64,000 bases of DNA from an uncultured Actinomycetota bacterium (lineage in GTDB: Bacteria > Actinomycetota > Actinomycetes > Jiangellales > Jiangellaceae), in contig CAWFXV010000003.1 in NCBI GenBank assembly GCA_963819885.1, forward strand, positions 4,372 to 68,371, in the 5' to 3' direction. How positions within the stretch are numbered: the first letter of the stretch is position 1; the number at the start of each line of letters is the position of its first letter. The notes beneath the pieces are model-generated. The model had not been told where the DNA came from. It saw nothing but the letters and a program-made list of their open reading frames with translations, and searched no databases. The translations under genes were made by a program, and so were the position numbers. Shown one piece after another: positions 1 through 64,000 of this stretch.

Positions 1-3000
1 AGGCCGGAGCGCTCCCCAGTAGCGAGAGCTGGGTGCCACTCGTGATGCGGCCCGGGGCCTCATCCGATGCGGGAGTTGGTTCGCGAGGCACTCCGCGGTG
101 CCGACAGGGACCGGGACCAAGTAGCGGAACTGCTCGAGCGGGTGGTGTTCGACGAGCCCGAGGAGTCGCGCGTGGTCCTCGTGGTGGACCAGTTCGAAGA
201 GGTATGGACGGCGTGCACGGACACCGCTGAGCGCGAGTCATTCCTCGACGCTCTCGCCGAGGTGGTCGACTCGACATCCCGGTGCACTGTCGTCCTCAGC
301 GTGCGCGCCGACCACGTTGCCGGCCTCGCCGACCAGCCGGTGCTTGCGCAGGCGCTCGCCGACGCCACCGTGCTGATCGGGGCTCCGACCGCCGCCGAGG
401 TCCGTCGGGCAGTCGAGCATCCCGCCGGACTGGCTGGACTCGTGCTCGATGTCGGGCTGGCCGACGCACTCGTAGACGACGCGGGAGACGAACCTGGTTC
501 GCTGCCGCTGCTGTCGACGGCACTCACCGAGCTGTGGGATCACCGGGACGGCCGACGGCTCACGCTCGAGGCGTACGCGGAAAGCGGCGGGCTGCGCGGG
601 GCGGTGGCCCGCATCGCCGAGCGGGCGTACGGCGAACTGGACGAAGGGACCGCACGGCGGCCCGGGTGCTGCTGCTTCGGCTGGCCGGGCCGGGAGAAGG
701 CGACGCCGTGACCCGCCGGCGGGTGCCGCTCGCCGAGCTGGCCGCGCTTGCCGGACCCGCGGGTGCGCGCAGTGGTCGAGCCGCTCGCGGCCGCCCGGCT
801 GCTGACCTTCGACGCCGGTTATGTCGAGGTCGCTCACGAGGCGCTGTTCCGGGAGTGGCCACGCCTGCGGGTATGGTTGGAGGAGCATGCCGCCGCGCGG
901 GCGGTGCAGCGTCGGCTGGTCCAGGCGGCCGCCGAGTGGGATGACGGCGGCCGCGAGCCGACCGAGCTGTGGCGCGGCGGCCGGCTGGCGGCTGGGGTCG
1001 AGTTCGCGGCCGCCTACCCGGACGAGGTGACGACCGTCGAACGGGCATTCCTCGACGCGGGCCAGGCCCAAGCTCGACGCGGAACGCCGGGAGGCCGAGG
1101 AGCGAGCGGCTGCGGCGACCAAGCAGAACCGGCGGCTGCGCTGGCTGCTCGGCGGATTCGGCGTGTTCCTCGCCCTTGCTCTGGTCGCCGGTGGCCTCGC
1201 CGTAAGGGCGCAGTCGCGGGCCGAGCAAGAGTCGTCGCGGGCCGAGCAGGAGGCCCGAACGGCGACGGCTCGGGAATTGGCCGCATCCGCGGTGGTGAAC
1301 CTGAAGCCGATCCGGAGCTCGCGGTCCTACTGGCCAAACGCGCGGTCGAGCACACCCGGGAGGTCGACGGGAGCGTGCTTCCCGAGGCGGAGGAGGCGCT
1401 GCACCGGGCAGTCGTGTCGTCCCGGGTCGTGGCTGCGTACCCGGACCTCGGCGGCACGCTCGACTGGAGCTCGGACGGCTCCATGTTCGTCACCGAGGGA
1501 CCCGAAGGCACCGGCTTGGTCGACGTACGAGATCCCGATTCTGGCCGTTCGTTGCGCTCCTGGACAGGCCACGACGACGACTTGAACGACGTCTACTTCG
1601 GCCCCGACGGCACGCTCGCGACTACTGGCGACGACGGTGTCGCCGTGGCCTGGGATCCGAGGACTGGTGCGGAGGTCGGCCGGATCGAGGGAGCCGCCCG
1701 GGCGGTGTGGGGGCCGTCGCTCAGTGAGGACGGCTCGCTGTTGAGCGCCGCCTGGCAGGAGGGTGGCGCGCGGGTGATCGACCTGCGAACCGGGCGGCTC
1801 GTCCGTGAGATCGGGCCTGGACGCAGTGCGGCCGTCGACGGCGCTGAGTCCGGACGGGACGCGAATCGCTGTCGGGTGGGACGGACCGTCGGTCATGGTC
1901 GTGGACCTGCAACTCGGTCGCGAGCTGTACCAGTTCGGCGGCTTCGACTGGCGGATCGGTCGGCTCGCCTGGAGCCCCGACGGCCGCTGGATCGCGGCAG
2001 TCGGGGACGATTGATCCGCGGGTGTGGGACGCCAAGACCGGAGCACTGCGGGCCGTGCTGCGCGGGCACACGGTCGTTCACCCTGTTCGGATCGACTGGA
2101 GTGCGGACTCGGCCATGATCGCGACCGGAAGTTGGACGGAACGGCCAGGATCTGGGAGTTCACCGAGGAGGGCGTGCAGGAGGTGCTGTCGCTGTCGGCG
2201 GCGGGGACGCACGAGGGCGTGGTCGGGGTCGCGTTCTCGCCGGACGGTCGGCGTCTCATGGTCGGTAACGAGGCGATAAGTGCCGTCACGATCTTCGATA
2301 TCGACCTGACGGGAAACGCCGAATGGGCAAACGTCCCGGCGCCGTCAGCGTTCACCGGCGTTGACTTCTTCCCGGACGGGCAGCGATTCGTCGCGCAGGC
2401 GGAGCGGAAAGGCGAGTGTCGGCGGCCATCTGGGATTCGGATACCGGCCGTTTCCTCGGCAGCACAGGAACCCACGGCCCGTCCGGCGACCCCGACGGCT
2501 GGCACCCATGCCTACCACGTCGACGTCAGCCCGGACGGTGGGCTGATCGCGACTGCCAGCGACGCGTCCGTGAAGATCTGGGATGCAGCGACCATGCGGA
2601 GATCTATTGGGTACTGTCGACAGCGCGATCGGTGAAGCCGACATCGACTGGAGCCCAGATGGTTCGTTGCTCGCGGTCTCCGGATCGGAAGCGACGGGGA
2701 TCACCACGATCTTTGACCGGTCGGGCCGCGCCGTCGGGCGAGGTCAGCGAAGAGGACGATTTCTATTCGGTGTCCACGGCCTTCAGCCCTGATGGCGCCT
2801 GGCTGGCCACGGGCCGAGACGGTGGCCCGGCGCCCTCGAGGCGGATGTACGGGGTGACCATCTGGGACTGGCGCACCGGTGAAGTGGTGTCGAGCGTCGG
2901 TGGAAGCCTGGCGGACGGCCTGGCCTTCGCCCCCGATGGCTCCGTACTTGCGACAGCCGACTACGGCCCGGCCCGCATCTGGGATGCCGCGGACCGGCCA

Positions 3001-3342
3001 GCTACTGGCTACCCTGACTGGCCACACCGGCGGTGTTAGGGACGTCGGCATTCAGCCCCGATGGCGCCACAGTTGCGACGGCGGGCCAGGACGGAACCGT
3101 TCGTCTCTGGGACGCCGAGTCCGGCGATGCAGCGCCTCGTCCTCCGCGGGCACATCGGTGTCGCTCATGCCGTGCAGTTCAGCCCCGATGGGACGAAGTT
3201 GGCGTCGACTGGCACGGATGGCGTCGTTAGCGTGTGGGCGCTCGACCTCGACGACCTGCTGCGCATCGCCGGTGAGAACGTGACCGAGACCTCACATCCG
3301 GCCGAGTGCCGGCAATACCTGCACGTCGATAACTGCTCCTGA
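1..3342 (+). pseudogene. STAND-type NTPase / WD40-repeat protein, 5'-partial, disrupted by many frameshifts and stops
   Basis: ORF fragments in all three + frames (67..711, 282..944, 748..2118, 1163..1585, 1805..2014, 2022..2279, 2024..2635, 2416..3039, 2583..2792, 2879..3283, 3033..3230, 3061..3342) join into one protein. It comprises an NTPase-associated region (VVLVVDQFEE, LPLLSTALTELW), a TM/coiled-coil linker (FLALALVAGGLAVRAQSRAEQE) and at least 8 WD40 blades (SPDG..., GHT..V..V.FSPDG, VR(I/L)WD). At least 10 frame changes are needed. The gene ends at the stop at 3340-3342. Confidence 0.8.
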
Positions 3343-3481
3343 CCGCATCACCGGCCGCGAGACCGGCCGATGACTGGGCCGTGACCGGCGCGACTCCTCC
3401 ATGACTGCGGCGTTGGCGTGGCGAGCCGAACCTCGAGGTGACGGCTCCGGATAGGCCGGGGCCTCGGACCTGGAGGTCACC

Positions 3482-3730
3482 ATGAACCGCATCCAGCGCA
3501 TCGCCGCGGCGGCTGCCATCAGTGCCGCCGTGATCGCACCCGCCACCTTGGTCGCCGCACTGGCTGTTAGCCCAGCCGCGGCGCGACCCGACCCAGGAGG
3601 CCCTATTCCCGTCCGGTTCTCCATCTACGAGCAGAACTGCCCGCTCAGGCGCATCGACAGCCAAGTGGTCCGGTGCGACCACCTCACCGGTGCCGGCGTC
3701 CAAGCACCGATCGGGGTACCCGAGTACTGA
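3482..3730 (+). CDS. small secreted protein (signal peptide), hypothetical
   Basis: 82 aa. N-terminal signal peptide MNRIQRIAAAAAISAAVIAPATLVAALAVSPAAA. GGAGG-like RBS at 3471-3476. Paralog of the 4158 gene (same signal peptide and ARPDPG motif). Confidence 0.6.
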   Translation: MNRIQRIAAAAAISAAVIAPATLVAALAVSPAAARPDPGGPIPVRFSIYEQNCPLRRIDSQVVRCDHLTGAGVQAPIGVPEY

Positions 3731-3882
3731 CCGGGCCGCCGTGGTGGGCCATTATGGGCGCGAGCTTCCGTTCGCCGGCAGCAGGGCCAGGCCGCATTGC
3801 CGTCTCGCTGAGCGGCCTGGCGTCGACGGCAGGCGTAACATCGAGCGATTTCCCGGCTGCAACCAAAGCGGATTTAGGTGCG

Positions 3883-3990
3883 GGATGGAACGGGTGGTCA
3901 AACTGGGCGCCGTCCACCCGTGCCTTGTGTGAGTTGCCGCGGGTCGGAATGCCATGGCCTTCCTGATCACCGAGGCCATGTGCATCAGGC
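3883..3990 (-). pseudogene. C-terminal remnant of a flavodoxin-like FMN reductase (paralog of 4602..5327)
   Basis: Translates to ...GIPTRGNSHKARVDGAQFDHPFHP, versus ...GGIPAYGNSRKAWDDGARFDHPFLSDGT at the C-terminus of the intact neighbour. The DNA aligns by eye to 4616..4725. No upstream coding part remains. Confidence 0.7.
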
Positions 3991-4157
3991 GTCGAGATCA
4001 AGCCACACTTTGGTGGTTCCACCCTCACCGGCCGCACCGAGCCGGCGGTGATCCTCTGAGCAGATGCGCATCTGACGAGCCGCGACGTATCTGTGCGCGG
4101 TGACCGGCTCTGTATGCGAAGGTTCGGAGTGTCCAGGCCCACGGAGTGGGGGGCCCC

Positions 4158-4545
4158 ATGAACCGAATCCAGCGCATCACCGCAGCGGCCGCTATCGGCG
4201 CCGCGGTGTTCGCGCCGGCACCGCGGCTTCGCGTTCGCCAGGCCGGACCCAGGACAGGCGCCGCAAACGTCGAGCATCTCGAAGGCGCAAATCGAGCACG
4301 AAGAGCGGCTCCAGGCGCCGCAAACGTCGAGCATCTCGAAGGCGCAAATCGAGCACGACGAGCGGCTCCAGATGCTCGACCAGCGGTCGGACGCTGTCGA
4401 TGGTCAGTCCGCTAGCTCGACCGGAGCCGACACCGCGGGCTTCCCGTGGGAGACCGTCGGGCTGGCTGCTCTCGCCGGTGCGGCAATTGCTGCGGGTGGC
4501 GTGGCAGTTGTTCGCCGTCTCAACAACGAACCAAGTCGCGCCTGA
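4158..4545 (+). pseudogene. secreted, C-terminally membrane-anchored repeat protein; frameshift just after the signal peptide
   Basis: The signal peptide MNRIQRITAAAAIGAAVFAPA is in frame 0. From about 4220 the high-GC3 frame is +1: AFAFARPDPGQAPQTSSISKAQIEHEERLQ(x2)...GFPWETVGLAALAGAAIAAGGVAVVRRLNNEPSRA*. The ARPDPG motif realigns with the 3482 paralog only after the shift. Confidence 0.65.
4257..4370. repeat. 57-bp tandem duplication (2 units, 56/57 identical)
   Basis: Units 4257..4313 and 4314..4370 differ at one base (gaagag vs gacgag). 57 bp equals 19 codons, in frame with the +1 reading frame (APQTSSISKAQIEH(E/D)ERLQ). Confidence 0.95.
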
Positions 4546-4601
4546 TCGTCGACGATCCGCGGAGCAGACGTGGAGCGATAGCTCCAGGTCTGCTCCGTTG
4601 G

Positions 4602-5327
4602 TCATGTCCCGTCGGATAAGAACGGGTGGTCGAACCGGGCGCCGTCGTCCCACGCCTTTCGCGAGTTGCCGTAGGCCGGGATACCGCCGGCTCTTTTGAG
4701 CATCGAGGCGAGGTGCATGAGGTTCCAGGTCATGAACACGGTGTTGCGCTGGGTGAACTCGTTCTCCGTGCCGCCGGAGCCTTCGTCCAAGTACGACGGC
4801 CCTGGGCCGGCCTCGCCGATCCACCCGGCGTCGGCTTGGGGCGGGATGACGCAGCCGAGATGCTGCAGCGAGTAGAGGACGTTCATGGCGACGTGTTTGA
4901 TGCCGTCCTCGTTGCCGGTGACGATGACACCGCCGACCTTGCCGTAGTACGCATACTGGCCGGCGTCGTTCAGCTCGCCGGAGTTGGAGTAGAGCCGCTC
5001 GATCACCCGAGTGCACATGCTGGACTTGTCACCCAGCCAGATCGGCGTCCCGATCACCAGGATGTCGGCGGCCTTGACGGTCTGGTAGATCTCCGGCCAG
5101 TCGTCGGTATCGAAACCGTGCTCCTTCATGTCGGGTTGGACGCCGGGAACGAGGTCGTGGTCGACGGCCCGGATCTCGTCGACGTGCACGCCGTGCTTGC
5201 GCATGATCGACGTGCTGACGCTCATCAGGCCGGCGGTGTTGGACACCTCCGGAGACCGCTTGAGCGTGCAGTTGATGTAGAGGGCGCGCAGGTGGGAGAA
5301 GTCATGGGTCCGTTCGGTCACGGGCAC
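4602..5327 (-). CDS. flavodoxin-like NAD(P)H-dependent FMN reductase family protein
   Basis: 241 aa intact ORF. Contains LYINCTLKRSP...ADILVIGTPIWLGD...GGVIVTGNEDG, typical of the FMN_red/flavodoxin_2 fold. Confidence 0.85.
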   Translation of the reverse strand: MPVTERTHDFSHLRALYINCTLKRSPEVSNTAGLMSVSTSIMRKHGVHVDEIRAVDHDLVPGVQPDMKEHGFDTDDWPEIYQTVKAADILVIGTPIWLGDKSSMCTRVIERLYSNSGELNDAGQYAYYGKVGGVIVTGNEDGIKHVAMNVLYSLQHLGCVIPPQADAGWIGEAGPGPSYLDEGSGGTENEFTQRNTVFMTWNLMHLASMLKRAGGIPAYGNSRKAWDDGARFDHPFLSDGT

Positions 5328-5486
5328 AGCATGCCGTGTCCCGTCACGTGAGGTCCTTACGTATGTGGAACGTCATGATCGGCTAACCGACAGGAGCAAC
5401 GGCCAGGGCGGAGACGGCGACGTGCGGAAATGCGCAGGGTTGGCGTTGGTGTTCCTGTCGGTAGGCCGATCTTGAAACTCGGCGCG

Positions 5487-6191
5487 CTAGGCGGCGTTCC
5501 GCCAGAGGTCGACGTGGCCGAGCAAGTCGGCGAGCCGGTCGATGACGGCGTCCGGCTCGACGTCGACGGGCACCTGCTGGCTGATCGGGATCTCCGAGTG
5601 CGGGACCAAAACGGCGCGCATGCCCAGGGCGCGCGCCCCGGAGATGTCGTCGAAGGGTCGATCACCCACGAAGACACATCGGGCGGGGTCGGTAACGCCG
5701 ACAGCGGCCATGGCCCGCCGGAATGCCTCTGGGTGCGGCTTGGTGTGGGCGATTTCAGAGGTGTAGACGGCGCCGTCGAGAAGGTGCAGCACACCGTCGC
5801 GGTCGAAGACGTCCTCGTGCCACTCGCGGGGCCAGATGGTGTTGGACAACACGCCGATTCGGACATTGCGACGGCGAAGCTGCGCGAACAGCTCAGGCAC
5901 CTCGGGGTCGGTGTACGTGTGCGGCTCCCAGAAGTCGCGCAGCGCCCGGATCGCGGCGTCGTCGTGCCGGACGCCGGCGGTGACGAGCAGGTCGTCCAAC
6001 GTCGCCGACTGCTGGTGCACGCGAGCGGCCGCCCAGATCTCGTCGCCCGCCGAGATCAATGCGGCGGCGACCCGATCGACGTCGTCCGGTGCGACCACCC
6101 GCGCATAGACGCGCCACTCTTCAGCCAGATCCAGCGTGTGCCATGGGGTCAACGTGCCGCCCCAGTCGAAGATCACCGCATCGACGCTCAC
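5487..6191 (-). CDS. HAD-superfamily hydrolase
   Basis: HAD motifs are present: I DAVIFDWGGTL, II VLSNT, III/IV KPHPEAF...VGDRPFDDISGA. The start is set at GTG 6191, because the ORF-track start at 6335 would overlap the upstream CBS gene by 74 nt. Confidence 0.8.
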   Translation of the reverse strand: MSVDAVIFDWGGTLTPWHTLDLAEEWRVYARVVAPDDVDRVAAALISAGDEIWAAARVHQQSATLDDLLVTAGVRHDDAAIRALRDFWEPHTYTDPEVPELFAQLRRRNVRIGVLSNTIWPREWHEDVFDRDGVLHLLDGAVYTSEIAHTKPHPEAFRRAMAAVGVTDPARCVFVGDRPFDDISGARALGMRAVLVPHSEIPISQQVPVDVEPDAVIDRLADLLGHVDLWRNAA

Positions 6192-6261
6192 CGGCTGAGG
6201 ATAGGCGGCGGGCCAGTTCGAACCGCTGAACCGAGTTAGAACTCCCGCATCACAGATAGCG

Positions 6262-6687
6262 CTACGACCCGTCCGGCTCCGAGATCGCCTCGACGACCTC
6301 GCCGACCCGGCTGGACTCCAGATGACGCGCAACATCAGCCTGGCTGACGATGCCGACGAGGTCGTGGCCGTCGATCACCGGCAGCCGCCGCACCTGGTGT
6401 TCCTTCATGGTGTTCAGCGCTTCCTCGACCGAATCGTCGGCTCCGATCGTCACCGGCTTGCCTCGGGCTAGCTCGCCTGCGCGCACGGTTTGGGGGTCAC
6501 CGTCGTCGGCGATGCACCGCACGACGATGTCGCGGTCGGTCACCATGCCCTTGAGCCGGTTGTCCTCGCCGCAGACGGGCAGGGCGCCGACATCGAGTTC
6601 ACGCATCTTGCGGGCAGCGTCCGCGAGAGTCTCGTTCTCTCCTACGCACACAGCGCCAGCTGTCATGATCTCCCGAATCGTTGGCAT
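6262..6687 (-). CDS. CBS-domain pair protein (Hrp1-like)
   Basis: 141 aa with two CBS repeats (IMTAGAVCVGENETL..., GMVTDRDIV; LPVIDGHDLVGIVSQADV). RBS GGAGG lies upstream. Confidence 0.85.
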   Translation of the reverse strand: MPTIREIMTAGAVCVGENETLADAARKMRELDVGALPVCGEDNRLKGMVTDRDIVVRCIADDGDPQTVRAGELARGKPVTIGADDSVEEALNTMKEHQVRRLPVIDGHDLVGIVSQADVARHLESSRVGEVVEAISEPDGS

Positions 6688-6799
6688 GGCGAGCCTCCAA
6701 GGTGTGGACGGTTGCTCTTTCCGTCTACCCAGTTCGCGCGGATGAACTCACCAATGGGCGTGATCTTGGGTTTCCGCTCGGCTGGAGCACGCTGAAGCG

Positions 6800-6931
6800 A
6801 TGTCCGACCTCCCGACGGCGGCCGAACTGCCGACGATCGACGCTGAGGCGTTCACCGCGTTCGAAGCGGCGGGGTGGGACCGGAAGGCTGCGAATGATGG
6901 CCGGTTGTTTGGTCAGTTCACCGCGAGGTGA
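6800..6931 (+). pseudogene. possible N-terminal fragment of a SAM-dependent methyltransferase
   Basis: The 43-codon ORF MSDLPTAAELPTIDAEAFTAFEAAGWDRKAANDGRLFGQFTAR* resembles the pre-Rossmann N-terminus of class I methyltransferases. No methyltransferase fold follows in any frame. Confidence 0.3.
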
Positions 6932-7015
6932 CGTGCTCGAGTTGCCAGCCTCGGCCAAGCTGGCCCACGGTACGAAGCCGCACGTTGAACGCCCCGCCGA
7001 GCCAGGAGCGCAGGC

Positions 7016-7420
7016 ATGAGCGTTTTCACCGAAGCCGAGATCGAGTATCTGAACTCGCAGCGGCTCGGCCGGATGGCAACGGTGGGCGCGGACGGTCAGC
7101 CGCACATCATCCCGGTGACGTTCGTCTACAACGCGGCCGAGGATGCAGTCGATATCGGCGGTCTTCGGTTCGGCGCGGGCAAGAAATGGCGGGACGCCCA
7201 GCAGAATCCACGGGTAACGTTCCTTGTCGACGACTCAACAGGCCGGTCGGCCCGGGCGCTCGAGGTGCGGGCGATTGTCGAACTGCACGACAGTGGCGGC
7301 GAGACGATCAATCCCAGGTTTCCCAAATTCGCGCCGCAGTTCTTCCGCCTTCGTCCGCACCGTGTCGTCTCCTGGGGCCTGGAGGGCTCCGGATACCAGG
7401 TGAACGCGCGCTCGGTCTGA
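7016..7420 (+). CDS. PPOX-class (pyridoxamine 5'-phosphate oxidase-like) F420/FMN-dependent protein
   Basis: 134 aa. Contains EIEYLNSQRLGRMATVGADGQPHIIPVTFVYN...NPRVTFLVDD, typical of the PPOX split-barrel family. Confidence 0.8.
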   Translation: MSVFTEAEIEYLNSQRLGRMATVGADGQPHIIPVTFVYNAAEDAVDIGGLRFGAGKKWRDAQQNPRVTFLVDDSTGRSARALEVRAIVELHDSGGETINPRFPKFAPQFFRLRPHRVVSWGLEGSGYQVNARSV

Positions 7421-7605
7421 GGTCGCAACGCCGCCATCACCAGCCATCGGCGACACAACGGCAGCAAAGGAACCAACACCCATGAAGCGATTCATACCGA
7501 CCGGTGCACCGGTGCCGGTAAGGCGCTCAGCAGATACCTGGGTCTGCCGACCTCGTCATTGCTCGCCGCGGAAATCGAACGCATCGCACGTCAGGAGCTA
7601 TTCGG

Positions 7606-7983
7606 GTGCGCGGTATTCATCGTGCGGAGCCGAGCGCCGATGAACGCGCCGGACCGGTCGCTCTAGGTAGAGAGTCGTTTGAGCGGCAGGCTTGGCGGCT
7701 GGCCTACGACCAGCTGTCGGCGGCCGACGCCGTCCAGTTGGAGCCCGAGGACCTCGAGCGGCTCGCAATAACTGCCCATCTGCTCGGTCGGGAGGCCGAA
7801 AGGGCCGATCTCTTGAGTCGGGCCTACCGCGCCTACCGTGACCGCGGTGCTCTCGGACGGGCAGCCCGCTGTGCCTTCTAGCTGGCTTTCGCGTTGCTGC
7901 TCGGAGGGGAAACAGCCCGTGGCAGTGGCTGGCTGGCGCGCGCCGACAAACTGTTGGCGAAGCAGGGCGACTGTGTTGAACGC
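7606..7983 (+). pseudogene. N-terminal fragment of a LuxR-family regulator with an in-frame amber stop
   Basis: GRESFERQAWRLAYDQLSAADAVQLEPEDLERLAITAHLLGRE...[36 protein letters not shown] at 7879-7881 sits where the family has Trp (TGG). Homology stops at ...DCVER (about 7983), and no HTH domain follows. Confidence 0.6.
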
Positions 7984-7987
7984 GTCG

Positions 7988-8252
7988 AACGTGATCTGGA
8001 GTACCGGCTACGAGCCGAACTTCGGGTGGATCGACCTGCCTGTCTTCGACGACGCCGGTTGGCCGAGGCACGACCGGGGAGTTGTGGAAGCCGAACCAGG
8101 CCCTGTACTTCGTCGGTCTACCGTTCCTGTTCGCGCTGACGTCGTCTCTCGTGGGCGGCGTAGGACGAGACGCCGAGTACATCGCAACGCACATCGCCTT
8201 CCACGCATCAGGCGGCGCGACCGAACCTGATGCAGTCACCCGGGCGGGGTGA
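7988..8252 (+). pseudogene. C-terminal fragment of a flavin-dependent monooxygenase / NAD(P)-binding oxidoreductase (CzcO-like), frameshifted
   Basis: [38 protein letters not shown], then a frame change near 8098-8104 into [32 protein letters not shown]...*. It directly abuts the LuxR fragment. Confidence 0.6.
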
Positions 8253-8314
8253 TGTCTCACCTCGCGTTTGGCGGAATCGTCCAGTGAGTGGGAATCACCG
8301 GGACGAACCTCAGG

Positions 8315-9106
8315 ATGCGCGCCGAACGGGGCCTGGTCGCATTCTGCGTGGCACTGTGCCTTGCAGCATGCGGAGAGGAGGGCACGACAACGTCGGCCGA
8401 GACTGATACCGCGCAGCCACTTGATCTCGCCGGACGGACATTCGAGTCGGCCCAGGTCAATGGGATCACACTCGCTGACGGGACCGTCGTCACCCTCAGC
8501 TTCGAAGACGACGGGATCAGTGCCTCAGCCGGTTGCAACACCATGAGCGGTGCCGCGACCTGGGACGACGGAACTCTGGAGGTGGCGGGCGAGCTGGCGA
8601 CGACCATGATGGCCTGTCCGGACGGCCTGCAGGAGCAGGACGATTGGCTCGCCGGATTGCTGACATCCTCGCCGGCGATCGCGCTCGACGGCGACACGCT
8701 CACCGTCGGCGACGACAACACCGGCATGGTCCTCGAGGAACGCGCGAACCTGCCGTTGGAGAGCACGGTGTGGCAGCTCGAGGAGTTCATGTCGACGAGC
8801 GCGGTCAGCGCGGTGGCTGAGGGGATCGCGAGCCTGACCATCGACGCCGAAGGCACCCAGGTGCAGGTCGCTGCTGGCTGCAACACCGGCTTCGGCTCGG
8901 TCACGGTCGAGCCGGCCGACGATGCTTCCACCGGAATGATCGTCTTCGGTCCGCTGGCAACGACGAGGAAGGCCTGCCCTGAGGACATCATGACCGTCGA
9001 GGCCCAGGTACTGACCGTTCTCGACGGGCCGGTCGAATACGCCATCGATGGATCGGCGCTCACCCTGACGAAAGGCGACGATGGATTGCTCTTCCGCGGC
9101 AGCTGA
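8315..9106 (+). CDS. lipoprotein with two META (HslJ-like) domains
   Basis: Lipobox VALCLAAC-G. Two repeats of the META pattern (SAGCNTMSG...W; AAGCNTGFG...). The start is taken at ATG 8315, which gives a normal lipoprotein signal. Confidence 0.8.
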   Translation: MRAERGLVAFCVALCLAACGEEGTTTSAETDTAQPLDLAGRTFESAQVNGITLADGTVVTLSFEDDGISASAGCNTMSGAATWDDGTLEVAGELATTMMACPDGLQEQDDWLAGLLTSSPAIALDGDTLTVGDDNTGMVLEERANLPLESTVWQLEEFMSTSAVSAVAEGIASLTIDAEGTQVQVAAGCNTGFGSVTVEPADDASTGMIVFGPLATTRKACPEDIMTVEAQVLTVLDGPVEYAIDGSALTLTKGDDGLLFRGS

Positions 9107-9179
9107 CGCCGGCTGCGGCTGATCACGGTCGAAGGAAAACCGGTCGCGCGCGGCACCGCCTTCGCGCTTTCCTTGATGT

Positions 9180-10178
9180 ATGCACCTGACCTGGCTGGAC
9201 CGCGAGCACCTCGACGACCGCGACGTCGCCGGGGCGGTTGCGCTGTTCGAGGCTGCGCGGCTGGTTGACAGCCCGCATCAGCTGGTCGGCCCGACCGTCT
9301 TCTCCTACACCGCATTTCTGCAAACCGGCTGGGACGGCACTCCGCCGGACGCAGCCCTCGCCCGTGACGACAAGGGCAGGGTGGTCGGAGTTCTGCAGGT
9401 GACCCTCCCGCACTGGGACAACACACACCTCGGCTCGGTCGACGTGACGGTGGACCCGCTGGCGCGGCGACAGGGCATCGGCCGCCGGCTCTTCGAGACA
9501 GGGATCGAGCGAGTCCGCTCGTCCGGACGCCGGCTGGTGCTGACCGATTGCTGGGCAGACACGGCCGGCGTTGACTTCGCCGAGGCGGTGGGCTTGGAAC
9601 GCGCATCAGTCGGTGTGCAGCGTCGGCAGGACCTGCGCAGGCTCGACTGGCCTCTGCTGGATGCCGAGTACGCCGAAGCGGAAAGCCGGGCCGGTGGCTA
9701 CGAGTTGGTCCGGATAGCCGGTCCGACACCGGAAGACATGCTCGGTGACGTCGCCGCCATGACTGCCGCCATCAATGACGCCCCGATCGACGACCTAGAC
9801 ATCGAGGATGAGGTCTTCACCCCTGAACGCATCCGCATCTTCGAGGCCGCCCAGCTCGCGGCCCGGAGTCGCATCTACCGGGTCATCGCCCGGAAGCGCG
9901 AGACCGGGGTCCTTGGCGGTCACACCATGGTTGGTGTCGACGCCGAGCATCCCGCCTACGCCGGTCAGTACGACACCAGCGTCCTGCGGGCTCATCGGGG
10001 TCACCGGCTCGGTCGCTTGCTGAAGATCGCCATGCTCCAGTGGCTTGCCGACGAGGAGCCGCAGCTGCGCAAACTCGACACCTGGAATGCGGCATCCAAC
10101 GCGCACATGATCGAGGTCAACGAGATACTCGGCTACGAGATCGTGGCCAGCGGCATCGAGTGGCAGCTCCGCCTCTGA
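9180..10178 (+). CDS. GNAT-family N-acetyltransferase (two acetyltransferase-like halves)
   Basis: 332 aa. Acetyl-CoA motif A RRQGIGRRLF in the first half and HRGHRLGRLLK in the second. Confidence 0.8.
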   Translation: MHLTWLDREHLDDRDVAGAVALFEAARLVDSPHQLVGPTVFSYTAFLQTGWDGTPPDAALARDDKGRVVGVLQVTLPHWDNTHLGSVDVTVDPLARRQGIGRRLFETGIERVRSSGRRLVLTDCWADTAGVDFAEAVGLERASVGVQRRQDLRRLDWPLLDAEYAEAESRAGGYELVRIAGPTPEDMLGDVAAMTAAINDAPIDDLDIEDEVFTPERIRIFEAAQLAARSRIYRVIARKRETGVLGGHTMVGVDAEHPAYAGQYDTSVLRAHRGHRLGRLLKIAMLQWLADEEPQLRKLDTWNAASNAHMIEVNEILGYEIVASGIEWQLRL

Positions 10179-10192
10179 GCGCGAGCCTGTCG

Positions 10193-10471
10193 TCAACGTT
10201 TTCGATAGGCAGCGGATCGGTGGCGGATATCGAGCACGATGACTGCGCGTTTGTCCTCGTCGATCTCGTACAGAACGCGCCAATCCCGTGCCAGCCGAGC
10301 GCTGTAGATACCTGTCAGCTCCTCATGAAGCGGCTTTCCGACGCGTCGGGGGTTCTCCAGCAGTGGCCCGGTGATGAACTCGACTGCCGATATGGCGACT
10401 GCGTGCGGAAGCAGATCAGTCAATGCACGGCGGGCGGGTGGTGCCGTTCCGAGTTCGTACGCGGCGGTCAC
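10193..10471 (-). CDS. relE: type II toxin, RelE/ParE family
   Basis: 92 aa. FITGPLLENPRRVGKPLHEELTGIYSARLARDWRVLYEIDEDKRAVIVLDIRHRSAAYR matches the RelE fold pattern. It has a 4-nt ATGA overlap with the upstream antitoxin. Confidence 0.85.
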   Translation of the reverse strand: MTAAYELGTAPPARRALTDLLPHAVAISAVEFITGPLLENPRRVGKPLHEELTGIYSARLARDWRVLYEIDEDKRAVIVLDIRHRSAAYRKR

Positions 10472-10725
10472 GAAGCGCGGTGTTGACGCAGCAGTGCGCG
10501 CGCGGCATCGGCTCCGTAGAGGACGTCTCCCTCACGAACAGCTTGGCGGGCCTCGGCGAGTGCTTTCAGCGCATCCGGGTCGGCCTTGATCTCAGCGGTC
10601 TCGCGCGCCGCCAGGAACAACTCCACGGCAAGCACGATGGTCTGGTGAACACTGCGATGGTCTTCGGCTGCGGCGCTGCGCAGCTCGTCATCGAGGTCGG
10701 GTGGAAGACGTAAAGTCATCGCCAT
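10468..10725 (-). CDS. type II antitoxin, ribbon-helix-helix N-terminus
   Basis: 85 aa. RHH-like MTLRLPPDLDDELRSAAAEDHRSVHQTIVLAV. Translationally coupled to the RelE gene. Confidence 0.8.
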   Translation of the reverse strand: MAMTLRLPPDLDDELRSAAAEDHRSVHQTIVLAVELFLAARETAEIKADPDALKALAEARQAVREGDVLYGADAARALLRQHRAS

Positions 10726-10994
10726 ACCGTCATGATATCACTGTGCATCAGAATGGTGCATTCGCATGGACGCCCGCTGCAGTGGCGTAGTGCATGATTC
10801 CGTCGGCGAGTGAAGCCGATGTGCGGGGCGCCCTAGATCAATCGCACCAGACCGTCCTTGCGGAGCAGCGGACGGCCGTGGCAGATAGTGCTCTTCCAGA
10901 ACACGGCTGCCCAATTGTATTGTCGCCCCGAGTTGGTCGACGAGATGACCAAAGAGCCGATCGCCGACGCCTGACGGGCAGCGCTATGGACGAG

Positions 10995-11303
10995 TCATAC
11001 AGGCGATGACGGCGCCTGCCCGTCTGCTGAATCGGCTGGAGGTTGGGTCGGAGCCGGGGCGGGCGGTTGAGCCGGAGCTTGGGTTTGGGCGGGAGCTTGA
11101 GCCGGAGCCGGTTCAGTGCGAGCGGCGCGACGGCGTAGGAAATAGGCTGCCAGCCCGAGCATGATCAGCGTGCCAATGATGGCGCTGAGGAGACCGCCCC
11201 TGTCGAAGACGTCGGTGTCACCGATGCCCAGGCGGGGGCACAGCCTGCCTACCTTGGGATCTGTGGAAATCAGACGTGCCGAGAAATCCGATGCCGCTCG
11301 CAT
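10995..11303 (-). CDS. hypothetical single-pass membrane protein with Pro/Ala/Gln-rich tail
   Basis: One TM helix (LLSAIIGTLIMLGLAAYFL RRR) followed by the low-complexity tail APAQAPAQTQAPAQPPAPAP. GC3 is high only from about codon 19. The first 41 nt overlap the divergent PAT gene start, so the start codon is doubtful. Confidence 0.35.
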   Translation of the reverse strand: MRAASDFSARLISTDPKVGRLCPRLGIGDTDVFDRGGLLSAIIGTLIMLGLAAYFLRRRAARTEPAPAQAPAQTQAPAQPPAPAPTQPPADSADGQAPSSPV

Positions 11304-11754
11304 GGCAGAGATCTACGGGCACTATGTCGCCGAAACGGTGATCACCTTCGATCTCGAAGCGCCGTTGGTGAGCGACTGGGAGAGACGCCTGCGTGCATCG
11401 GCGGATGCCGGATATCCGGTCCTGGTGGGCTGCGTAGACGCCCGCGTTATCGGCTTTGCACTGCTCATGGCCTGGAAGCCGAGGCCCGCCTATCGCTATA
11501 CGGCTGAGGTCTCGATCTACCTCGACCCGCGTTTCACTGGCGTGGGACGGGGGCGGGTTTTGCTGGAACGGCTTCTCCACGAGGCACGACGCGTGGGCTT
11601 CCGCCAGGTCATCGCAGCGATCGCTGACGCAGGGTTTGATGCCTCGGTCGCCTTGCATCGGGCTCTCGGGTTCCGCACGATCGGCCGCATGGAACGGGTC
11701 GGCTTCAAGCACGACCGATGGGTCGACGTCGATCTTCTGCAACTCAGCCTGTGA
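11263..11754 (+). CDS. GNAT acetyltransferase of the phosphinothricin N-acetyltransferase (PAT/Bar) type
   Basis: VEIRRAEKSDAARMAEIYGHYV...ITFDLEAP...YRYTAEVSIYLDP...GVGRGRVLLERLL...GFRTIGRMERVGFKHDRWVDV. GTG 11263 is chosen because family conservation starts there. Confidence 0.8.
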   Translation: MEIRRAEKSDAARMAEIYGHYVAETVITFDLEAPLVSDWERRLRASADAGYPVLVGCVDARVIGFALLMAWKPRPAYRYTAEVSIYLDPRFTGVGRGRVLLERLLHEARRVGFRQVIAAIADAGFDASVALHRALGFRTIGRMERVGFKHDRWVDVDLLQLSL

Positions 11755-12077
11755 TTGCCGACGGAGGCGTCGTACTCGTAGCTGCCGTGTTCGTTGGCGC
11801 CGTCGTGTGCGGAGCGGAACCGGCGACTGCGGATTCAGCAGCGCCGGGAGAACTGGCACCTGGCCGACGACCCGCCCAAGGCCGAGTCGGCCACCGATGC
11901 CGACGACGACGCCGGCACTGACGACCTCACCGAACCACTGGGGGCGGTACTACGGACCTGGGATGAGGCGTTGGACGCGCTCGGGCACGTAGCGGGGCAC
12001 GACAGCGAACCACGATCGAAAGCGTGAGGCCCAGCCAACGTGGGTTCGAAAGTTTCCGATGTCTTGAGACATCACGG

Positions 12078-12121
12078 TGGAGCGGGTGACGGGAATCGAA
12101 CCCGCACTGTCAGCTTGGGAA
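12078..12121 (-). repeat. displaced 3' fragment of tRNA-Gly(CCC); att-site direct repeat
   Basis: 44 nt, 42/44 identical to 14156..14199 (anticodon loop through CCA). The two mismatches are a compensatory swap of one T-stem base pair. No acceptor 5' strand or D-arm follows, so this is not a tRNA gene. Confidence 0.85.
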
Positions 12122-12711
12122 TCTGAGGCGGGTCACGCCCGACCCGTCGTCGCACGCTCAGGACTGTGCACCGGGACTGCCCGTGAGTGACCCCTTGAGG
12201 CCGACGCGTATAGCACGCAGATAGCACGCCGACCATCAGATCCGTAGGAGCGAGCAACAGACGGTTAGCTCCTGGGTGCAGGGTGAAGCATGGGCTCCGA
12301 GGTTGTCCCGATGGCGGTTCGTGTGGACCTGTTGGGGTCAGACTGGGGTCAGCCGGCAAGCTGCCGCATAACCGGCTTGGAAGCATTGAGCGAGGACCAG
12401 GAGCCGGCCCGCCCGAGCACGATCGGTGGTCTGTCTCGGCCCGCCGAGTAACCGTCGTTGACCTCATCTAATTGCACGTTAATTGCACGGCATCTACCGG
12501 GCTGAGCGGTCTGTTCGCGTGTGGAGTGGGTGCGCTGCTTGCTGTGCGCGGGCGGGGTTGAGATTAGGCGGGTTGCCCTGGTCGGCCGAGTGGGCGACGC
12601 TGCGCGCACCGAGCACGAATGACTACCGCCGAACTCAGATCGCGCATTGATCAGTTCCTGCGCCGAGCCGATCTAGACTCCCGAGACCGACTGACAGAAA
12701 GGCATGGCGCC

Positions 12712-13275
12712 ATGCGGAAACTGATCTACGGCATGAACCTGACCCTGGACGGCTACATCGCCGCGCCCGGCGACGACCTCGGCTGGAGCGGGCCGAGCGA
12801 CGAGCTGTTTCAGTGGTGGCTCGACCAGGAGTTGGCGATCGGGCTGTTGATGTACGGGCGCAAGCTGTGGGAGGCGATGAGTTCCCACTGGCCGACCGGC
12901 GACCAGCAGCCCGACGCCACCCCGGCGCAGATCGAGTTCGCGCGGAACTGGCGGGACACGCCGAAGGTGGTGTTCTCCTCGACGATCGACAAGGTCGACT
13001 GGAACACCCGCCTGGTCACCGGCGACGCTGTAGCGGAGATCACCCGACTCAAGGCCGACGACGGCGAGCCGATGAGGGTCGGTGGCGCAACGCTCGCTGG
13101 GGCGGCCATGCGGGCCGGGCTGGTCGACGAGTACGAGATCGTCACCCATCCGGTGCTGGTGGGCGGCGGCACACCGTTCTTCACCGCGCTGGACAGCTGG
13201 GTGAACCTGAACCTGGTGGAGACGCGGACGTTTCCCGGCGGCGTGGTCCTGACCAGGTACGAGACGAGGCGGTGA
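12712..13275 (+). CDS. dihydrofolate reductase-like (RibD C-terminal domain) family protein
   Basis: MRKLIYGMNLTLDGYIA...LLMYGRKLWE...MRVGGATLAGAAMRAGLVDEYEIVTHPVLVGGGTPFF. ATG 12712 has a GAAAGG RBS and matches family N-termini. Confidence 0.85.
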   Translation: MRKLIYGMNLTLDGYIAAPGDDLGWSGPSDELFQWWLDQELAIGLLMYGRKLWEAMSSHWPTGDQQPDATPAQIEFARNWRDTPKVVFSSTIDKVDWNTRLVTGDAVAEITRLKADDGEPMRVGGATLAGAAMRAGLVDEYEIVTHPVLVGGGTPFFTALDSWVNLNLVETRTFPGGVVLTRYETRR

Positions 13276-13701
13276 GCGCGATTCCTTTGCTGCTTGTCTG
13301 AGGGAGTGGCAGCATGCCCCGGAGCAAGGTCGAGCTGTTCGCTGCGACAAGGCAGGGCTCGCCATTCCTCCCCCTCACCCGATAGATGCCGATACCAGTC
13401 GAGACGGCGGCGGGGTCCAGGGATCAGCGGCAAGATGTTTCGGCTCCGGGACTCCTTGCGCGAGTGGAACGGTCCGGTGGACGGGTGAGGTGGCGGCCGA
13501 AAAGATCTTGCTGCCCCTGGACGCCGACGGTGGCTCGGCGCACACTCCCTGGCATCGGGTGAGGGGTTCCACCGGTACCTGCCGTGGTGCCGTGTGGTCC
13601 GGTCTGTGACTGGCGCTCTTGGCCGGCTGGTGGGCGTGGTTGCCGTGGCTCTCAGGATCGGGTAGCGGCGCGCGGCGCTCGCGCCGCACCTGGACGAGTT
13701 C

Positions 13702-14067
13702 GTGGCGCCCCAGCAGGACGCCCTCCTGTTCGCGGGCCTCAAGGGTCAGCCGGTCCGTCGGAGCAACTTCGGCAAGGCCGTGGACTGGACCAAGACCGTC
13801 GCCGACCTCGGTCATCCGGGCCTGCACTTCCACGATCTCCGTCACACCGGCAACGTCCTGGCGGCACAAACTCCAGGAGCCACGCTGCGGGATCTGATGG
13901 CGCGGATGGGACATGACAGCATGCGGGCTGCCCTGATCTACCAGCACCTCACGAGGGACGCCGATCGCCACATCGCCGACGCGATCGCAGCTCAGATCGC
14001 ACGCGACACGACCGGATCTGGGACCGAGAAGGAGGACGACGAGGGGACGAACCGGGGCGGCGGATAG
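13702..14067 (+). pseudogene. tyrosine recombinase/integrase, C-terminal catalytic fragment only
   Basis: ...LLFAGLKGQPVRRSNF...GLHFHDLRHTGNVLAAQTPGATLRDLMARMGHDSMRAALIYQH carries the HxLRH and Y catalytic boxes. The frame is closed by a TAG about 40 nt upstream. No N-terminal SAM-like or core-binding domain was recognised in any frame. Confidence 0.75.
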
Positions 14068-14108
14068 CACGGAGATAGCACGATGGCCTCGAAACGTCCG
14101 ACCATGAC

Positions 14109-14150
14109 GAAGGCCCAGGCGAGCTGATCATGGCTCTGGCCTGGGCCTTC
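14109..14150. terminator. strong GC hairpin between the integrase remnant and the tRNA 3' end
   Basis: GAAGGCCCAGGC (14109..14120) pairs perfectly with GCCTGGGCCTTC (14139..14150), and an inner GAGC/GCTC pair extends the stem. No clear U-tract, so terminator function is an inference. Confidence 0.45.
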
Positions 14151-14155
14151 TCGCG

Positions 14156-14229
14156 TGGAGCGGGTGAGGGGAATCGAACCCCCACTGTCAGCTTGGGAAG
14201 CTGATGTTCTGCCATTGAACTACACCCGC
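14156..14229 (-). tRNA. tRNA-Gly (anticodon CCC)
   Basis: The reverse complement GCGGGTGTAGTTCAATGGCAGAACATCAGCTTCCCAAGCTGACAGTGGGGGTTCGATTCCCCTCACCCGCTCCA folds as a cloverleaf. It has a 7-bp acceptor stem, GTTC/GAAC D stem, TCAGC/GCTGA anticodon stem with loop TTCCCAA, a T arm with TTCGATT, and an encoded CCA. Confidence 0.92.
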
Positions 14230-14404
14230 GGGCAGCGGCGCTGCGGGCCTGGGGCCGCGCGAGGAGCATACCTGGTCGTAGGCCTCCCTTCTCAGCAGAA
14301 GATCTGTGAGCAGCGTTGTGTGCTCGGCTTGAGGGGGTCTCGTCAGGCCTGAGCTTCCTCTGGTCGCTGACTCTCAAAGGAGGCAGGCTCGGTATCGTCC
14401 GCGC

Positions 14405-14980
14405 ATGCTGCTCTCGGACCGAGACATCAAGGCGGCCGTCGAGGCCAAGCGGATCGTGCTCGAGCCGTACGACCCAGCGATGGTGCAGCCGTCGAGCATC
14501 GACATCCGCCTCGATCGCTATTTCCGGGTGTTCGAGAACCACCGCTATCCCCATATCGACCCGGCGCAGGAGCAGGCGGATCTGACCCGCGTGGTGGAGA
14601 CCAAGGCCGACGAGGCTTTCGTCCTCCATCCGGGCGAGTTCGTGCTCGCGTCGAGCTACGAAACCGTGACTCTTGGCGACGACGTTGCCGCTCGGCTCGA
14701 AGGGAAATCGAGTCTCGGCCGGCTGGGTCTGCTGACCCACTCCACCGCGGGTTTCATCGACCCCGGATTCACTGGGCACGTCACGCTCGAGTTGTCCAAC
14801 GTCGCGACCCTGCCGATCAAGCTGTGGCCGGGGATGAAGATCGGTCAGCTCTGCTTCTTCGACCTGTCCAGTCCTGCCGAGCATCCCTACGGATCGCAGC
14901 AGCACCAATCCCGGTATCAAGGTCAGCGCGGGCCCACGCCGAGCCGGTCTTACCTCAACTTCGACCGGACCGAGATCTGA
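14405..14980 (+). CDS. dcd: dCTP deaminase
   Basis: 191 aa. MLLSDRDI...[11 protein letters not shown]...[33 protein letters not shown]. Sits beside tRNA-Gly, as is common in actinomycetes. Confidence 0.95.
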
Positions 14981-15067
14981 CGCCAGATCAACTCCCGTCG
15001 GTTCGGCCTGCGATGAGTTGGCGTGCCAACGCGGTCCTCATGAAGGAAACGTCGAAGAGGCATGAGC

Positions 15068-15232
15068 ATGAGGAAGTTGGTCGTCACCGAGAACATCACG
15101 CTGGACGGCGTCATCGACGCGAGCGAGGGGTGGTTCGCACCCGCCGGCGACGAGGAGGTCGATCAGTCCGACCTCAACGAGACGCTCCGTGAGCAGGCCG
15201 CCGCCGCCGATGCGGTGCTGTTCGGGCGGGCA
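15068..15232 (+). pseudogene. 5' fragment of a RibD_C/DHFR-family gene
   Basis: MRKLVVTENITLDGVIDASEGWFAPAGDEEVDQSDLNETLREQAAAADAVLFGR matches the family N-terminus. Homology is then lost and the SnoaL-like gene follows. Confidence 0.6.
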
Positions 15233-15294
15233 CGATGCAGGACCCGGAGTGAGAGCGCAGCACTGTGCTGTCCAGCAACCTGAGGAGATCCGAG

Positions 15295-15699
15295 ATGTCG
15301 AACGAGACCGAAGTCCGTGCACTGATCGAACACTGGGCGACCGCGGTGCACGCAGGCGACCTAGACGGCGTTCTCGCCGACCATGCCGACGACATCGTGA
15401 TGTTCGACGTACCGCCACCCGAGGACGGGGTTCGCGGCATCGACGCCTACCGCGAGACTTGGCCGCCCTTCTTCGAGTGGCAGGCTCAGGGCGCCGAGTT
15501 CGAGATCTATTCTCTCGACGTCACCGCCGGTGAGGACGTCGCATTCGCCTACGCACTGCTCCGCTGCGGAACGAAGGAAGAACTCCAGAAGGATCCCGAC
15601 AACCGCTTGCGCCTGACGATCGGGCTGCGCAAGGAAGACGGCCGCTGGGTGGTGGCGCATGAGCATCACTCGTTCCCCGACAAGGCCACTTCGGCATAG
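15295..15699 (+). CDS. SnoaL-like / NTF2-fold (DUF4440-type) protein
   Basis: MSNETEVRALIEHWATAVHAGDLDGVLADHADDIVMFDVPPP...DGRWVVAHEHHS. GAGGAG RBS lies 6 nt upstream of ATG 15295. Confidence 0.75.
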   Translation: MSNETEVRALIEHWATAVHAGDLDGVLADHADDIVMFDVPPPEDGVRGIDAYRETWPPFFEWQAQGAEFEIYSLDVTAGEDVAFAYALLRCGTKEELQKDPDNRLRLTIGLRKEDGRWVVAHEHHSFPDKATSA

Positions 15700-16256
15700 T
15701 GAGCGATGTGAGCCGGTCCGCGGGAAAGGTCATCTGGCACGTGACGATGACCTTGGACGGCTTCATTGCCGGCCCAGATCATGCAATGGACTGGGCGTAC
15801 GATTCCGGCGGTTCGAGCGAGATCGCCGACAGCATCGTCCAGTTCACTGGTGCGCTGGTCGTCGGCCGCCACAGCTATGAGGTCGAGGACAGAGACCGAC
15901 GAGGCTTCTACGGGGGCGAGTTCACCGGGCCGTTCTTCGTGGTCACCCATAGCCCCCCGGCCACTGTCCCCGACTGGATGACTGGAACGTTTGTCAGCGA
16001 CGGGATCGGGGATGCGGTCGCGCGAGCGCAGGCGGCAGCTGGCGAGAAGAACGTCGTCGTGCTCGGCGCGGACATCGCCCGTCAGTGCCTCGAAAACGGG
16101 CTACTCGATGAGGTCGTCGTTTCTCTCGTGCCCGCCCTGCTCGGCGACGGTGTGCGGTTGTTCCAGAGCCCTGGCGGCCGATGGATTGAGCTCGAACCGA
16201 TCGAGGTCCTGCCGTCGGAGCGGTTGACCGAATTTCGCTTCCGCGTTGTGAAGTGA
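15699..16256 (+). CDS. dihydrofolate reductase-like (RibD C-terminal domain) family protein
   Basis: KVIWHVTMTLDGFIAGPDHAMDW...ALVVGRHSYE...VVVLGADIARQCLENGLLDEVVVSLVPALLGDGVRLF. The GTG start overlaps the preceding stop by 1 nt. Confidence 0.8.
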   Translation: MSDVSRSAGKVIWHVTMTLDGFIAGPDHAMDWAYDSGGSSEIADSIVQFTGALVVGRHSYEVEDRDRRGFYGGEFTGPFFVVTHSPPATVPDWMTGTFVSDGIGDAVARAQAAAGEKNVVVLGADIARQCLENGLLDEVVVSLVPALLGDGVRLFQSPGGRWIELEPIEVLPSERLTEFRFRVVK

Positions 16257-16355
16257 CCAGTCGGGCTCGGTCATTCTCAGGATGGAGAGAGCAGATCCCG
16301 CTCGCGCGTAATGTGGCCGGAAGGCGCCTGACTAGCGACAGGAGACCGACCTGCG

Positions 16356-18554
16356 ATGCAAGTGGCTGCGATCGTCGTCTCGGTGGCGGTCACGCTCGTC
16401 GCCGTCGCGCTCGCCGGCCGAGCGGTCGCTCAGATCGTCGGCGTCGTCCGGCTCGGACAGCCGGTCAGCGGGCGGACCGATCAGCTTGGGCGCCGGACAG
16501 TGACCATGCTTGGCGAGACGCTGGGCCATACCCGGATGCTCAAGTGGAGCCTCATCGGCGCGTCGCACTGGTTCGTTTTCATCGGCTTCGGGCTGCTGTT
16601 CTTCACCCTGGTCACTGCCTACGGGCAGCTGTTTGACGCGGAGTTCGCGCTACCGGTGATCGGCAGTGCGCATCCATTCGAATGGGCGGCCGAGTCCATC
16701 ACCTGGGCGATGCTGGTCGGCATCACGATCTTGGTCGCGATCCGGCTCCGTGCCCATCCTGCCCGCACCGGCCGAGTGTCGAGGTTCACCGGATCCCGGA
16801 TGTGGCAGGGCTATTACGTCGAGGCCACGGTCCTCGGCGTCGGCATCTGCATACTGGTCCTCCGCGGGTTGGAATATGCGCTGGGTGCTGGCGACGTCAG
16901 CCACTTTCCACTGACGTTCTTCATCGGCGACGTGCTCGCCGGCCTCCCGACGGCCAGCTTGGAGGACCTGGTCTACCTGGTTGCCGCTGTGAAGATCGTC
17001 ATCTCGATGGCCTGGCTGATCGTGATCGCCCTCAACGTGACCATGGGCGTCGCTTGGCACCGCTTCACGGCCTTTCCCAACGTCTTCTTCAAACGGGAAG
17101 CCGACGGCGCCAATGCGCTCGGAGCCGCCACACCGCTGACGGTGAACGGCCAGCCGGTCGACTTCGAGAAGCTCGACGAGCTCGACGAGGATGCAGCGCT
17201 CGGTGTCGGCAAGGTCGAGGACTTCTCCTGGAAGGGACTGCTCGACTTCACCACCTGCACCGAGTGCGGGCGCTGCCAATCGCAGTGCCCGGCGTGGAAC
17301 ACCGGCAAGCCGCTGTCGCCGAAGCTGTTGGTCATGGGGCTGCGGGAGCACGCCTACGCCAAGGCGCCATACCTGCTGGCCGGCGGTGGCACCGACCTTG
17401 CCGGGGAGGAACGGTCCGACGCGGACCAGCCGGCCGACGTACCCGCTGCCGCTATCGCCGAGGCAAACCGGCCACTTGTCGGCACCGCCGATGAAGGCGG
17501 GGTCGTCGACCCGGAGGTCCTGTGGTCTTGCACGACGTGTGGCGCCTGCGTCGAGCAGTGCCCTGTGGATATCGAGCACGTCGATCACATCCTCGATATG
17601 CGTCGCTACCAGACGCTGATCGAGGCCGAGTTCCCGTCGGAACTGACCGGACTGTTCAGAAACCTGGAGAAGTCAGGAAACCCGTGGGCCGTGAATGCGT
17701 CCAAGCGGATGGAGTGGGCGGCCGCCCTGCCGTTCGAGGTGCGCCAGGTCGGTGTGGACGTCGAGTCCCTCGACGACGTCGAATGGCTGCTCTGGGTCGG
17801 CTGTGCCGGTGCCTTCGAGGATCGTGCGACGAAGACCACGCAAGCCCTGGCCGAGCTATTACACATTGCGGGCGTGTCGTTCGCCGTGCTCGGCGACGCA
17901 GAGACGTGCACCGGCGACCCGGCCCGCCGCTCCGGCAACGAGTTCCTCTACCAGCAGCTGGCCATGCAGAACGTCGAGGTACTGCGCCAGAGCCAGGCCA
18001 CCAAGGTCGTCGCCACGTGCGCGCATTGCTTCAACACGCTCAAGAACGAGTACCCGCAGCTGGGCCTGAAACTCGAGGTCGTACATCACACCCAGCTGCT
18101 CAACCGGCTGGTTCGCGATGGCCGGCTTGCGCCGGTGCCGGCGAACGGCTCGGTCGCGGGTCGCTCGGTCACCTACCACGACCCGTGTTACCTGGGCCGG
18201 CACAACCAGGTCTACGAGCCGCCGCGCGAGCTGCTCGGCGCCCTGCCGGGAGTCGAGCTTCGGGAGATGACCCGCAGCGGGTCGCGCTCGTTCTGCTGCG
18301 GCGCCGGGGGCGCGCGGATGTGGATGGAGGAGCGGATCGGCAAGCGGATCAACATCGACCGAACCGAGGAGGCGCTGGCGACCGGGGCCGCCGCGATCGC
18401 GGTCGGCTGTCCGTTCTGCCGGATCATGCTCTCCGACGGGCTCACCGCCGTGCAGGCCGATGGTCAGGGCGAGGGGGTTGAGGTGCTCGACGTCGCTCAG
18501 CTGCTGCTGGCCGCCGTCAAACGCGGCCAAGCTGAGCCGGCGCCGCATTCCTAA
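16356..18554 (+). CDS. membrane-bound (Fe-S)-binding reductase, heterodisulfide-reductase-like (two 4Fe-4S motifs and two CCG domains)
   Basis: 732 aa with N-terminal TM helices. Ferredoxin motifs CTECGRCQSQCP and CTTCGACVEQCP. C-terminal cysteine-rich CCG repeats (CAHCFNTL..., DPCYLGRHN..., CCGAGG, GCPFC). Confidence 0.9.
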   Translation: MQVAAIVVSVAVTLVAVALAGRAVAQIVGVVRLGQPVSGRTDQLGRRTVTMLGETLGHTRMLKWSLIGASHWFVFIGFGLLFFTLVTAYGQLFDAEFALPVIGSAHPFEWAAESITWAMLVGITILVAIRLRAHPARTGRVSRFTGSRMWQGYYVEATVLGVGICILVLRGLEYALGAGDVSHFPLTFFIGDVLAGLPTASLEDLVYLVAAVKIVISMAWLIVIALNVTMGVAWHRFTAFPNVFFKREADGANALGAATPLTVNGQPVDFEKLDELDEDAALGVGKVEDFSWKGLLDFTTCTECGRCQSQCPAWNTGKPLSPKLLVMGLREHAYAKAPYLLAGGGTDLAGEERSDADQPADVPAAAIAEANRPLVGTADEGGVVDPEVLWSCTTCGACVEQCPVDIEHVDHILDMRRYQTLIEAEFPSELTGLFRNLEKSGNPWAVNASKRMEWAAALPFEVRQVGVDVESLDDVEWLLWVGCAGAFEDRATKTTQALAELLHIAGVSFAVLGDAETCTGDPARRSGNEFLYQQLAMQNVEVLRQSQATKVVATCAHCFNTLKNEYPQLGLKLEVVHHTQLLNRLVRDGRLAPVPANGSVAGRSVTYHDPCYLGRHNQVYEPPRELLGALPGVELREMTRSGSRSFCCGAGGARMWMEERIGKRINIDRTEEALATGAAAIAVGCPFCRIMLSDGLTAVQADGQGEGVEVLDVAQLLLAAVKRGQAEPAPHS

Positions 18555-18576
18555 TTCGTCAGCTTAGGCGTCTCCG

Positions 18577-19026
18577 TTACAGGGGGTGAGGCGTCGGAGT
18601 GCGGGTCTTCCCTGGAGGTGTATGGGGCTTTTTTCCGTGACTCGGCTTGGAGCCAGGCGACGCCTCGTTCCCACTGGATGACGTCGGGGTCGAGGCGGGT
18701 GGCCGCGGTGGCGTGGATGGCGGGTCGGCGTTGGCGATCGGCTCCGATGTCGCCGCGGGACGTGTCGGGCTGACGGTGTTTGCTGGCGAGGTGAGCCGAC
18801 GGCCCGTTGGCTCTGGATCCGGTTGGAGGGCCTCCTCGCTTGATTGCGGACGAGGGGAAGTCGTGTCGTTCCCTGACGGGGTATCGATCACCGAGTCGAG
18901 CACGAGCACGAACCCGAAGCCGGCCAGCACAAGAACTGCGAGGAGCAAACCTTTCCGCCGTGGCCTTCGGTGGCGGCCTCGTCGATTTTGACCGTTAGCC
19001 AGGTCAGAGTCGGGCTGGTCGGTCAT
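18577..19026 (-). CDS. hypothetical membrane-anchored Pro/Thr/Ser-rich protein
   Basis: 149 aa. Basic N-terminus, one TM helix (LLLAVLVLAGFGFVLVL), then a low-complexity P/T/S tail. No recognisable domain. Confidence 0.5.
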   Translation of the reverse strand: MTDQPDSDLANGQNRRGRHRRPRRKGLLLAVLVLAGFGFVLVLDSVIDTPSGNDTTSPRPQSSEEALQPDPEPTGRRLTSPANTVSPTRPAATSEPIANADPPSTPPRPPASTPTSSSGNEASPGSKPSHGKKPHTPPGKTRTPTPHPL

Positions 19027-19107
19027 CTACCTGCCGTTCCGGCCGGTTCTGGTCTCGTCCGCTCGTGCATTGCACCGAGGACTCTAGCCACGGGCACACG
19101 CCCGCTG

Positions 19108-19338
19108 TCACTGAGCAGGGACCAGTCCGATGTCAATGCCGCTGTGGTGCCCGTCGGTCACCTCGACCACTGCGCTTTCGGCGGTCACGTCGTCGACGGT
19201 GCGAACGGTGAGGACGACGTCGGAGTCGGTGGCCTCGTCGCCGGCAAACTTGGAGCCGGACGAGCATGTTTGATGGCCACAGTGCCGCGCGAATGTGACA
19301 TACCGCAAGCAGGCCCGTCGGACCAGAATGGCCACCAT
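19108..19338 (-). CDS. hypothetical small protein (76 aa) or gene remnant
   Basis: The C-terminal 50 codons have very high GC3 (GSKFAGDEATDSDVVLTVRTVDDVTAESAVVEVTDGHHSGIDIGLVPAQ*). The only in-frame ATG, at 19338, conflicts with the longest hutH ORF start. Confidence 0.3.
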   Translation of the reverse strand: MVAILVRRACLRYVTFARHCGHQTCSSGSKFAGDEATDSDVVLTVRTVDDVTAESAVVEVTDGHHSGIDIGLVPAQ

Positions 19339-20923
19339 GGGCGACGACGATGTAGGCCAGCAGGCGGACACCCAGACTGCTACGCGGACACGGGTGAAAG
19401 TCGGGCCGGATCCGCTCACGCCAGGGGACGTCCTCGCCGTGGCCAGGCATGACGCCGGAGTAGAGCTGAGCACCGAAGCATTGGCCGAAGTCGGCAAGAC
19501 CCGTGAAGTCATCGAGCACCTCGCTGCCGCGACCATTCCGTATTACGGCGTGTCGACAGGCTTCGGAGCTCTAGCGACCCGGCACATCCCCAGGTCCATG
19601 CGCGCGCAGCTGCAGCGGAGCCTCATCCGCAGTCATGCCGCCGGATCCGGCGCTGAGGTCGAGCGCGAGGTCGTCCGCGCGATGATGCTGCTTCGGCTGT
19701 CCACCTTGGCGACCGGTCGTACCGGTGTGCGGACGACGACCGCGACGACCTACGCGCACTTGCTCGACGCCGGCATCACGCCCGTTGTTCGCGAGTACGG
19801 CAGTCTCGGCTGTTCCGGCGACCTCGCCCCACTTGCGCATTGTGCGCTCGCGTTGATGGGCGAAGGAGAAGTGCGGACGCCGGACGGGACAATGATGCCT
19901 GCCGCACAGGCGCTAGGCCGGGCGGAAATCGAGCCGGTCGAGCTGGCCGAGAAGGAGGGGTTGGCCCTCATCAACGGCACCGACGGAATGCTGGGCATGT
20001 TGATCCTTGCCGCGCACGACCTCGGCCGGCTGCTGCGGGTCGCCGACATCGCCGCCGCGATGAGTGTCGAGGGGCTGCTGGGGACCGACCGGGTCTTCGC
20101 CGACGATCTGCAGGCCTTGCGACCGCACCCTGGCCAGGCAGCCTCCGGCGCCAACCTGCGCGCGCTCCTCGCCGGATCCGGAATAGTGGCGAGCCACCGG
20201 GGGCCGGACTGCACCCGCGTCCAGGACGCGTACTCGCTGCGCTGCTCGCCGCAGGTGCACGGGGCGGCACGGGACACCCTGGCACACGCCGAGACCGTCG
20301 CGAGCCGCGAGCTGGCGGCTGCGATCGACAACCCGGTGGTCACCCTCGACGGTCGGGTCGAGTCCAACGGCAACTTCCACGGCGCTCCGATCGGGTACGT
20401 GCTCGACTTTCTCGCGATCGCCACTGCTGATGTCGCAAGCATGAGTGAGCGGCGGACCGATCGGTTCCTCGACGTGGCTCGAAACGGCGGCCTGCCGCCG
20501 TTTCTCGCCGACGACCCTGGCGTCGACTCCGGGCACATGATCGCCCAATACACCCAGGCCGCGATCGTGTCCGAGCTGAAGCGGCTCGCCGTTCCCGCCT
20601 CCGTGGACTCCATCCCGTCCAGCGCTATGCAGGAAGACCACGTCTCGATGGGCTGGAGCGCAGGGCGCAAGCTGCGCCGCGCTGTGGCCGGGCTGGCCAG
20701 CGTGCTCGCCGTCGAACTGCTCACTGCAGCTCGGGCACTCGACTTGCGCTCCCCGCTCGAACCGGCCGCCGGCACGGCCGCCGTGCGTGCGCTCTTGCGA
20801 ACCGACGTCGCCGGTCCAGGGCCGGACCGCTACCTCACGCCAGAGATCGACGCCGTGGTCGAGCTGGTCCGCTCCGGTGCCGTCGTCACCGCAGCCGAAA
20901 CAGCCGTAGGTCCGCTGCGATGA
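19295..20923 (+). CDS. hutH: histidine ammonia-lyase
   Basis: YGVSTGFGALA, MIO region GSLGCSGDLAPLAH, NGNFHGAP, SSAMQEDHVSMG. The start is uncertain: ATG 19295/19328/19337 or GTG 19394. Family conservation begins at VKVGPDPLT (19394). Confidence 0.92.
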   Translation: MTYRKQARRTRMATMGDDDVGQQADTQTATRTRVKVGPDPLTPGDVLAVARHDAGVELSTEALAEVGKTREVIEHLAAATIPYYGVSTGFGALATRHIPRSMRAQLQRSLIRSHAAGSGAEVEREVVRAMMLLRLSTLATGRTGVRTTTATTYAHLLDAGITPVVREYGSLGCSGDLAPLAHCALALMGEGEVRTPDGTMMPAAQALGRAEIEPVELAEKEGLALINGTDGMLGMLILAAHDLGRLLRVADIAAAMSVEGLLGTDRVFADDLQALRPHPGQAASGANLRALLAGSGIVASHRGPDCTRVQDAYSLRCSPQVHGAARDTLAHAETVASRELAAAIDNPVVTLDGRVESNGNFHGAPIGYVLDFLAIATADVASMSERRTDRFLDVARNGGLPPFLADDPGVDSGHMIAQYTQAAIVSELKRLAVPASVDSIPSSAMQEDHVSMGWSAGRKLRRAVAGLASVLAVELLTAARALDLRSPLEPAAGTAAVRALLRTDVAGPGPDRYLTPEIDAVVELVRSGAVVTAAETAVGPLR

Positions 20924-21019
20924 ATCCCATGATCAACTGGACACAAATGACACGAACCGCTGGGGCATGTCGTGTCACCTGCGTCCAGTCTGTCGAGCGA
21001 GCGACGTGAGGAGCCCGTC

Positions 21020-22681
21020 ATGACCGTTGGACCGCGCACCGTCACCGCGCCGCGAGGGACGACCCTGCACGCCAAGGGCTGGCCGCAGGAGGCGGCGCTG
21101 CGGATGCTGCAGAACAACCTCGACCCGGAGGTGGCCGAACACCCCGAGGATCTGGTGGTCTACGGCGGCACCGGCCGGGCTGCGCGCGACTGGCCCAGCT
21201 TCGAGGCATTGGTGCGCACGCTCACCACGCTGGAGAACGACGAGACGATGCTCGTGCAATCTGGCCGGCCCGTCGGCGTCATGCGCACTCATGAATGGGC
21301 GCCGCGAGTCCTGATCGCCAACTCGAACCTGGTGGGCGACTGGGCGACTTGGGAGGAGTTCCGGCGGCTGGAGTCCCTTGGCCTGACGATGTACGGCCAG
21401 ATGACGGCCGGATCGTGGATCTACATCGGCACCCAGGGGATTCTCCAGGGGACGTACGAGACGTTCGCTGCTGCCGCCGCGAAGCGGTTCGGCGGCTCGT
21501 TGGCCGGCACGATCACGTTGACCGCCGGCCTGGGCGGAATGGGCGGGGCGCAGCCGCTCGCCGTGACGATGAACGACGGCGTCGCGATCGTCGTCGAATG
21601 CGATCCGTCCCGGATCAGCCGTCGCATCGAGCACCGCTACCTCGACGTCGAGGCCGAATCGGTGGACGAGGCGTTGCGGCTTGCGTACGAGGCTCGCGAT
21701 GCACGGCGGGCGCTGTCGATCGGTGTGCTCGGCAACGCTGCGGCCATCGTCCCGGACCTGCTGGCTCGCTCGGCGGAGATCGACGTCGTTACCGATCAGA
21801 CGTCCGCACACGACCCGCTGGCCTATCTTCCGCTGGGCGTGGAGTTCGAGGACTGGGTGGCCGAGCGGGATAAGGACCCTGCCGGCTTCACGACTCGGGC
21901 CCGGGAGTCCATGGCGGCGCACGTCGAAGCGATGGTGGGCTTCCAGGACGCCGGCGCCGAGGTGTTCGACTACGGCAACTCGATCCGGGGCGAAGCGCAG
22001 CTGGCCGGGTATGAGCGGGCATTCGACTTTCCGGGGTTCGTCCCTGCGTACATCCGGCCGCTGTTCTGTGAAGGCAAAGGCCCGTTCCGCTGGGTGGTGC
22101 TCTCCGGCGATCCGGCGGACATCACAGCGACCGATGCGGCCGTTCTCGAGCTGTTCCCGGAGAACGAGTCGCTCGCTCGATGGATTCGGCTCGCCGGCGA
22201 GCGGGTGCACTTCCAGGGTCTTCCCGCGCGGATCTGCTGGCTCGGCTACGGCGAACGCGACCAGGCGGGCGCACGGTTCAACGACATGGTCGCCTCTGGG
22301 GCGCTGCAGGCTCCGGTCGTGATCGGGCGCGACCACCTCGACTGCGGCTCTGTTGCATCGCCGTACCGGGAGACCGAGGCCATGGCCGACGGCTCGGACG
22401 CGATCGCCGACTGGCCGCTGCTCAACGCGCTGGTCAACACCGCGTCTGGTGCCACCTGGGTTTCGATCCACCACGGGGGTGGTGTCGGCATCGGGCGGTC
22501 GATCCACGCCGGGCAAGTGACGGTGGCGGACGGCACTCCGCTCGCCGGTGAGAAGATCGCGCGGGTGCTGACCAACGATCCGGGCATGGGCGTGATCCGG
22601 CACGTCGACGCGGGATACGAGCAGGCGCTGGACGTCGCCGACCGTCTCGGCGTACGGGTGCCGATGCGGGAAGGGCCGTGA
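21020..22681 (+). CDS. hutU: urocanate hydratase
   Basis: 553 aa from ATG 21020 (GAGGAG RBS). [41 protein letters not shown]. Confidence 0.95.
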
Positions 22682-24094
22682 GCATGCCACTCGACGTCGC
22701 ACCGCTGCAGCGCAGGTTCGGCGGCGAACTGATCTTGCCTGACGACGCGGCCTACGACCCGGCCCGGCGGGTGTGGAACGCCATGGTCGACAAGCGGCCG
22801 GCCGTCATCGCCCGCTGCACCTCGCCGGAGGACGTGGCGGCCGCGATTCGGTTCGCGCGGGAGAACGAATTGGAAATCGGCGTGCGGTGCGGCGGCCACA
22901 GCGTGACCGGTCAGGCAGTGCCAGACGGCGGGTTGATGGTGGACCTCACCGGGATGGCCGCTGCCCGGGTGGAACCGGACCGACGGCGGGCCTGGGTGCA
23001 GGGCGGCGCGTTGCTCGGCGCGCTGGACCGGGCCAGCCAGCAGTTCGACCTCGCCACGCCGTCGGGCAACGTTTCACACACCGGTGTCGGAGGCCTGACG
23101 CTCGGCGGAGGTATGGGATGGCTGGCCAGGCAGTTCGGGTTGTCGTGCGACAACGCCAAGTCGTTCCAGCTGGTCACGGCGGACGGTGACGTCCTGCACG
23201 TGGACGACGAGGAGAACCGCGAGCTCTGCTGGGGCCTGCGCGGCGGTGGCGGCAACTTCGGCGTCGTCACCGAGTTCGAGTTCCAGCTGTATCCAATGGG
23301 TTCGCCCGTACTATCCGTGGACCTCTCCTACGATCCAGAGGATGCGCTGCCAGCCTTGCAGGGGTGGCGTGACCTCATCGCCGATGCTCCTCGGCAAGCC
23401 ACGTTCACGGCGTGGGTCGGCACCTCCGGCGACTGGCCGTTCCTACCACCCGAGCTCCACAACCGGCCACTCGCCAGGGTCGGGTACGTCTGGGTCGGCG
23501 ATCTGGAGATGGGCCGTCAGATTGCTTTCCCAGTTTCGCGCGCTCGCGGCCCCGCTGCACGAAGCCGTCGACGAGTTGTCCTACCTCGAACTACAGAGCA
23601 TCGCCGACGACACCGGCGCTTTGCCCACACGGCGCTACTGGAAAGGGCACCTGCTGCCCGAATTGCCCGACGAGGCACTCGAGGTCTTCCTGGCCCGAGG
23701 AGCCGATGGGACCGCACCCGCGGATGGCGGCGTGCTGCCGTACGCCGGCTTCCAGACCTACGGCGGTGCAATTGCCGACGTAGACGGCTCGACGTCCGCG
23801 TTCAGCCACCGCGAAACGGTGGTGGAGTTCGTGACGGCGGCGCGCTGGTCCGACCCCTCGGAGGATGACGCCCGAATGGCTGCAGCGCGCCGGTACGGGG
23901 AAGCGATGGAATCTTTTGCGAGCGGTGTCTACGTCAACGCCCTGTCCGACGACGGGCAAAGCGGGCTGCGCCGGGCCTACCCGCCCGCGACGTTGGACCG
24001 CCTCACGGCATTGAAGGATCGTTACGACCCGGACAACGCCTTCCACCTGAACCACAACATTCTCCCAAGCGGCACCACTGCACCCCTCCTCTGA
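22678..24094 (+). pseudogene. FAD-binding (FAD_binding_4 + BBE) oxidoreductase with one frameshift
   Basis: The N-terminal part (22678 frame: VRCGGHSVTG, GGGMGWLARQFGL, GGGGNFGVVTEFEF...VGDLEMGRQ) continues in the +1 frame (23186 ORF: LLSQFRALAAPLHEAVDELSYLELQ...YVNALSDD...RYDPDNAFHLNHNI). The switch is at about 23521. Confidence 0.8.
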
Positions 24095-24115
24095 TCAACG
24101 GGGATGTGCGGGTAG

Positions 24116-25396
24116 ATGAGCTTTGACGGGCTGTGGGACGCGCTTCTGCCCATCGGGCGGGAGCCGTCGACGGGCGGGTACCGGCGGTTCGCCTGGACCG
24201 CAGCCGACCTCGAATGCCGGGAGTGGTTCGTCGCCGCGGCCGGCGAGCGCGGGCTGGCGGTGGAGGCCGACCGGACCGGCAACCTCTGGGCCTGGTGGGG
24301 CGATCCGACGGCTGGTAATGCGTTGGTGTTCGGGTCGCATCTGGATTCGGTACCTGACGGCGGTGCCTTCGACGGTCCGCTCGGTGTTGTGTCGGCATTC
24401 GCCGCTCTCGATGTGGCCCGTGCGCGCGCCTTCGAGCCGAGCCGACCGATCGGAGTGGTGGCGTTCTCCGACGAGGAGGGCGCCCGGTTCGGGGTGGCGT
24501 GCGTCGGCTCTCGGCTCCTGACAGGAGCCATGACGGCCGAACGGGCGCTGGCCTTGCGCGACGGCGACGGCACGACCATGGCGGAGGCGATGCGCACGGC
24601 CGGGCACGACCCGGCCGGTGTCCGAGCCGATCCCGAGCGAGTCGCCCGCATCGGCCGCTTTATCGAACTGCACATCGAGCAGGGACGTGCCCGGCCCGAT
24701 TCGTGGGGAGCGGCGATCCCGACGACCGACGACCCAAACGGCCTGGTCGACCTCGACCGGGCCGTCGGCGTCGCCAGCAGCATCTGGCCGCACGGGCGCT
24801 GGCGGCTCGACTTCGCCGGCCGTGCCGATCACGCCGGGACGACCCGGCTGACAGACCGCGACGACCCGATGCTGGTCTACGCAGCGACGGTGCTCGCCGC
24901 TCGTGAGGCCGCCACGAAGCACGACGCGCTGGCGACGTTCGGCAAGGTCACTGTCGAGCCGAACGGTGTCAACGCGATCCCGTCCCGGGTCACAGCCTGG
25001 CTGGACGCCCGCGGCCCCGAGGAAGCCCGTGTCCGCGCTGTGGTCGCTGAACTGTCAGGCCGGACAAGCCGCCAGCCAGGGGAGACCAACGACTCTGCCC
25101 GGACAGGTCGCGAGCCGCCACAGGTGCAGATCACCGAGGAGTCGTGGACGCCCGGCACTGTGTTCGACGTGGACCTACGGGACCGGTTGGCAGCTCTGCT
25201 GGACGGGGCACCCGTGCTCCCGACCGGCGCCGGACACGATGCTGGGATCCTGGCCGCGGCCGGCGTGCCGTCGGCCATGCTCTTCGTGCGCAACCCCACC
25301 GGCGTATCGCACTCGCCGGCCGAGCACGCCGATCGCGCCGACTGCCTGGCCGGAGTGGAGTCCTTGGCGCGTGTGCTCGACGACGCAGCAAAGTAA
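24116..25396 (+). CDS. M20-family amidohydrolase (allantoate amidohydrolase / N-carbamoyl-L-amino-acid hydrolase type), hut-cluster associated
   Basis: 426 aa. GSHLDSVPDGGAFDGPLGV, AFSDEEGARFG, ELHIEQG, GAGHDAG. This family usually occupies this position in actinobacterial hut clusters. A role in the last hut step is an inference. Confidence 0.8.
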   Translation: MSFDGLWDALLPIGREPSTGGYRRFAWTAADLECREWFVAAAGERGLAVEADRTGNLWAWWGDPTAGNALVFGSHLDSVPDGGAFDGPLGVVSAFAALDVARARAFEPSRPIGVVAFSDEEGARFGVACVGSRLLTGAMTAERALALRDGDGTTMAEAMRTAGHDPAGVRADPERVARIGRFIELHIEQGRARPDSWGAAIPTTDDPNGLVDLDRAVGVASSIWPHGRWRLDFAGRADHAGTTRLTDRDDPMLVYAATVLAAREAATKHDALATFGKVTVEPNGVNAIPSRVTAWLDARGPEEARVRAVVAELSGRTSRQPGETNDSARTGREPPQVQITEESWTPGTVFDVDLRDRLAALLDGAPVLPTGAGHDAGILAAAGVPSAMLFVRNPTGVSHSPAEHADRADCLAGVESLARVLDDAAK

Positions 25397-25533
25397 GAGG
25401 TGACCGCTACCCGCCCTGGGCGAGAATTGACCGCCGGTCACGTGGAAGTGGTCTGCAGAATCGCGGGTGAGGAGGACATCTCATCGACAGGCAGCGACCG
25501 TTCGGTTGGTCACCGCATCCTGGAGCCAAACGT

Positions 25534-26118
25534 GTGCGCCGGTCCGACGTTCCCACGGAGGTGACCAAGGACGGCCGGCGCTGGCGGATCGGCATCGCCG
25601 CAGAGGTGGCCTGGATCGCGACCGCGCCAGGTGTCGATAAGACCATCACGGCCGCGATTCCGCCCGCCTTCGAGGCCTACGCGACTTTCCATGAGCTCGG
25701 TTGGGAAGCGTCCTTCGTCGCCGATCACGAACGGGCGGTCGTCGAGCATCTTGTCGACCTGTCGGGCGACCGGCCATGGTGGCTGGGTTACCTGGACACC
25801 GGCGCGACCGATGTCGTCTTTCCCGACGCTCCAATGGTGAGCCTGTACTCCCAGTGGGACTATGTGCTCGTCGAGGCGGGGCCGGAGCAAGCCCTGACCT
25901 GGCGGGTCGGGCACATGCGGTCGCCTCACGGCGCGCTGCCGGACCTATTCTTCCCTGTCGACCGGTCCTGGCTGGTCTCCGCACTCTGGGACGACGCTTG
26001 GACCTGCGTCGGCGGTCCGACCGAGCTCATCGATCGGCTACGCCTTGACCCGCGAGTCCGAGCCCGGCCAGTCCGGTTGGGTGAGGACGCCACTCCACCG
26101 GGCCGCGAGTCCCTCTAG
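25534..26118 (+). CDS. hypothetical protein
   Basis: 194-aa intact ORF (GTG start) with good GC3. No domain recognised (IPPAFEAYATFHELGW...WWLGYLDTGATDVVFPDAP...). Confidence 0.55.
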   Translation: MRRSDVPTEVTKDGRRWRIGIAAEVAWIATAPGVDKTITAAIPPAFEAYATFHELGWEASFVADHERAVVEHLVDLSGDRPWWLGYLDTGATDVVFPDAPMVSLYSQWDYVLVEAGPEQALTWRVGHMRSPHGALPDLFFPVDRSWLVSALWDDAWTCVGGPTELIDRLRLDPRVRARPVRLGEDATPPGRESL

Positions 26119-26135
26119 CGTCACGTACGGGAAGC

Positions 26136-26786
26136 GTGATGGAGGCTGACGTCGGCAAGCGGATCCGCGAAGTGCGCCGTCGACTTGCTCTCGATGGTCC
26201 ACCCTGGACCCGCGCCATAGACGGCGATTTCGACCGCGTCGCCGTGCCGGAGCGGGATTGCGACTTGGTCCGCGACCTGCTGATCACCGAAGGCGTGGAG
26301 ACGGTAGTGGAGATCGGCCTGGGATATGGCAGCTCGGCGCTAGCCATCGGCGAGGCGTTGCTGACCGTCGGTACACCCCGGCCGCAGCACGTCATCATCG
26401 ACCCTCTGCAGGACACGGAATGGCGTGACGTGGGCTGGCAGCTGCTTCGATCGGCCGGGTTAGACCCAATCGTTCGGCTGATCCGCCAGCCATCATCGAT
26501 GACGTTGCCGCAGCTGGTTGGCGAGAAGTTCACCGCCGATGCGGCATTTGTCGATGGCAGTCACCGGTTCCATGAGGTGTTCCTCGACCTGTACTTCCTC
26601 CGCAAGATCGTCCGACCAGGCGGTCTGATCATCATGGACGACTACGGGTGGCCTTCTGTGCGCACGGCGGCGCCACCACTCGTAGATGGCAGGAGGCGGG
26701 AGACCGTCGTCAGGCGGGAGCGTCTGGCCGCGTGCGCCGTCTGCGTCTGGGGGATTCTCAGCCGAAGATGCCGGAGTAGGCGTTGA
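26136..26786 (+). CDS. class I SAM-dependent (O-)methyltransferase-like protein
   Basis: [19 protein letters not shown] (motif I-like), [29 protein letters not shown]. The 3' end overlaps the convergent acdS by 29 nt, and the last ~35 codons look low-complexity, so the C-terminus is uncertain. Confidence 0.6.
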
Positions 26787-27780
26787 GCGCCGGTTGGCCG
26801 CCGAGGTGGGCATAGAGGACGGTGGATTCCTTGGGGATTTCTCCCGAGCGGACGAGGTCGATGAGTCCAGCCATCGACTTCCCCTCGTATACGGGGTCGA
26901 GGATCACGCCCTCGAGCGAGCCGCAGAGCCTGATCGCGTCGATGGTCGACTCGACGGGGATCCCGTAGAGGTCACCAGCCCAGCCCCCCAGGACGGTGAT
27001 CTCGTCGTCACGCAGGTCGCGATCGAGCTCGATGAGTTCGGCCGTGTGACTGGCTATCCGGGCCACCTGGTCGCGGGTCTTGTCGAGCGTCGCTGACGCA
27101 TCGATGCCGAGCACCCGGCGTTGGCGGCCATCGGCGGTGTTCTGCAGGGCCGCGAAGCCGGCGATCATGCCGGCGTGCGTGGAGCCGGTCACTGTGCAGA
27201 CGACGATCGTGTCGAAGAAGACGCCGAACTGCTTCTCTTGCTCGGCGACCTCGAACGCCCAGTTGGCGAAGCCGAGTCCTCCGAGCGGGTGCTCGGAGGC
27301 GCCGGCGGGGATGCCGTATGGGATCCCGCCCGCCTCCTCTACCTCACGCAGTGCGTCCTCCCACGAGGTGCGGATGCCGATGTCGAAACCGGCCGGGTCG
27401 AGCCGCACGTCGGCGGCCATGATGCGCGACAGGAGGATGTTGCCGACTTTGTCGTTGGCGGGGTCGTCCCAATCGACCCACCTCTCCTGGACGAGGCGGC
27501 ACTTCAGGCCGAGCTTTGCGGCGACGGCCGCGACTTGGCGGGTGTGGTTCGACTGGACGCCGCCAATCGAAACCAGCGTGTCGGCGCCCTTGGCGAGCGC
27601 GTCTGGGACGAGGTACTCGAGCTTGCGGATCTTGTTCCCTCCGAAGGCGAGCCCTGAGTTGCAGTCCTCGCGCTTGGCCCAGACGGTCGCACCAGCGAGG
27701 TGCTTGGTGAGTCGGTCCAGCTGATGGATGGGGCTCGGCCCGAAGGTGAGCGGGTAGCGCGGAAAGTCGTGCAGCTTCAT
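26758..27780 (-). CDS. acdS: 1-aminocyclopropane-1-carboxylate (ACC) deaminase
   Basis: 340 aa from ATG 27780 (AAGGAG RBS). PLP Lys motif [30 protein letters not shown] (Glu retained), [14 protein letters not shown] (Leu retained). These are the residues I recall as separating AcdS from D-cysteine desulfhydrase. Confidence 0.88.
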
Positions 27781-28180
27781 CGTGGTCTCCTTCGGCCAGT
27801 ATGCCGATGCGGCCGCGTCGCCGTCGCGGCCCCGCGGAGCGGTGTGACCGGTGACTTTCGGGTTACCCGGCTGTCGGCTGTCGCCGATGCGCTCGATGAT
27901 CCGGTCTGGACCCGACGGCGGCCCGTCGGTGGGTCGTCGACCCAGCACCGGGCAGTACAGGGCCCGGTCGATGACGCGTATCCGCTTGGACTGGCATAGT
28001 CAGGTAGACCGGACCTAGCTATCTACCACGCGCCCGGCGGTGCCGGTGTATGCCGCTGCACCCAACCGTGGCCGTGCCCTTCGTCACATCCCCGGTCTCG
28101 TCCACCACCATCACCGCGTGCGGCGCTTCGGATTCTCAGTTGATGCAAGCGTCGCTCGGGGTGTGATTGGTGGTGCGAGG

Positions 28181-29564
28181 ATGTCCAGCAAGTCGCTGGG
28201 CGGGGAGGACTCATTGGGGGGCATCGTTGGCCCAGCAGGGCAAGTGCCGCTGACCCGGGAGTTGGTCGCAAAATCGCGCTCGCAGGCTCCGCTGCTTGCG
28301 TCTGCGTGGACGTGTCTAGTTGCGTTGGTGGTTGTCGTCGCCGTTGTGGTCATGGTTGTACCGGTATCGGCATGCACTGCGTCGTCTCCGTGTGAACCGG
28401 CTTGGCTCGATGCCGTGTTTACCGGGTTGTGGGTGGCGAGCGCGGTGGCGATGTTTATCGACCGGTGGACCGGTGTCGGGCTGGGTGCCGCCGCCGTGGT
28501 CCTTGCCGTACCGCAGCAAATGGCGGATCCGCTGCCGTGGTGGGCATTCGCGTTAATTCCCGGGTATGTGGGTGTCCTCGTGGCCGTCGCCATCGTTCGG
28601 CAACGGCACCGGTCGGCCGTTGCCGCCGAGCTGGCGTCGGGGGCAACCTCAACGACCCGGAACCTGCTAACGCGAGGTCGCGGCAGTTGGCCATCGGCCA
28701 TTACATCCGGACTCGGGTTGCCGGTCGCTGTGGGCCTGATGGCGGCGGCGGTCGCCGCGGCCGGCTGGGGCTGGCATGTTCAAAGCGTGGAGGCTGACCA
28801 GGAAGCCGCCGCGAAGGTGGTCGAGGGCACGATCATGGCTTTCGACGATGATGTCGCCGTTCAAGTCGCGGTGCCGGCGCTCGATTCCACGGTCACCGTG
28901 GGCGTGTTCCATACCGCGGACTACCCGCTTGGGCACACCTTGCCGTTCTGGCTGCTGCCCGATGGGGACGTGCGCCCGGTCGCGGAGCCATACGACGCCT
29001 CCCTCTGGGGCGTTCTCGCCGCGCTGCTTGCAGGTCTTTCCATAGCCGCCGGTGCCCGGACCGTGCGTCGCCGACGCGGCCAGCTCGCCCTGTTTGACCG
29101 CCCGCAGCCTGTTTTTGCCGCGCGGGCAAGGCGCCATCCAAATCATGCGGAGATCTATTCCGTGCCGGTGGTGGGTCAAATAGACCATCCGGTCCTCGAG
29201 ATCGCATTGCGCTGGGTCAACCTCGACGACCCCCGCGAACCGCCCGCACCACCGCGCACCTGGGCGACGTCTGGTGACCGGGCAGAAAACAGTTCCGGCG
29301 ATGGAGGCGGGCCTGGACTGGTCGACGTCGAGCTGATCGGGATCCCGGCGGACGGCCACTGGTGCGCTGTCCGCCATGTCGGGACCCGAAGCCTTGGCAT
29401 ACCAACAGGTGTGGCGGCGGGTCTTGAACCTGGCCGACGTGCCTCCCGGAGTGGCCGTCTTGATCGAAGGGACCTCGGATCCGGTGGGCTGGCTAGAGCC
29501 GGGCCCTTGCTCATCGCGGAGGACCTTCTGCTCCTGCTCACCGATGACACCAGCGGCCGGTTGA
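28181..29564 (+). pseudogene. polytopic membrane protein, hypothetical; apparent frame switch near 29370
   Basis: Frame 2 carries 5-6 TM helices and a soluble middle part up to ...IPADGHWCAVRH. From 29376 to about 29505, GC3 favours frame 0 (MSGPEALAYQQVWRRVLNLADVPPGVAVLIEGTSDPVGWLEPGP). The 738-aa ORF in the track (28040..30256) therefore looks chimeric. Confidence 0.5.
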
Positions 29565-30256
29565 AAACTCTCGACGCGAAGGTCGCCATCCTGCTGGCGG
29601 GCGCGAACCTCGTCGAACTCGCCCTGATGGGACGAGTGGGCATCTCACGTGAGGTCAAGCCGATCCGGTTCCTGGGCATCAACCGGACGGTGGACCGGCT
29701 CGTCGTTCGTGATCCCTCCCCAACCGGTGATGCAGTCCTCGACGCGGCCGTGCAGATCGCCATCAGGGGCGAGGCCGGGCGGCCGCGCCGCGCCGCGGTG
29801 CTCCATCCGGAGAGCAGAACGTCGTGGGTGATCCGGCTGTCGGGCGAGAACCTGCAGCAGACGCTGTACGAGCGGTTTTTCAGCCGCGGGATGGTCCGCC
29901 ACGAGCGGCGCAGAACCCTGATGTACAACTTCGCGTTGACAAAGGAAGACCGGTGGCCGGTTCAGGATTCCCGCCGCCAAGTGGAGGTGCGCCATCGGGT
30001 GATCCAGGCGCTTGTGGCGCAGACGACTCCGGACACGCGAAGCGCCGCGATGATCGCCATCCTGCACACGATTCGGCACGAGCCCAAGATCGTCGACCCT
30101 CGACATTACGGCATGTCCAAGAGCCAACTCATCGCGCGTGGCGAGCAGATCGCCAACAGCAACTGGGCACCCGAGGCTGTTAGCGACTCGATCGACACAA
30201 TAATCGCCGCGACCGGGACGGTCGCCGCGTCCGCGGGGGAGGGCGGCGGCGGTTGA
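29507..30256 (+). CDS. GPP34 (GOLPH3/VPS74-like) family protein
   Basis: (M)LIAEDLLLLLTDDTSGRLK...AGANLVELALMGRV... is the family's typical N-terminus. A TTG start at 29507 is proposed. About 249 aa, the normal family size. Confidence 0.7.
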   Translation: MLIAEDLLLLLTDDTSGRLKTLDAKVAILLAGANLVELALMGRVGISREVKPIRFLGINRTVDRLVVRDPSPTGDAVLDAAVQIAIRGEAGRPRRAAVLHPESRTSWVIRLSGENLQQTLYERFFSRGMVRHERRRTLMYNFALTKEDRWPVQDSRRQVEVRHRVIQALVAQTTPDTRSAAMIAILHTIRHEPKIVDPRHYGMSKSQLIARGEQIANSNWAPEAVSDSIDTIIAATGTVAASAGEGGGG

Positions 30257-30351
30257 AACTCCGGCACAACTCGAGAGGCGCTATGGCGGAACGATGCCGG
30301 CGTGCGCGTCGAGAACCCGTTCCGTAAGGGATGGGAAGCGGAGGAGCCTCG

Positions 30352-31659
30352 GTGACCAGCTTCTGGTGCGAGCACGCCTGGCTCCCTGACGGAGTCTCGA
30401 GACGGGTGCGCGTGACAGCCGACGATGGGGGCGTCGTGACCGCCATCGACGTCGCCGTGGATGCGCAGCCGAACGACATACGTCTGGACGGCGTCGTCCT
30501 GCCGGGTTTCGCCAATGCCCACTCCCACGCCTTCCATCGAGCGCTGCGAGGTCGAACGCATGCCGGCGGCGGGACTTTCTGGACGTGGCGAGAGCGGATG
30601 TACGAGGTCGCCGCAGGGCTCGATCCCGACTCGTACCGCCGGCTCGCGACCGCGGTCTACGCCGAGATGGCGCTGGCCGGCGTGTCCTGCGTCGGTGAAT
30701 TCCACTACCTCCACCACGGTCCAGGCGGTATTTCCTACGACAGTCCCAACGCGATGGGAGATGCCCTCCGGGAAGCCGCACGGGCGGCCGGCATCCGGCT
30801 CACCCTTCTCGACACCTGCTATCTGGCGGGTGGGATCGGCGAACCGCTCGACGAGACGCAACTCCGGTTCGGCGACGGCGACGCGGGCCGGTGGGCCGAA
30901 CGCGTCGCTGCCCTCGTACCCGACCCCAACTGCAAGATCGGTGCGGCGATCCATTCGGTCCGTGCCGTGCCCGCCGACCAGATTCCTACGGTCGTGTCGG
31001 CAGCCGGAAGCCGTCCTCTCCACGTGCACCTCTCCGAGCAGCCGGCCGAGAACGAGCAGTGTGTCCACGCGTACGGCATGACTCCGACGCAGCTGCTCCT
31101 CGACCGAGGCGTCCTGAATCCGACGACCACTGCGGTGCATGCCACTCACCTGACTCGGCGGGACATCGACCTGCTCGGCCGGGCTCGCACGACCGCCTGC
31201 TTCTGTCCGACGACCGAGCGGGACCTCGCCGACGGGATCGGTCCCGCTCGCGCCCTCCGCGACGCCGGTTGCCCGATCGCCCTCGGTTCGGACCAGCACG
31301 CCGTCCTCGACCTGATCGAGGAGGCGCGGGCGCTGGAGATGCACGAGCGGCTGGCCAGTCGCGAGCGCGGGCGATTCACTCCAGTCGAACTGGTCGCTGC
31401 GCTGACCGAGGCGGGCCACGCCGCCCTCGGCTGGCCGGAAGCCGGCCGCATCGCCATCGGGTTGCTGTGCGACCTGGTAGCGGTTCGGCTGGACAGTCCG
31501 CGTACGGCCGGCGTCGATGCGGCTCAGGTCGTCCTCGCCGCGACGGCGGCCGACGTCGACCATGTCGTCGTCGGTGGCCGTACCGTCGTCAGCGAGGGCC
31601 GGCACCTGCTGGGCGACGTCGGCTCTTTGCTGACCGATGCGCTCGCCCGGATCCGTTGA
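30352..31659 (+). CDS. hutF: formimidoylglutamate deiminase
   Basis: VTSFWCEHAWLPDG..., PGFANAHSHAFHRALRGR, amidohydrolase-fold HxH and downstream His/Asp ligands. GTG 30352 is preceded by GGAGGAG. Confidence 0.88.
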   Translation: MTSFWCEHAWLPDGVSRRVRVTADDGGVVTAIDVAVDAQPNDIRLDGVVLPGFANAHSHAFHRALRGRTHAGGGTFWTWRERMYEVAAGLDPDSYRRLATAVYAEMALAGVSCVGEFHYLHHGPGGISYDSPNAMGDALREAARAAGIRLTLLDTCYLAGGIGEPLDETQLRFGDGDAGRWAERVAALVPDPNCKIGAAIHSVRAVPADQIPTVVSAAGSRPLHVHLSEQPAENEQCVHAYGMTPTQLLLDRGVLNPTTTAVHATHLTRRDIDLLGRARTTACFCPTTERDLADGIGPARALRDAGCPIALGSDQHAVLDLIEEARALEMHERLASRERGRFTPVELVAALTEAGHAALGWPEAGRIAIGLLCDLVAVRLDSPRTAGVDAAQVVLAATAADVDHVVVGGRTVVSEGRHLLGDVGSLLTDALARIR

Positions 31660-31745
31660 TCTTGGCGATGTGGTCGTGCGGTGACCGATTTGCCCGACAC
31701 TTCGCCGTGATCGACGAGGGGGAGGGAGCGGGACAAGGCCGAGCC

Positions 31746-33989
31746 TCAGCCGCGGTCGAGCGCGGCTAGCCGTCGCAGCGGCCGTGGCAACCACCAGTTC
31801 CGCTCGCCCAACAGGCTCATGGCTGCGGGCAGCAGGACCGCGCGGACGATGGTCGCGTCGATCAGGATAGCTGCGGCCAGGCCCACCCCCATCTGCTTGA
31901 ACTCCAGAGCCGAGAGCGTGGCGAAGATGGAGAAGACCGCGACCATCACCAGCGCAGCGCTGGTCACCACTCCCGCGGACGAGGTGATCCCGTGCGCGAT
32001 CGCATCGCGCGTCGACATCCCCTGGCGTCGTCCCTCGTTGATCCGGCTGACCACGAACACGTGGTAGTCCATCGACAGCCCGAACAGGATCACGAACAGG
32101 AACAGCGGCAACCAGGTCACGACCGCGCCGTTGGAGGAGAAGTCGAGCACACCTTCCGCCCAGCCGTTCTGGAACACCAGCACCAGCAGCCCGTACGCAG
32201 CGGCCACCGACAGCAGGTTCAGCGCGGCGGCGGTCAGCGCGATCGTCAGCGACCGGAACGAGATCACCAGCACGATGACGGTCAGCAGGAGAACGAACCC
32301 GATCACCAGCGGCAGCCGATCCCAGATCTCGTCGCGGAAGTCGATGTCCCAGGCGATCTCGCCGGTCACACCGGCCTGCGCGCCCGGCACGGCACCCAGT
32401 GTCTCGGGCACCATCTCCCGCAACGTCTCCAGCGAACCCCGGCCCTGCGGGTCATCGACCTCGGCGGACACCGGCACGCTGAGACGAGCGACATCGCCAC
32501 CCGCCGCGTACTCGACCTCCGGGACGGTTCCGTCAACCGCGAAGAACGGATCCGAATCGGCGCGTTCGGCGAGCTGCCCGACGGCCGCATCGACCGCGGC
32601 GACATCTAGCGCCGTTCCGTCCTGTGACCAGACGGCGACGGTGTGGCTGGTGCCCTCGGACGGGTACGCGTCGCTGATCCGCTGATAGGTCTGCACTTGC
32701 GGGATCGAGGTCGGCATGTCGTCCAATCCCGGGTTGGACAGGGTCATGCCCAGGGCGGGGACGGCCAGAGCGGCAAGCGATGCGGTACCGACGGCTAGCG
32801 CGATACCCGGCCGGCGCAGCACCGGACGCAGTACCGCGGGCCAGAGCCGCGATCCGCCCGAGCGCCGCTGCAGGCGCCAGAGCAGCGGGACGCGAGGGCG
32901 GTCCACCCAACGGCCGAGGATCGACAGCAGCGCTGGCAGCACGGTCACCGAGCCGAGGACGGCGACGGCCACCACGAGGATCGTTCCCATCGCGAACGCA
33001 GAGAAGATCGAGAACCCGGCGAGGAACATGCCGGCCATGGCAACCATCACGGTGAGGCCGGATACGACAACCGCACGTCCGGACGTCGCTGCCGTCACGG
33101 CGATCGCATGGTCGACCGAGTTGCCCTTCGCGCGTTCCTCGCGGTCCCGGCGGATATAGAACAAGGAGTAGTCCACGCCGACGGCCATGCCGACGAGCAG
33201 GACGACAGAGCTCAGCAAGTCGTTGGTCGGCACCAGGTAGGACGCGAACGCCGACAGGCCCACCGCGGCCCCGACGGACGAAAGCGCCAGCAGGATCGGC
33301 ACTCCCGCGGCGATGAGAGCGCCGAACACGACCAGCAGAATGATCAATGTCACTGGGATGGAGATGAATTCTGCCTTCGCGAAGTCGTCCTCGTAGACCT
33401 GGTCGAGCGCGGCGCCCATCGTGGAATCGCCAACTTGGCCGATCCGTAGGTCGGGATGGTCGGCTGCGGCATCGTCGACGACGTCCTGCACGGTCAGCGC
33501 CGCCTCGTCCACGGCTGCAGAGCGCTGATCATCGGTGCCGGTTCCCCCGTCGAGAGCTGCCTGAATCAACAACGACGTCCCGTCCGTTGACGGAATTGGC
33601 TCTCCGACATCCACGACTCCGGTCAGGCCGCGCAGCTCGTCGCTGAGCTCAGCCGCGACGTCGGTCGCTGCGGTGTCGATCGGCTCGCCGGCCGCGTCCT
33701 GGATGAGCACAGATTCCGTCGGGACCTCACCGAAGTCGGCGTCCATGAGCGCGCGGTCTGCTCCAGCCGACGCTCCGATCGTCTCCTCCGCCTCGTCACT
33801 TTCTTGCGCCGTGATCGAACCGCCGCCGACGATCGCTGCCGCGACAAAGGCGATCCACAGGACCAACGCCCACCACCGATGCCGGGCACTCCACGTCGCG
33901 ATGGCGACGACGGGCCCGCGCGGCGGGGGAGCCGGCGAGGTGCGCGGTTGTTCCGGTCGGGTGGCGACGTCGGTCGGTGCGGCGGTCAT
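31746..33989 (-). CDS. MMPL-family (RND superfamily) transporter
   Basis: 747 aa. Two 6-TM bundles, each preceded by a soluble loop. Family signatures GVDYSLFYIRRDREE and GLSMDYHVFVVSRI. Confidence 0.9.
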   Translation of the reverse strand: MTAAPTDVATRPEQPRTSPAPPPRGPVVAIATWSARHRWWALVLWIAFVAAAIVGGGSITAQESDEAEETIGASAGADRALMDADFGEVPTESVLIQDAAGEPIDTAATDVAAELSDELRGLTGVVDVGEPIPSTDGTSLLIQAALDGGTGTDDQRSAAVDEAALTVQDVVDDAAADHPDLRIGQVGDSTMGAALDQVYEDDFAKAEFISIPVTLIILLVVFGALIAAGVPILLALSSVGAAVGLSAFASYLVPTNDLLSSVVLLVGMAVGVDYSLFYIRRDREERAKGNSVDHAIAVTAATSGRAVVVSGLTVMVAMAGMFLAGFSIFSAFAMGTILVVAVAVLGSVTVLPALLSILGRWVDRPRVPLLWRLQRRSGGSRLWPAVLRPVLRRPGIALAVGTASLAALAVPALGMTLSNPGLDDMPTSIPQVQTYQRISDAYPSEGTSHTVAVWSQDGTALDVAAVDAAVGQLAERADSDPFFAVDGTVPEVEYAAGGDVARLSVPVSAEVDDPQGRGSLETLREMVPETLGAVPGAQAGVTGEIAWDIDFRDEIWDRLPLVIGFVLLLTVIVLVISFRSLTIALTAAALNLLSVAAAYGLLVLVFQNGWAEGVLDFSSNGAVVTWLPLFLFVILFGLSMDYHVFVVSRINEGRRQGMSTRDAIAHGITSSAGVVTSAALVMVAVFSIFATLSALEFKQMGVGLAAAILIDATIVRAVLLPAAMSLLGERNWWLPRPLRRLAALDRG

Positions 33990-34132
33990 GGGATCTCCCC
34001 GGCAGGCTCAGCAGTGGTCTGGCCACAGCGTCGTCGCCCTGCGCCGCGAGCACAGTCGGGAATGATCCGGAAATCGGCCTCAGGGGTAACCCCTTGACTC
34101 CCTAGGGATCGGATGGCTCCGGTCTCGGCAAC

Positions 34133-34150
34133 GGTGCCACCGGTGGTACC
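34133..34150. promoter_or_regulatory. near-palindrome immediately upstream of vapB (putative VapB operator)
   Basis: GGTGCCACCGGTGGTACC has a perfect 10-nt core CCACCGGTGG and ends 8 nt before the vapB ATG. No RBS fits in between. Confidence 0.4.
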
Positions 34151-34158
34151 ATACCCGG

Positions 34159-34374
34159 ATGGAGAAGACGACGGTCTACCTGCCCGGCGAACTCAAGGAC
34201 GCCGTGAAGAGCGCGGCACGTCGCCGCCGTGTGTCGGAGGCAACAGTGATCCGGGACGCCATTCGGGCGGCCGTCGCCCCGGACCGGCCACGACCTCGAC
34301 CGGGGCTGTTCGCGAGCAAGGCTCCGATGGGCGAGCGCGTCGATGAGTTGCTGGCCGGGTTCGGCGAGCGGTGA
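34159..34374 (+). CDS. vapB: type II antitoxin VapB (CopG/RHH)
   Basis: 71 aa. RHH pattern KTTVYLPGELKDAVKSAARRRRVSEATVIRDAI. 4-nt overlap with vapC. Confidence 0.85.
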   Translation: MEKTTVYLPGELKDAVKSAARRRRVSEATVIRDAIRAAVAPDRPRPRPGLFASKAPMGERVDELLAGFGER

Positions 34375-34778
34375 TCGTCGACACGAGCGCCTTGCTGGCA
34401 TTCTTCGACCGAACCGAGCCTCGTCACGACTCAACCGTCATGGCGATGACCTCCGAGCGCGGACCCCTGGTGGTATCGCCGTATGTATTCGCCGAACTGG
34501 ATTACCTGGTCGCAACACGCCTCGGCGTCGACACCGAGGTGGCCGTTCTGCGCGAGCTGGCCGGTGGCGCGTGGGAGCTTGCATCGCTGGACAACGACGA
34601 CGCCTTACGCGCGGCCTCGGTCATCGAGAAGTACCCGGATCAGGCGATCGGTTTGGCAGACGCGTCGATCGTCGTTCTCGCCGACCGCTATGGAACCCGA
34701 CGGATTGCCACGCTCGACCGCCGTCACTTTGGCGTGCTCCGGCCACTGCAGGGCGGACGCTTCACCATCGTGCCGTGA
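34371..34778 (+). CDS. vapC: type II toxin VapC (PIN-domain ribonuclease)
   Basis: 135 aa. PIN acidic residues in context (MIVDTSALLAFF, ...FAELDYL..., GLADASIVVLA, ATLDRRHF). Confidence 0.88.
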   Translation: MIVDTSALLAFFDRTEPRHDSTVMAMTSERGPLVVSPYVFAELDYLVATRLGVDTEVAVLRELAGGAWELASLDNDDALRAASVIEKYPDQAIGLADASIVVLADRYGTRRIATLDRRHFGVLRPLQGGRFTIVP

Positions 34779-34801
34779 GTGTCCAGCCTTACGGTAGGGC
34801 C

Positions 34802-35999
34802 GTGTCGACGACCCTCGTGGGCAACATCGGGCTGCTCCTCACCGGTTCGACCGATTACGGTGACGGATCACCGCTCGGTGAGATGGCCGATGCTGCGCTG
34901 GTGTTCGGCGACGACGGCCGGGTGGCGTGGGTCGGAGCAAACCGGCGTGCCCCGGCTGCCGACTCTTGGGTCGACGCCGGGGGACGATGTGTGCTGCCGG
35001 GTTTCGTCGACAGCCATTCCCATCTGGTCTTCGCGGGCGACCGAGCGGCGGAGTTCGACGCCCGGATGGCCGGGCGCCGGTACGAAGCGGGCGGTATCCG
35101 GACGACTGTTGCCGCCACACGCGCGGCCTCGGACGAGGACGCTCGCCGACAACCTGGCCCGGCTCGTCGCAGAGATGCGCCGGCAAGGCACGACGACCGT
35201 GGAGATCAAGAGCGGCTACGGATTGACGGTTCGGGACGAGGCCCGCGCGTTGGCGCTGGCGAAGTCTCACGACGGACGAGACGACCTACCTGGGCGCGCA
35301 CGTCGTGCCCGTCAGAGTATGCCGACGATACAGGCGGCGTACGTCAAGCTCGTCACCGGGGAGATGCTCGATGCCTGCGCGCCGCACGCCCGCTGGGTCG
35401 ACGTCTTCTGCGAGCGAGGGCGCCTTCGATGCTGATGCCGCGCGCGCGGTCCTCACCGCAGGGATGGAGCCGAGGTCTGCAGGCGCGAGTCCACGCCAAC
35501 CAGCTCGGGGAGGGCCCGGGCGTGCAGCTGGCCTGCGAGCTCGGTGCCGCCAGCGCGGACCACTGCACGTTTCTGACCGATGCGGACGTCGACGCGTTGG
35601 CGGCGTCGGGAACTGTCGTCGACGCTGCTACCCGGCGTCGAGTTCTCGACCCGATCTCCGTACCCCGACGCCCGCCGACTGCTCGGCGCCGGGGTCACGG
35701 TCGCGCTCGCGACCGACTGCAATCCCGGCTCGTGCTTCACCTCGTCGATGCCGTTCTGCATCGCGTTGGCAGTTCGCGAGATGCGGATGACCCCGGCCGA
35801 GGCCGTGTGGTCAGCGACCGTCGGTGGTGCGGCCGCGCTACGCCGAGCCGACGTCGGGCGCCTGGTCCCCGGTGCGCGAGCCGACTTTGTCGTTCTCGAC
35901 GCACCGTCGTATGTGCACCTGGCGTACCGCCCTGGCGTCCCGTTGGTCACCGAGACCCGGCAGGGCGGTCGACCCTCGAGCACACCCCGTCTTCGCTGA
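34802..35999 (+). pseudogene. hutI: imidazolonepropionase, at least 7 frameshifts
   Basis: Homology hops between frames. The segments are: [12 protein letters not shown]...[19 protein letters not shown]...TRAASDED (frame 2); [28 protein letters not shown] (0); [13 protein letters not shown] (1); SEYADDTGG (2); [10 protein letters not shown]...WVDVFCERG (0); [14 protein letters not shown] (1); [34 protein letters not shown] (2); LLPGVEFS...[10 protein letters not shown]...[10 protein letters not shown] (0). Confidence 0.88.
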
Positions 36000-36175
36000 A
36001 TAACTCCGCGTTTGGGGCCGGGTTATCGGCCCGCTGAGAAGGGCAACTTCGCGAAGGTCCGCCCCGTAGTAGGCCGCTTGTCGTCGCCCTAGGGCAGGGG
36101 AAGCTACCGGCTTTCTCCACGTCTCCCGGCTCGGACGGCGTGGTAAACCCTCCAGTCGCGCAGGAGTATTCGCGG

Positions 36176-36871
36176 TCACCGTTCGGGTCGGATGTTCTGG
36201 TTGAGATGGAAGACGTTGTCCGGGTCGTAACGCCGTTTGAGCATGGCGAGACGGGCGAGCTTGCCGGCCGGGTATGCCCGGCGCACACCGGTTTCCCCCT
36301 CGTCGGCGAGCACGTTGACGTAGACGCCGCTCGCGAAAGAGCTCGACGGCGGCGCCGAACCGGCGGGCCGCCCCGACGCGCTGGTCGTCCTCGGCCGGGT
36401 CGGTCCAGCCGGTGAGCGGCCGACGAACTCCACCAACGTGCTGCGGTGGCTGAACGCGCTGTACGTTATCGAAGACGTTGCGGCGATCGCGGCGCCATAA
36501 GCCTTGCAGGGATCCGTTCGGTAGTCGCATCCGGTCTGCGCCAGGATCGGAGTTCCCCCTAGGGACAAGAATGCGTCGATGAGCGGCGTCAGAGAGTTCG
36601 GACAGGAAGTGACCCTTGAAATACCGTCGCAGACGCGGCCTGGGCGGTGCGCGGACTCGTCGTCCATGGTCTGCAGCCGCAGATAGCAGACAACTCCTCC
36701 AGCCCGCTCGGCCAGCGGCGGGCCGAGGCTGGCGACAATCGGCAGCATCTGGCGGCCTTCATCTGGATCGCCCACCCAGACGAAGCCCAGGCTCGCCAGC
36801 GTCCGGTTCCGCAGCTGTGGCTGCATGACCGCCACGCAGCGGGCGGAGCGGGTGACGTCGAGCAAAGTCAA
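36176..36871 (-). pseudogene. C-terminal remnant of a BBE/FAD-linked oxidase, truncated and frameshifted
   Basis: ...[17 protein letters not shown]...[11 protein letters not shown]...[10 protein letters not shown]...[49 protein letters not shown] parallels the C-terminal half of the 22678..24094 gene. No FAD-binding N-terminal half is present. Confidence 0.7.
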
Positions 36872-36899
36872 TGGCGGCTGATCATCTGAACTCCGTCCA

Positions 36900-37475
36900 C
36901 TACGGGCGGTAGGTCGCGATCAGGACGCCGGTCGTCGTCGTCACGCTGTCGACGAGGTGAAGGGTGCTGAAGGCACCGTCGGGAAAGAGCCGGCGACCCG
37001 AACCCAGGATGAGGGGGTGGATCATCAGCAGGTACTCGTCGATGAGCTGCCGGCGGATCAGCGTCTGAGCGAGCTCTCCGCTGCCCATCACGCCGATATC
37101 CGGGCCCGGCTGCTTCTTGAGCTCCTTGACGGTCTCGGCGGCATCGCCTTTGAGCAGGATGGAGTTGCTCCAGGGAAGCGGCTCGGTGAGCGTCCTCGAG
37201 ACGACGTACTTCTCCGCGTTGTTGAGGACGTCGGTGTACGGATTGTCCTTCTGGTCGGGCCAGAAGCCGTAGAAGTCCGCATAGGTTCGCCGGCCGAAGA
37301 GCAGCGATCCATCCCGGGCCATTCCCTCCGCCATCGCCTTCCCCATGACCTCGTCGTTGTCGGGAATCGCCCAACCGCCGTGCGCAAACCCACCCCGGGT
37401 GTCCTCGTCGGGCCGGCCGGGAGCTTGCATGACGCCATCTAGGGTCAGGTGCTCAATGACCGCAAGCTTTCTCAT
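36900..37475 (-). CDS. dihydrofolate reductase-like (RibD C-terminal domain) family protein
   Basis: [20 protein letters not shown]...[11 protein letters not shown]...[47 protein letters not shown]. Confidence 0.85.
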
Positions 37476-37637
37476 CCATCGCTCCTTTCGTCAGACGCGC
37501 CGGGCGCTGCGCCGGCGTCTCCTCTGCTCTGCAGGTTCTCCCACATCGGTGAACTGCTCGATACATCGTCACGGATCTGATGTCAGCGGGTCTTGAACGA
37601 TTGCTCACCGGTGCGGGTCCGCAAGGTGCGGCGACGG

Positions 37638-38381
37638 TCACCCAAGGTTCCGGTCGGCATAGACCTTCATCGCGTCTCGAACGAGCGCTGCGGTGCCCTC
37701 ACCGTGCTGGTCGTAGTTCGCCATGAAGCGCGCGTCGGTGACGTACATCTCGCCGAGGCCGACGAGGTATTCCCGGGTCGGCGCCGATGTGATCGACAGC
37801 CAGTCGACCTGACGTGCGGTGATGGCTTGTACCTGTTCGCTTTCGGGTGCCAGCCCAGCGCGCTGCGCTCGGCCGTAGTCCGCAGCGATCTCGCGCTGCT
37901 GGCGCTGGAAGGCTGCCCTGTCTTCGGCGGACAACGATCGCCACCAGCGGTCACCTGCCTCGTAGGCCTCCCTTCCCCACCGCTCGGTGACTTCCTGCTC
38001 GTACTGGGTGTGATCGAAGCCGTCGAACGCCTCGGCTGGCATCAGTTGCTCACCTCTCTCGATCTTGTGCAAGGTTCCCTTTATCGATTGGATCTGCCGC
38101 CCGATGCGTTCGCGCTCGGCCTCCAGCAGGTCCAAGTGGGTGCGCAGGGCAGCTACGGTGTCCCGCCCACCCTCGAGGACCTGTGCGATTGCCGGCAGGC
38201 CGAGGCCCAGCTCCCGCAGCAGCAGGATCTGCTGCAACCGCACCAGAGAATTCTGGTCGTAATAGCGGTAACCGTTTCCACCGGTCCGGCTGGGCTCGAG
38301 CAATCCCAGCTGACCGTAGTGGCGCAGGGTGCGGCTCGTCGTGCCGGCCGCCCGCGCGATCTCCTGAATCGACCACTCCAC
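37638..38381 (-). CDS. MerR-family transcriptional regulator with C-terminal TipAS-type ligand-recognition domain
   Basis: 247 aa, GTG start. N-terminal winged HTH IQEIARAAGTTSRTLRHYGQLGLL..GYRYY, a coiled-coil dimerisation helix, then a TipAS-like domain (FDHTQYEQEVTERWG...LGEMYVTDARF...). The protein contains no cysteine. Confidence 0.88.
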   Translation of the reverse strand: MEWSIQEIARAAGTTSRTLRHYGQLGLLEPSRTGGNGYRYYDQNSLVRLQQILLLRELGLGLPAIAQVLEGGRDTVAALRTHLDLLEAERERIGRQIQSIKGTLHKIERGEQLMPAEAFDGFDHTQYEQEVTERWGREAYEAGDRWWRSLSAEDRAAFQRQQREIAADYGRAQRAGLAPESEQVQAITARQVDWLSITSAPTREYLVGLGEMYVTDARFMANYDQHGEGTAALVRDAMKVYADRNLG

Positions 38382-38391
38382 CGATATCGCC

Positions 38392-38422
38392 TTGACCTTG
38401 ACGCAACGTCAAGATTTAGCCT
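38392..38422 (+). promoter_or_regulatory. MerR-type promoter: -35 TTGACC, 19-bp spacer containing a perfect dyad, -10 TAGCCT
   Basis: TTGACC (38392..38397), 19-nt spacer (38398..38416), TAGCCT (38417..38422). The dyad CTTGACG-CAA-CGTCAAG spans 38397..38413. The ATG of the L11 paralog lies 9 nt after the -10 box, which implies a leaderless or near-leaderless mRNA. Confidence 0.6.
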
Positions 38423-38431
38423 ACCAGAATC

Positions 38432-38860
38432 ATGTCGCCCACCCAGCGGGTTGCCGCCGTCATCACCATCCAGCTCGAGGCCGGGCAGGCCAACATGGCC
38501 AAGGTGGGCCAGGCCCTCGGCCCGCACGGGATCAACCTGGTCGAGGTCGTCCGCAGCTATGACGCAGCCACCGCGAACCAGCGCGGGGAGATCGTCCCAG
38601 CGGTCGTCACCATTGACGAGGACCGGTCGTTCTCCCTCGTCACCAAGACCCCACCAACCTCTGCGTTGCTCCGCCAGGCAGCCGGACTCACCAAAGGCGC
38701 CCCACGCCCCAACGGTGTCCCGGTCGCCACGTTGACCCGAGCCCAGGTCCGTGAGGTTGCCCGGCGCAAGCTGCCCGATCTGAACACCGATGACCTGGAT
38801 GCGGCTGAGAAGACCGTCGCCGGCACGGCTCGTTCCATGGGAATCGCGATCGCCGGCTGA
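38432..38860 (+). CDS. ribosomal protein L11 (uL11) paralog with a divergent, proline-less N-terminal domain
   Basis: 142 aa, colinear with bacterial L11. C-terminal rRNA-binding domain motifs are retained (DRSFSLVTKTPPTSALL, DLDAAEKTVAGTARSMGIAI). The N-terminal domain reads IQLEAGQANMAKVGQALGPHGINL where canonical L11 has AG.ANP.PP.GPALGQ.G.N. The Lys-rich N-terminus is replaced by MSPTQR. The gene is not in a nusG-rplK-rplA context. Confidence 0.85.
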   Translation: MSPTQRVAAVITIQLEAGQANMAKVGQALGPHGINLVEVVRSYDAATANQRGEIVPAVVTIDEDRSFSLVTKTPPTSALLRQAAGLTKGAPRPNGVPVATLTRAQVREVARRKLPDLNTDDLDAAEKTVAGTARSMGIAIAG

Positions 38861-39121
38861 GCGCGACGTCGACTTCGTTGGGGAATCGCGGCCGTGAGTC
38901 AGGGCCGCCTGCGGAGCGGCGATACCTCGGATCGGTCCTGGTTTGGATGGTTTGTGGAACCGCTCGCCGTGCCAATTCAAACACCCGTGCCCTAGATGCG
39001 GGTCAAGTCAGGCATATTGACACGCAGTGATCACCGCGGTACGAAGCATCGGGGCGACGTCGACCTAGCCGGGGCCGGCGAGTCGCACCGAACAATCGGC
39101 AGGCGCGAGGGGTGGGTGTCG

Positions 39122-41718
39122 ATGACACGCAGGTTCGTGGCAATGCTGGCCGTTCTTCTTGCCCTCCCGATCTCGATGGTGGCGGTTTCGCCCGCCCAGG
39201 CGGATGTGGTGCCGCCGTGGTGCGGCGATCCGGTTCCCGACGCGGCGGAGAACCTCCCCGACGGCACTGACCCCAGCGATCCGCCCGGCAGCTTCCCCCA
39301 CATCCCGTACTACGCCATCCGCTGCACCCTCGAGGACATCGTGGCGTCGAGCCAGGGACGGATGAGCCTGGAGGTCATGGGTCAGTCGGCGCTGGGCCGT
39401 GACCTCTTCCTCGTCACCGTCAACGCGCTGGACACCGTGCAGCAGCGGAAGGACTTCCAGGCCTGGCAGCAGGTGCGGAAGGTCGCGCTGACCGACCCGG
39501 TTCGCGGCCAGGAACTGCTCCAGTCCTACGGGGACAACGTGAAGGTCCCGCTCTACATCCAGGGCGCCATCCACGGCAACGAGTACGAAGGGGTCGAGGC
39601 GATCTTCGAGACGCTGGAGAGACTTGCCACGACGCCGTACGGGGCGGACCCCGAGGTCGACGCCGTCCTGGACCACACGGTCCTGCTGTTCAACGTGATC
39701 CAGAACCCGGACGGCAGGGTCGCCGGTACCCGCGCCAACGGCAACGGCTTCGACCTCAACCGCGACTTCATGACGCAGTCGCAGACCGAGACCCGCGCCT
39801 CGGTGGCGGTAATGCAGAAATGGCTGCCGCCGGAGGTCCTCGACCTGCACGGCTACGTCACGCCCACGCTCATCGAGGCGACGACGAAGCCGCACAACCC
39901 GAGCATCGACTACGACCTGTGGCTCAAGTGGAACCAGCCGCGCATCGACGCGAACGAGGCCGCCCTGGCGGCGCTCAACTTCGACGTCACCCGGCCGATC
40001 AACGACTGGTGCTCCGACGGGAGCCAGCCCCCGCCAGGCGGGATCTGCCCGGACGGTCAGCCGCCGGGCCCAGCCGTCGCCGAGGGCTGGGACGACTGGG
40101 GCCCGTTCTACACGCCGATGTACGCCCAGCACGTAGGGCTGAACGGGTCGACGGTGGAGATGTGCACGCGAGACACCGACTGCGCCGTCCCCGGTACGAC
40201 GCCGGCCGCCCTGGGCCGGCTGGGGTCGCGGATCATCCAGGAGACCGTGGTGTGGTCGAGCCTGCTCTTCGATCTCGAGAACCGGAACGAGCTCCTCTTC
40301 GACGAGGTCGAGCGCTACCGCCGCGGCGTCGCGAACGAGCCGCGGCCGCCGTGCTGTGAGCCTCCGTTCGACGTCGACAACAACTGGATGGCGGAGTTCC
40401 CCACCGCCTACATCGTGCCGATGGGTAGCGGACAGCGCAGCGAGCCCGAGGCGAACCGGCTGGTCGACTGGCTGCTCGCCAACGGCATCCTGGTCGACCA
40501 GCTCAAGCAGGCCTACACCTTCGACGGCGTGACCTACCCGGCCGGCTCGTACGTCGTCCTCATGAACCAGGCCCACCGTGGGCTCGCCGACACGGCCCTC
40601 GGCATCGGCGCCGACATCTCCGAGGACATCAGCATCCTCTACGCACCGCCGGCGGCGTGGAGCCACGGCTACCTCTGGGGTGCCGACGTGGTCCGGGTTC
40701 CGGCATGGGCACGACGTTCGCGCCGCAGACCAACCGGATCCTCAAGGCGAGCCACCTGCTCGGTGGCGTGGAGCCAGGCCCAGCTACCGGCTACGCCCTG
40801 AAGATCGACTCGCCGACGGCGGTGCGCACACTCAACGCGCTCATGGACGAGGGGCTCACGCTCGAGCTGGCGCTGGCGCCGTTCACCTCCGCCGGCGGCG
40901 GCACGCTGCCGACCGGGAGCGCGATCTTCGCCGCCGACGCGGCGACCAAGGTCGGCTCGCCTCGATCGGCCGCGCGAACGACGTGTGGTTCCACCGCGTT
41001 GGTACGTCGGCACCGCCGACCGAGCCGATCGACCGCATGCCGCGCGATCATGGTGCTGACCGGTGCCCTCAACCAGGACGTGTGGTCGCTGCAGAACCTG
41101 GGCTTCACGCCGGAGTTCAAGTCGACGGCCCAGCTGAACTCCGCACCCCAGGACCCGCTGCCGGACTTCGACGTCATCTGGAACACCGGCGGCTTGGCCG
41201 ACTGCGGCACAACCTCGCCACGGCGCGGGCACGCCTGACGTCCTTCTTCGCAGCCGGCGGCGGCTACATCGGTGCTGGAGCGAACGGTGCCAACTTCCTA
41301 ACCGGCGGCGGCCTCGTGACCGGCCTGACGGCCGCCGCTGTGCCCAGCCGGCACCGGACGTCAGCGGCATCGTCTACTGGGACAACGTCGGCGGCGCGGC
41401 AAGCCCGATCACCGGCGCGAGTCCCGGCCCGGGACACGGCGATCATGGACCCGCCCACCTGGTTCACCGCGGTTCCCGGCGACGATGAGCGTCGACGGGC
41501 GGTTCCCGACGGCGATCTCGCCGACGTCCTCGGATCGGGCTTGTGGCCGGATGGACGCCCAGTCCGCCTCGGCGCCCGGCTCGGCTGTCATCGCGCACGG
41601 GACGACGACCGCTGGAACGGCGCGGGCAACGGTCTTCGCGATGAACCCGCTGTATCGAGCCGACCCCGAGCGGGAGTGGTCGATGGCCGGCCTGGCAGCC
41701 TACTGGGCCGACCAGTGA
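39122..41718 (+). pseudogene. secreted M14-family metallocarboxypeptidase; the C-terminal third is riddled with frameshifts
   Basis: Signal peptide MTRRFVAMLAVLLALPISMVAVSPAQA. The M14 catalytic region is intact (IQGAIHGNEYEG, NPDGR, NRDF, LDLHGY). After about 40690 the homology continues only by hopping among the 40657, 40578 and 41485 frames, with at least 6 shifts. It ends ...TVFAMNPLYRADPEREWSMAGLAAYWADQ*. Confidence 0.75.
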
Positions 41719-41894
41719 AATCCTCACCCGGTTTCCTCCCAAAGGAACCCAGCGGCTAGGGCGCCGTGCGCGGGTTTCCGCGGCGCCAGCCCGCGCGAGG
41801 GGACGCAGGAAATAGCGCGCTCGCCGCCGCTGACCTGCAACCTCGCGGCCGAGATGTTCGCCAACCCGCGGAAGTCGCGGCCTAAACGAACATC

Positions 41895-43151
41895 TCATCC
41901 GCGAGGTTCGCGATCGGAGCCCGCCACGGCCTGTGACGGCGGCCGATCACCCAAAACCGTTGCCGATGCTGTGCCAGCGGCCTGCGCAGCCAGTGCCTCG
42001 AGCGGGCCGCGTCCGACGAACGTCCGCCACGGAACAGCGATCGCGAGGGCGACGAGCACATGCCAGAGCAGCGCGTTCGGGATGGTGTCCGGCATCACGG
42101 TCGAGATCAGCACGACATGCAGTGAGTAGAGCGTGAAAGTCATGCTGCCGATAGCCGCGAGCGGCCACAACGCCGTCCGTGCCACGCGCATCAACAGGAG
42201 CATCAGCCCCAGGATGAAGCAGGCAGTGCCGATGGTATGCAACAGGTCGAAAGGGGTGCCGGAATGCGGTGCCGCCACGGCGAGCCACCACCAGTCCGTT
42301 GTCGGCGTGGTGCCGTAGAAGCCTGTGGTCAATGCGATCTCCAGCGGGCGACTGCCGGCGGGATGCTGGCCCGTGCCCACGGCCTCGAGCGCCGAAAGTC
42401 CGTCGCCGACGTTCAGTAGCAACCACGAGATCACCCAAGCGGCGACTGCGAGAACCGCGCCGCCCAGCATCACCGCCCAAGCGGTTCGCCGGTCGGCGAG
42501 CGCTAGGCGGCCTACGGCGAGCCCGGCCAGGATGTACGCGCTCCAGGTCAGCACGGGGTAGTAGCCGGTGACGGCGAGCTCGAGGAATAGACCGACCGGG
42601 TCGGCAAATGACTCGAGGGTGGGGTTGCCGTAGGACGGAAGGGGCATCGACGCACGCAGCCACTGGCTGAGGACAGGCGTCAGCACGGCCGCAGCGGCGG
42701 CCAGCGGCAGCAATATCCGATACCCCAGACCGAGGAACGGAACCGCCACCACGAACAGCAGCGCGTAATAGACGAGAATGATCGCGAGTCCGGACTCGAA
42801 CGCGCCGAGGAAGAAACCGACCAACGCGAGAACGGCCGCTCGGGCCAGCGTGGCGGCCATCGCCGCTGCCAGCGCTCGGCCCTGGCGGGGAGTGGGGCCC
42901 CCGCTGGCCAGGGCAAGCCCGACTCCGGCCAGCACGGCGAACAGTGCTGCGGATCGGCCGCTCGCGATCAGGTAGGCCGGGCTGGTGCCGCCATCTGGCC
43001 CGATCGCGGGGACGATGTGGACCGACATCATCCCGATCAGGGCGATACCCCGGGCCGCGTCGACACCCAGGAGTCGGCGGGCCGAGGTCAGCCGGGTATC
43101 GGGTGCGGTGACGTGCTGCGGGGCGGTCACCAGATCTGGTCGGCGATCCAT
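41895..43151 (-). CDS. DUF1624/DUF418 heparan-alpha-glucosaminide N-acetyltransferase-like membrane protein
   Basis: 418 aa with about 10 TM helices. N-terminal signature RLLGVDAARGIALIGMMSVH. Confidence 0.75.
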   Translation of the reverse strand: MDRRPDLVTAPQHVTAPDTRLTSARRLLGVDAARGIALIGMMSVHIVPAIGPDGGTSPAYLIASGRSAALFAVLAGVGLALASGGPTPRQGRALAAAMAATLARAAVLALVGFFLGAFESGLAIILVYYALLFVVAVPFLGLGYRILLPLAAAAAVLTPVLSQWLRASMPLPSYGNPTLESFADPVGLFLELAVTGYYPVLTWSAYILAGLAVGRLALADRRTAWAVMLGGAVLAVAAWVISWLLLNVGDGLSALEAVGTGQHPAGSRPLEIALTTGFYGTTPTTDWWWLAVAAPHSGTPFDLLHTIGTACFILGLMLLLMRVARTALWPLAAIGSMTFTLYSLHVVLISTVMPDTIPNALLWHVLVALAIAVPWRTFVGRGPLEALAAQAAGTASATVLGDRPPSQAVAGSDREPRG

Positions 43152-43270
43152 CGAACCAGCGGGACCACCACGGGCGCCGTGACGACCAGCAGGCCCACCG
43201 CCGCGAGCAACGCGACGAGTCGGGTCCTGACGTTCGGCCCGCCGGTCTCGTCCCGCATGCCCCGCAGCAT
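43127..43270 (-). CDS. possible small membrane protein (47 aa)
   Basis: MLRGMRDETGGPNVRTRLVALLAAVGLLVVTAPVVVPLVRWIADQIW has one TM helix. It overlaps the downstream gene start by 25 nt. The rest of ORF 43127..43657 is antisense to dnaK and is discounted. Confidence 0.3.
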   Translation of the reverse strand: MLRGMRDETGGPNVRTRLVALLAAVGLLVVTAPVVVPLVRWIADQIW

Positions 43271-43337
43271 GATGAGAGCGTAGATCCGGCCGAGTGGAAT
43301 GCCGCGCTCAGCCCCGGCGTTGACCGCGTAGGCACAA

Positions 43338-43358
43338 GTTGAGTCTGTTGGACTCAAG
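43338..43358. promoter_or_regulatory. HspR operator (HAIR) 1 upstream of dnaK
   Basis: gTTGAGT-ctgttgg-ACTCAAg matches the HAIR consensus CTTGAGT-N7-ACTCAAG. Confidence 0.85.
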
Positions 43359-43364
43359 CCAGGG

Positions 43365-43393
43365 TTGACAGCGGGCGCGCACTGGGAATACTT
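43365..43393 (+). promoter_or_regulatory. dnaK operon promoter (-35 TTGACA, 17-bp spacer, -10 ATACTT)
   Basis: TTGACA at 43365..43370 and ATACTT at 43388..43393. Flanked and overlapped by the two HAIR dyads. RBS GGAGG at 43428. Confidence 0.6.
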
Positions 43394-43411
43394 GAGCGCG
43401 AGCCACTCAAT
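43391..43411. promoter_or_regulatory. HspR operator (HAIR) 2, overlapping the -10 region of dnaK
   Basis: CTTGAGC-gcgagcc-ACTCAAt, 12/14 matches to the HAIR consensus. Confidence 0.8.
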
Positions 43412-43441
43412 AAAAACACCATCTGTCGGAGGTAGCACACA

Positions 43442-45342
<1,901 letters not shown>

Positions 45343-45346
<4 letters not shown>

Positions 45347-45984
45347 CCGACCGCGACCAGCCCACCGGGTTCGACCGGGAGGCCGACGAAACCGTCGGCC
45401 CGGTGGTCCACGATCGCCGTCGAATCGACCCGGAGACCGGACAACTGCGAAAGGGCGCGGCCGCGAGCCGGGCTGCCGGTGACACCGAGCCGACCAGCAG
45501 CAACCCGCTGGAAGCAGCTCGGGCGGAGGCAGCCGAGCGGCTCGATGACCTACGGCGGCTGCAGGCCGAGTACGTCAACTATCGGCGCCGGGTCGAGCGG
45601 GACCGCGACACCGCACGCGAGAACGCCGTCGCATCCGTGCTGCTCGACCTGCTGCCGGTGCTCGACGACATCGGCCGGGCTCGCGATCACGGCGACCTGA
45701 CCGGTGGATTCCGCTCGGTGGCCGATGCGTTCGAGGCGACGGTGACCAAGCTCGGACTCGAGCGGTACGGCGAGCCGGGTGATCCGTTCAACCCGACGGT
45801 GCACGAAGCGCTGATGCACGAGTACTCCGACGAGGTCGAAGTCCCGACGTGCACGCAGATCCTGATGCCCGGCTACCGGTACGGCAGCCGCATCCTGCGC
45901 CCGGCCAGGGTCGCCGTTGCGGAACCCACCGAAGCACTGCCGGTGAACGACGATGCCAGCGTTGTCGACTCCGACGAGGACTGA
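45343..45984 (+). CDS. grpE: nucleotide exchange factor GrpE
   Basis: 213 aa. The GTG start overlaps the dnaK stop. [19 protein letters not shown]...GFRSV...FNPTVHEAL. Confidence 0.93.
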
Positions 45985-46020
45985 GCACTGGTTGTTGGCT
46001 GACGGAGAGGAGGGACGTCG

Positions 46021-47187
46021 ATGAGCACGAAGGACTGGCTTGAAAAGGACTACTACAAGATCCTCGGCGTCCCCAAGGATGCCGACGCGGCGAGGATCAA
46101 GAAGGCGTATCGCAACCTGGCCCGGGATCTGCACCCGGACCACAACTCGGCCGACAAAGCCGCCGAGACGCGGTTCAAGGAAGTGTCCGAGGCGTATTCG
46201 GTGCTGTCCAACGCGGACAAGCGCAAGGAGTATGACGAGGCGCGGTCACTGTTCGGCAGCGGCTTCCGGGTGCCAACCGGGGCGGGCTCCAGTTCAGGAG
46301 GTTCGTTCAACTTCGACCTCGGTGATCTGTTCGGCGGGCAGACGCCTGGTGGGCAGGGCGGCGGGCTTGGCGACGTGTTCGGCGGCCTGTTCGGGCAGCG
46401 ATCCCGCACCACTCAGCCGCGCCGCGGAGCCGACATCGAAAGCGACGTCACGATCGGCTTCACCGAGGCCGTCGACGGCGTCACGGTGCCGCTGCGAATG
46501 ACCAGTGCCTCGGCATGCACGGCGTGCGCCGGGACCGGGGCCCGGGCCGGTACGGTGCCCCGCGTCTGCCCCACGTGCGGCGGCACCGGGCACACCAGCA
46601 GGGAGGCGGGCGGCCGGTTTTCGCTGTCCGAGCCCTGCCGCGAGTGCAAGGGCCGCGGGCTGGTCGTCGACGATCCGTGTCCGGTCTGCAACGGCTCGGG
46701 CAGGGGCACGACCAGTCGGGTGATGCGCGTTCGCATCCCTGGTGGTGTCCGCGACGGTCAGCGCATCCGGCTCAAGGGCAAGGGAGCCCCGGGTGAGCGC
46801 GGTGGACCGGCTGGCGACCTCTACGTCAGCGTGCACGTCTCCCCGCATCCGGTATTCGGCCGGCGGGGTGAACATCTCACCGTCACCGTGCCGGTGACCT
46901 TCCCCGAGGCAACCCTGGGCGCTGAGGTCAAGGTACCGACGCTGAACGGTGCGCCGGTGACGCTGAAGATTCCGGCCGGGACACCGAACGGTCGCACGTT
47001 TCGGGTTCGCGGGCGGGGGGCCGCGCGCCCGGATGGCACCCGGGGTGACCTGCTCGCGACGGTCGAGATCATGGTCCCGCAGCGGGTGGACGGTCAGGCC
47101 AAGGAGGCTCTGGAGACCTTCCGGGACGCGACGTCCGGCGACGACATCCGGGCCGAGCTGATGAAGTCGGCGCAGAAGGGCGGCTGA
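46021..47187 (+). CDS. dnaJ: co-chaperone DnaJ
   Basis: J domain DYYKILGV...HPD, G/F-rich linker, four CxxCxGxG zinc-finger repeats (CTACAGTG, CPTCGGTG, CRECKGRG, CPVCNGSG). Confidence 0.96.
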   Translation: MSTKDWLEKDYYKILGVPKDADAARIKKAYRNLARDLHPDHNSADKAAETRFKEVSEAYSVLSNADKRKEYDEARSLFGSGFRVPTGAGSSSGGSFNFDLGDLFGGQTPGGQGGGLGDVFGGLFGQRSRTTQPRRGADIESDVTIGFTEAVDGVTVPLRMTSASACTACAGTGARAGTVPRVCPTCGGTGHTSREAGGRFSLSEPCRECKGRGLVVDDPCPVCNGSGRGTTSRVMRVRIPGGVRDGQRIRLKGKGAPGERGGPAGDLYVSVHVSPHPVFGRRGEHLTVTVPVTFPEATLGAEVKVPTLNGAPVTLKIPAGTPNGRTFRVRGRGAARPDGTRGDLLATVEIMVPQRVDGQAKEALETFRDATSGDDIRAELMKSAQKGG

Positions 47188-47189
47188 CG

Positions 47190-47591
47190 ATGGACGCCGG
47201 CTCCCGCTTCGTCGTCACCGTGACCGGGGCCGCCCGTCGAGTCCGCGACGACGAGCCGCTCTACGTCATCTCGGTGGCGGCCGAGATGGCCGGCATGCAT
47301 CCGCAGACGCTGCGACAGTACGACCGGCTGGGCCTGGTTTCTCCCGGCCGAGCCGGTGGGGGCAGCCGCAGGTACTCCCGACGCGATATCGAGCTGTTGC
47401 GCGAGGTTCAGCGCCTGTCCCAAGAAGAGGGCGTCAACCTCGCTGGCATCAAGCGCATCCTCGAGCTCGAGGCCGAGCTCGACGCTGTCCGGGAGCGGTT
47501 GGCAGAGCTCAGCGCCGAGTTCTCCTGGCTCGCCACCAAGGTTGCTCCGCACACCCTGGCCCGCTGGCAGCCCCCGCGCATGCTCACCTGA
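47190..47591 (+). CDS. hspR: heat-shock transcriptional repressor HspR (MerR family)
   Basis: LYVISVAAEMAGMHPQTLRQYDRLGLVSPGR..GGSRRYSRRDIELLREVQRL. Last gene of the dnaK operon. Cognate HAIR sites are present. Confidence 0.92.
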   Translation: MDAGSRFVVTVTGAARRVRDDEPLYVISVAAEMAGMHPQTLRQYDRLGLVSPGRAGGGSRRYSRRDIELLREVQRLSQEEGVNLAGIKRILELEAELDAVRERLAELSAEFSWLATKVAPHTLARWQPPRMLT

Positions 47592-47668
47592 TCTCCGATG
47601 GGTTCGGCCACGATAGAGTTCCTGCCCTAGCCCGCTGGCATCCGTCAGGAGCTTTGGAAGACCAGTGA

Positions 47669-48247
47669 CCGACGACTCCTGTCGGTACCGGATTGCCAAC
47701 CGCGGGCAACACCCACGAGGTGGCTCAACAGGTGGCGCCGGATTGCCGGATCGTCTACGTCGACAACGACCCGGTCGTGCTCGCCCATGCCCGGGCATTG
47801 CTCACCGGCGCCAATCCGGGCACGACCGACTACATCGAAGTCGACGTGCGCGAGCCGGGTGAGATCGTCCGGGCCGCCGCGCGAACGCTGGACTTCAATC
47901 GGCCCACAGCGTTGATGCTGCTGGGGATACTCGGGCACATCGAGGACCGGGATGAAGCCGTGTCAATCGTGAACCGGCTGGTCGAAGCGCTTTCTCCGGG
48001 CAGCTACTTGGTAATCGCCGACGGTGCCGACGTCGATGAGGCGGGCAACGAGGCGCAGCGTCGCTACAACGAAGCTGCGCCGGTTCCCTACCACCTGCGC
48101 AGGCCTGACAAGATCGCCGCGTTCTTCGGCGAACTGGATCTGCTGGCGCCCGGCGTCGTACCCGTCTCGCAGTGGCGGCCCGATCCGAACTCTGCTGATG
48201 AGCCGGCTGACACCGCAGTATTCGGCGCGGTGGCGCGCAAGCCCTGA
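47669..48247 (+). pseudogene. SAM-dependent methyltransferase (DUF574 type), 5'-truncated
   Basis: Opens directly after a TGA at 47666. It reads ..VGTGLPTAGNTHEVAQQVAPDCRIVYVDNDPVVLAHARALL..., which is the Rossmann motif I onward. By my recollection of the family, the ~90 aa normally preceding GTGLPT are absent, and there is no ATG/GTG start before the motif. Confidence 0.6.
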
Positions 48248-48273
48248 CACCGCGTATGCCCTTGCCGGAATGG

Positions 48274-49650
48274 TCATTCCGGATTGGCCGGCGGCAGTAA
48301 AACGCCGGGGGAGAAGACGCAACCCGGGTCGAAGGCGTGCTTGATCGCCTGCATGGCGGCGATGTCCTCTGGGGACCGGGCGAGCGGCAGCCAGGCTCGT
48401 TTGGCCCGGCCGATCCCGTGCTCGGCGCTGATGCTGCCGCCATGCTCGATGACGAGCCGCAGCACGACGTCGGTTGCGTCCTCGGCCACTGCCTCCGGCA
48501 GGCCGAGCAGGTTGACATGCGAGTTGCCTTCGGCGAGGTGCCCGTAGGTGACGACTTGAGCCGTCGGGAACCTGGCCGACAGGACGGCACGCAACTCCGA
48601 CTCGAAAGCCGCGTGCCGCCTCGGCGGCACCGACACGTCGATTTTCAGCGCCGGCCAGCCGGTCGACGACGCCGCGGCGCCGACCGCCTCGGTGTGACCC
48701 TCGCGATAGGCCCACAGTCGTCCACCCGGACCGGTCTCGATCGTCGCGTCGGCGACTCGGGCGCCCTGCCGCTCCAGCAGGTCGGCGACCTCGGCGTCGC
48801 TGGTGCGGGACAGCTCCAGCAGCACATAGGCCGGGTAGTCCTCAGCAAACGGTGGGCGGAGTCCGAGCGCCTGTCGAACCAGGCCCAGACCGTCGGCATG
48901 GAAGAACTCGGCAGCCTCGACCGTGACTCCGGCGCGGATGACACCCCCGAGGACATCTGCGGCCGCCGCCAGGGACGCGACCGCGACCAGTGCTACCTGG
49001 ACACCCAGCGGTGGCGGTACCAGCCGCATCAGCACTGTGGTGATCACGGCCAGCGTGCCCTCACTGCCGGCGAGCAGGCCAACCAGGTCATAGCCGACGT
49101 TGTCCTTGGCCAGGCCGGTCCACCGGCGCAACACGGATCCGTCCGCGAGCACCGCCTCGACGCCGAGCAGCTGGGCCCGCGTGGTGCCGTGCCGAACTAC
49201 CCGCAACCCACCGGCGTTGGTTGCGACGACCCCGCCCAACGTCGCCGACTCTCGTGACGCGAGATCGATGCCCAGCGTCAAGCCGCCGTCGGCGGCCGCA
49301 CGCCGAGCGGCGGCTACCGTCACCCCCGCCTGAGCACTCAACGTCAGGCCGATCGGGTCGACCGATTCGATGGTGTTCAGCCGGCGCAGGCTCAGGACGA
49401 CCTCTCCGTTGGCTGGGACCGACGCTCCCACCAGGCCGGTGTTACCGCCCTGCGGAACCAACGAGATCTCGGCCGTTGCGCAGGCGCGAACGACGTCGGC
49501 CACCTCGGCGGTCGAAGCCGGCCGGACGACCGCAAACGTTCGGCCCTCCCATCGGCCGGTCCAGTCCGTGCGGTAACCAAGAGTCAGCGCATCGTCGGTC
49601 AGTACGTGCTCTTGGCCGACGATGGCCGAGAGCCGGTCCAGCAGGGCCAC
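48274..49650 (-). CDS. FAD-linked oxidase (GlcD / D-lactate dehydrogenase family)
   Basis: VVRPASTAEVADVVRACA...LVPQGGNTGLVGASVP, NVGYDLVGLLAGSEGTLAVIT, C-terminal GGSISAEHGIGRAK. GTG 49650 is preferred; ATG 49707 is an alternative. The 49809 start would run into the clpB promoter. Confidence 0.85.
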   Translation of the reverse strand: MALLDRLSAIVGQEHVLTDDALTLGYRTDWTGRWEGRTFAVVRPASTAEVADVVRACATAEISLVPQGGNTGLVGASVPANGEVVLSLRRLNTIESVDPIGLTLSAQAGVTVAAARRAAADGGLTLGIDLASRESATLGGVVATNAGGLRVVRHGTTRAQLLGVEAVLADGSVLRRWTGLAKDNVGYDLVGLLAGSEGTLAVITTVLMRLVPPPLGVQVALVAVASLAAAADVLGGVIRAGVTVEAAEFFHADGLGLVRQALGLRPPFAEDYPAYVLLELSRTSDAEVADLLERQGARVADATIETGPGGRLWAYREGHTEAVGAAASSTGWPALKIDVSVPPRRHAAFESELRAVLSARFPTAQVVTYGHLAEGNSHVNLLGLPEAVAEDATDVVLRLVIEHGGSISAEHGIGRAKRAWLPLARSPEDIAAMQAIKHAFDPGCVFSPGVLLPPANPE

Positions 49651-49761
49651 CGGCCCACCCTGGCACGGCCACCCAGCTGTCGTCCTGGCTGAACAGATCC
49701 ATGTCATGAGGCCGACCCGCCCATGTATTCGCGGAGATATCCAGCCAGGTCCGGAAGTAGA

Positions 49762-49782
49762 GTTGAGCGGAACAGGCTCAAG
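49762..49782. promoter_or_regulatory. HspR operator (HAIR) upstream of clpB
   Basis: gTTGAGC-ggaacag-GCTCAAg is a perfect dyad of HAIR type, 53 nt upstream of the clpB ATG. Confidence 0.75.
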
Positions 49783-49834
49783 TTTGCGATGGTTGTGGTA
49801 TGTAGACATTGAGAACCATCACCACTGGAGAGCG

Positions 49835-52474
49835 ATGAACGACCAGCTGACGACCAAGGCCCAAGAGGCGTTGTCCGTCGCGGTGCGAAGTGCTGCGACA
49901 GCAGGCCACTCGGCCGTCGAACCTGTGCACCTCATGAAGGCGCTGCTCGCTCAATCCGACGGGCTGACTGGCCCCCTGCTCGAGGCCGCCGGCGCCGATG
50001 TTGCCGACGTTCGAACCGAGGTCGACGCAGTCGCGGCTGCGCTTCCGTCGGCGTCTGGATCCACGGTGTCAGCACCGGGCCTGGCCCGGCAGACCTACGC
50101 CGTCCTCTCCCACGCCGGAGAGGTCGCCCGGGAGCTCGAGGACGAGTACGTGTCGACCGAGCACTTGCTGGTCGGGCTAGCGCACGTCGAGTCGCCGATT
50201 CGCCAGCTGCTGAACCGCCACGGCGTCACTGCCGAGCGGTTGCGCGCTGCGTTCACTCAGGTCCGCGGCAGCGCGCGGGTCACCAGCCCCGACCCGGAGG
50301 GCACCTACGATGCGCTGAACAAGTACGGAATCGACCTCACCGAGCGGGCTCGCGAGGGCAAGATCGACCCGGTCATCGGCCGGGACGCCGAGATCCGTCG
50401 GGTCATCCAGGTCTTGTCGAGGCGCACCAAGAACAACCCGGTTCTCATCGGCGAGCCGGGCGTCGGTAAGACCGCAGTCGTCGAGGGACTGGCCCAGCGG
50501 ATCGTGGCCGGCGACGTACCGGAGTCCCTGCGCGGCAAACGGTTGGTGGCGCTCGACCTCGGCGCCATGCTGGCCGGTGCGAAGTACCGCGGCGAGTTCG
50601 AGGAGCGACTCAAGGCCGTCCTGGACGAGATCAGGGCCAGCGAGGGCCAGGTCGTCACGTTCATCGACGAGCTGCACACCGTCGTCGGCGCCGGTGCTAC
50701 CGGCGAATCGACCATCGACGCGGGCAACATGCTCAAGCCGATGCTTGCCCGCGGTGAGCTGCGCATGGTCGGCGCGACCACGCTGGACGAGTACCGCGAA
50801 CGGATCGAGAAGGACGCGGCTCTGGAGCGCCGGTTCCAGCAAGTGTTCGTTGGCGAGCCGAGTGTCGAGGACACCATCGCGATCCTGCGTGGCCTGAGGG
50901 AACGCTACGAGGCGCACCACAAGGTGCAGATCTCCGACGCTGCCTTGGTCGCCGCGGCGACCCTGTCGCACCGGTACATCACCGGCCGCCAGCTGCCGGA
51001 CAAGGCCATCGACTTGGTCGACGAGGCTGCCTCCCGGCTGCGGATGGAGATCGACTCCAGCCCGGTCGAGATCGACTCGCTGCGGCGTGCCGTCGACCGG
51101 ATGAAGATGGAGGAGCTCGCGCTCGAGAAAGAGGTGGAGCGGCGAGGCGACGAGCGACGGAGGAGCGAGGAACCGAGCGCGACCAGCAGCGCAGTCGAGG
51201 CCTCCAAGGACCGGCTGACCAAGCTGCAGGCCGAGCTGGCCGACGCCGAGGAGGCGTTGCGCGGGCTCGAGGCGCGCTGGGAGCAGGAGAAGTCCAGCCT
51301 CAACCGGGTCGGCGCGCTGAAGGAACAGCTCGACGAGCTACGTGGCCAGGCCGAGCGGGCCCAGCGTGACGGGGACCTGGCCGGGGCAAGCGAGATCCTC
51401 TACGGCCGGATCCCAGAGTTGGAGAAGGAGCTCGCGGCCGCGGCGGAGGCGGAAACTCCGATCGCGGATCCGATGGTCAAGGAGGAGGTCGGGCCCGACG
51501 ACATCGCCGACGTGGTGTCGGCGTGGACCGGCATCCCGGCTGGCCGGCTGCTCGAAGGCGAGACCGGAAAGCTGCTGCGGATGGACGACGAGCTCGGCCG
51601 CCGGGTGGTCGGACAGCAGGCTGCGGTGCGAGCCGTCGCCGATGCGGTCCGCCGCGCGCGGGCCGGGATCTCCGACCCCGACCGGCCGACCGGCTCGTTC
51701 CTGTTCCTCGGCCCCACCGGTGTCGGCAAGACCGAGCTGGCCAAGGCATTGGCCGGGTTCCTGTTCGACGACGAGCGGGCGATGGTCCGCATCGACATGA
51801 GCGAGTACGGCGAGAAGCACACGGTTGCTCGCCTGGTCGGTGCGCCGCCTGGGTACATCGGGTACGAGGAGGGCGGGCAGCTCACCGAAGCGGTGCGGCG
51901 TCGGCCGTACTCCGTCATCCTCCTGGACGAGATCGAGAAGGCGCATCCGGAGGTCTTCGACGTGCTCCTGCAGGTCCTCGACGACGGCCGGCTCACCGAC
52001 GGGCAGGGCCGCACGGTCGACTTCCGCAACGCGATCCTGATCCTGACCTCGAACCTGGGCTCGGTGTTTCTCGCCGACCCGACGCTCGACGACACCACCA
52101 AGCGGGACAAGGTGATGGAGGTCGTGCGGATTTCTTTCAAGCCGGAGTTCCTCAACCGGCTGGACGAGATCGTCCTCTTCGACGCGCTCGGTGCGGCCGA
52201 ACTAGCCAAGATCGTCGAGATTCAGGTGTCTCAGTTGGCGGCCCGGCTCGCCGACCGGCGGCTGACGCTGGAGGTCACCGACGCCGCGAAGGAATGGCTT
52301 GCGTTGACCGGCTACGACCCGGTGTATGGCGCTCGCCCGCTACGCCGGCTGGTCCAGTCCGCGATCGGCGACCAGCTGGCCAAGGCGATCCTGGCCGGCG
52401 ATATCCGTGACGGCGACACTGTCGTGGTCGATCTGGACGAGAGCAAAGATGCGCTGACCGTCAGCCGATCCTGA
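49835..52474 (+). CDS. clpB: ATP-dependent chaperone ClpB
   Basis: 879 aa from ATG 49835. Clp_N repeats, two Walker A boxes ([16 protein letters not shown]), and the long middle coiled coil typical of ClpB. Confidence 0.97.
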
Positions 52475-52503
52475 TTCGTCGCACCGTCACGTAGGGTCGC
52501 ACG

Positions 52504-53304
52504 GTGGGAACTGCGGTGGTGACCGGTGCGACGTCGGGGATCGGCCTCGCCTTCGCCCGGCAGCTCGCCGCCGCAGGTCACGACCTGGTGCTGGTCGCGC
52601 GCGACGTCGAACGGCTGGAGAAGCTCGCTGCCGGACTGCGGTACCGGCACGGGGTGGATGCCGAGGTCGTGCCGGCCGACCTGTCGACCGTGTCCGGCAC
52701 CGCTCTGATCGAGAGACGACTGCGCGACGACGACCGCCCCGTCGACGTGCTCGTCAACAACGCCGGCTTCAGCATGCGTCGACCATTCCTCGCCAACGAC
52801 ATCGCCGACGAGCAGCGGTTGCTCGATGTGCTGGTGCGGGCCGTGCTGCGGCTGACGCTCGCTGCCCTGCCTGGCATGGTGGAGCGGGGCAGCGGAGCCG
52901 TCGTCAACGTGTCGTCCATTGCGGGCTTTGTGCCGCGCGGGACTTACAGCGCCGCAAAGGCCTTTGTCACGACGTTCACCGAGGGGGTAGCCGGCAGGCT
53001 CACCGGAACCGGAGTTCGGGCCATGGTCTTGATTCCGGGTTTCGTGCGGACCGAGTTGCACGATCGCGCCGGGATCGACATGTCGGCGCTGCCGTCCTAC
53101 CTCTGGCTCGACGCCGACGACCTGGTACGGGCTGCACTGCGGGATCTGGCGCGCGGGAAGACCGTGTCCGTTCCTGGAGTCTTCTACAAGGCGTTTGCCA
53201 CCGTCATGCCCCGGCTGCCGCGGCGTGCGGTGGTCGCCGCGGGCCGCCGGTATCCGGGTCGCCGTCGTGAGGTCCCTCGCCGTGAGCGCGCCAGCTCTGG
53301 CTAA
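52504..53304 (+). CDS. SDR-family oxidoreductase
   Basis: TGATSGIGLAFA (TGxxxGxG), NNAG, catalytic S...YSAAK. Confidence 0.88.
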   Translation: MGTAVVTGATSGIGLAFARQLAAAGHDLVLVARDVERLEKLAAGLRYRHGVDAEVVPADLSTVSGTALIERRLRDDDRPVDVLVNNAGFSMRRPFLANDIADEQRLLDVLVRAVLRLTLAALPGMVERGSGAVVNVSSIAGFVPRGTYSAAKAFVTTFTEGVAGRLTGTGVRAMVLIPGFVRTELHDRAGIDMSALPSYLWLDADDLVRAALRDLARGKTVSVPGVFYKAFATVMPRLPRRAVVAAGRRYPGRRREVPRRERASSG

Positions 53305-53435
53305 TCGACTGGCATGGAGACACGCGCGTCCTGGCTGGATAGATCCGCGTATTGAGCCGCCAACGCGCCGCGTAACGCGGAGTTATCCAGCGAGGACGGA
53401 TTGGGTGGACGTGTCACGTCGTACGCTCACTGACC

Positions 53436-53978
53436 GTGAGTGTCCAGGAGGAATTGCGCCGCCTGATTGCGGAGAAGGCGGTGTTCCACGGCCGGGTGGT
53501 CTTGTCCTCTGGCAGGGAAGCGGACCACTACGTCGACCTGCGGCGCATCACACTCGACGGCCGAGCCGCGCCGTTGGTCGGTCAGGTCATGCTGGACCTC
53601 ACGGCGGACCTGAGTTTCCAGGCGGTCGGGGGGCTGACGCTGGGCGCTGACCCTGTGGCCGCGGCCATGCTGCACGTGTCCGCTACGCAGGGCCGAAACC
53701 TGGATGCATTCGTCGTCCGCAAGAGCGAGAAGGCGCACGGGCTACAGCGCAGGATCGAAGGACCTGACGTGGACGGTCGCCGCGTGCTTGCCGTCGAGGA
53801 CACGTCCACGACCGGGGCAAGCGTGCTCGCCGCCGTCGAGGCGCTGCATGCCCAGGGTGCTGAGGTCGTCGCCGTCGCAGTGATCGTCGACAACGCCACT
53901 GGTGCCCGGGAGCGCATCGAGGAGGCCGGTCTCGAGTACCGGGCGGCGTACGGCCTGGCCGATCTCGGCCTCATGTGA
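53436..53978 (+). CDS. pyrE: orotate phosphoribosyltransferase
   Basis: 180 aa. SGREADHYVDLR, PRPP-binding loop VLAVEDTSTTGASVL. Confidence 0.92.
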   Translation: MSVQEELRRLIAEKAVFHGRVVLSSGREADHYVDLRRITLDGRAAPLVGQVMLDLTADLSFQAVGGLTLGADPVAAAMLHVSATQGRNLDAFVVRKSEKAHGLQRRIEGPDVDGRRVLAVEDTSTTGASVLAAVEALHAQGAEVVAVAVIVDNATGARERIEEAGLEYRAAYGLADLGLM

Positions 53979-53993
53979 CGTTCGGCTACTGCG

Positions 53994-54512
53994 ATGGCGT
54001 GGGTCGGAGTTGTGGTCGTCGTGCTTGCGTCGATCGTCGTCGCAGGTCTGCTGGTCATGCGGCTGCGTTCCGTGCAAGCCGCAGTTGATGACTCGTGGCA
54101 GCAGGTGCTGCTGGCACTGCGCAGCCGGCGGGGCCTCGCCGCCGAGTTGGCCGATGCCATTCGCGTTGCATCGGGAGGTGAGATCGACCTGGTGGACCGC
54201 ATACGCGATGCCAACGAAGTCGCCGACTTGCCCGGCGCCTTACCCGACGGGCCGTCGATGGCCGAGCAAGACTTCGAGGTGGCGCTGACTGAACTGACCG
54301 ATGCCGTCGAAACGTCGCCGGCGCTCATTGCGGACTCGCACGTCACGGCACTGCGGACGCGGCTAGGCGATGCCGACCGCCGGGTCGATGCGCGCCGCGC
54401 GGTCTACGAGCACAGCGCGGCGGCTTTGCGGCGACGCACGGATTCGTTTCCCGACCAATGGGTCGCCCGCGCCCTTGGCATCGATGCGTTTTCGTCCGGC
54501 CGCGAGGAGTAG
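53994..54512 (+). CDS. LemA-like single-pass membrane protein
   Basis: N-terminal TM helix (WVGVVVVVLASIVVAGLLV) followed by helical repeats whose layout resembles LemA (…SWQQVLLALRSRRGL…, …RRAVYEHSAAALRRR…). The assignment is weak. Confidence 0.5.
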   Translation: MAWVGVVVVVLASIVVAGLLVMRLRSVQAAVDDSWQQVLLALRSRRGLAAELADAIRVASGGEIDLVDRIRDANEVADLPGALPDGPSMAEQDFEVALTELTDAVETSPALIADSHVTALRTRLGDADRRVDARRAVYEHSAAALRRRTDSFPDQWVARALGIDAFSSGREE

Positions 54513-54546
54513 CCGCCGGACGACTTGTCGGGCATGCTCGGCTGCC

Positions 54547-55173
54547 GTGGACGACGAGGCCACTCCTGGTGTCGGTCCCTGGGTAGGCCCGCCGCCCGAT
54601 GACACCCGGCTCGACCCGGATCTGCTGATCAATGGCGATCGGCGCAACGTCGCTGACCGGTACCGCTACTGGCGGCTCGACGCGATCGTTGCCGACCTCG
54701 ACACCCAGCGACACCCGTTCCATGTCGCGATCGAGAACTGGCAACACGACCTGAACATCGGGTCGGTGGTCCGCACGGCGAATGCGTTCCTGGCATCAGC
54801 AGTTCACATCGTCGGCCGGCGCCGCTGGAACCGCCGGGGGGCGATGGTCACCGACCGCTACCAGCACGTCGTCCATCACCCGGACGTCGACGCCTTGCTG
54901 GCGTGGGCCCACGAGCGCGAGCTGAGCGTGTTGGCGGTCGACAATCTGCCCGGCGCGGTGCCGATCGAGACCTACGATCTACCGGACGGCTGCATGTTCC
55001 TGTTCGGCCAGGAAGGGTCCGGGCTATCGGCCCCAGCCCGCGAAGGCGCCGACACGGTTCTGTCCATTGCCCAGTTCGGGTCGACCCGATCGATCAACGC
55101 CGGGGCAGCCGCAGCGATCGCTATGCATGCGTGGGTGCGCCGCCACCGCTTCGGCCAGCTCCCTTCTCCGTGA
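54547..55173 (+). CDS. TrmH/SpoU-family RNA 2'-O-methyltransferase
   Basis: NIGSVVRTANAF, LFGQEGSGLS, IAQFGSTRSINAGAAAAIAMH (SPOUT knot motifs). GTG 54547 is the first in-frame start after the upstream gene ends. Confidence 0.8.
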   Translation: MDDEATPGVGPWVGPPPDDTRLDPDLLINGDRRNVADRYRYWRLDAIVADLDTQRHPFHVAIENWQHDLNIGSVVRTANAFLASAVHIVGRRRWNRRGAMVTDRYQHVVHHPDVDALLAWAHERELSVLAVDNLPGAVPIETYDLPDGCMFLFGQEGSGLSAPAREGADTVLSIAQFGSTRSINAGAAAAIAMHAWVRRHRFGQLPSP

Positions 55174-55209
55174 TCAGAGAACGGCGAGTTGCTGTGCCAA
55201 GGTGAGCGA

Positions 55210-56577
55210 ATGAGCGAACGCGTGGTCGTGATCGGCGGCGACGCCGGCGGGATGAGTGCGGCGTCCCAAGCGCTGCGGACGGCGAAAAAACACGGGCGGA
55301 CGCTGGACATCGTGGTGCTCGAACGCGGCCACTGGACCTCGTACTCCGCGTGTGGAATCCCGTACTGGGCGGCGGGCACCGTCGACGGCCCGGACGAACT
55401 CGTCGCCCGAACGCCGGAGGAACACCGGAGGAGGGGAGTGGATGTCCGCATGCGGACCGAGGCGGTGCGGATCGACCTTGGCCGGCGCGCCGTCGAGTTC
55501 GTCGACCGGGAGGACGAAAGGCACGGGTCGGTGGAGTTCGACCACCTTGTGGTCGCCACGGGCGCCGACCCCATCCGACCGGACGTTCCCGGCATCGACA
55601 GCAGCGGCATCCACGGTGTGCAGACACTCGACGACGGCGCGGCCTTGCTCGACCGGTTGGCGAAGGATGACCCGAAGCGGGCAGTGATCATCGGCGGCGG
55701 ATACATCGGGATCGAGATGGCCGAGGCCATGGTTCGGCGCGGCCTGGACGTGACGGTCATCGACAAGGCGGCCGAGCCCATGTCCTCGCTGGACCCGGAC
55801 CTCGGCCGCCAGGTGCACGAGGCCATGGAGGCCATGGGCATCGAGGTGGAGACCGACACGCCGGTCGAAGGCTTCGAGGCAGGAGACGACGGCTCGGTTC
55901 AGGCGGTGGTCGCGGGCGGACGCAGTTTTCCCGCCGACATCGTGGTGCTCGGCATCGGCGTCAACCCGGCCACATCACTGGCCGAGGACGCCGGCCTGCC
56001 GATCGGTGAACATGGCGGGCTGCGCGTCGATGACCGGATGCGGGTGGAGGGATACGACGGCATCTGGGCCGCCGGCGACTGCGTCGAGACCTTCGACCGG
56101 GTCGCTCGCGCGCCGGTATATGTCCCACTGGGAACGCACGCCAACAAGCAGGGCCGGGTTCTCGGCACGAACGTGGCCGGCGGCGATGCCATCTTTCCCG
56201 GCGTGGTTCGCACGGCCATCAGCAAGGTCTGTGACCTCGAGGTGGCGCGTACGGGGATGCGGGAAAAGGACGCTCAACGCGCCAGCCTGGACTACATCAC
56301 GGCGACCACCGAGTCGACGACCCGGGCCGGCTATTTTCCGGGAGCCGAGCCGATGACGGTGAAGGTCCTGGCGGAGAACCAAAATGGCCGGCTGCTCGGC
56401 GCACAGATCGTCGGCCGGAAGGGCTCGGCCAAGCGGATCGATGTCTTCGCTCTGGCCCTGTGGACTGAGCTGACTGTTGGCGAGCTTGCTCAGGTCGACC
56501 TGTCGTATGCCCCGCCCTTCTCGCCGGTCTGGGATCCGGTGCTCATCGCCGCCCGCAGGGCCGCCGAGCTGCTCTGA
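55210..56577 (+). CDS. FAD-dependent pyridine nucleotide-disulfide oxidoreductase (CoA-disulfide reductase / NADH oxidase type)
   Basis: VVVIGGDAGG, single redox Cys in SACGIPY, second Rossmann motif IIGGGYIGIEMAE, C-terminal dimerisation domain. Confidence 0.85.
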   Translation: MSERVVVIGGDAGGMSAASQALRTAKKHGRTLDIVVLERGHWTSYSACGIPYWAAGTVDGPDELVARTPEEHRRRGVDVRMRTEAVRIDLGRRAVEFVDREDERHGSVEFDHLVVATGADPIRPDVPGIDSSGIHGVQTLDDGAALLDRLAKDDPKRAVIIGGGYIGIEMAEAMVRRGLDVTVIDKAAEPMSSLDPDLGRQVHEAMEAMGIEVETDTPVEGFEAGDDGSVQAVVAGGRSFPADIVVLGIGVNPATSLAEDAGLPIGEHGGLRVDDRMRVEGYDGIWAAGDCVETFDRVARAPVYVPLGTHANKQGRVLGTNVAGGDAIFPGVVRTAISKVCDLEVARTGMREKDAQRASLDYITATTESTTRAGYFPGAEPMTVKVLAENQNGRLLGAQIVGRKGSAKRIDVFALALWTELTVGELAQVDLSYAPPFSPVWDPVLIAARRAAELL

Positions 56578-56631
56578 TCAGGCCGACGTTGCAGCCGCTA
56601 GGCGGACTGGGACGGTTCCTTCATCCCGGTT

Positions 56632-56697
56632 GTGAAGATCGTTGTGATGCGTATCGGCACGATCAGGCGTGGGGGACTGGATCACGACGATCTTCAC
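56632..56697. repeat. long inverted repeat (17-bp arms, 16/17 complementary, 32-nt loop) between convergent genes
   Basis: GTGAAGATCGTTGTGAT (56632..56648) pairs with ATCACGACGATCTTCAC (56681..56697). The single mismatch would be a G-U pair in RNA. Confidence 0.8.
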
Positions 56698-56745
56698 GAC
56701 GGCGGATGGTGCCGAACGCTGGAGAACTGGAGAAGCTCTGCAGGC

Positions 56746-57216
56746 TCACCGCACCCAGGTGAACAGGGGATCGCCTGCGGCAAGGGCGCCCGACTCCCGC
56801 ACACCCGACAACGCCGACGGCGGCGCGTCGAGGGCGACCACGGGACAGACGGCGGATCGGCCGCCGGCCTCGACCTCGGCCGGATTCCAGGCGACCACGG
56901 CCTCACCCGATGCGATTTCGACACCCTCGGCCACGAGCAGATCGAAGCCCTCGCCTGCCAGTTGGATGGTGTCGATGCCGAGATGGACGAGTACGCCGGC
57001 GCCGTCGGCGGTTTGTACGACGTAGGCGTGCGGATGGAGCTTGACGAGCTTCCCGGCGACCGGCGACACCGCGACCACCTGACCGACGCGAGCCGGATCG
57101 ATTGCCGCCCCGGGACCGACGAGCGCGGCGGCGAATACCGGATCCGGTACCTCCCGCAGCGGCAGGGCCCGGCCGCCGACCGGTGCAAGCACCACCGTGA
57201 CTGGGCGCGAGGTCAC
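56746..57216 (-). CDS. crr: PTS glucose-family EIIA component
   Basis: 156 aa. VPDPVFA..., phospho-His region GVLVHLGIDTIQL. Confidence 0.9.
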   Translation of the reverse strand: MTSRPVTVVLAPVGGRALPLREVPDPVFAAALVGPGAAIDPARVGQVVAVSPVAGKLVKLHPHAYVVQTADGAGVLVHLGIDTIQLAGEGFDLLVAEGVEIASGEAVVAWNPAEVEAGGRSAVCPVVALDAPPSALSGVRESGALAAGDPLFTWVR

Positions 57217-57443
57217 ATCAAGTCGTCGATGTCGGACGCAATGGTGTCGGCTTGTGGCCCGACAACGACCTGAACAGCGCGCCCGGACCGAAGTACCCCG
57301 TGCGCGCCGGCTGCCTTCAGCGCATGCTCGTCGATCAGCCGCGGATCTTCGACCTCGGCCCGCAGGCGGGTAATGCAGGGCTCGATCAGGATGACGTTCT
57401 CAGCCCCGCCGAGAGCGGCGAGGATGTCCTCGGCGATACTCAT
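57213..57443 (-). CDS. PTS glucose/GlcNAc-family EIIB component
   Basis: 76 aa. Active-site Cys in NVILIEPCITRLR. 4-nt overlap with EIIA. Confidence 0.88.
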   Translation of the reverse strand: MSIAEDILAALGGAENVILIEPCITRLRAEVEDPRLIDEHALKAAGAHGVLRSGRAVQVVVGPQADTIASDIDDLM

Positions 57444-57457
57444 CGTCCTCCTTTGAA

Positions 57458-58516
57458 TCAGCCTGCGTCGGCCGGGTCGGTCTGAGTGATCTTGGACAAT
57501 CCGCGAGGCGCGTCGGGGTCGAGCCCGAGCCTACGGGCCAGCCCCTCGGCGACGAGCTGAGCCGGTACAACCAGCGCCAGCGGCGCGACCAGCTCGGGCA
57601 GGTCCGGACCCGCAAGTGCGACATCGCACGCTGCAGCGAACGTTGCATCCCCGCCGATCCCGATGGTCGCCGCCACACCTCGGGAACGCAGGTCATCGGC
57701 CAGGTCGGTCATGCCCTCGACGATCGGCCCGTCGGCCGCGGACACGAGCACGGCCACGTGGTCGGCGTCGACAACGGCAATCGGGCCGTGCCGCAGATCG
57801 GCATAGGACAGGCCACGCACCGGCCGAAGGCAGGTCTCCTCGAGCTTGAGTGCAGTCTCCAGGGCGGTACCGAACACGATGCCGCGGCCGCTGACCAGCG
57901 TTTCGATGCTCGGCGCAAGTCGATCAACCGCCTCCTCGACACCTGCGCGGGCCCGGACCAACCGCTCGACCTCGCCCGGAACTCGGTCGAGGTGGCGATC
58001 CAGGGCCGTCTGATCCTTGGCCAGCGCACCCGCCAGCACCGCCATCGCGGCGAGCTGCGTGGTGTACGACTTCGTGGCCGGGACGGCGAGTTCAGGTCCA
58101 GCCTGGGTGATCAAGGCGACGTCGGCCGCGGTCGCCAACGCGCTTCCGTCACCGTTCGTGACCGCGACAGTCCGTGCGCCGCAGCGCCTGGCCCACTCGA
58201 GGGTGTCCACGATCTCCTCGGTTTCACCCGACTGCGACACGCACACGACGACGGCGTATGACAGGTCGAGCGTCGCCTCGTAGTGCGTTGCGACGCTCGG
58301 TGCCGCGAGCCCGGCTGGGTGCCCAGAGTGGACCTCGATCAGGTATCGGCCATAGATGGCCGCGTTGTCCGACGACCCGCGGGCGACGAACAGCACGTTG
58401 CGCCCGCCGGCCGCGAGCGCGGCGATCTCACCTCGGAGCGGTCGCAGTGCGTCGAGGGTCCGGGAGATCGCCTCCGGTTGTTGGGCGATCTCGCGTGCCA
58501 TCATCGTCTCGCTCAC
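57458..58516 (-). CDS. tandem SIS-domain sugar-phosphate isomerase/deaminase (GlmS C-terminal-like, AgaS/NagB-II type)
   Basis: 352 aa. Two SIS repeats (VLFVARGSSDNAA..., VSQSGETEE). No glutaminase domain. Confidence 0.82.
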   Translation of the reverse strand: MSETMMAREIAQQPEAISRTLDALRPLRGEIAALAAGGRNVLFVARGSSDNAAIYGRYLIEVHSGHPAGLAAPSVATHYEATLDLSYAVVVCVSQSGETEEIVDTLEWARRCGARTVAVTNGDGSALATAADVALITQAGPELAVPATKSYTTQLAAMAVLAGALAKDQTALDRHLDRVPGEVERLVRARAGVEEAVDRLAPSIETLVSGRGIVFGTALETALKLEETCLRPVRGLSYADLRHGPIAVVDADHVAVLVSAADGPIVEGMTDLADDLRSRGVAATIGIGGDATFAAACDVALAGPDLPELVAPLALVVPAQLVAEGLARRLGLDPDAPRGLSKITQTDPADAG

Positions 58517-58620
58517 GTCGCGGACCGTACCTCGTCGGCCAGATCGACCGGACGCGGCTGGACAGCCGGCTGGGTTGAGACACTGACCTGGATCAGCTCG
58601 GACCAGTCGGGAGGTTCCGC

Positions 58621-60018
<1,398 letters not shown>

Positions 60019-60023
60019 GGGCC

Positions 60024-61694
60024 ATGGTCGAAGTCGTCGGGATCGGGGTGAGTCACGGCCGTGCGGTAGGCCCCGTCGTGCGCATGCCCGACCCGGTCGT
60101 CGAACCGCCACTTGGCCCGGCGGTGGCTGACGGCGCCAGCGCCGCAGCACTCGCCGAACGAATCACCGTTGCCAGTGGACGGGTTCGCGACGACCTGATG
60201 GCTCGGGCAGCGAAGGCGCGCGGCGAGGGCAAGGCGGTTCTCGAGGCGGCGGCGCTGATGGCCGTCGATCCGACCATGCTCAGGGAAGCTCGGCTACGGG
60301 TACCGGGCCTGGGGTCACCGGCGCGAGCGGTATGGGATGCCGCTGGCGAATTCGCCGCTGGGCTGACCTCGCTCGGTGGGTATCTCGCCGAGCGAGCCCG
60401 TGACGTCGCCGACGTCCGCGACCGGATCATCGCCGAGCTGTCTGGGTTGCCTGCGCCGGGGATCCCGGACCGCTCGGGGCCGTACGTTCTCGTTGCCCGT
60501 GACCTGGCGCCGGCTGACGTCGTCATGCTGGATCCGGCGACGTGCGTGGCGGTTGTCACGGCCGACGGCGGGCCGACATCGCACGCCGCGATCCTGCTTC
60601 GGTCGATCGGCTTGCCGGCGGTGGTGGCGGCCCGGGGGGTGCTCGAACTCGCGGATGGCACTGTCGTCCTGGTAGACGGTTCGGCCGGAACACTGCTGAC
60701 GGATCCGAGCCCGGCGCAGGTCGAGCGAGCGCGCAAGGCTCCCCGGCGTGTCCGTACCTTCGACGGGCTGGGGCAGACCGCCGATGGCCGGCGAATACGG
60801 CTGATGGCCAATGTCGGCGACCCGGCTCAGGTCGGTGTGGCCGTCGACGCGGCCGCGGAGGGGGTCGGGTTGTTTCGGACCGAGTTCTGCTTCCTCGACT
60901 GTCACCAAGGCCCCACAGTCGACGAGCAGGTCTCGGCTTACCGCCAGGTATTTGCGGCGTTTCCCGGTCAGCGTGTCGTGGTGCGAACCCTGGACGGGGG
61001 CGCGGACAAACCCTTGCCGTTCCTCGATCACCCCCGTGAGCCGAATCCCGCCCTCGGCATCAGGGGGGTGCGAATCGGCGCGCGCTCTCCGCAGGTCGTC
61101 GAGGGTCAGCTCACCGCAATTGCCCGGGCAGCCCGGCGCGAGCGGGCCGAGGTCTGGGTCATGGCGGCAATGATCGCGACGGCCGGCGAAACCGCTGACT
61201 TCGTCGCCCGGTGCGAGGAATTCGGGCTCGAGGAAGCGGGCATCATGATCGAGGTGCCTGCGGCGGCGCTGTCGGCGCCGCGGCTTCTCCAGACGGCTCG
61301 GTTCGCCAGCGTCGGCACAAATGACCTGGCGCAGTACACGATGGCTGCCGATCGGAATGTCGGCGACTTGGCACCGCTCACCGACCCCTGGCAGCCTGCG
61401 GTCCTCCGTCTGGTCGAGTTGACCGGTCAGGCCGGCGTGGAGTGTGAGCGGCCGGTAGGAGTTTGTGGGGAAGCGGCTGCGGACCCGGCGCTGGCCTGCG
61501 TTCTGGTGGGGCTCGGTGCATCGAGCCTGTCGATGACCCCGCAGGCGATCCCGGATGTCGCCGCTGCGTTACGGGCGGTCACGTACGACGAATGCGTTCG
61601 GCTAGCCCGCCTTGCAGTGGTCGCGCCGGACGCGCGGCAGGCTCGCCAGGCAGTCCGATCTGAGCTACCCGCTTTCGGGGAGCTTGGTCTCTGA
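60024..61694 (+). CDS. ptsI: phosphoenolpyruvate-protein phosphotransferase (PTS Enzyme I)
   Basis: 556 aa. Phospho-His motif GGPTSHAAILLRSIGLPAVV. PEP-utilising C-terminal barrel (FRTEF, GTNDLAQY). Confidence 0.95.
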   Translation: MVEVVGIGVSHGRAVGPVVRMPDPVVEPPLGPAVADGASAAALAERITVASGRVRDDLMARAAKARGEGKAVLEAAALMAVDPTMLREARLRVPGLGSPARAVWDAAGEFAAGLTSLGGYLAERARDVADVRDRIIAELSGLPAPGIPDRSGPYVLVARDLAPADVVMLDPATCVAVVTADGGPTSHAAILLRSIGLPAVVAARGVLELADGTVVLVDGSAGTLLTDPSPAQVERARKAPRRVRTFDGLGQTADGRRIRLMANVGDPAQVGVAVDAAAEGVGLFRTEFCFLDCHQGPTVDEQVSAYRQVFAAFPGQRVVVRTLDGGADKPLPFLDHPREPNPALGIRGVRIGARSPQVVEGQLTAIARAARRERAEVWVMAAMIATAGETADFVARCEEFGLEEAGIMIEVPAAALSAPRLLQTARFASVGTNDLAQYTMAADRNVGDLAPLTDPWQPAVLRLVELTGQAGVECERPVGVCGEAAADPALACVLVGLGASSLSMTPQAIPDVAAALRAVTYDECVRLARLAVVAPDARQARQAVRSELPAFGELGL

Positions 61695-62912
61695 CAGTTC
61701 CGCGCGGCGGGCCCTGACCGCCGGACCCATCGACAGCACGACCGCGGCCGAGGCGATGCTGACCACCAGGCAGCCTGCCCACAGGGTTGTCTCGCCGTAG
61801 TTCTGGAATACCTGCGTGCCGACCAACGGTGCGACGAAAGCCGCTGCCCCGAACGACATGCCGATGACGCCGTTGTACCGGCCACGTAGATGGGCCGGAG
61901 CGATGTCGGCGACCATCGCCGGCCCGACCGCGTTGAAGCCGATCTCGCCGATCGTCCAGACGACGACCGTGAGCATGTAGAACGGGACCGACGACGCCCA
62001 CGCGGTCAAGCCGAACCCGACGCCCATGATCACCGTCGATACCGCAAGCGTCGGTATACCGGGCAGCCTGTCGATGACACGTAGCACACCGAGCTGAGCC
62101 ACGACGACCACGATGGGGTTCACGGCATAGATGAGTCCGTACACCTCGGGACCGAGATCATCGGCGGCGACCGCCAGCGGCAGCGTGACGAAGCTTTGCA
62201 TGTACACGATCGTTCCGAGCAGGATCGCAATCGCCAGTGTGAGCAGCAGACCGTCGCGAACCGCTATGCCGTAGCCTCCTCGCTCTCCGGGTTGCTGCGC
62301 GGGCCGGGTCTCCGGCACCTTTCGCGCAATCAGCACGGCGAAGGCGAGACAGGTGGCAGCGTCGACAATGAACAACAGCCAATACGAGCGCGTCGCGAGC
62401 AGGCCACCGGTGACGCCGGCGACGGCCACTCCCAGGTTGATCGCCCAGTACAGCAAGGCGAACGCCTTTGCTCGGTTCTCCGGCGCCACCAGGTCGGCGA
62501 TCATGGCCGAGACCGCTGGGCGGTACAGGTCGATGGTCAGCCCGGACAGGCACGCCGCCAGGCCGATCAGGACGAGGTCACGCACCGAGGCGAGCAGTAT
62601 GAAACTCGCCGCCGAGCCGATCATGCCGCCGACCAAGGTCGCCCGGCGTCCGAAGCGGTCGGCGAGGTAACCGCCGATCGGCTGCGAGGCGAATGCGCCG
62701 ACGCCGAACGCGGCGAGCACCAGACCGACGATGGACGGCTCGAGGTCTCGCGGCCCGGCCAGGTACAGCGCCAGGAACGGTTCGACCATGTACCCGAGCC
62801 GGTTCACGAATGCGCCAGCCAGCAGGTACCAGAACGATTCCGGCAGCCCGGCGCTGGTCCCCGCCCACCACCGCGACAGTCGGCTACCCGACCCGTGCGG
62901 TGTCATGTCCAT
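61665..62912 (-). CDS. MFS transporter
   Basis: 415 aa, 12 predicted TM helices. MFS loop motif GYLADRFGRR. Confidence 0.85.
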   Translation of the reverse strand: MDMTPHGSGSRLSRWWAGTSAGLPESFWYLLAGAFVNRLGYMVEPFLALYLAGPRDLEPSIVGLVLAAFGVGAFASQPIGGYLADRFGRRATLVGGMIGSAASFILLASVRDLVLIGLAACLSGLTIDLYRPAVSAMIADLVAPENRAKAFALLYWAINLGVAVAGVTGGLLATRSYWLLFIVDAATCLAFAVLIARKVPETRPAQQPGERGGYGIAVRDGLLLTLAIAILLGTIVYMQSFVTLPLAVAADDLGPEVYGLIYAVNPIVVVVAQLGVLRVIDRLPGIPTLAVSTVIMGVGFGLTAWASSVPFYMLTVVVWTIGEIGFNAVGPAMVADIAPAHLRGRYNGVIGMSFGAAAFVAPLVGTQVFQNYGETTLWAGCLVVSIASAAVVLSMGPAVRARRAELSETKLPESG

Positions 62913-63006
62913 GTCACGGGAACGCTAGCCGCCACCCCCGACATCGCCGCGCCCTTCGTCCAACGCCGGAATGACCAGGTGATGGCTCCGCTTTGCGGCC
63001 CCGGGG

Positions 63007-63282
63007 TCAGCTGGCGGGCGCGTCGAGATCCCGTTCCAGCAGCGCGGACAGGGCGTCCAGCGCAGTGTCTGCACCTTCGCCTTCTGCAGCGAGCACGACC
63101 TCGTCGCCGTACGAGACACCCAACGTCATGATCGACAAGATGCTGGCGGCGTTGACCGGTGCACCATCCGGCTTGCGAATGGTCACCGAGACCGGCTGCT
63201 CGGCCGCTGCCTTGACGAAGACCGCTGCCGGGCGGGCATGCAAGCCGACCTTGCTCGCCACGACGGCGGTGCGTTCGGGCAC
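63007..63282 (-). CDS. ptsH: PTS phosphocarrier protein HPr
   Basis: 91 aa. His-15 motif GLHARPA. Confidence 0.92.
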   Translation of the reverse strand: MPERTAVVASKVGLHARPAAVFVKAAAEQPVSVTIRKPDGAPVNAASILSIMTLGVSYGDEVVLAAEGEGADTALDALSALLERDLDAPAS

Positions 63283-63421
63283 GCTGACTCCTCGGGATGA
63301 CCTGTCGGCAACGCCTGAGCGAGGCTATCGCCCAACCATCGGACGCCGCGGTGCATGTGCCGGCGGCGTCGCGGAATACTGAGCCGCAGAGTTGCCCCGA
63401 CGCCCAACGCAAGGAGCCCTC

Positions 63422-64000
63422 ATGCCCATCGCCACCCCGGAGAAGTACGCCGAGATGCTCGACCGGGCCAAGTCGGGTGCGTTCGCGTACCCGGCGATCA
63501 ACCTGACGTCGTCGCAAACCCTCAATGCCGCACTGCGCGGGTTCGCCGAAGCCGAAAGCGACGGCATCGTCCAGGTGTCGACCGGTGGTGCGGAATACCT
63601 GTCCGGCCCAACTGTCAAGGACATGGTGGCCGGCGCTTCAGCTCTGGCCGCCTTCGCCTACGAAGTGGCGGGCAACTACGACGTCCAGATCGCGTTGCAC
63701 ACCGACCACTGCCCCAAGGACAAGCTCGACACCTTCGTCCGCCCGCTGCTGGCGATCTCGACCGATCGCGTGGCCAACGGGGAGCCGCCGCTGTTCCAGT
63801 CGCACATGTGGGACGGATCGGCGGTGCCACTGGAGGAGAACCTGCAGATCGCGGAGGAACTGCTCGCCGCAGCCGCCAAGGCAAACGTTGTACTCGAGAT
63901 AGAGGTGGGGGTCGTGGGCGGCGAGGAGGACGGTGTCTCGCACGAGATCAACGAGAAGCTGTACTCGACCGCCGAAGACGGGCTTGCTACGGCAGCCGCA
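63422..64000 (+). CDS. fbaA: class II fructose-bisphosphate aldolase (3'-partial, runs off the window)
   Basis: Absent from the ORF track because no stop lies within the window. ATG 63422 with AAGGAG RBS. MPIATPEKYAEMLDRAK...AYPAINLTSS..., VQVSTGGAEY, ALHTDHCPKD. Confidence 0.9.
   Translation, partial: MPIATPEKYAEMLDRAKSGAFAYPAINLTSSQTLNAALRGFAEAESDGIVQVSTGGAEYLSGPTVKDMVAGASALAAFAYEVAGNYDVQIALHTDHCPKDKLDTFVRPLLAISTDRVANGEPPLFQSHMWDGSAVPLEENLQIAEELLAAAAKANVVLEIEVGVVGGEEDGVSHEINEKLYSTAEDGLATAAA

Follow-up and report, generated by a model that had tools for sequence, protein, structure and literature searches.

Frameshifted 'pseudogenes' in a Jiangellaceae metagenome-assembled genome are probably assembly artefacts set among ordinary deletion remnants

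Broken genes scattered among intact ones may record a genome that is losing functions, or they may record the way in which its sequence was put together. This question arises from a window of 64,000 nucleotides in a metagenome-assembled genome (MAG) of the Jiangellaceae (G000; 3.63 Mb in 32 contigs), which carries its complete 16S gene inside a 166-kb contig. Taken at face value, the window would point to a soil actinomycete whose genome has begun to erode and whose histidine-utilisation pathway is broken. The first-pass annotation counted about 14 broken genes and attributed them to genome decay rather than assembly error; 13 of the 14 are present at or near their reported places, and a membrane protein near 29370 is a possible further case. 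The lesions were checked against genomes of the same genus; the relatives compared include a contiguous one in 20 contigs (G003) and a 270-contig k141 assembly (G002). Judged by these sequence comparisons, the lesions fall into two classes: deletions and truncations (class A) and small frame-breaking indels (class B). The best explanation, to which we would give a probability of roughly three in four, is that the class B indels are consensus errors, superimposed on and unrelated to class A lesions that are real deletion remnants.

About half of the lesions are real gene remnants, as had been claimed. They comprise the following:

3888..3953, minus strand: 22-aa remnant of an FMN-reductase C-terminus (tblastn, 73% identity to the product of 4602-5327)
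6800..7016, plus strand: methyltransferase stub; aa 1-43 and 256-296 remain of the 296 aa in the G003 orthologue
7657..7983, plus strand: stub of a LuxR/MalT-type regulator, aa 7-116 of 543, bordering a 2.26-kb deletion on the left
7973..8252, plus strand: flavin-monooxygenase stub, aa 282-373 of 373, bordering that 2.26-kb deletion on the right
13702..14067, plus strand: 121-aa C-terminal fragment of a tyrosine integrase, positions 92-169 of the 172-position Phage_integrase profile
15062..15232, plus strand: RibD_C stub, aa 1-57 of 191, after a deletion of ~350 bp
36176..36871, minus strand: BBE-type oxidase remnant with the C-terminal BBE domain only
47681..48247, plus strand: Methyltransf_19 (DUF574) gene without its first 82 codons, aa 83-270 of 270 kept

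The methyltransferase stub arose by an internal deletion of ~0.65 kb and the Methyltransf_19 gene by a 5′ deletion of ~230 bp, while the FMN reductase has an intact paralogue (4602-5327) that matches Pfam FMN_red. The 2.26 kb deleted between the LuxR and monooxygenase genes is kept in G001 and G003, and the junction shows ~8 bp of microhomology; the monooxygenase stub also has a +1 C at 8103. All these genes sit in a variable stretch that is structurally unlike the closest genome, and the integrase fragment adjoins a tRNA-Gly(CCC) gene (14156-14229). The window resembles known flexible islands, and integrative elements that have degraded beside tRNA genes, in its integrase fragment, its truncated cargo genes, its microhomology-bounded deletions and its structural differences from the nearest genome. 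It appears to cross a structurally variable accessory region, which includes what is left of an integrative element at tRNA-Gly and in which real deletions have left ordinary gene remnants. By this sequence comparison the class A remnants are what a flexible region ordinarily contains; there is nothing unusual in them, and the island model accounts for the deletion-type remnants only, not for the frameshift patches.

The genes assigned to the consensus-error class, the M14 peptidase for its 3′ third, are these:

1..3342, plus strand: STAND NTPase-WD40 gene whose reading frame changes several times, with a TGA in frame at 709-711
4158..4545, plus strand: small secreted or anchored protein paralogue with a frame change right after the signal peptide
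22678..24094, plus strand: FAD/BBE oxidase gene broken by one +1 insertion, a T at 23517, found in the window only
34802..35999, plus strand: hutI (imidazolonepropionase) with seven +1 insertions
38996..41717, plus strand: M14 zinc-carboxypeptidase gene, coding for 853 aa in G002, with nine frame-breaking indels at 40705-41551

For hutI, at least seven shifts had been announced. There are exactly seven, all of them +1 (35140, 35270, 35312, 35330, 35417, 35466 and 35619), all inside 480 bp, none in a homopolymer, and all absent from five orthologues (G003, G002, G005 and two metagenome contigs). Their grouping within the gene (7 hits in 480 of 1190 bp) has P = 0.02, and seven hits in 1.2 kb are far above what a uniform error rate would give (Poisson P ~1e-13). 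The M14 gene repeats this pattern with nine indels where at least six had been proposed, in the order +2, -1, +1, +5, +2, +1, +1, +2 and +1, which makes 8 insertions and 1 deletion. The first 1.7 kb of the gene is free of frame-breaking indels, all nine falling in the last 850 bp (9 hits in 850 of 2562 bp, P = 9e-4).

If these genes were decaying, accessory functions under relaxed selection would be gathering frameshifts and deletions while housekeeping genes were kept. No sign of relaxed selection is seen in the genes with several hits, either in dN/dS or in the count of unique substitutions in hutI. With the extra bases removed, class B genes have dN/dS values of 0.13-0.24, the level of intact orthologues: hutI gives 0.13 against G003, where the intact pair G003-G002 gives 0.125, and the BBE oxidase, intact in G002, gives 0.16 against G003. 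The M14 patch stands at 0.24-0.26 versus 0.27 for the intact pair G002-G008, the other M14 value being 0.13. Substitutions unique to the window number 34 in hutI, fewer than the 54, 66 and 84 of three intact orthologues. The hutH, hutU and hutF genes are intact too, although they would be useless with a dead hutI.

The indel spectrum points in the same direction. The polarised window indels are 17 insertions and 1 deletion (17/18; P = 7e-5), patchy within genes and mostly without slippage context: 11 of the 13 single-base window insertions do not duplicate the neighbouring base, as is also true of 15/21 insertions in a genome sample. Bacterial pseudogenes have a deletion bias, and the spectrum found here is its opposite. 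Most window indels lie outside homopolymers, a position that in its turn counts against the artefact reading.

The annotation had also argued that random indel errors would not have spared the conserved genes. These genes are indeed undisrupted: hutH, hutU, hutF, the CCG/4Fe-4S reductase, MMPL, dnaK and dnaJ are uninterrupted against relatives, as is clpB across the parts covered by the fetched relatives, a comparison that stops before ptsI and EIIC, both beyond those relatives. The argument built on them is not supported, in that the chance of 30 kb escaping at the background rate of isolated events is P = 0.22-0.44 and indispensable genes are hit elsewhere in the same genome. The only aconitase gene of G000 is split at aa 328-332 (C24, near 173823) and so is the gene for ribosomal protein uL4 (rplD; C32, near 221653), both of which are intact in G002, G003 and G005. 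MetH carries at least three +1 insertions, and a 1015-aa regulator has four at 96% nucleotide identity. In an 800-kb sample of G003, 33/445 orthologue pairs are split over frames, and 33/43 of the polarised events are insertions, across both MAGs (G000 and G003). Window lesions are ~6 times more frequent on accessory genes than in this conserved 800-kb sample, an excess that real relaxed selection would likewise predict.

The structure of the assembly suggests how such errors may have arisen. Contig ends of G000 overlap over 2-17 kb at 97-99.5% identity, as haplotigs do. Over 85.7 kb of such overlap there are 974 substitutions and 73 one-base indels, and at least 14 of these indels break the coding frame in one copy. 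G003 shows the same type of lesion, including a patch in the liv operon and a +1 in MMPL, while G002 and G005 have no such lesions in the ~20 kb of conserved genes compared. An overlap-type and probably long-read assembler, to judge by these features, may have built the genome from a population of at least two strains ~0.5-2% apart. Low coverage or mixed alleles, which are typical of accessory and polymorphic genes, could then have introduced spurious extra bases into the consensus, and the outcome would be patches of +1 insertions in genes that the organism itself probably carries intact. A short-read assembly of the same species with intact genes was looked for and not found, which counts against this reading; the best metagenome matches are genus-level at 84-85% amino acid identity.

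Consensus indel errors and IDEEL-type protein-length tests for them were reportedly treated by Watson and Warr in 2019. Nanopore bins of low coverage have been shown to need polishing because indels in the consensus break up gene calls (Sereika et al., 2022; PMC9262707). The present case is alike in that conserved and even essential genes are fragmented by single-base indels, that the errors occur in two highly contiguous MAGs but not in a short-read relative, that the broken genes lack a signature of decay and that the errors are uneven along the genome. It differs in that the published Nanopore errors concentrate in homopolymers (PMC9262707), whereas those found here are mostly outside them, insertion-biased and densely patched.

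Several observations do favour decay. Real deletion remnants exist, the window lesions fall on accessory functions, genomes of the genus are small for the family (3.1-3.6 Mb, where those of one large-genome genus, g26, reach 5.6-7.9 Mb), ORFs cover ~77% of the genome and the STAND gene is broken in four of four genomes of the genus. The coverage figure is crude and uncalibrated, since on isolate loci this caller yields 73-95%, and the STAND lesions differ between species while those of hutI occur in the window only. Reductive evolution with mass pseudogenisation is known from Mycobacterium leprae and from recently host-restricted symbionts. The window has in common with it broken accessory genes beside intact core genes and a genome small for its family; it departs from it in that dN/dS is not raised, insertions rather than deletions prevail, IS elements have not expanded, relatives do not share the lesions and essential genes are struck too. 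The IS load, a check that had been suggested for decay, is low: genome self-BLAST returned essentially the contig-end overlaps and one 1.5-kb repeat in two copies. Genuine ongoing decay is an unlikely account of the window as a whole, and it is the less likely reading of the frameshifts because of the lesions in essential genes, the absence of relaxed selection, the 17:1 excess of insertions, the low IS load and the indels between haplotigs. Of the original verdict, the part that concerns real remnants is supported, and the part that concerns frameshifts is not.

The STAND-WD40 gene leaves more room for doubt. It starts ~0.7-1.6 kb upstream of the window, and tblastn with an intact 1,525-aa homologue reveals at least five frame changes, of which four lie within the window (~52, 1812-1835, 2593-2610 and 2726-2737). 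Compared with G003 it has 75 indels, 71 of which are not multiples of 3. Among the genomes in which it was compared (G000, G001, G003 and G005) it is broken in each, every time at different positions, and no intact copy is present in the short-read genomes of the genus, which, like the TGA in its frame, counts against the artefact reading. The secreted paralogue behaves in a similar way, its G003 orthologue being shifted at another place. A mixture can be envisaged in which the isolated shifts are errors and at least one heavily hit gene is a recent true pseudogene, STAND being the likeliest and the 3′ part of M14 perhaps another. STAND/NLR-like sensors turn over quickly, and the premature TGA, together with the dozens of indels relative to G003, would suit such a history. 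In M14, identity to G002 falls from 94.4% to 83.6% exactly at the onset of the indels, and the corrected reading retains two stops, which also count against the artefact reading. Against the mixture, dN/dS between species is low for STAND (0.16-0.22 over the N-terminal 800 codons), its break points are not shared among the four genomes, the M14 patch evolves like the intact pair, and the insertion-biased spectrum is the same as in essential genes. This mixture seems a rather doubtful alternative.

Alternatively, the extra bases could be biological, written by a single error-prone repair or translesion-synthesis event that left clustered untemplated +1 insertions at a few loci. The grouping of insertions within a few hundred bp, the lack of duplicated neighbouring bases and the absence of a substitution excess are what such a burst would leave. 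The burst would also have had to strike essential genes and to arise independently in G003, the artefact explains the same facts more simply, and we know of no bacterial process that writes insertions in this manner; as an account of the window it is scarcely credible. In the broader form of a localised insertion mutagenesis in this genus (for example, an error-prone repair patch) that inactivates genes in bursts without the usual substitutions, real clustered insertions are very improbable.

Consensus error remains the preferred reading, and on the sequence evidence the frameshift 'pseudogenes' are probably assembly artefacts. With the remaining lesions being ordinary deletion leftovers, the locus would amount to a data-quality warning rather than a sign of genome decay. 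Until they are polished, neither this MAG nor G003 is a safe source of gene calls, pathway reconstructions or pseudogene counts, and the caveat extends to other findings on this window that depend on a 'dead' hutI or STAND gene.

The membrane protein mentioned above belongs to one further feature:

28040..30256, plus strand: 738-aa ORF with a membrane-protein part and a GPP34 domain (aa 492-720), with a possible frame change near 29370-29500

No DNA homologue of this ORF was found in 57 other genomes of the family, and its codon signal is weak. Apparent shifts at 6735, 8513 and 26125 proved to be start-site or intergenic differences rather than frameshifts.

The damage in the window falls into two classes, deletion or truncation remnants and small frame-breaking indels, and comparison of sequences makes an assembly artefact the most likely source of the second (a probability of about three in four). 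It is this frameshift load that made the pattern appear unusual. The window is 4372-68371 of contig C3 in the source assembly (G000; 32 contigs, 3.63 Mb, GC 67.7%), which groups by its dnaK neighbourhood with uncultured Jiangellaceae metagenome-assembled genomes from soil. G000 was compared with four genomes of the same genus, G003, G002, G005 and G001, among which G003 (20 contigs) is syntenic with nearly the entire window at 87-95% nucleotide identity and G002 is divided into 270 contigs. Each listed lesion was checked against the relatives, gene names were taken from Pfam, and small indels were polarised with at least three intact orthologues. By this comparison with relatives and Pfam, 13 of the 14 broken genes listed in the first-pass annotation were confirmed as present, leaving the membrane protein near 29370 as a candidate.

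For the mapping of frameshifts, a GC3 frame plot proved too noisy at 68% GC and was dropped in favour of a codon log-likelihood caller. Crude ORF coverage was abandoned as a decay index: it was 77% in both G000 and window positions 1-48.3 kb, with an uncalibrated caller and isolate loci spanning 73-95%. Candidate frameshifts at 6735, 8513 and 26125 turned out to be start-site or intergenic differences after a third genome was added, and one apparent G003 frameshift was removed in the same way. A break flagged by codon score in phosphoglycerate kinase was a false alarm in an intact gene, showing that the method over-calls at gene ends; the genes relied on for genome-wide breaks are only those confirmed with three relatives.

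The deletion-type remnants are real, and their setting is a normal flexible region:

Methyltransferase stub: aa 1-43 and 256-296 of 296 left
LuxR/MalT-type regulator stub: aa 7-116 of 543 left
Flavin monooxygenase stub: aa 282-373 of 373 left
RibD_C stub: aa 1-57 of 191 left
Methyltransf_19 gene: without its first 82 codons
Integrase C-terminal fragment: 121 aa, adjoining tRNA-Gly(CCC)
BBE remnant, 36176-36871: C-terminal BBE domain only
FMN-reductase tail, 3888-3953: 22 aa

The LuxR and monooxygenase stubs are the two edges of a single 2.26-kb deletion with about 8 bp of microhomology at its junction, and the lost segment is still present in G003 and G001. Relative to G003, the region bearing the remnants shows several insertions or replacements, at 27821-30347, 34086-34801 and 35969-41897. 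Self-comparison of G000 revealed a low load of insertion sequences and repeats, a classical sign of decay that is missing here.

Within the tRNA-Gly island (12646-13529), an intact RibD_C gene is 99-100% identical to contig C41 of G001 and contigs C142 and C120 of G002, genomes that are otherwise just 76-87% identical to the window; this near-identity means either that the island spread horizontally within the genus not long ago or that sequence was carried over between bins. The block at 27821-30347, which holds a membrane-protein part and a GPP34 part, is missing from G003, in which the two flanks join directly. Paralogues of the GPP34 part, at about 75% identity, occur at other places in G000 and G003, and the membrane protein (28040-29400) had no DNA homologue in the 57 other family genomes searched.

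The small frame-breaking indels were distributed as follows:

hutI (imidazolonepropionase), 34802-35999 (+): exactly seven
M14 carboxypeptidase gene, 38996-41717 (853 aa in G002): nine
BBE oxidase: one, at 23517
Monooxygenase stub: one, at 8103
Secreted paralogue: one
STAND-WD40 gene: many

Each of the seven hutI lesions is a +1 insertion (35140, 35270, 35312, 35330, 35417, 35466 and 35619), unique to the window and missing in G003, G002, G005 and two more metagenome contigs; when metagenomes were scanned for contigs of the same species bearing an intact hutI, only genus-level relatives came up. None of the seven lies in a homopolymer or duplicates a neighbouring base, and all are within the central 480 bp of the 1190-bp gene (P = 0.02). 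The M14 gene runs for 1.7 kb without a frame-breaking indel and then accumulates +2, -1, +1, +5, +2, +1, +1, +2 and +1 inside 850 bp (P = 9e-4). Such dense patches are non-random, and programmed frameshifting was rejected as their origin because seven or nine shifts per gene without a common motif do not constitute a recoding signal. In bacterial pseudogenes, deletions are known to outnumber insertions, and most indels of one base arise by slippage. The window spectrum is the opposite, with 17 insertions against one deletion among the polarised indels (P = 7e-5).

Relaxed selection, on which the decay reading depends, left no trace in the broken genes, which look as constrained as intact ones when the extra columns are ignored. 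On this basis hutI has a dN/dS of 0.13 against G003, compared with 0.125 for the intact pair G003-G002 and 0.07-0.30 for the intact genes neighbouring hutI. Seven independent neutral indels should bring tens of extra, mostly non-synonymous substitutions and hutI has none, its 34 lineage-specific substitutions standing beside 54, 66 and 84 in three intact orthologues. A dead hutI alongside intact hutH, hutU and hutF, further genes of histidine utilisation, is also biologically awkward. Between hutH and hutU, a 52-bp insertion relative to G003 (20931-20982) includes an inverted repeat (GACACGA...TCGTGTC); the insertion may be a terminator or a small hairpin element. In the M14 patch, dN/dS is 0.24-0.26, and the same codons give 0.27 for the intact pair formed by G002 and the comparator G008. 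Nucleotide identity of M14 to G002, 94.4% up to the start of the indel patch (40700), is 83.6% from precisely that point on, which suggests that the 3' part is recombinant or of mixed alleles and would fit an allelic mosaic.

Each of the following four genus genomes has a broken STAND-WD40 orthologue, at reference positions that differ:

G000: near 351-366, 567, 1148-1155, 1398 and 1436
G005: near 232, 593, 803 and 1289
G001: near 300, 815, 943 and 1420
G003: other positions

Over the first 800 codons, between-species dN/dS is 0.16-0.22. Four separate recent losses of a gene under constraint for as long as the genus has been diverging are far less probable than an error-prone consensus, in each of four genomes, for a gene that is polymorphic, has paralogues and contains repeats. 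A minority of the genes with many hits, STAND-WD40 foremost, could still be real pseudogenes.

The central argument of the first-pass annotation was that indel errors would not spare long conserved genes. The genes named as intact were indeed so wherever relatives permitted comparison, ptsI and EIIC lying outside it. When 800 kb of G003 was compared with the whole of G000, 33 of 445 orthologue pairs were split over reading frames in one genome; several long G003 reference ORFs are themselves frame chimeras, so that these 33 are not assignable to G000 alone and events were polarised by codon-usage continuity. This yielded 16 or more events in G000, 13 of them insertions, and 27 or more in G003, 20 of them insertions; with both genomes pooled, the insertion bias has P = 3e-4. 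In G000 aconitase (contig C24, near 173823) is interrupted at aa 328-332 by an additional A, each half being 97% identical to G003; in G002, G003 and G005 it is a single open frame of 964-989 aa. A second aconitase paralogue (contig C13, 67% identical) is present in G003 but was not detected in G000, which makes the frameshifted gene the sole G000 copy. Ribosomal protein uL4 (rplD; contig C32, near 221653) is likewise split in G000, the gene being unbroken in G002, G003 and G005. MetH has three or more +1 insertions, and a LuxR-type regulator of 1015 aa has four at 96% nucleotide identity. Separately, in the principal sigma-factor gene (G000, contig C24, 210118-211805), a 14-bp tandem duplication relative to G003, CACGCGCTGGCCAA, lies in the Lys/Ala-rich N-terminal region and changes the reading frame ahead of the conserved regions. 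At the background of 0.03-0.05 isolated events per kb, 30 kb would remain untouched with P = 0.22-0.44. Since indispensable genes bear the same lesions and the 30-kb escape can be due to chance, the argument fails. Ongoing decay keeps support for nothing beyond the ordinary remnants of deletion; the load of frameshifts, with its insertion bias, absence of relaxed selection and hits in essential genes, most likely does not belong to it.

The structure of the assembly offers a probable source for such errors. Self-comparison of G000 showed that contig ends overlap across 2-17 kb at 97-99.5% identity:

C19/C31: 17.2 kb (C19:1-17221 = C31:17220-1)
C9/C19: 12.4 kb
C3/C18, including the window's own contig: 11.1 kb (C3:90439-101539 = C18:1-11106)
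C15/C20: 8.8 kb

Over these overlaps, 85.7 kb in total, the copies differ by 974 substitutions and 73 one-base indels. No fewer than 14 of the indels disrupt a coding frame in one of the copies, a number much too high for genuine strains that differ by about 1%. A de Bruijn assembly of short reads would not yield overlapping ends; they indicate an assembly of the overlap type, probably from long reads, in which two or more strains co-exist. Consensus indels are known to fragment gene calls, and low-coverage Nanopore bins therefore need polishing (PMC9262707); the Nanopore errors described there are mainly homopolymer-associated, unlike the indels found here. Genes carried by part of the population, or highly polymorphic, would have lower or mixed coverage and hence a worse consensus, which may account for the patches on accessory genes. 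G003 shows the same kind of damage: its liv operon, for a branched-chain amino-acid ABC transporter (contig C6, 15509-19540), holds a cluster of seven or more shifts and is intact in G000, and its MMPL gene, uninterrupted in the window as well as in G002 and G005, is split by a +1 (equivalent to window position 33521). No such lesions were seen in G002 and G005 in about 20 kb of conserved genes compared. The main value of these results is a caution on gene calls from the G000 metagenome-assembled genome. About 86 kb of it is duplicated as haplotigs 97-99.5% identical, so that the bin combines no fewer than two strains and is slightly oversized; a complete 16S gene lies inside one of its contigs, of 166 kb.

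Follow-up and report, generated by a model that had tools for sequence, protein, structure and literature searches.

What is a gene for ribosomal protein L11 doing back to back with a MerR regulator, outside the operon in which L11 is canonically encoded? The gene lies in a 64-kb stretch of DNA (64,000 nucleotides; "the window" below means this whole stretch) from a soil actinobacterium, for which a preliminary description had proposed a sensor coupled to a spare drug target, an architecture of which it knew no report. We likewise found no paper describing a MerR/L11-paralog pairing. The reading towards which we lean slightly is that the two genes form a ligand-switched ribosome-remodelling module, that is, a spare, drug-insensitive uL11 switched on by a ligand. 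Such a pair would probably let the cell exchange in a drug-insensitive ribosome part on demand.

The uL11 paralog and its thiopeptide-contact loop

The gene and the parts of its product discussed here are the following.

38432..38860, + strand: uL11 paralog gene, 142 aa plus stop (Pfam, TIGR01632)
38480..38530, + strand: rewritten thiopeptide-contact loop and helix, residues 17-33, AGQANMA-KVGQALGPHG (column contrast)
38645..38851, + strand: C-terminal 23S-rRNA-binding domain, residues 72-140 (PF00298, 1-69 of 69; conserved)

The product had been described as a 142-aa protein colinear with L11 that keeps the C-terminal rRNA-binding motifs, and both points stood. The coordinates and both Pfam L11 domains agree (Ribosomal_L11_N, PF03946, 62.5 bits against a cutoff of 32.9; Ribosomal_L11, PF00298, 84.9 bits against 21.4), PF00298 is matched over its full length, and KTPPTSALL, AGTARSMGI and AGQANMAKVGQALGPHGIN are all found. 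On TIGR01632 (L11_bact) the protein passes marginally, with a score of 147.3 against a cutoff of 141.85; canonical actinobacterial L11 proteins score 185-211. The lysine-rich N-terminus was said to be gone, which is true of this protein (MSPTQRVA versus MPPKKKVA) but not of the whole paralog family, in which P0043 begins with MPPKKKI. The protein P0122 is identical to the one in the window. The current annotation of the paralog is simply "50S ribosomal protein L11". The AlphaFold model (pLDDT 88.6) confidently predicts that the two-domain L11 fold is kept, and Foldseek aligned it to ribosome-bound uL11 at TM 0.86-0.92 (M. smegmatis uL11, 5o60_J, TM 0.92, rmsd 1.5 Å).

A neighbour-joining tree of 204 sequences set the paralogs apart from 61 canonical L11s in one split, and in this tree the protein belongs to a clade separate from canonical rplK. 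Mean identity was 0.54 between paralogs and canonical sequences and 0.62-0.74 among paralogs. The clade comprises ~140 protein clusters, mostly from soil metagenomes, and is under purifying selection, with dN/dS values of 0.15-0.25 between the window's protein and clade-1 members.

The conserved uL11 segment A-x-P-A-P-P-V-G-P reads ANMA-KVGQ in the paralog. Aligned to the M. smegmatis and T. thermophilus uL11, the canonical PAPPVGP becomes MA-KVGQ, so the earlier statement that four prolines are replaced and the segment is one residue shorter was borne out. In T. thermophilus numbering, P19 is changed to M, P21 is deleted, P22 is changed to K and P25 to Q; the Q29 position is also altered, to Pro (P31). 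Column contrast of 143 paralogs with 60 canonical sequences showed that the changes extend across the clade (P21 deleted in 98%, P22->K in 92%, P25->Q in 94%). A DNA pattern for the loop, found in the window at 38480..38536, matched 12 of the 12 paralog loci then in hand and none of the three canonical loci (L004-L006). Clade-wide changes also occur outside the drug pocket (E56->V, F67->L and F37->V), and the positions of T. thermophilus K3 and K39, which we take to be the PrmA methylation sites, are Arg in ~70% of the paralogs. K39 is the residue mutated in the PrmA-L11 complex structure 3cjr.

Thiostrepton resistance mutations map to L11 prolines 22, 23 and 26 (PMC1802607), deletion of Pro22 in B. 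subtilis L11 confers persiathiacin resistance with a growth defect, and both thiostrepton and nosiheptide touch L11 at P21, P25 and Q29 (PMC11731312). By alignment, the residues altered in the paralog coincide with the three prolines of the known thiostrepton resistance mutations (PMC1802607, PMC11731312).

A protein with a marginal TIGR01632 score might stay off the ribosome altogether, as an RNA-binding regulator, a decoy or a decaying duplicate. We consider this very unlikely: decay is disfavoured by the dN/dS values and the conservation of the clusters, the rRNA-binding motifs KTPP and AGTARSMG are nearly invariant (at least 97% conservation among the 143 paralogs) within a full two-domain fold, and a decoy for the drug could not do without the very drug-binding surface that the paralog has lost.

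The gene stands alone, as initially reported. Around it lie genes for a RibD_C protein, the MerR regulator and an M14 peptidase; neither nusG nor rplA lies near it in the 64-kb window, and it is outside the secE-nusG-rplK-rplA order, for which we used comparison loci (Tsukamurella L047, L050). Genes in the window were called by a simple ORF/GC3 filter. We found no YcaO or dehydratase by Pfam among ten proteins at ~30.3-47.6 kb and recognised none by eye among the window's other ORFs; there is no thiopeptide gene cluster near the locus.

No second L11 gene was found within the 64-kb window either. Because canonical rplK is missing from this span, the gene could be the organism's sole uL11, a relocated and divergent housekeeping gene with no spare. 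A similar shortened loop in some actinobacterial L11 genes of canonical secE-nusG-rplK-rplA context (L025/L039, L050) would fit this explanation, and indicates that such a loop is compatible with ribosome function. These canonical-context variants, however, score 185-189 bits on TIGR01632 against 147 for the paralog, and the paralog clade occurs in Mycobacteriales and Pseudonocardia MAGs, and cultured Mycobacteriales retain PAPPVGP in an L11 encoded in the canonical context.

The divergent regulator and the shared intergenic region

On the opposite strand, and in the gap between the two genes (38382..38431, 50 bp), we distinguished the following features.

37638..38381, - strand: TipA-class MerR regulator gene, 247 aa, GTG start, no cysteine (Pfam MerR_1 and TipAS)
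38172..38372, - strand: MerR winged-HTH DNA-binding domain, residues 4-70 (PF13411, PF00376)
37659..38003, - strand: TipAS-type effector domain, residues 127-241 (PF07739, 114.2 bits, 1-117 of 117)
38040..38042, - strand: conserved in-frame Met114 codon, putative start of a possible short TipAS-only isoform
38392..38397, + strand: -35 hexamer TTGACC of the L11-paralog promoter (read from the sequence)
38397..38413, no strand: operator dyad CTTGACG-CAA-CGTCAAG in the 19-nt spacer (38398..38416) (from the sequence; conserved type)
38417..38422, + strand: -10 hexamer TAGCCT, 9 nt before the ATG

Pfam (MerR_1, PF13411, 63 bits) and the sequence both agree with the description of an opposite-strand MerR protein with a TipAS-like C-terminus and without cysteine, 50 bp from the L11 gene; cysteine is also absent from the orthologs at L008, L010 and L011. 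Among solved structures, its best relatives are SkgA (7cla, E 3e-33), Lmo0526 (3qao), MtaN, TipAN (2vz4) and TipAS (2mbz, E 5e-11), the matches to SkgA and Lmo0526 being full-length. By these matches TipAL is a more distant relative of the regulator than SkgA and Lmo0526 are, and thiopeptide sensing is therefore something that we infer. Its orthologs, 77-83% identical in the N-terminal domain and 65-72% in the TipAS domain, adjoin L11 paralogs at L008, L010-12 and L026/29/34/36.

The tipA gene has two start codons that give TipAL and TipAS (PMC7762955). The Met114 codon, kept in six of the six TipAS-type L11-linked regulators and preceded by a purine-rich, SD-like GAGAGAGGTGAGC or GAGGAGAAGGAGC, is possibly the start of a comparable short isoform, although the purine run could merely reflect E/R/K/G codons.

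The L11-paralog mRNA would be leaderless or near-leaderless. Of 33 distinct regions upstream of paralog genes, 30 contain TTGNNN-N19-TANNNT with a dyad in the spacer, versus 0.4% of shuffles. This arrangement is the signature of MerR activation, since MerR-activated promoters are defined by 19-20 bp spacers that hold a palindrome (PMC9909328). The core TTGACC.T.ACG...CGT.A is common to the window operator and the pmta, pskgA and ptipA probes (PMC7762955); counted by eye, 17 of 26 positions match pmta and 18 of 26 match pskgA. The operator originally predicted at 38392..38422 is accordingly a classic MerR promoter, with a 19-nt spacer and an internal dyad, and resembles these probes. We found no sigma-70 promoter with a 16-18 nt spacer in 37500..39100, no Rfam match and no intrinsic terminator in the locus, and no promoter of the regulator's own in the 50-bp gap.

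The promoter also bears on the idea of a sole uL11: a MerR promoter with a 19-nt spacer is expected to be weak without inducer, which is implausible for an abundant ribosomal protein. Together with the position of the gene outside its usual operon, this leaves the explanation extremely unlikely, and a canonical rplK would be expected elsewhere in the genome.

Recurrence of the pair and its possible role

We found a divergent upstream MerR gene in 24-25 of 27 distinct non-canonical loci, while the remaining flanking genes vary. The linkage is thus conserved in many uncultured relatives, as the original idea required. Chance is far from explaining the arrangement, given that dozens of independent loci share both the pairing and the promoter. 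Three loci (L015 and L035/L044) retain the operator without an adjacent MerR gene, which counts against a two-gene module.

TipAS itself, first taken as the defining partner, proved not to be so: it is the sensor at only about one fifth of the loci. In about four fifths, the MerR protein carries a different, unannotated helical sensor domain and has its own operator. The operator type co-varies with the sensor, TTGACG..CGTCAA going with TipAS (dyads of this type are also found at L008, L010-12, L026/29 and L035/44) and CTCCAG..CTGGAG with the other domain. We rejected, as unproven, the idea that the second sensor is a remote TipAS (a weak local hhalign match, E 0.036 over 52 columns; Pfam E 0.1); its confident AlphaFold model gave PDB matches through the MerR N-domain only. 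Homologs of this sensor in the cultured genera Kitasatospora and Longispora are encoded beside haem genes (hemY/hemQ), so an L11 linkage in these genera was rejected. A search of PLSDB plasmids recovered no clade member; what it matched was either TclQ-like genes or canonical rplK from mislabelled chromosomes. The contig search with eight-residue patterns of a single L11 protein was dominated by chance matches and yielded only three canonical L11 loci.

The same pair could be explained by a MerR protein that senses general stress or another xenobiotic, on the model of SkgA (stationary phase, KatG) or Mta (multidrug efflux). The variant uL11 would then retune the GTPase-associated centre, possibly through weaker RelA activation or altered factor or PrmA interactions, and thiopeptide insensitivity would be a by-product. 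The L11 N-domain is required for RelA activation, and both the clade-wide changes outside the pocket and the frequent Arg at the K3/K39 positions would fit. So would the prevalence of the other sensor, with its haem-associated homologs, and the regulator's nearest solved relatives, SkgA and Lmo0526 rather than TipAL: their signals are not thiopeptides and the thiopeptide-reactive cysteine of TipAL is absent, two points that also weigh against the module proposed here. We nonetheless regard a stress role as unlikely, since the changes that are most diagnostic hit the three prolines that define thiopeptide resistance, no ligands of that uL11 surface are known except thiopeptides, and TipA-class domains are established antibiotic binders (PMC7762955).

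For the preferred reading, a ligand-activated switch for a spare uL11, we envisage the following. A regulator dimer would sit on the CTTGACG-CAA-CGTCAAG dyad, which lies in the excessively long spacer (19 nt) between TTGACC and TAGCCT of the divergent promoter, and without ligand the L11-paralog promoter would be little used. A hydrophobic ligand in the TipAS domain would cause the regulator to untwist the spacer and turn on the leaderless mRNA of the variant uL11; the likeliest ligand would be a thiopeptide from a neighbouring microbe, held non-covalently because the regulator has no cysteine. Since the variant keeps its fold and the C-terminal domain, by which L11 is anchored to H43/H44 of 23S rRNA, it would replace housekeeping uL11 at the GTPase-associated centre, presenting an N-terminal helix without P21, P22, P25 and, in the window's protein, Q29. 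On the protein side, the thiostrepton/nosiheptide/micrococcin pocket is formed by these four residues. Ribosomes with the variant should escape thiopeptide inhibition, and its default-off state would avoid the cost to growth that L11 N-domain mutants are known to pay.

More broadly, and more tentatively, soil Actinomycetota that make no thiopeptides may widely resist them in this way: a MerR protein that senses the antibiotic would switch on a spare uL11 with a rewritten drug-contact helix by way of at least two sensor domains (TipAS and a new helical domain without Pfam or PDB match), each with its own operator. We would put this generalisation a shade under an even chance. As most members have the different sensor, with no PDB match and relatives by haem genes, a single shared ligand class is not assured.

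Interest in thiopeptides such as thiostrepton, nosiheptide, micrococcin, nocathiacin and persiathiacin as agents against MRSA and tuberculosis has revived. Resistance to them is known to arise by rRNA methylation, by rplK mutations that are costly, and through immunity paralogs in producer clusters. If our reading is right, non-producers would have a fourth route in the sensor-gated spare L11, which would also be a new gene family in the environmental thiopeptide resistome. It would spare the fitness cost and be mobilisable in principle, so resistome screens should recognise such genes. It would also be a clean case of ribosome composition altered by a small-molecule signal, and would give TipA-class regulators, known mostly for self-induction and drug sequestration, a physiological, target-level output. 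The other type of sensor may prove to be a novel domain for antibiotic binding. The module, two genes and a 50-bp promoter, is small enough for testing, and would offer a compact, portable promoter/regulator pair that may respond to thiopeptides.

Comparison with known systems

TclQ and TclT of thiocillin/micrococcin clusters (Bacillus cereus ATCC 14579, staphylococcal plasmids) are likewise extra L11 proteins besides rplK and are thought to protect from L11-targeting thiopeptides by target replacement (PMC10704990); the MerR/uL11-paralog pair would be a variant form of this target-paralog immunity. The TclQ/TclT genes lie inside the producer's biosynthetic cluster, as in an S. aureus plasmid locus (L046) where a TclQ-like L11 gene is beside YcaO, dehydratase and precursor-peptide genes, whereas the uL11 paralog is in an ordinary chromosomal context without a cluster. 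The staphylococcal TclQ-like protein is 44% identical to the paralog and belongs to a different clade. It keeps PAPPVG, whereas the paralog has a shorter loop without the prolines, so the analogy to TclQ drawn in the preliminary description does not extend to proline loss, which speaks against our reading. We found no MerR gene annotated within ~6 kb of the L046 TclQ-like gene, nor a MerR switch for TclQ/TclT genes in the literature that we found.

TipAL/TipAS (Streptomyces lividans), Mta (B. subtilis) and SkgA (Caulobacter) combine the same MerR HTH and TipAS effector domain, and their operator is placed in a promoter with a long spacer and has the same core as in the window. The TipA, Mta and SkgA systems are autoregulated, and Mta also drives efflux genes. 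The published probes are named as the regulators' own promoters (tipA, mta, skgA; PMC7762955), whereas here the operator would drive a divergent ribosomal-protein gene. The second in-frame start of TipAL/TipAS is possible in the window's regulator; covalent capture of thiopeptides by cysteine, another feature of TipAL/TipAS, is not, as the regulator has no cysteine.

Spontaneous rplK mutants and the L11 of the producer Actinokineospora sp. UTMC 2448 have the same contact residues lost or replaced (PMC1802607, PMC11731312). The Actinokineospora protein carries P21V, P25K and Q29P (PMC11731312), the last shared with the window's paralog (P31). We rejected this persiathiacin-producer L11 as a clade member: it has no deletion and its changes are spaced differently, so the variant is a distinct one. 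With the Val-type paralog P0060 as seed, a search recovered no protein assigned to Actinokineospora by name. Unlike the uL11 paralog, the rplK mutants and the Actinokineospora L11 are alleles of the one housekeeping gene; their expression is constant, and they often carry a cost.

The Zur-regulated swap of ribosomal paralogs is well established and, to our knowledge, does not include L11. The alternative (C-) ribosomal proteins of mycobacteria and Streptomyces are likewise exchanged conditionally by a dedicated transcription factor (cf. PMC13548396), but there the signal is zinc, Zur is a repressor and the proteins are of the zinc-ribbon type, whereas here an activator-type MerR is coupled to a drug-target surface. 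The merR-merT(PAD) system of Tn21/Tn501 likewise has the regulator divergent from the activated gene and the dyad in a 19-bp spacer (PMC9909328). It binds a metal ligand through cysteines and drives detoxification genes, whereas the pair described here joins an effector domain of the organic-ligand type to a ribosomal-protein output.

The L11 paralog, its loop and its clade

The preliminary description had reported an L11 gene at 38432-38860(+), and it is present there; its 142-aa product scores 62.5 and 84.9 bits against the two L11 domains of Pfam. It passes the NCBI L11 equivalog model TIGR01632 narrowly (147.3 bits vs a cutoff of 141.85); canonical actinobacterial L11 reach 185-211 bits. 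In alignments with uL11 of known structure (M. smegmatis and T. thermophilus) and with canonical Tsukamurella and Thermobifida L11, it has A-N-M-A-(gap)-K-V-G-Q-A-L-G-P-H-G where the canonical loop is A-N-P-A-P-P-V-G-P-A-L-G-Q-H-G, that is, P19 to M, P21 deleted, P22 to K, P25 to Q and Q29 to P (T. thermophilus numbering), which confirms the reported loss of four prolines and of one residue. The AlphaFold model (48 sequences in the alignment, pLDDT 88.6) superposes on ribosome-bound uL11 with TM 0.86-0.92 (rmsd 1.5 Å to M. smegmatis 5o60_J). No second L11-like gene was found within the 64-kb window.

Searching a database with the window protein, we found about 90 clusters that are 60-99% identical to it, all with the shortened loop, and canonical PAPPVG proteins solely below about 58% identity. 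In a neighbour-joining tree of 204 L11 sequences, a single split separates 125 motif-defined paralogs and 16 other loop variants from 61 canonical sequences. The paralogs form two sub-clades, one with P19 changed (usually to Met, including the window protein) and one with P19 kept; common to both are the deletion, K at 22 and Q at 25, which are also the most diagnostic columns (98%, 92% and 94% of paralogs); E56V, F67L and A117T are diagnostic too. The rRNA-binding motifs KTPP and AGTARSMG are at least 97% conserved, and comparing the window gene with others of clade 1 gives dN/dS of 0.15-0.25. Judged by these comparisons, the L11 paralogs are a distinct, constrained clade. Those of its members that have a name come from MAGs with the labels Mycobacteriales and Pseudonocardia, and we found no cultured isolate.

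The counterparts of T. thermophilus K3 and K39, which we take to be the PrmA methylation sites of L11, are Arg in about 70% of the paralogs (R6, 38447-38449, and R41, 38552-38554, in the window); on that assumption, the spare L11 may escape methylation. K39 is the residue mutated in the PrmA-L11 complex structure 3cjr. Another standalone L11 variant (L048:4001-4420(+), P0198), with the loop AGDAPMVDLGKMLG, scores 132.5 bits, below the TIGR01632 cutoff; a GNAT acetyltransferase-like gene, not a MerR gene, lies divergent to it.

Three indirect arguments make the window paralog a probable spare: it lies outside the canonical context, its promoter is of a type with little activity in the absence of an inducer, and cultured Mycobacteriales have the canonical loop. 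Three L11 genes in secE-nusG-rplK-rplA(-rplJ-rplL) context (L025:2908-3336(-), L039:1698-2126(-) and L050:4001-4432(+)), otherwise canonical (TIGR01632 185-189 bits), nevertheless have shortened, paralog-like loops (AGSANPAKVGQSLG and AGTANPASVGQALG). These loops may have been acquired from a paralog, or may reflect constitutive resistance that arose by convergence. Their presence in canonical-context genes indicates that such a loop can serve in a housekeeping L11, and therefore supports the ribosome competence of the spare L11.

The divergent regulator and the promoter

In the 247-aa product of 37638-38381(-), a MerR HTH is joined to a TipAS domain that is matched over its full length (Pfam, 114 bits). 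The protein has no cysteine, and its start codon lies 50 bp from that of the L11 paralog, in agreement with the earlier reading. SkgA (E 3e-33) and Lmo0526 are nearer relatives of it than TipAS is (E 5e-11); because of this, and since it has no reactive cysteine, the identity of its inducer is something we only infer. An internal Met (Met114, 38040-38042(-)) stands where the TipAS domain begins and is conserved in 6/6 TipAS-type L11-linked regulators, preceded by an SD-like run of purines; by analogy with tipA, a start there could yield a short drug-sequestering isoform.

Upstream of the L11 gene we detected the following elements:
38392-38397, -35 element TTGACC
38398-38416, 19-nt spacer between the two elements, containing CTTGACG-CAA-CGTCAAG
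38417-38422, -10 element TAGCCT, followed by 9 nt and the ATG

MerR-activated promoters are defined by a 19-20 bp spacer with a palindrome inside, and spacer shortening abolishes MerR regulation (PMC9909328). The pattern TTGNNN-N19-TANNNT with a spacer dyad was identified in 30/33 distinct paralog upstream regions vs 0.4% of shuffled controls, and in the L11/regulator locus a promoter with a spacer of 16-18 nt was not detectable. The dyad co-varies with the sensor: TTGACG-n-CGTCAA with TipAS and CTCCAG-n4-CTGGAG with the other type. Of the 30 regions with this promoter, 17 have the -10 at 6-9 nt before the ATG, implying leaderless mRNAs; the remaining 13 have it 37-40 nt upstream, together with an AGGAG-like sequence near the start. 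The 26-bp core in the window shares TTGACC.T.ACG...CGT.A with the mta, skgA and tipA probes; those are named as the promoter of each regulator itself (PMC7762955), whereas the predicted window operator drives the divergent L11 gene.

MerR linkage and sensor types

On contigs with paralogs of 57-79% identity, a divergent MerR gene adjoins L11 while the remaining flanks vary. With a degenerate nucleotide pattern built on the paralog loop, which matched 12/12 paralog loci and 0/3 canonical ones (L004-L006), we retrieved 30 further metagenome loci. From all loci, tblastn and ORF extraction gave 27 that are distinct, non-canonical and have upstream DNA; a divergent MerR gene is present in 24 of them and a remnant in one more. 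MerR is thus conserved across these loci but its sensor varies: TipAS occurs in just five locus groups, the window included. The other L11-linked MerRs (L001:4932-5975(-), L013:2960-3919(-), L014:2966-3904(-) and about 20 more loci) end in a domain of about 200 aa without Pfam match, 36-45% identical among themselves and with weak hints of similarity to TipAS. It is all-helical in a confident model (P0216, pLDDT 91.9) and had no PDB match, whole-chain Foldseek matching via the MerR N-domain only. Homologs in cultured Kitasatospora and Longispora adjoin hemY, hemQ and hemE, not L11.

Some loci depart from this arrangement. L015 (3223-3915(-)) has a divergent ArsR-type neighbour and L035/L044 a co-directional MarR gene; all keep the operator and MerR-type promoter without an adjacent MerR and may be served in trans by their cognate MerR. 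The loci in which a MarR gene replaces MerR are:
L035, 439-870(+) and 905-1327(+), paralog locus with MarR gene
L044, 610-1029(-) and 153-575(-), paralog locus with MarR gene

In the 1111-bp contig L019, the MerR HTH appears deleted (18 N-terminal residues, then the TipAS domain) and the paralog promoter carries the other, non-TipAS operator type, so we regard it as a mosaic locus. Directly downstream of the paralog in L013 and L014, both of the non-TipAS type, an ABC transporter pair (ABC_tran and ABC2_membrane; L013:4500-6862, L014:4474-6271) lies on the opposite strand and may be a second resistance arm; L013 has a second MerR gene near it.

Thiopeptide reading and known systems

The window is ordinary chromosome, with amidohydrolase genes, an MMPL transporter, a RibD_C protein, an M14 peptidase, hut-like genes and clpB (the last two recognised by eye only), and:
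34159-34778, VapB(RHH)/VapC(PIN) toxin-antitoxin pair
43442-47591, cluster with HSP70 (DnaK) first and a second MerR-family gene last (47190-47591), read as dnaK-grpE-dnaJ-hspR with grpE, dnaJ and HspR assigned by eye

Overlapping ORFs at about 34.3-36.0 kb (34343-36037) look like a candidate frameshifted amidohydrolase-type gene. No thiopeptide biosynthetic cluster was recognised in the window (Pfam on ten proteins at about 30.3-47.6 kb, other ORFs by eye), and the module resembles a defence carried by a non-producer.

Thiostrepton-resistant L11 mutations affect N-domain prolines 22, 23 and 26, beside the drug macrocycle and A1067 (PMC1802607), the same three that are deleted or replaced in the window paralog. 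In D. radiodurans L11, the residues in contact with thiostrepton and nosiheptide include P21, P25 and Q29; the L11 of a producer has P21V, P25K and Q29P; and B. subtilis whose L11 lacks Pro22 shows high-level resistance to persiathiacin but grows more slowly (PMC11731312). TipA-class domains bind antibiotics (PMC7762955), and in thiocillin producers L11 paralogs have been proposed to confer immunity (PMC10704990). Given the resistance prolines, antibiotic binding by TipA and immunity L11 paralogs, the most economical reading is that a thiopeptide would induce expression of a thiopeptide-insensitive spare L11. The slower growth that comes with lesions in the L11 N-domain would be a reason to keep the gene off by default. 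We place high confidence in the regulatory architecture (divergent MerR and MerR-type promoter), moderate confidence in ribosome replacement and resistance by the paralog, and lower confidence in a thiopeptide as inducer; the full mechanism, a MerR-switched, drug-insensitive spare L11, seems to us slightly favoured on balance.

The analogy drawn earlier to TclQ-type variants by proline loss does not carry over: the one staphylococcal TclQ-like L11 examined keeps PAPPVG and the window clade does not, so the clade is not simply TclQ in actinomycetes. A full-text literature search found no published description of a MerR- or TipA-controlled L11 paralog, and the preliminary description likewise knew of none. 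Resistant target paralogs and TipA sensors are already known separately; what appears to be new is their pairing.

What the first reader, a model, noticed from the sequence alone, without database searches (positions are those of the whole stretch)
38382..38431. Shared 50-bp control region: 19-bp-spacer promoter with a perfect 7-3-7 dyad and two apparently leaderless divergent genes
Between the GTG of the MerR gene (38381, minus) and the ATG of the L11 paralog (38432, plus) lie only 50 bp. They contain -35 TTGACC, a 19-nt spacer, -10 TAGCCT, and a perfect dyad CTTGACG-CAA-CGTCAAG (38397..38413) inside the spacer. A 19-20 bp spacer with a dyad operator between the hexamers is the hallmark of MerR-family activator promoters (DNA-distortion mechanism). 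The -10 box ends 9 nt before the ATG, so there is no room for a Shine-Dalgarno sequence. The regulator's GTG is likewise only about 10 nt from the -35 box. This implies leaderless transcripts in both directions from overlapping promoters, as in classic merR/merT.
Basis: partly seen in the sequence, partly recalled or inferred. Interest (0 to 1): 0.6.

Follow-up and report, generated by a model that had tools for sequence, protein, structure and literature searches.

The report
MerR-type promoter for spare L11 gene
The 50-bp gap holds a standard antibiotic-sensor (TipA/MerR-type) promoter that turns on a second, proline-less copy of ribosomal protein L11 with almost no mRNA leader; the promoter is ordinary, the gene it controls is the unusual part, and the regulator gene itself is probably not leaderless.

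Summary
TTGACC, a 19-nt spacer, TAGCCT and the perfect 7-3-7 dyad occur together once in the window, and the dyad occurs once in the 3.63-Mb genome. The regulator is TipA-class (MerR HTH + TipAS). Its operator sits in the same register as the tested tipA, mta and skgA promoters.

Thirteen independent L11-paralog loci all keep exactly 19 nt between the hexamers, a TAnnnT box, and 6-9 nt to the start codon with no Shine-Dalgarno. A MerR-type promoter driving a leaderless (here perhaps 0-3-nt leader) L11 paralog is therefore well supported, although no transcription start could be mapped.

The claim that the regulator is also leaderless is not supported. No -10 lies at leaderless distance from its GTG. 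Relatives with longer gaps have a second MerR-type promoter, a 20-30-nt leader and a strong SD. The three short-gap loci (window included), plus locus L042, instead carry a mirrored extended -10 (TGnTAnnnT, 38426-38418 minus). This predicts a ~30-nt leader starting inside the operator.

Verdict: a new member of a known promoter class with an unusual target. Within this scan, only a note on this same window covers it.

The parts
37638..38381 (-). TipA-class regulator gene (247 aa; MerR HTH residues 4-70, TipAS residues 127-241; no cysteine)
   Evidence: Pfam gives TipAS at 6e-33 and MerR_1 at 3e-17. The closest solved structures are SkgA 7CLA and Lmo0526 3QAO, full length. The start position is conserved as GTG or ATG before EWSIQ(E/D)IA in 9 orthologues. 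None of the 7 orthologues translated in full has a cysteine.
38382..38431 (.). 50-bp shared control region
38392..38397 (+). -35 box TTGACC of the L11-paralog promoter
   Evidence: TTGA is invariant in 13 of 13 loci. The same hexamer occurs in pmta and pskgA.
38398..38416 (+). 19-nt spacer
   Evidence: The spacer is exactly 19 nt, with no gaps, in 13 of 13 aligned loci.
38397..38413 (.). Operator dyad CTTGACG-CAA-CGTCAAG, centre 38405
   Evidence: the repeat finder I3 reports 100% complementarity. It is unique in the genome. TGAC(G/A)-N3-CGTCA is present in 11 of 13 paralog loci. The ACG-N3-CGT core and its register are shared with the ptipA, pmta and pskgA probes.
38417..38422 (+). -10 box TAGCCT of the L11-paralog promoter
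   Evidence: T, A and the final T are invariant in 13 of 13 loci.
38429..38432 (+). Predicted transcription start zone for the L11 paralog (A38429 = 7 nt after the -10 T, giving a 3-nt leader; or A38432, leaderless)
   Evidence: This is inferred from the -10 position. The gap to the start codon is 6-9 nt in 13 loci. It has not been measured.
38432..38860 (+). L11 paralog (142 aa), second L11 gene of the genome, lacking the proline-rich thiopeptide-contact segment
   Evidence: Pfam finds both L11 domains. The canonical rplK lies elsewhere, next to nusG and rplA, at 54% identity. The paralog reads AGQANMA-KVGQALGPHG where the canonical protein reads AGQATPAPPVGPALGQHG. dN/dS against orthologues is 0.12-0.26.
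38418..38426 (-). Mirrored extended -10 TGGTAGGCT (TGnTAnnnT), the candidate promoter of the regulator gene
   Evidence: The motif is present in exactly the 3 short-gap loci plus L042, and absent from the other 9 loci. The TAnnnTA symmetry matches the bidirectional-promoter geometry of PMC10268837. Inference only.
38390..38393 (-). AAGG, a weak Shine-Dalgarno candidate 8 nt before the regulator GTG (reverse complement of the CCTT at the -35 box)
   Evidence: Read from the sequence. AAGG or AGGGG sits 6-14 nt before the start in the 3 short-gap loci.
38040..38060 (-). Internal SD-like GAGAGAGGTGAG plus ATG (Met114), a candidate start of a TipAS-only short isoform
   Evidence: The ATG is conserved in 10 of 10 orthologues. 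The rare AGA codon (1.9% of Arg codons genome-wide) is used in 7 of 7 orthologues that have Arg at this position. tipA is known to give two isoforms from two starts (PMC7762955).

Best explanation
The 50-bp gap holds one TipA-class, MerR-type activator promoter. The dimeric regulator encoded at 37638-38381 binds the CTTGACG-N3-CGTCAAG operator inside the over-long 19-nt spacer. When loaded with its ligand it realigns the -35 and -10 boxes so that RNA polymerase transcribes the L11 paralog. The ligand is most likely a thiopeptide or another drug acting at the L11/GTPase centre.

That mRNA starts at the ATG or 1-3 nt before it (38429-38432) and is translated without a Shine-Dalgarno sequence.

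The regulator gene is not leaderless. It is most likely transcribed from a mirrored extended -10 (TGGTAGGCT, 38426-38418, minus strand) that shares the TAnnnTA core with the L11-side -10. That start, near 38410-38411, lies inside the operator. It gives a ~30-nt leader with a weak AAGG ribosome site.

Binding of the regulator, or of polymerase in the L11 orientation, would then hinder regulator transcription, as at merR/merT.

Shown: the sequence elements, their uniqueness, their conservation, and the domain content of both genes. Inferred: binding, ligand, activation, both start sites, and autorepression.
For: - All elements are at the stated coordinates.
- The hexamer pair with the 19-nt spacer occurs once in the window (0.16 expected) and coincides with the only operator match. 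The operator is unique in the genome, and there is only one TipAS gene.
- The regulator has a MerR HTH plus TipAS and is a full-length homologue of SkgA and Lmo0526.
- The operator register equals that of ptipA, pmta and pskgA: TTGACC + YTnACG-N3-CGTnA. The dyad centre is 8 bp from the -35 box, which is the MerR rule.
- All 13 L11-paralog loci have a 19-nt spacer, a TAnnnT box and 6-9 nt to the ATG or GTG. Eleven of 13 have a TipAS-MerR neighbour.
- At 74 other sites with the same -35 plus operator, 41 have a start codon 6-8 nt after the -10. The other 30 have 13-92-nt leaders, nearly all with an SD.
- Regulator side: long-gap relatives have a second 19-nt-spacer promoter, a leader and a GGAGG. 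Short-gap loci lack it and, with L042, are the only ones with TGnTAnnnT on the minus strand: 4 loci with the motif against 0 of 9 others.
- The symmetric -10 geometry is described in PMC10268837.
- No Rfam family matches the region.
Against: - No transcription start or binding data exist.
- The 9-nt gap in the window and in L287 lies just outside the 6-8 nt seen at 41 other promoters of this class. The transcript may therefore carry a 1-3-nt leader, and its translation efficiency is unknown.
- The mirrored promoter has no recognisable -35 box, and its SD candidate (AAGG) is weak.
- The four loci with TGnTAnnnT are related, so 4 against 0 of 9 overstates independence.
- Apo TipA-class proteins are reported to bind DNA poorly (PMC7762955), so autorepression without ligand is doubtful.
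- The regulator has no cysteine, unlike S. lividans TipA, which binds thiopeptides covalently. The ligand is a guess from the target gene.
Confidence: 0.6

Rival explanations
1. One reading: both genes are leaderless. In this view the regulator's GTG at 38381 is the 5' end of its mRNA, transcribed from a promoter overlapping the L11-side promoter.
For: Only 10 nt lie between the GTG and the -35 box, and there is no strong SD. In one distant relative (L008/L250) a different MerR-family regulator does have a TAAAGT box 9 nt before its ATG, inside the L11-side spacer. The layout therefore exists elsewhere.
Against: No TAnnnT-like hexamer lies 6-9 nt upstream of the GTG in the window, L287 or L048. 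Using the same operator on the minus strand would place the -10 at AAGGCG. Orthologous regulators elsewhere are clearly leadered, with GGAGG. A conserved AAGG or AGGGG sits 6-14 nt before the start in the short-gap loci.
Confidence: 0.1
2. The L11 side works as described, but the regulator is transcribed from some other promoter, for example one inside the first 100 bp of the L11-paralog coding region. In this view the TGnTAnnnT symmetry is a by-product of descent.
For: The mirrored promoter lacks a -35 box. The consensus scan found no sigma-70-type site in 38000-39100 with 16-18-nt spacers, so any regulator promoter must be non-canonical. The loci with the motif are related.
Against: The motif is kept with three different -10 sequences (TAGCCT, TACGGT, TACCGT) while A-N-C-A after the box is retained. 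It is absent from all 6 TipAS-linked loci that have a good second promoter.
Confidence: 0.2
3. The dyad is a plain repressor operator, or an RNA hairpin or terminator, and is not an activator site. In this view the 19-nt spacer is incidental.
For: The palindrome would also fold in RNA. Apo MerR proteins do repress.
Against: The spacer is exactly 19 nt in 13 of 13 loci, even where the dyad sequence differs (L008, L012). The 80 genome sites examined with the same -35 plus operator were consistent with this layout, though the motif search itself fixed only part of the spacer. No co-directional gene runs into the dyad for it to terminate, and there is no T-run terminator or Rfam match. The same register occurs in promoters where activation has been shown.
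Confidence: 0.05

Closest known systems
Streptomyces lividans tipA promoter / TipAL-TipAS
   Same: Both have a MerR HTH plus a TipAS regulator. The operator lies directly after the -35 box inside an over-long spacer, with an ACG-N3-CGT core (ptipA is TTGCAC CTCACGTCACGTGAG...). Both have a conserved internal ATG with its own SD, suggesting a TipAS-only isoform.
   Different: tipA activates its own promoter. In the window, the one operator faces a different gene (the L11 paralog) and the regulator is divergent. The regulator has no cysteine, so covalent thiopeptide capture is impossible. The operator arms differ (TTGACG against CTCACG).
Bacillus subtilis Mta / Caulobacter SkgA promoters (TipA class)
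   Same: The -35 box TTGACC is identical and the operator register is the same (pmta is TTGACC CTAACGTTGCGTGAT; pskgA is TTGACC CTCACGCCACGTCAG). SkgA is the best full-length structural homologue at 2.6e-33.
   Different: Their targets are efflux pumps or katG-related genes, not a ribosomal protein. Their transcripts are leadered as far as is known (from memory).
Tn501/Tn21 merR-merT(PAD) control region
   Same: Both have divergent, partly overlapping promoters that share one dyad operator inside a 19-bp spacer (PMC11049809). The predicted regulator start lies within or near the operator, which allows autorepression.
   Different: The mer transcripts are not leaderless, the sensor is a metal site, and the HTH/operator sequences are unrelated.
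Bidirectional promoters with a symmetric -10 (Warman et al. 2021; PMC10268837)
   Same: The TAnnnTA core pairs -11A and -7T reciprocally. The predicted starts at 38429 (+) and 38411 (-) are 18 bp apart, which is the modal spacing reported.
   Different: Here one direction is a MerR-dependent 19-nt-spacer promoter and the other is an extended -10 promoter. No start sites have been mapped.
Thiopeptide-immunity L11 copies (TclQ/TclT of B. cereus; plasmid L11 in staphylococcal micrococcin clusters; Actinokineospora L11)
   Same: The window's gene is an extra or variant L11 with changes at thiopeptide-contact residues. P25 and Q29 (D. radiodurans numbering) are changed in the window's paralog (P25Q, Q29P). 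They are also changed in the S. aureus plasmid copy (GTVLGP) and in the persiathiacin producer (P21V, P25K, Q29P; PMC11731312).
   Different: The window's gene is not in a biosynthetic cluster. No YcaO, LanB-type dehydratase or TSNR methyltransferase was found in the 97.9%-complete genome (the LanB search rang in no control genome). It is only 44% identical to the staphylococcal copy. It is under a drug-sensor promoter rather than cluster-linked.

Membership tests
MerR-type activator promoter (DNA-distortion class) | Over-long 19-20-bp spacer between -35 and -10 | tested here: met
   The spacer is 19 nt (38398-38416) and exactly 19 nt in 13 of 13 related loci.
MerR-type activator promoter (DNA-distortion class) | Dyad operator inside the spacer, centre 7-8 bp from the 3' end of the -35 box | tested here: met
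   The centre at 38405 is 8 bp from 38397.
MerR-type activator promoter (DNA-distortion class) | Cognate MerR-family regulator encoded next to it | tested here: met
   Pfam MerR_1 and MerR hits. The regulator is adjacent in 11 of 13 loci as TipAS-MerR, plus 1 other MerR.
MerR-type activator promoter (DNA-distortion class) | Regulator binds the dyad and activates on ligand binding; a 2-bp spacer deletion mimics activation | not testable with these tools
   This needs EMSA or footprinting and reporter assays.
TipA class (TipAL/TipAS minimal drug-sensor system) | N-terminal MerR HTH plus C-terminal TipAS domain | tested here: met
   TipAS at 6.1e-33 covering profile positions 1-117 of 117.
TipA class (TipAL/TipAS minimal drug-sensor system) | Second, internal start giving a TipAS-only isoform | tested here: inconclusive
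   Met114 ATG is conserved in 10 of 10 orthologues, preceded by a purine-rich SD built with the rare AGA codon. There is no protein evidence.
TipA class (TipAL/TipAS minimal drug-sensor system) | Reactive cysteine for covalent thiopeptide binding (S. lividans TipA) | tested here: not met
   There is no cysteine in the window's protein or in 6 orthologues. This feature defines S. lividans TipA itself, not the whole class; whether Mta and SkgA also lack it was not checked here (from memory).
TipA class (TipAL/TipAS minimal drug-sensor system) | Positive autoregulation from its own operator-bearing promoter | tested here: not met
   The window has a single operator facing the L11 paralog. Long-gap relatives do have a second, regulator-facing operator promoter.
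Leaderless mRNA | -10 box 6-9 nt before the start codon, with no Shine-Dalgarno | tested here: met
   This is met for the L11 paralog (9 nt). It is not met for the regulator.
Leaderless mRNA | Mapped 5' end at the start codon | not testable with these tools
Bidirectional promoter with symmetric -10 | TAnnnTA core so that -11A and -7T pair reciprocally | tested here: met
   TAGCCTA at 38417-38423, and TGnTAnnnT on the minus strand.
Bidirectional promoter with symmetric -10 | Divergent start sites about 18 bp apart | not testable with these tools
   The predicted starts are 38429 and 38411 only.
Thiopeptide-immunity L11 paralog (TclQ type) | Extra L11 copy with substitutions at thiopeptide-contact residues | tested here: met
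Thiopeptide-immunity L11 paralog (TclQ type) | Encoded within a thiopeptide biosynthetic cluster | tested here: not met
   No cluster genes lie nearby, and no YcaO, Lant_dehydr_N or TSNR_N was found in the genome. The Lant_dehydr_N search rang in no control genome, so that negative is weak.
Thiopeptide-immunity L11 paralog (TclQ type) | Confers thiopeptide resistance | not testable with these tools
   This needs MIC assays.

The most novel reading that the evidence does not exclude
The short-gap loci may be a one-site, drug-flipped bidirectional switch. Without drug, RNA polymerase would use the shared TAnnnTA core in the regulator direction, through the extended -10. Drug-loaded TipA-class regulator on the operator would realign the 19-nt-spacer promoter and turn polymerase towards a leaderless, thiopeptide-insensitive L11, while shutting off its own gene. 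In a non-producer this would give sensor-controlled replacement of an antibiotic's ribosomal target. Sister loci use two back-to-back activator promoters and hence positive feedback.
Probability: 0.3. Interest if true: 0.7.

Novelty: new member of a known kind. Interest (0 to 1): 0.4.

Why it matters
The promoter itself adds one more well-conserved example to the TipA/MerR class and to actinobacterial leaderless genes. What makes it worth a bench test is its target.

The target is a second L11 that lacks the residues thiopeptides contact. A drug-sensor-type regulator controls it, in a genome where no thiopeptide biosynthesis genes were found. If confirmed, this would be inducible target replacement for a ribosome-directed antibiotic, and it would give TipA-class regulators a defined, mechanistically meaningful regulon member.

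The contrast between one-operator loci (mirrored -10, probable negative feedback) and two-operator loci (positive feedback) within one orthologous family is a compact natural experiment in promoter architecture.

Tried and rejected
- The sigma-70 consensus scan (16-18-nt spacers) found nothing in 38000-39100. That is expected for a 19-nt spacer and says nothing about the regulator promoter.
- The search for related loci with the whole protein or a whole-protein alignment returned canonical rplK genes only. An N-terminal fragment alignment found just four species-representative genomes with the paralog.
- 60 relatives were searched, and only one other genome (G016) carried the paralog.
- The plasmid search found no close relative, with the best hit at 54%.
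- The second TGACGCAACGTCA in the genome (C32:196743) lies at the end of rpmG, has no promoter-like boxes, and was judged a chance match.
- Using the same operator for a minus-strand MerR-type promoter was rejected, because the -35 would be TAAATC and the -10 AAGGCG.
- An RNA-element reading was rejected, since Rfam gave no match at E<=1.
- Structure prediction of the paralog was not run, because it would not bear on the control region.

Full report
**Observation.**
Reading 37800-39100 and listing ORFs confirms every coordinate in the finding.
- The regulator ORF (37638-38381, minus) starts with GTG at 38381. The L11-like ORF (38432-38860, plus) starts with ATG at 38432.
- The 50-bp gap contains TTGACC (38392-38397), a 19-nt spacer, TAGCCT (38417-38422), then ACCAGAATC before the ATG.
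- The repeat finder returns the perfect 7-3-7 dyad at 38397-38403 / 38407-38413.
- TTGAC-N20-TANNNT occurs once in the 64-kb window (0.16 expected from shuffles). That site coincides with the only TGACG-N3-CGTCA match at up to 1 mismatch.
- In the whole 3.63-Mb, 67.6% GC assembly the 17-bp dyad is unique. The only other TGACGCAACGTCA sits at the stop codon of rpmG without promoter boxes.

**The two genes.**
- Pfam assigns the regulator a MerR HTH (residues 4-70) and a complete TipAS domain (127-241, 6e-33).
- Its best solved relatives are the full-length TipA-class proteins SkgA (7CLA) and Lmo0526 (3QAO), then MtaN and TipAN/TipAS.
- It is the only TipAS gene in the genome.
- The downstream gene has both L11 domains. 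It is a second copy, because the canonical rplK lies on another contig between nusG and rplA and is 54% identical.
- The paralog reads AGQANMA-KVGQALGPHG where the canonical protein reads AGQATPAPPVGPALGQHG. It therefore lacks the prolines, and has P25Q and Q29P in D. radiodurans numbering.
- Those positions contact thiostrepton and nosiheptide, and they are altered in the persiathiacin producer (PMC11731312).
- A staphylococcal plasmid L11 inside a micrococcin-type cluster shows changes at the same two positions (GTVLGP).
- The paralog family is under purifying selection, with dN/dS of 0.12-0.26.
- No YcaO, LanB-type dehydratase or TSNR methyltransferase was found in the 97.9%-complete genome (the LanB search rang in no control genome). 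The organism therefore does not look like a producer.
I agree with it but concentrate here on the control region.

**Comparison with characterised promoters.**
The probes used for TipAL, Mta and SkgA binding assays are given in PMC7762955:
- TTGCAC-CTCACGTCACGTGAG (TipAL)
- TTGACC-CTAACGTTGCGTGAT (Mta)
- TTGACC-CTCACGCCACGTCAG (SkgA)
- TTGACC-TTGACGCAACGTCAAG (this window)

The window's sequence has the same register: -35 box, one pyrimidine, then a dyad with an ACG-N3-CGT core. The dyad centre (38405) is 8 bp from the 3' end of the -35 box. That is the spacing used to define genuine MerR sites within 19-20-bp spacers (PMC5045206). The 19-bp spacer and DNA-distortion mechanism are established for this family (PMC9909328; PMC11049809).

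**Conservation on the L11 side.**
- A protein search found a family of proline-less L11 paralogs at 65-89% identity, mostly in soil metagenomes and uncultured Actinomycetota MAGs.
- The paralog is patchy. Among 60 relatives only one other genome has it, and three same-genus genomes show only the canonical copy.
- I recovered 13 distinct loci.
- Aligned from the -35 box to the start codon, all 13 have TTGA at the -35, exactly 19 nt of spacer without a single gap, and T-A-n-n-n-T at the -10.
- The distance to the start codon is 6 nt (2 loci), 7 nt (5), 8 nt (4) or 9 nt (2). The start codon is ATG in 12 and GTG in 1.
- Eleven have the TGAC(G/A)-N3-CGTCA operator and a TipAS-MerR gene upstream. 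In one of these (L013/G016) the regulator lies about 900 bp away, behind an inserted ORF.
- L008 has a different MerR-family regulator and a different dyad. L012 has an ArsR-type neighbour and a third dyad. Both still have the 19-nt spacer.
- The 9-nt gap of the window recurs in L287, an independent metagenome contig with the same RibD_C neighbour. It is therefore real and not a homopolymer error.

**The wider promoter class.**
These were mostly Actinobacteria, with some Firmicutes.
- In the 80 loci fetched, the motif drives TipAS-MerR genes (30), ABC ATPases (14), other MerR genes (6) and others.
- Of 74 evaluable sites, 41 have a long ORF starting 6-8 nt after the hexamer. The other 30 have 13-92-nt leaders, nearly all with GGAGG-type sites. 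None falls at 9-12 nt.
- Leaderless layout is thus the commonest form of this promoter class in Actinobacteria. Leaderless mRNAs are frequent in this phylum (from memory: Cortes 2013, Shell 2015).
- The window sits one nucleotide beyond the usual range. A start at A38429, 7 nt after the -10 T, would give a 3-nt leader. A start at A38432 would be strictly leaderless.

**Regulator side.**
- For a leaderless GTG, a -10 would have to lie 6-9 nt upstream. The hexamers there are CAAGGC, AAGGCG or TCAAGG in the window and similarly unsuitable in L287 and L048.
- In loci with 87-156-bp gaps the regulator has its own promoter: a second operator within a second 19-nt spacer, facing the regulator. An example is L291, which reads TTGACT-TTGACGCTACGTCAACATT-TAGCGT. 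It is followed by a 20-30-nt leader with GAGGAGG. That is the tipA-like autoactivating arrangement.
- The window, L287 and L048 (gaps of 50, 48 and 53 bp) have lost or never had this second promoter.
- Exactly these three loci, plus L042 whose second promoter has poor hexamers, carry A-N-C-A directly after the L11-side -10. The minus strand therefore reads TGnTAnnnT (window: TGGTAGGCT, 38426-38418). None of the other nine loci does.
- This is an extended -10 promoter sharing a symmetric TAnnnTA core with the L11-side -10. It matches the geometry described for bacterial bidirectional promoters, where -11A and -7T pair reciprocally and starts lie 18 bp apart (PMC10268837).
- It predicts a regulator start at about 38410-38411, inside the right operator arm. 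The leader would be about 30 nt and would end in AAGG, 8 nt before the GTG. That AAGG is the reverse complement of the CCTT at the -35 box.
- This layout mirrors merR/merT, where divergent, partly overlapping promoters share one operator. It would give negative rather than positive feedback.
- It remains an inference. The four loci are related, the promoter has no -35 box, and apo TipA-class proteins are reported to bind DNA weakly.

**Other checks.**
- No Rfam family matches 37500-39200, and no terminator-like site is present.
- The regulators linked to L11 paralogs have no cysteine. Any thiopeptide binding would therefore be non-covalent, unlike S. lividans TipA.
- The literature searches I ran found L11 paralogs only inside thiopeptide clusters, or altered L11 in a producer. 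They found no report of a TipA-class regulator controlling an L11 gene.
- Apart from notes on this same window, the scan's earlier findings hold nothing similar.

**Verdict.**
As a control region it is a new member of a well-known class. Its interest lies in the target gene and in the one-operator versus two-operator variants within one orthologous family.

Noticed in passing
window 38040-38060 (minus strand): There is an in-frame ATG (Met114) at the start of the TipAS domain. It is preceded by GAGAGAGGTGAG, built with the rare AGA codon (1.9% of Arg codons genome-wide). ATG and purine run are conserved in 10 of 10 orthologues, and L291 has a perfect GAAGGAGGTGAG. This suggests a TipAS-only short isoform, as in S. 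lividans tipA.
   Followed up: partly
L291, L007, L010, L045, L288, L290 (regions upstream of the L11 paralog): Long-gap relatives carry two back-to-back MerR-type promoters, each with a 19-nt spacer and its own operator. One drives the leaderless L11 paralog and one drives the leadered regulator. In L290 the second operator is TTGACA-TGA-TGTCAA, a symmetric change on both arms.
   Followed up: partly
L008 / L250 3950-4003: In a 10-Mb Actinomycetota MAG the L11 paralog is paired with a different 348-aa MerR-family regulator that has no TipAS domain. Its ATG lies inside the 19-nt spacer (dyad GTCTCC-N7-GGAGAC), and a TAAAGT box sits 9 nt upstream of it. In that locus both genes do look near-leaderless.
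   Followed up: partly
L012 3915-4003: This L11 paralog lies next to an ArsR/HTH_20-type gene rather than a MerR gene. It still sits behind TTGACC, 19 nt and TAGCGT, but with a different small dyad (CCAGC-C-GCTGG). The regulator for this promoter is unknown.
   Followed up: no
L293 (S. aureus plasmid NZ_CP077881.1) 5995-6420: An L11 copy sits inside a micrococcin-type thiopeptide cluster (YcaO, lantibiotic dehydratase C-terminal domain, thiazolyl peptide precursor). It keeps PAPPVG but reads GTVLGPAG, so it changes the same two positions (P25, Q29) as the window's paralog.
   Followed up: partly
L134, L135, L141, L146, L158, L191, L201, L204, L209 and others: The same -35 plus operator drives ABC-transporter ATPase genes in Micromonospora, Actinoplanes and related genera. 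In these the hexamer at 19 nt reads CCATGC (better read as CATGCT with a 20-nt spacer), and the ATG follows 7-8 nt later. This is a leaderless efflux branch of the same regulon type.
   Followed up: no
genome contig C32:196743: This is the only other TGACGCAACGTCA in the genome. It overlaps the stop codon of rpmG, upstream of a MaoC/HadA-like gene, and has no promoter-like boxes at MerR spacing. It is probably a chance match.
   Followed up: yes
window 36176-37475 and L048, L287, L288, L290, L045: The BBE/FAD-oxidase and RibD_C genes next to the regulator recur beside the regulator-L11 pair in several metagenome contigs. The genes downstream of the L11 paralog differ each time (M14 peptidase, MGMT, toxin-antitoxin, transposase). 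The pair behaves as a small mobile or recombining unit.
   Followed up: no
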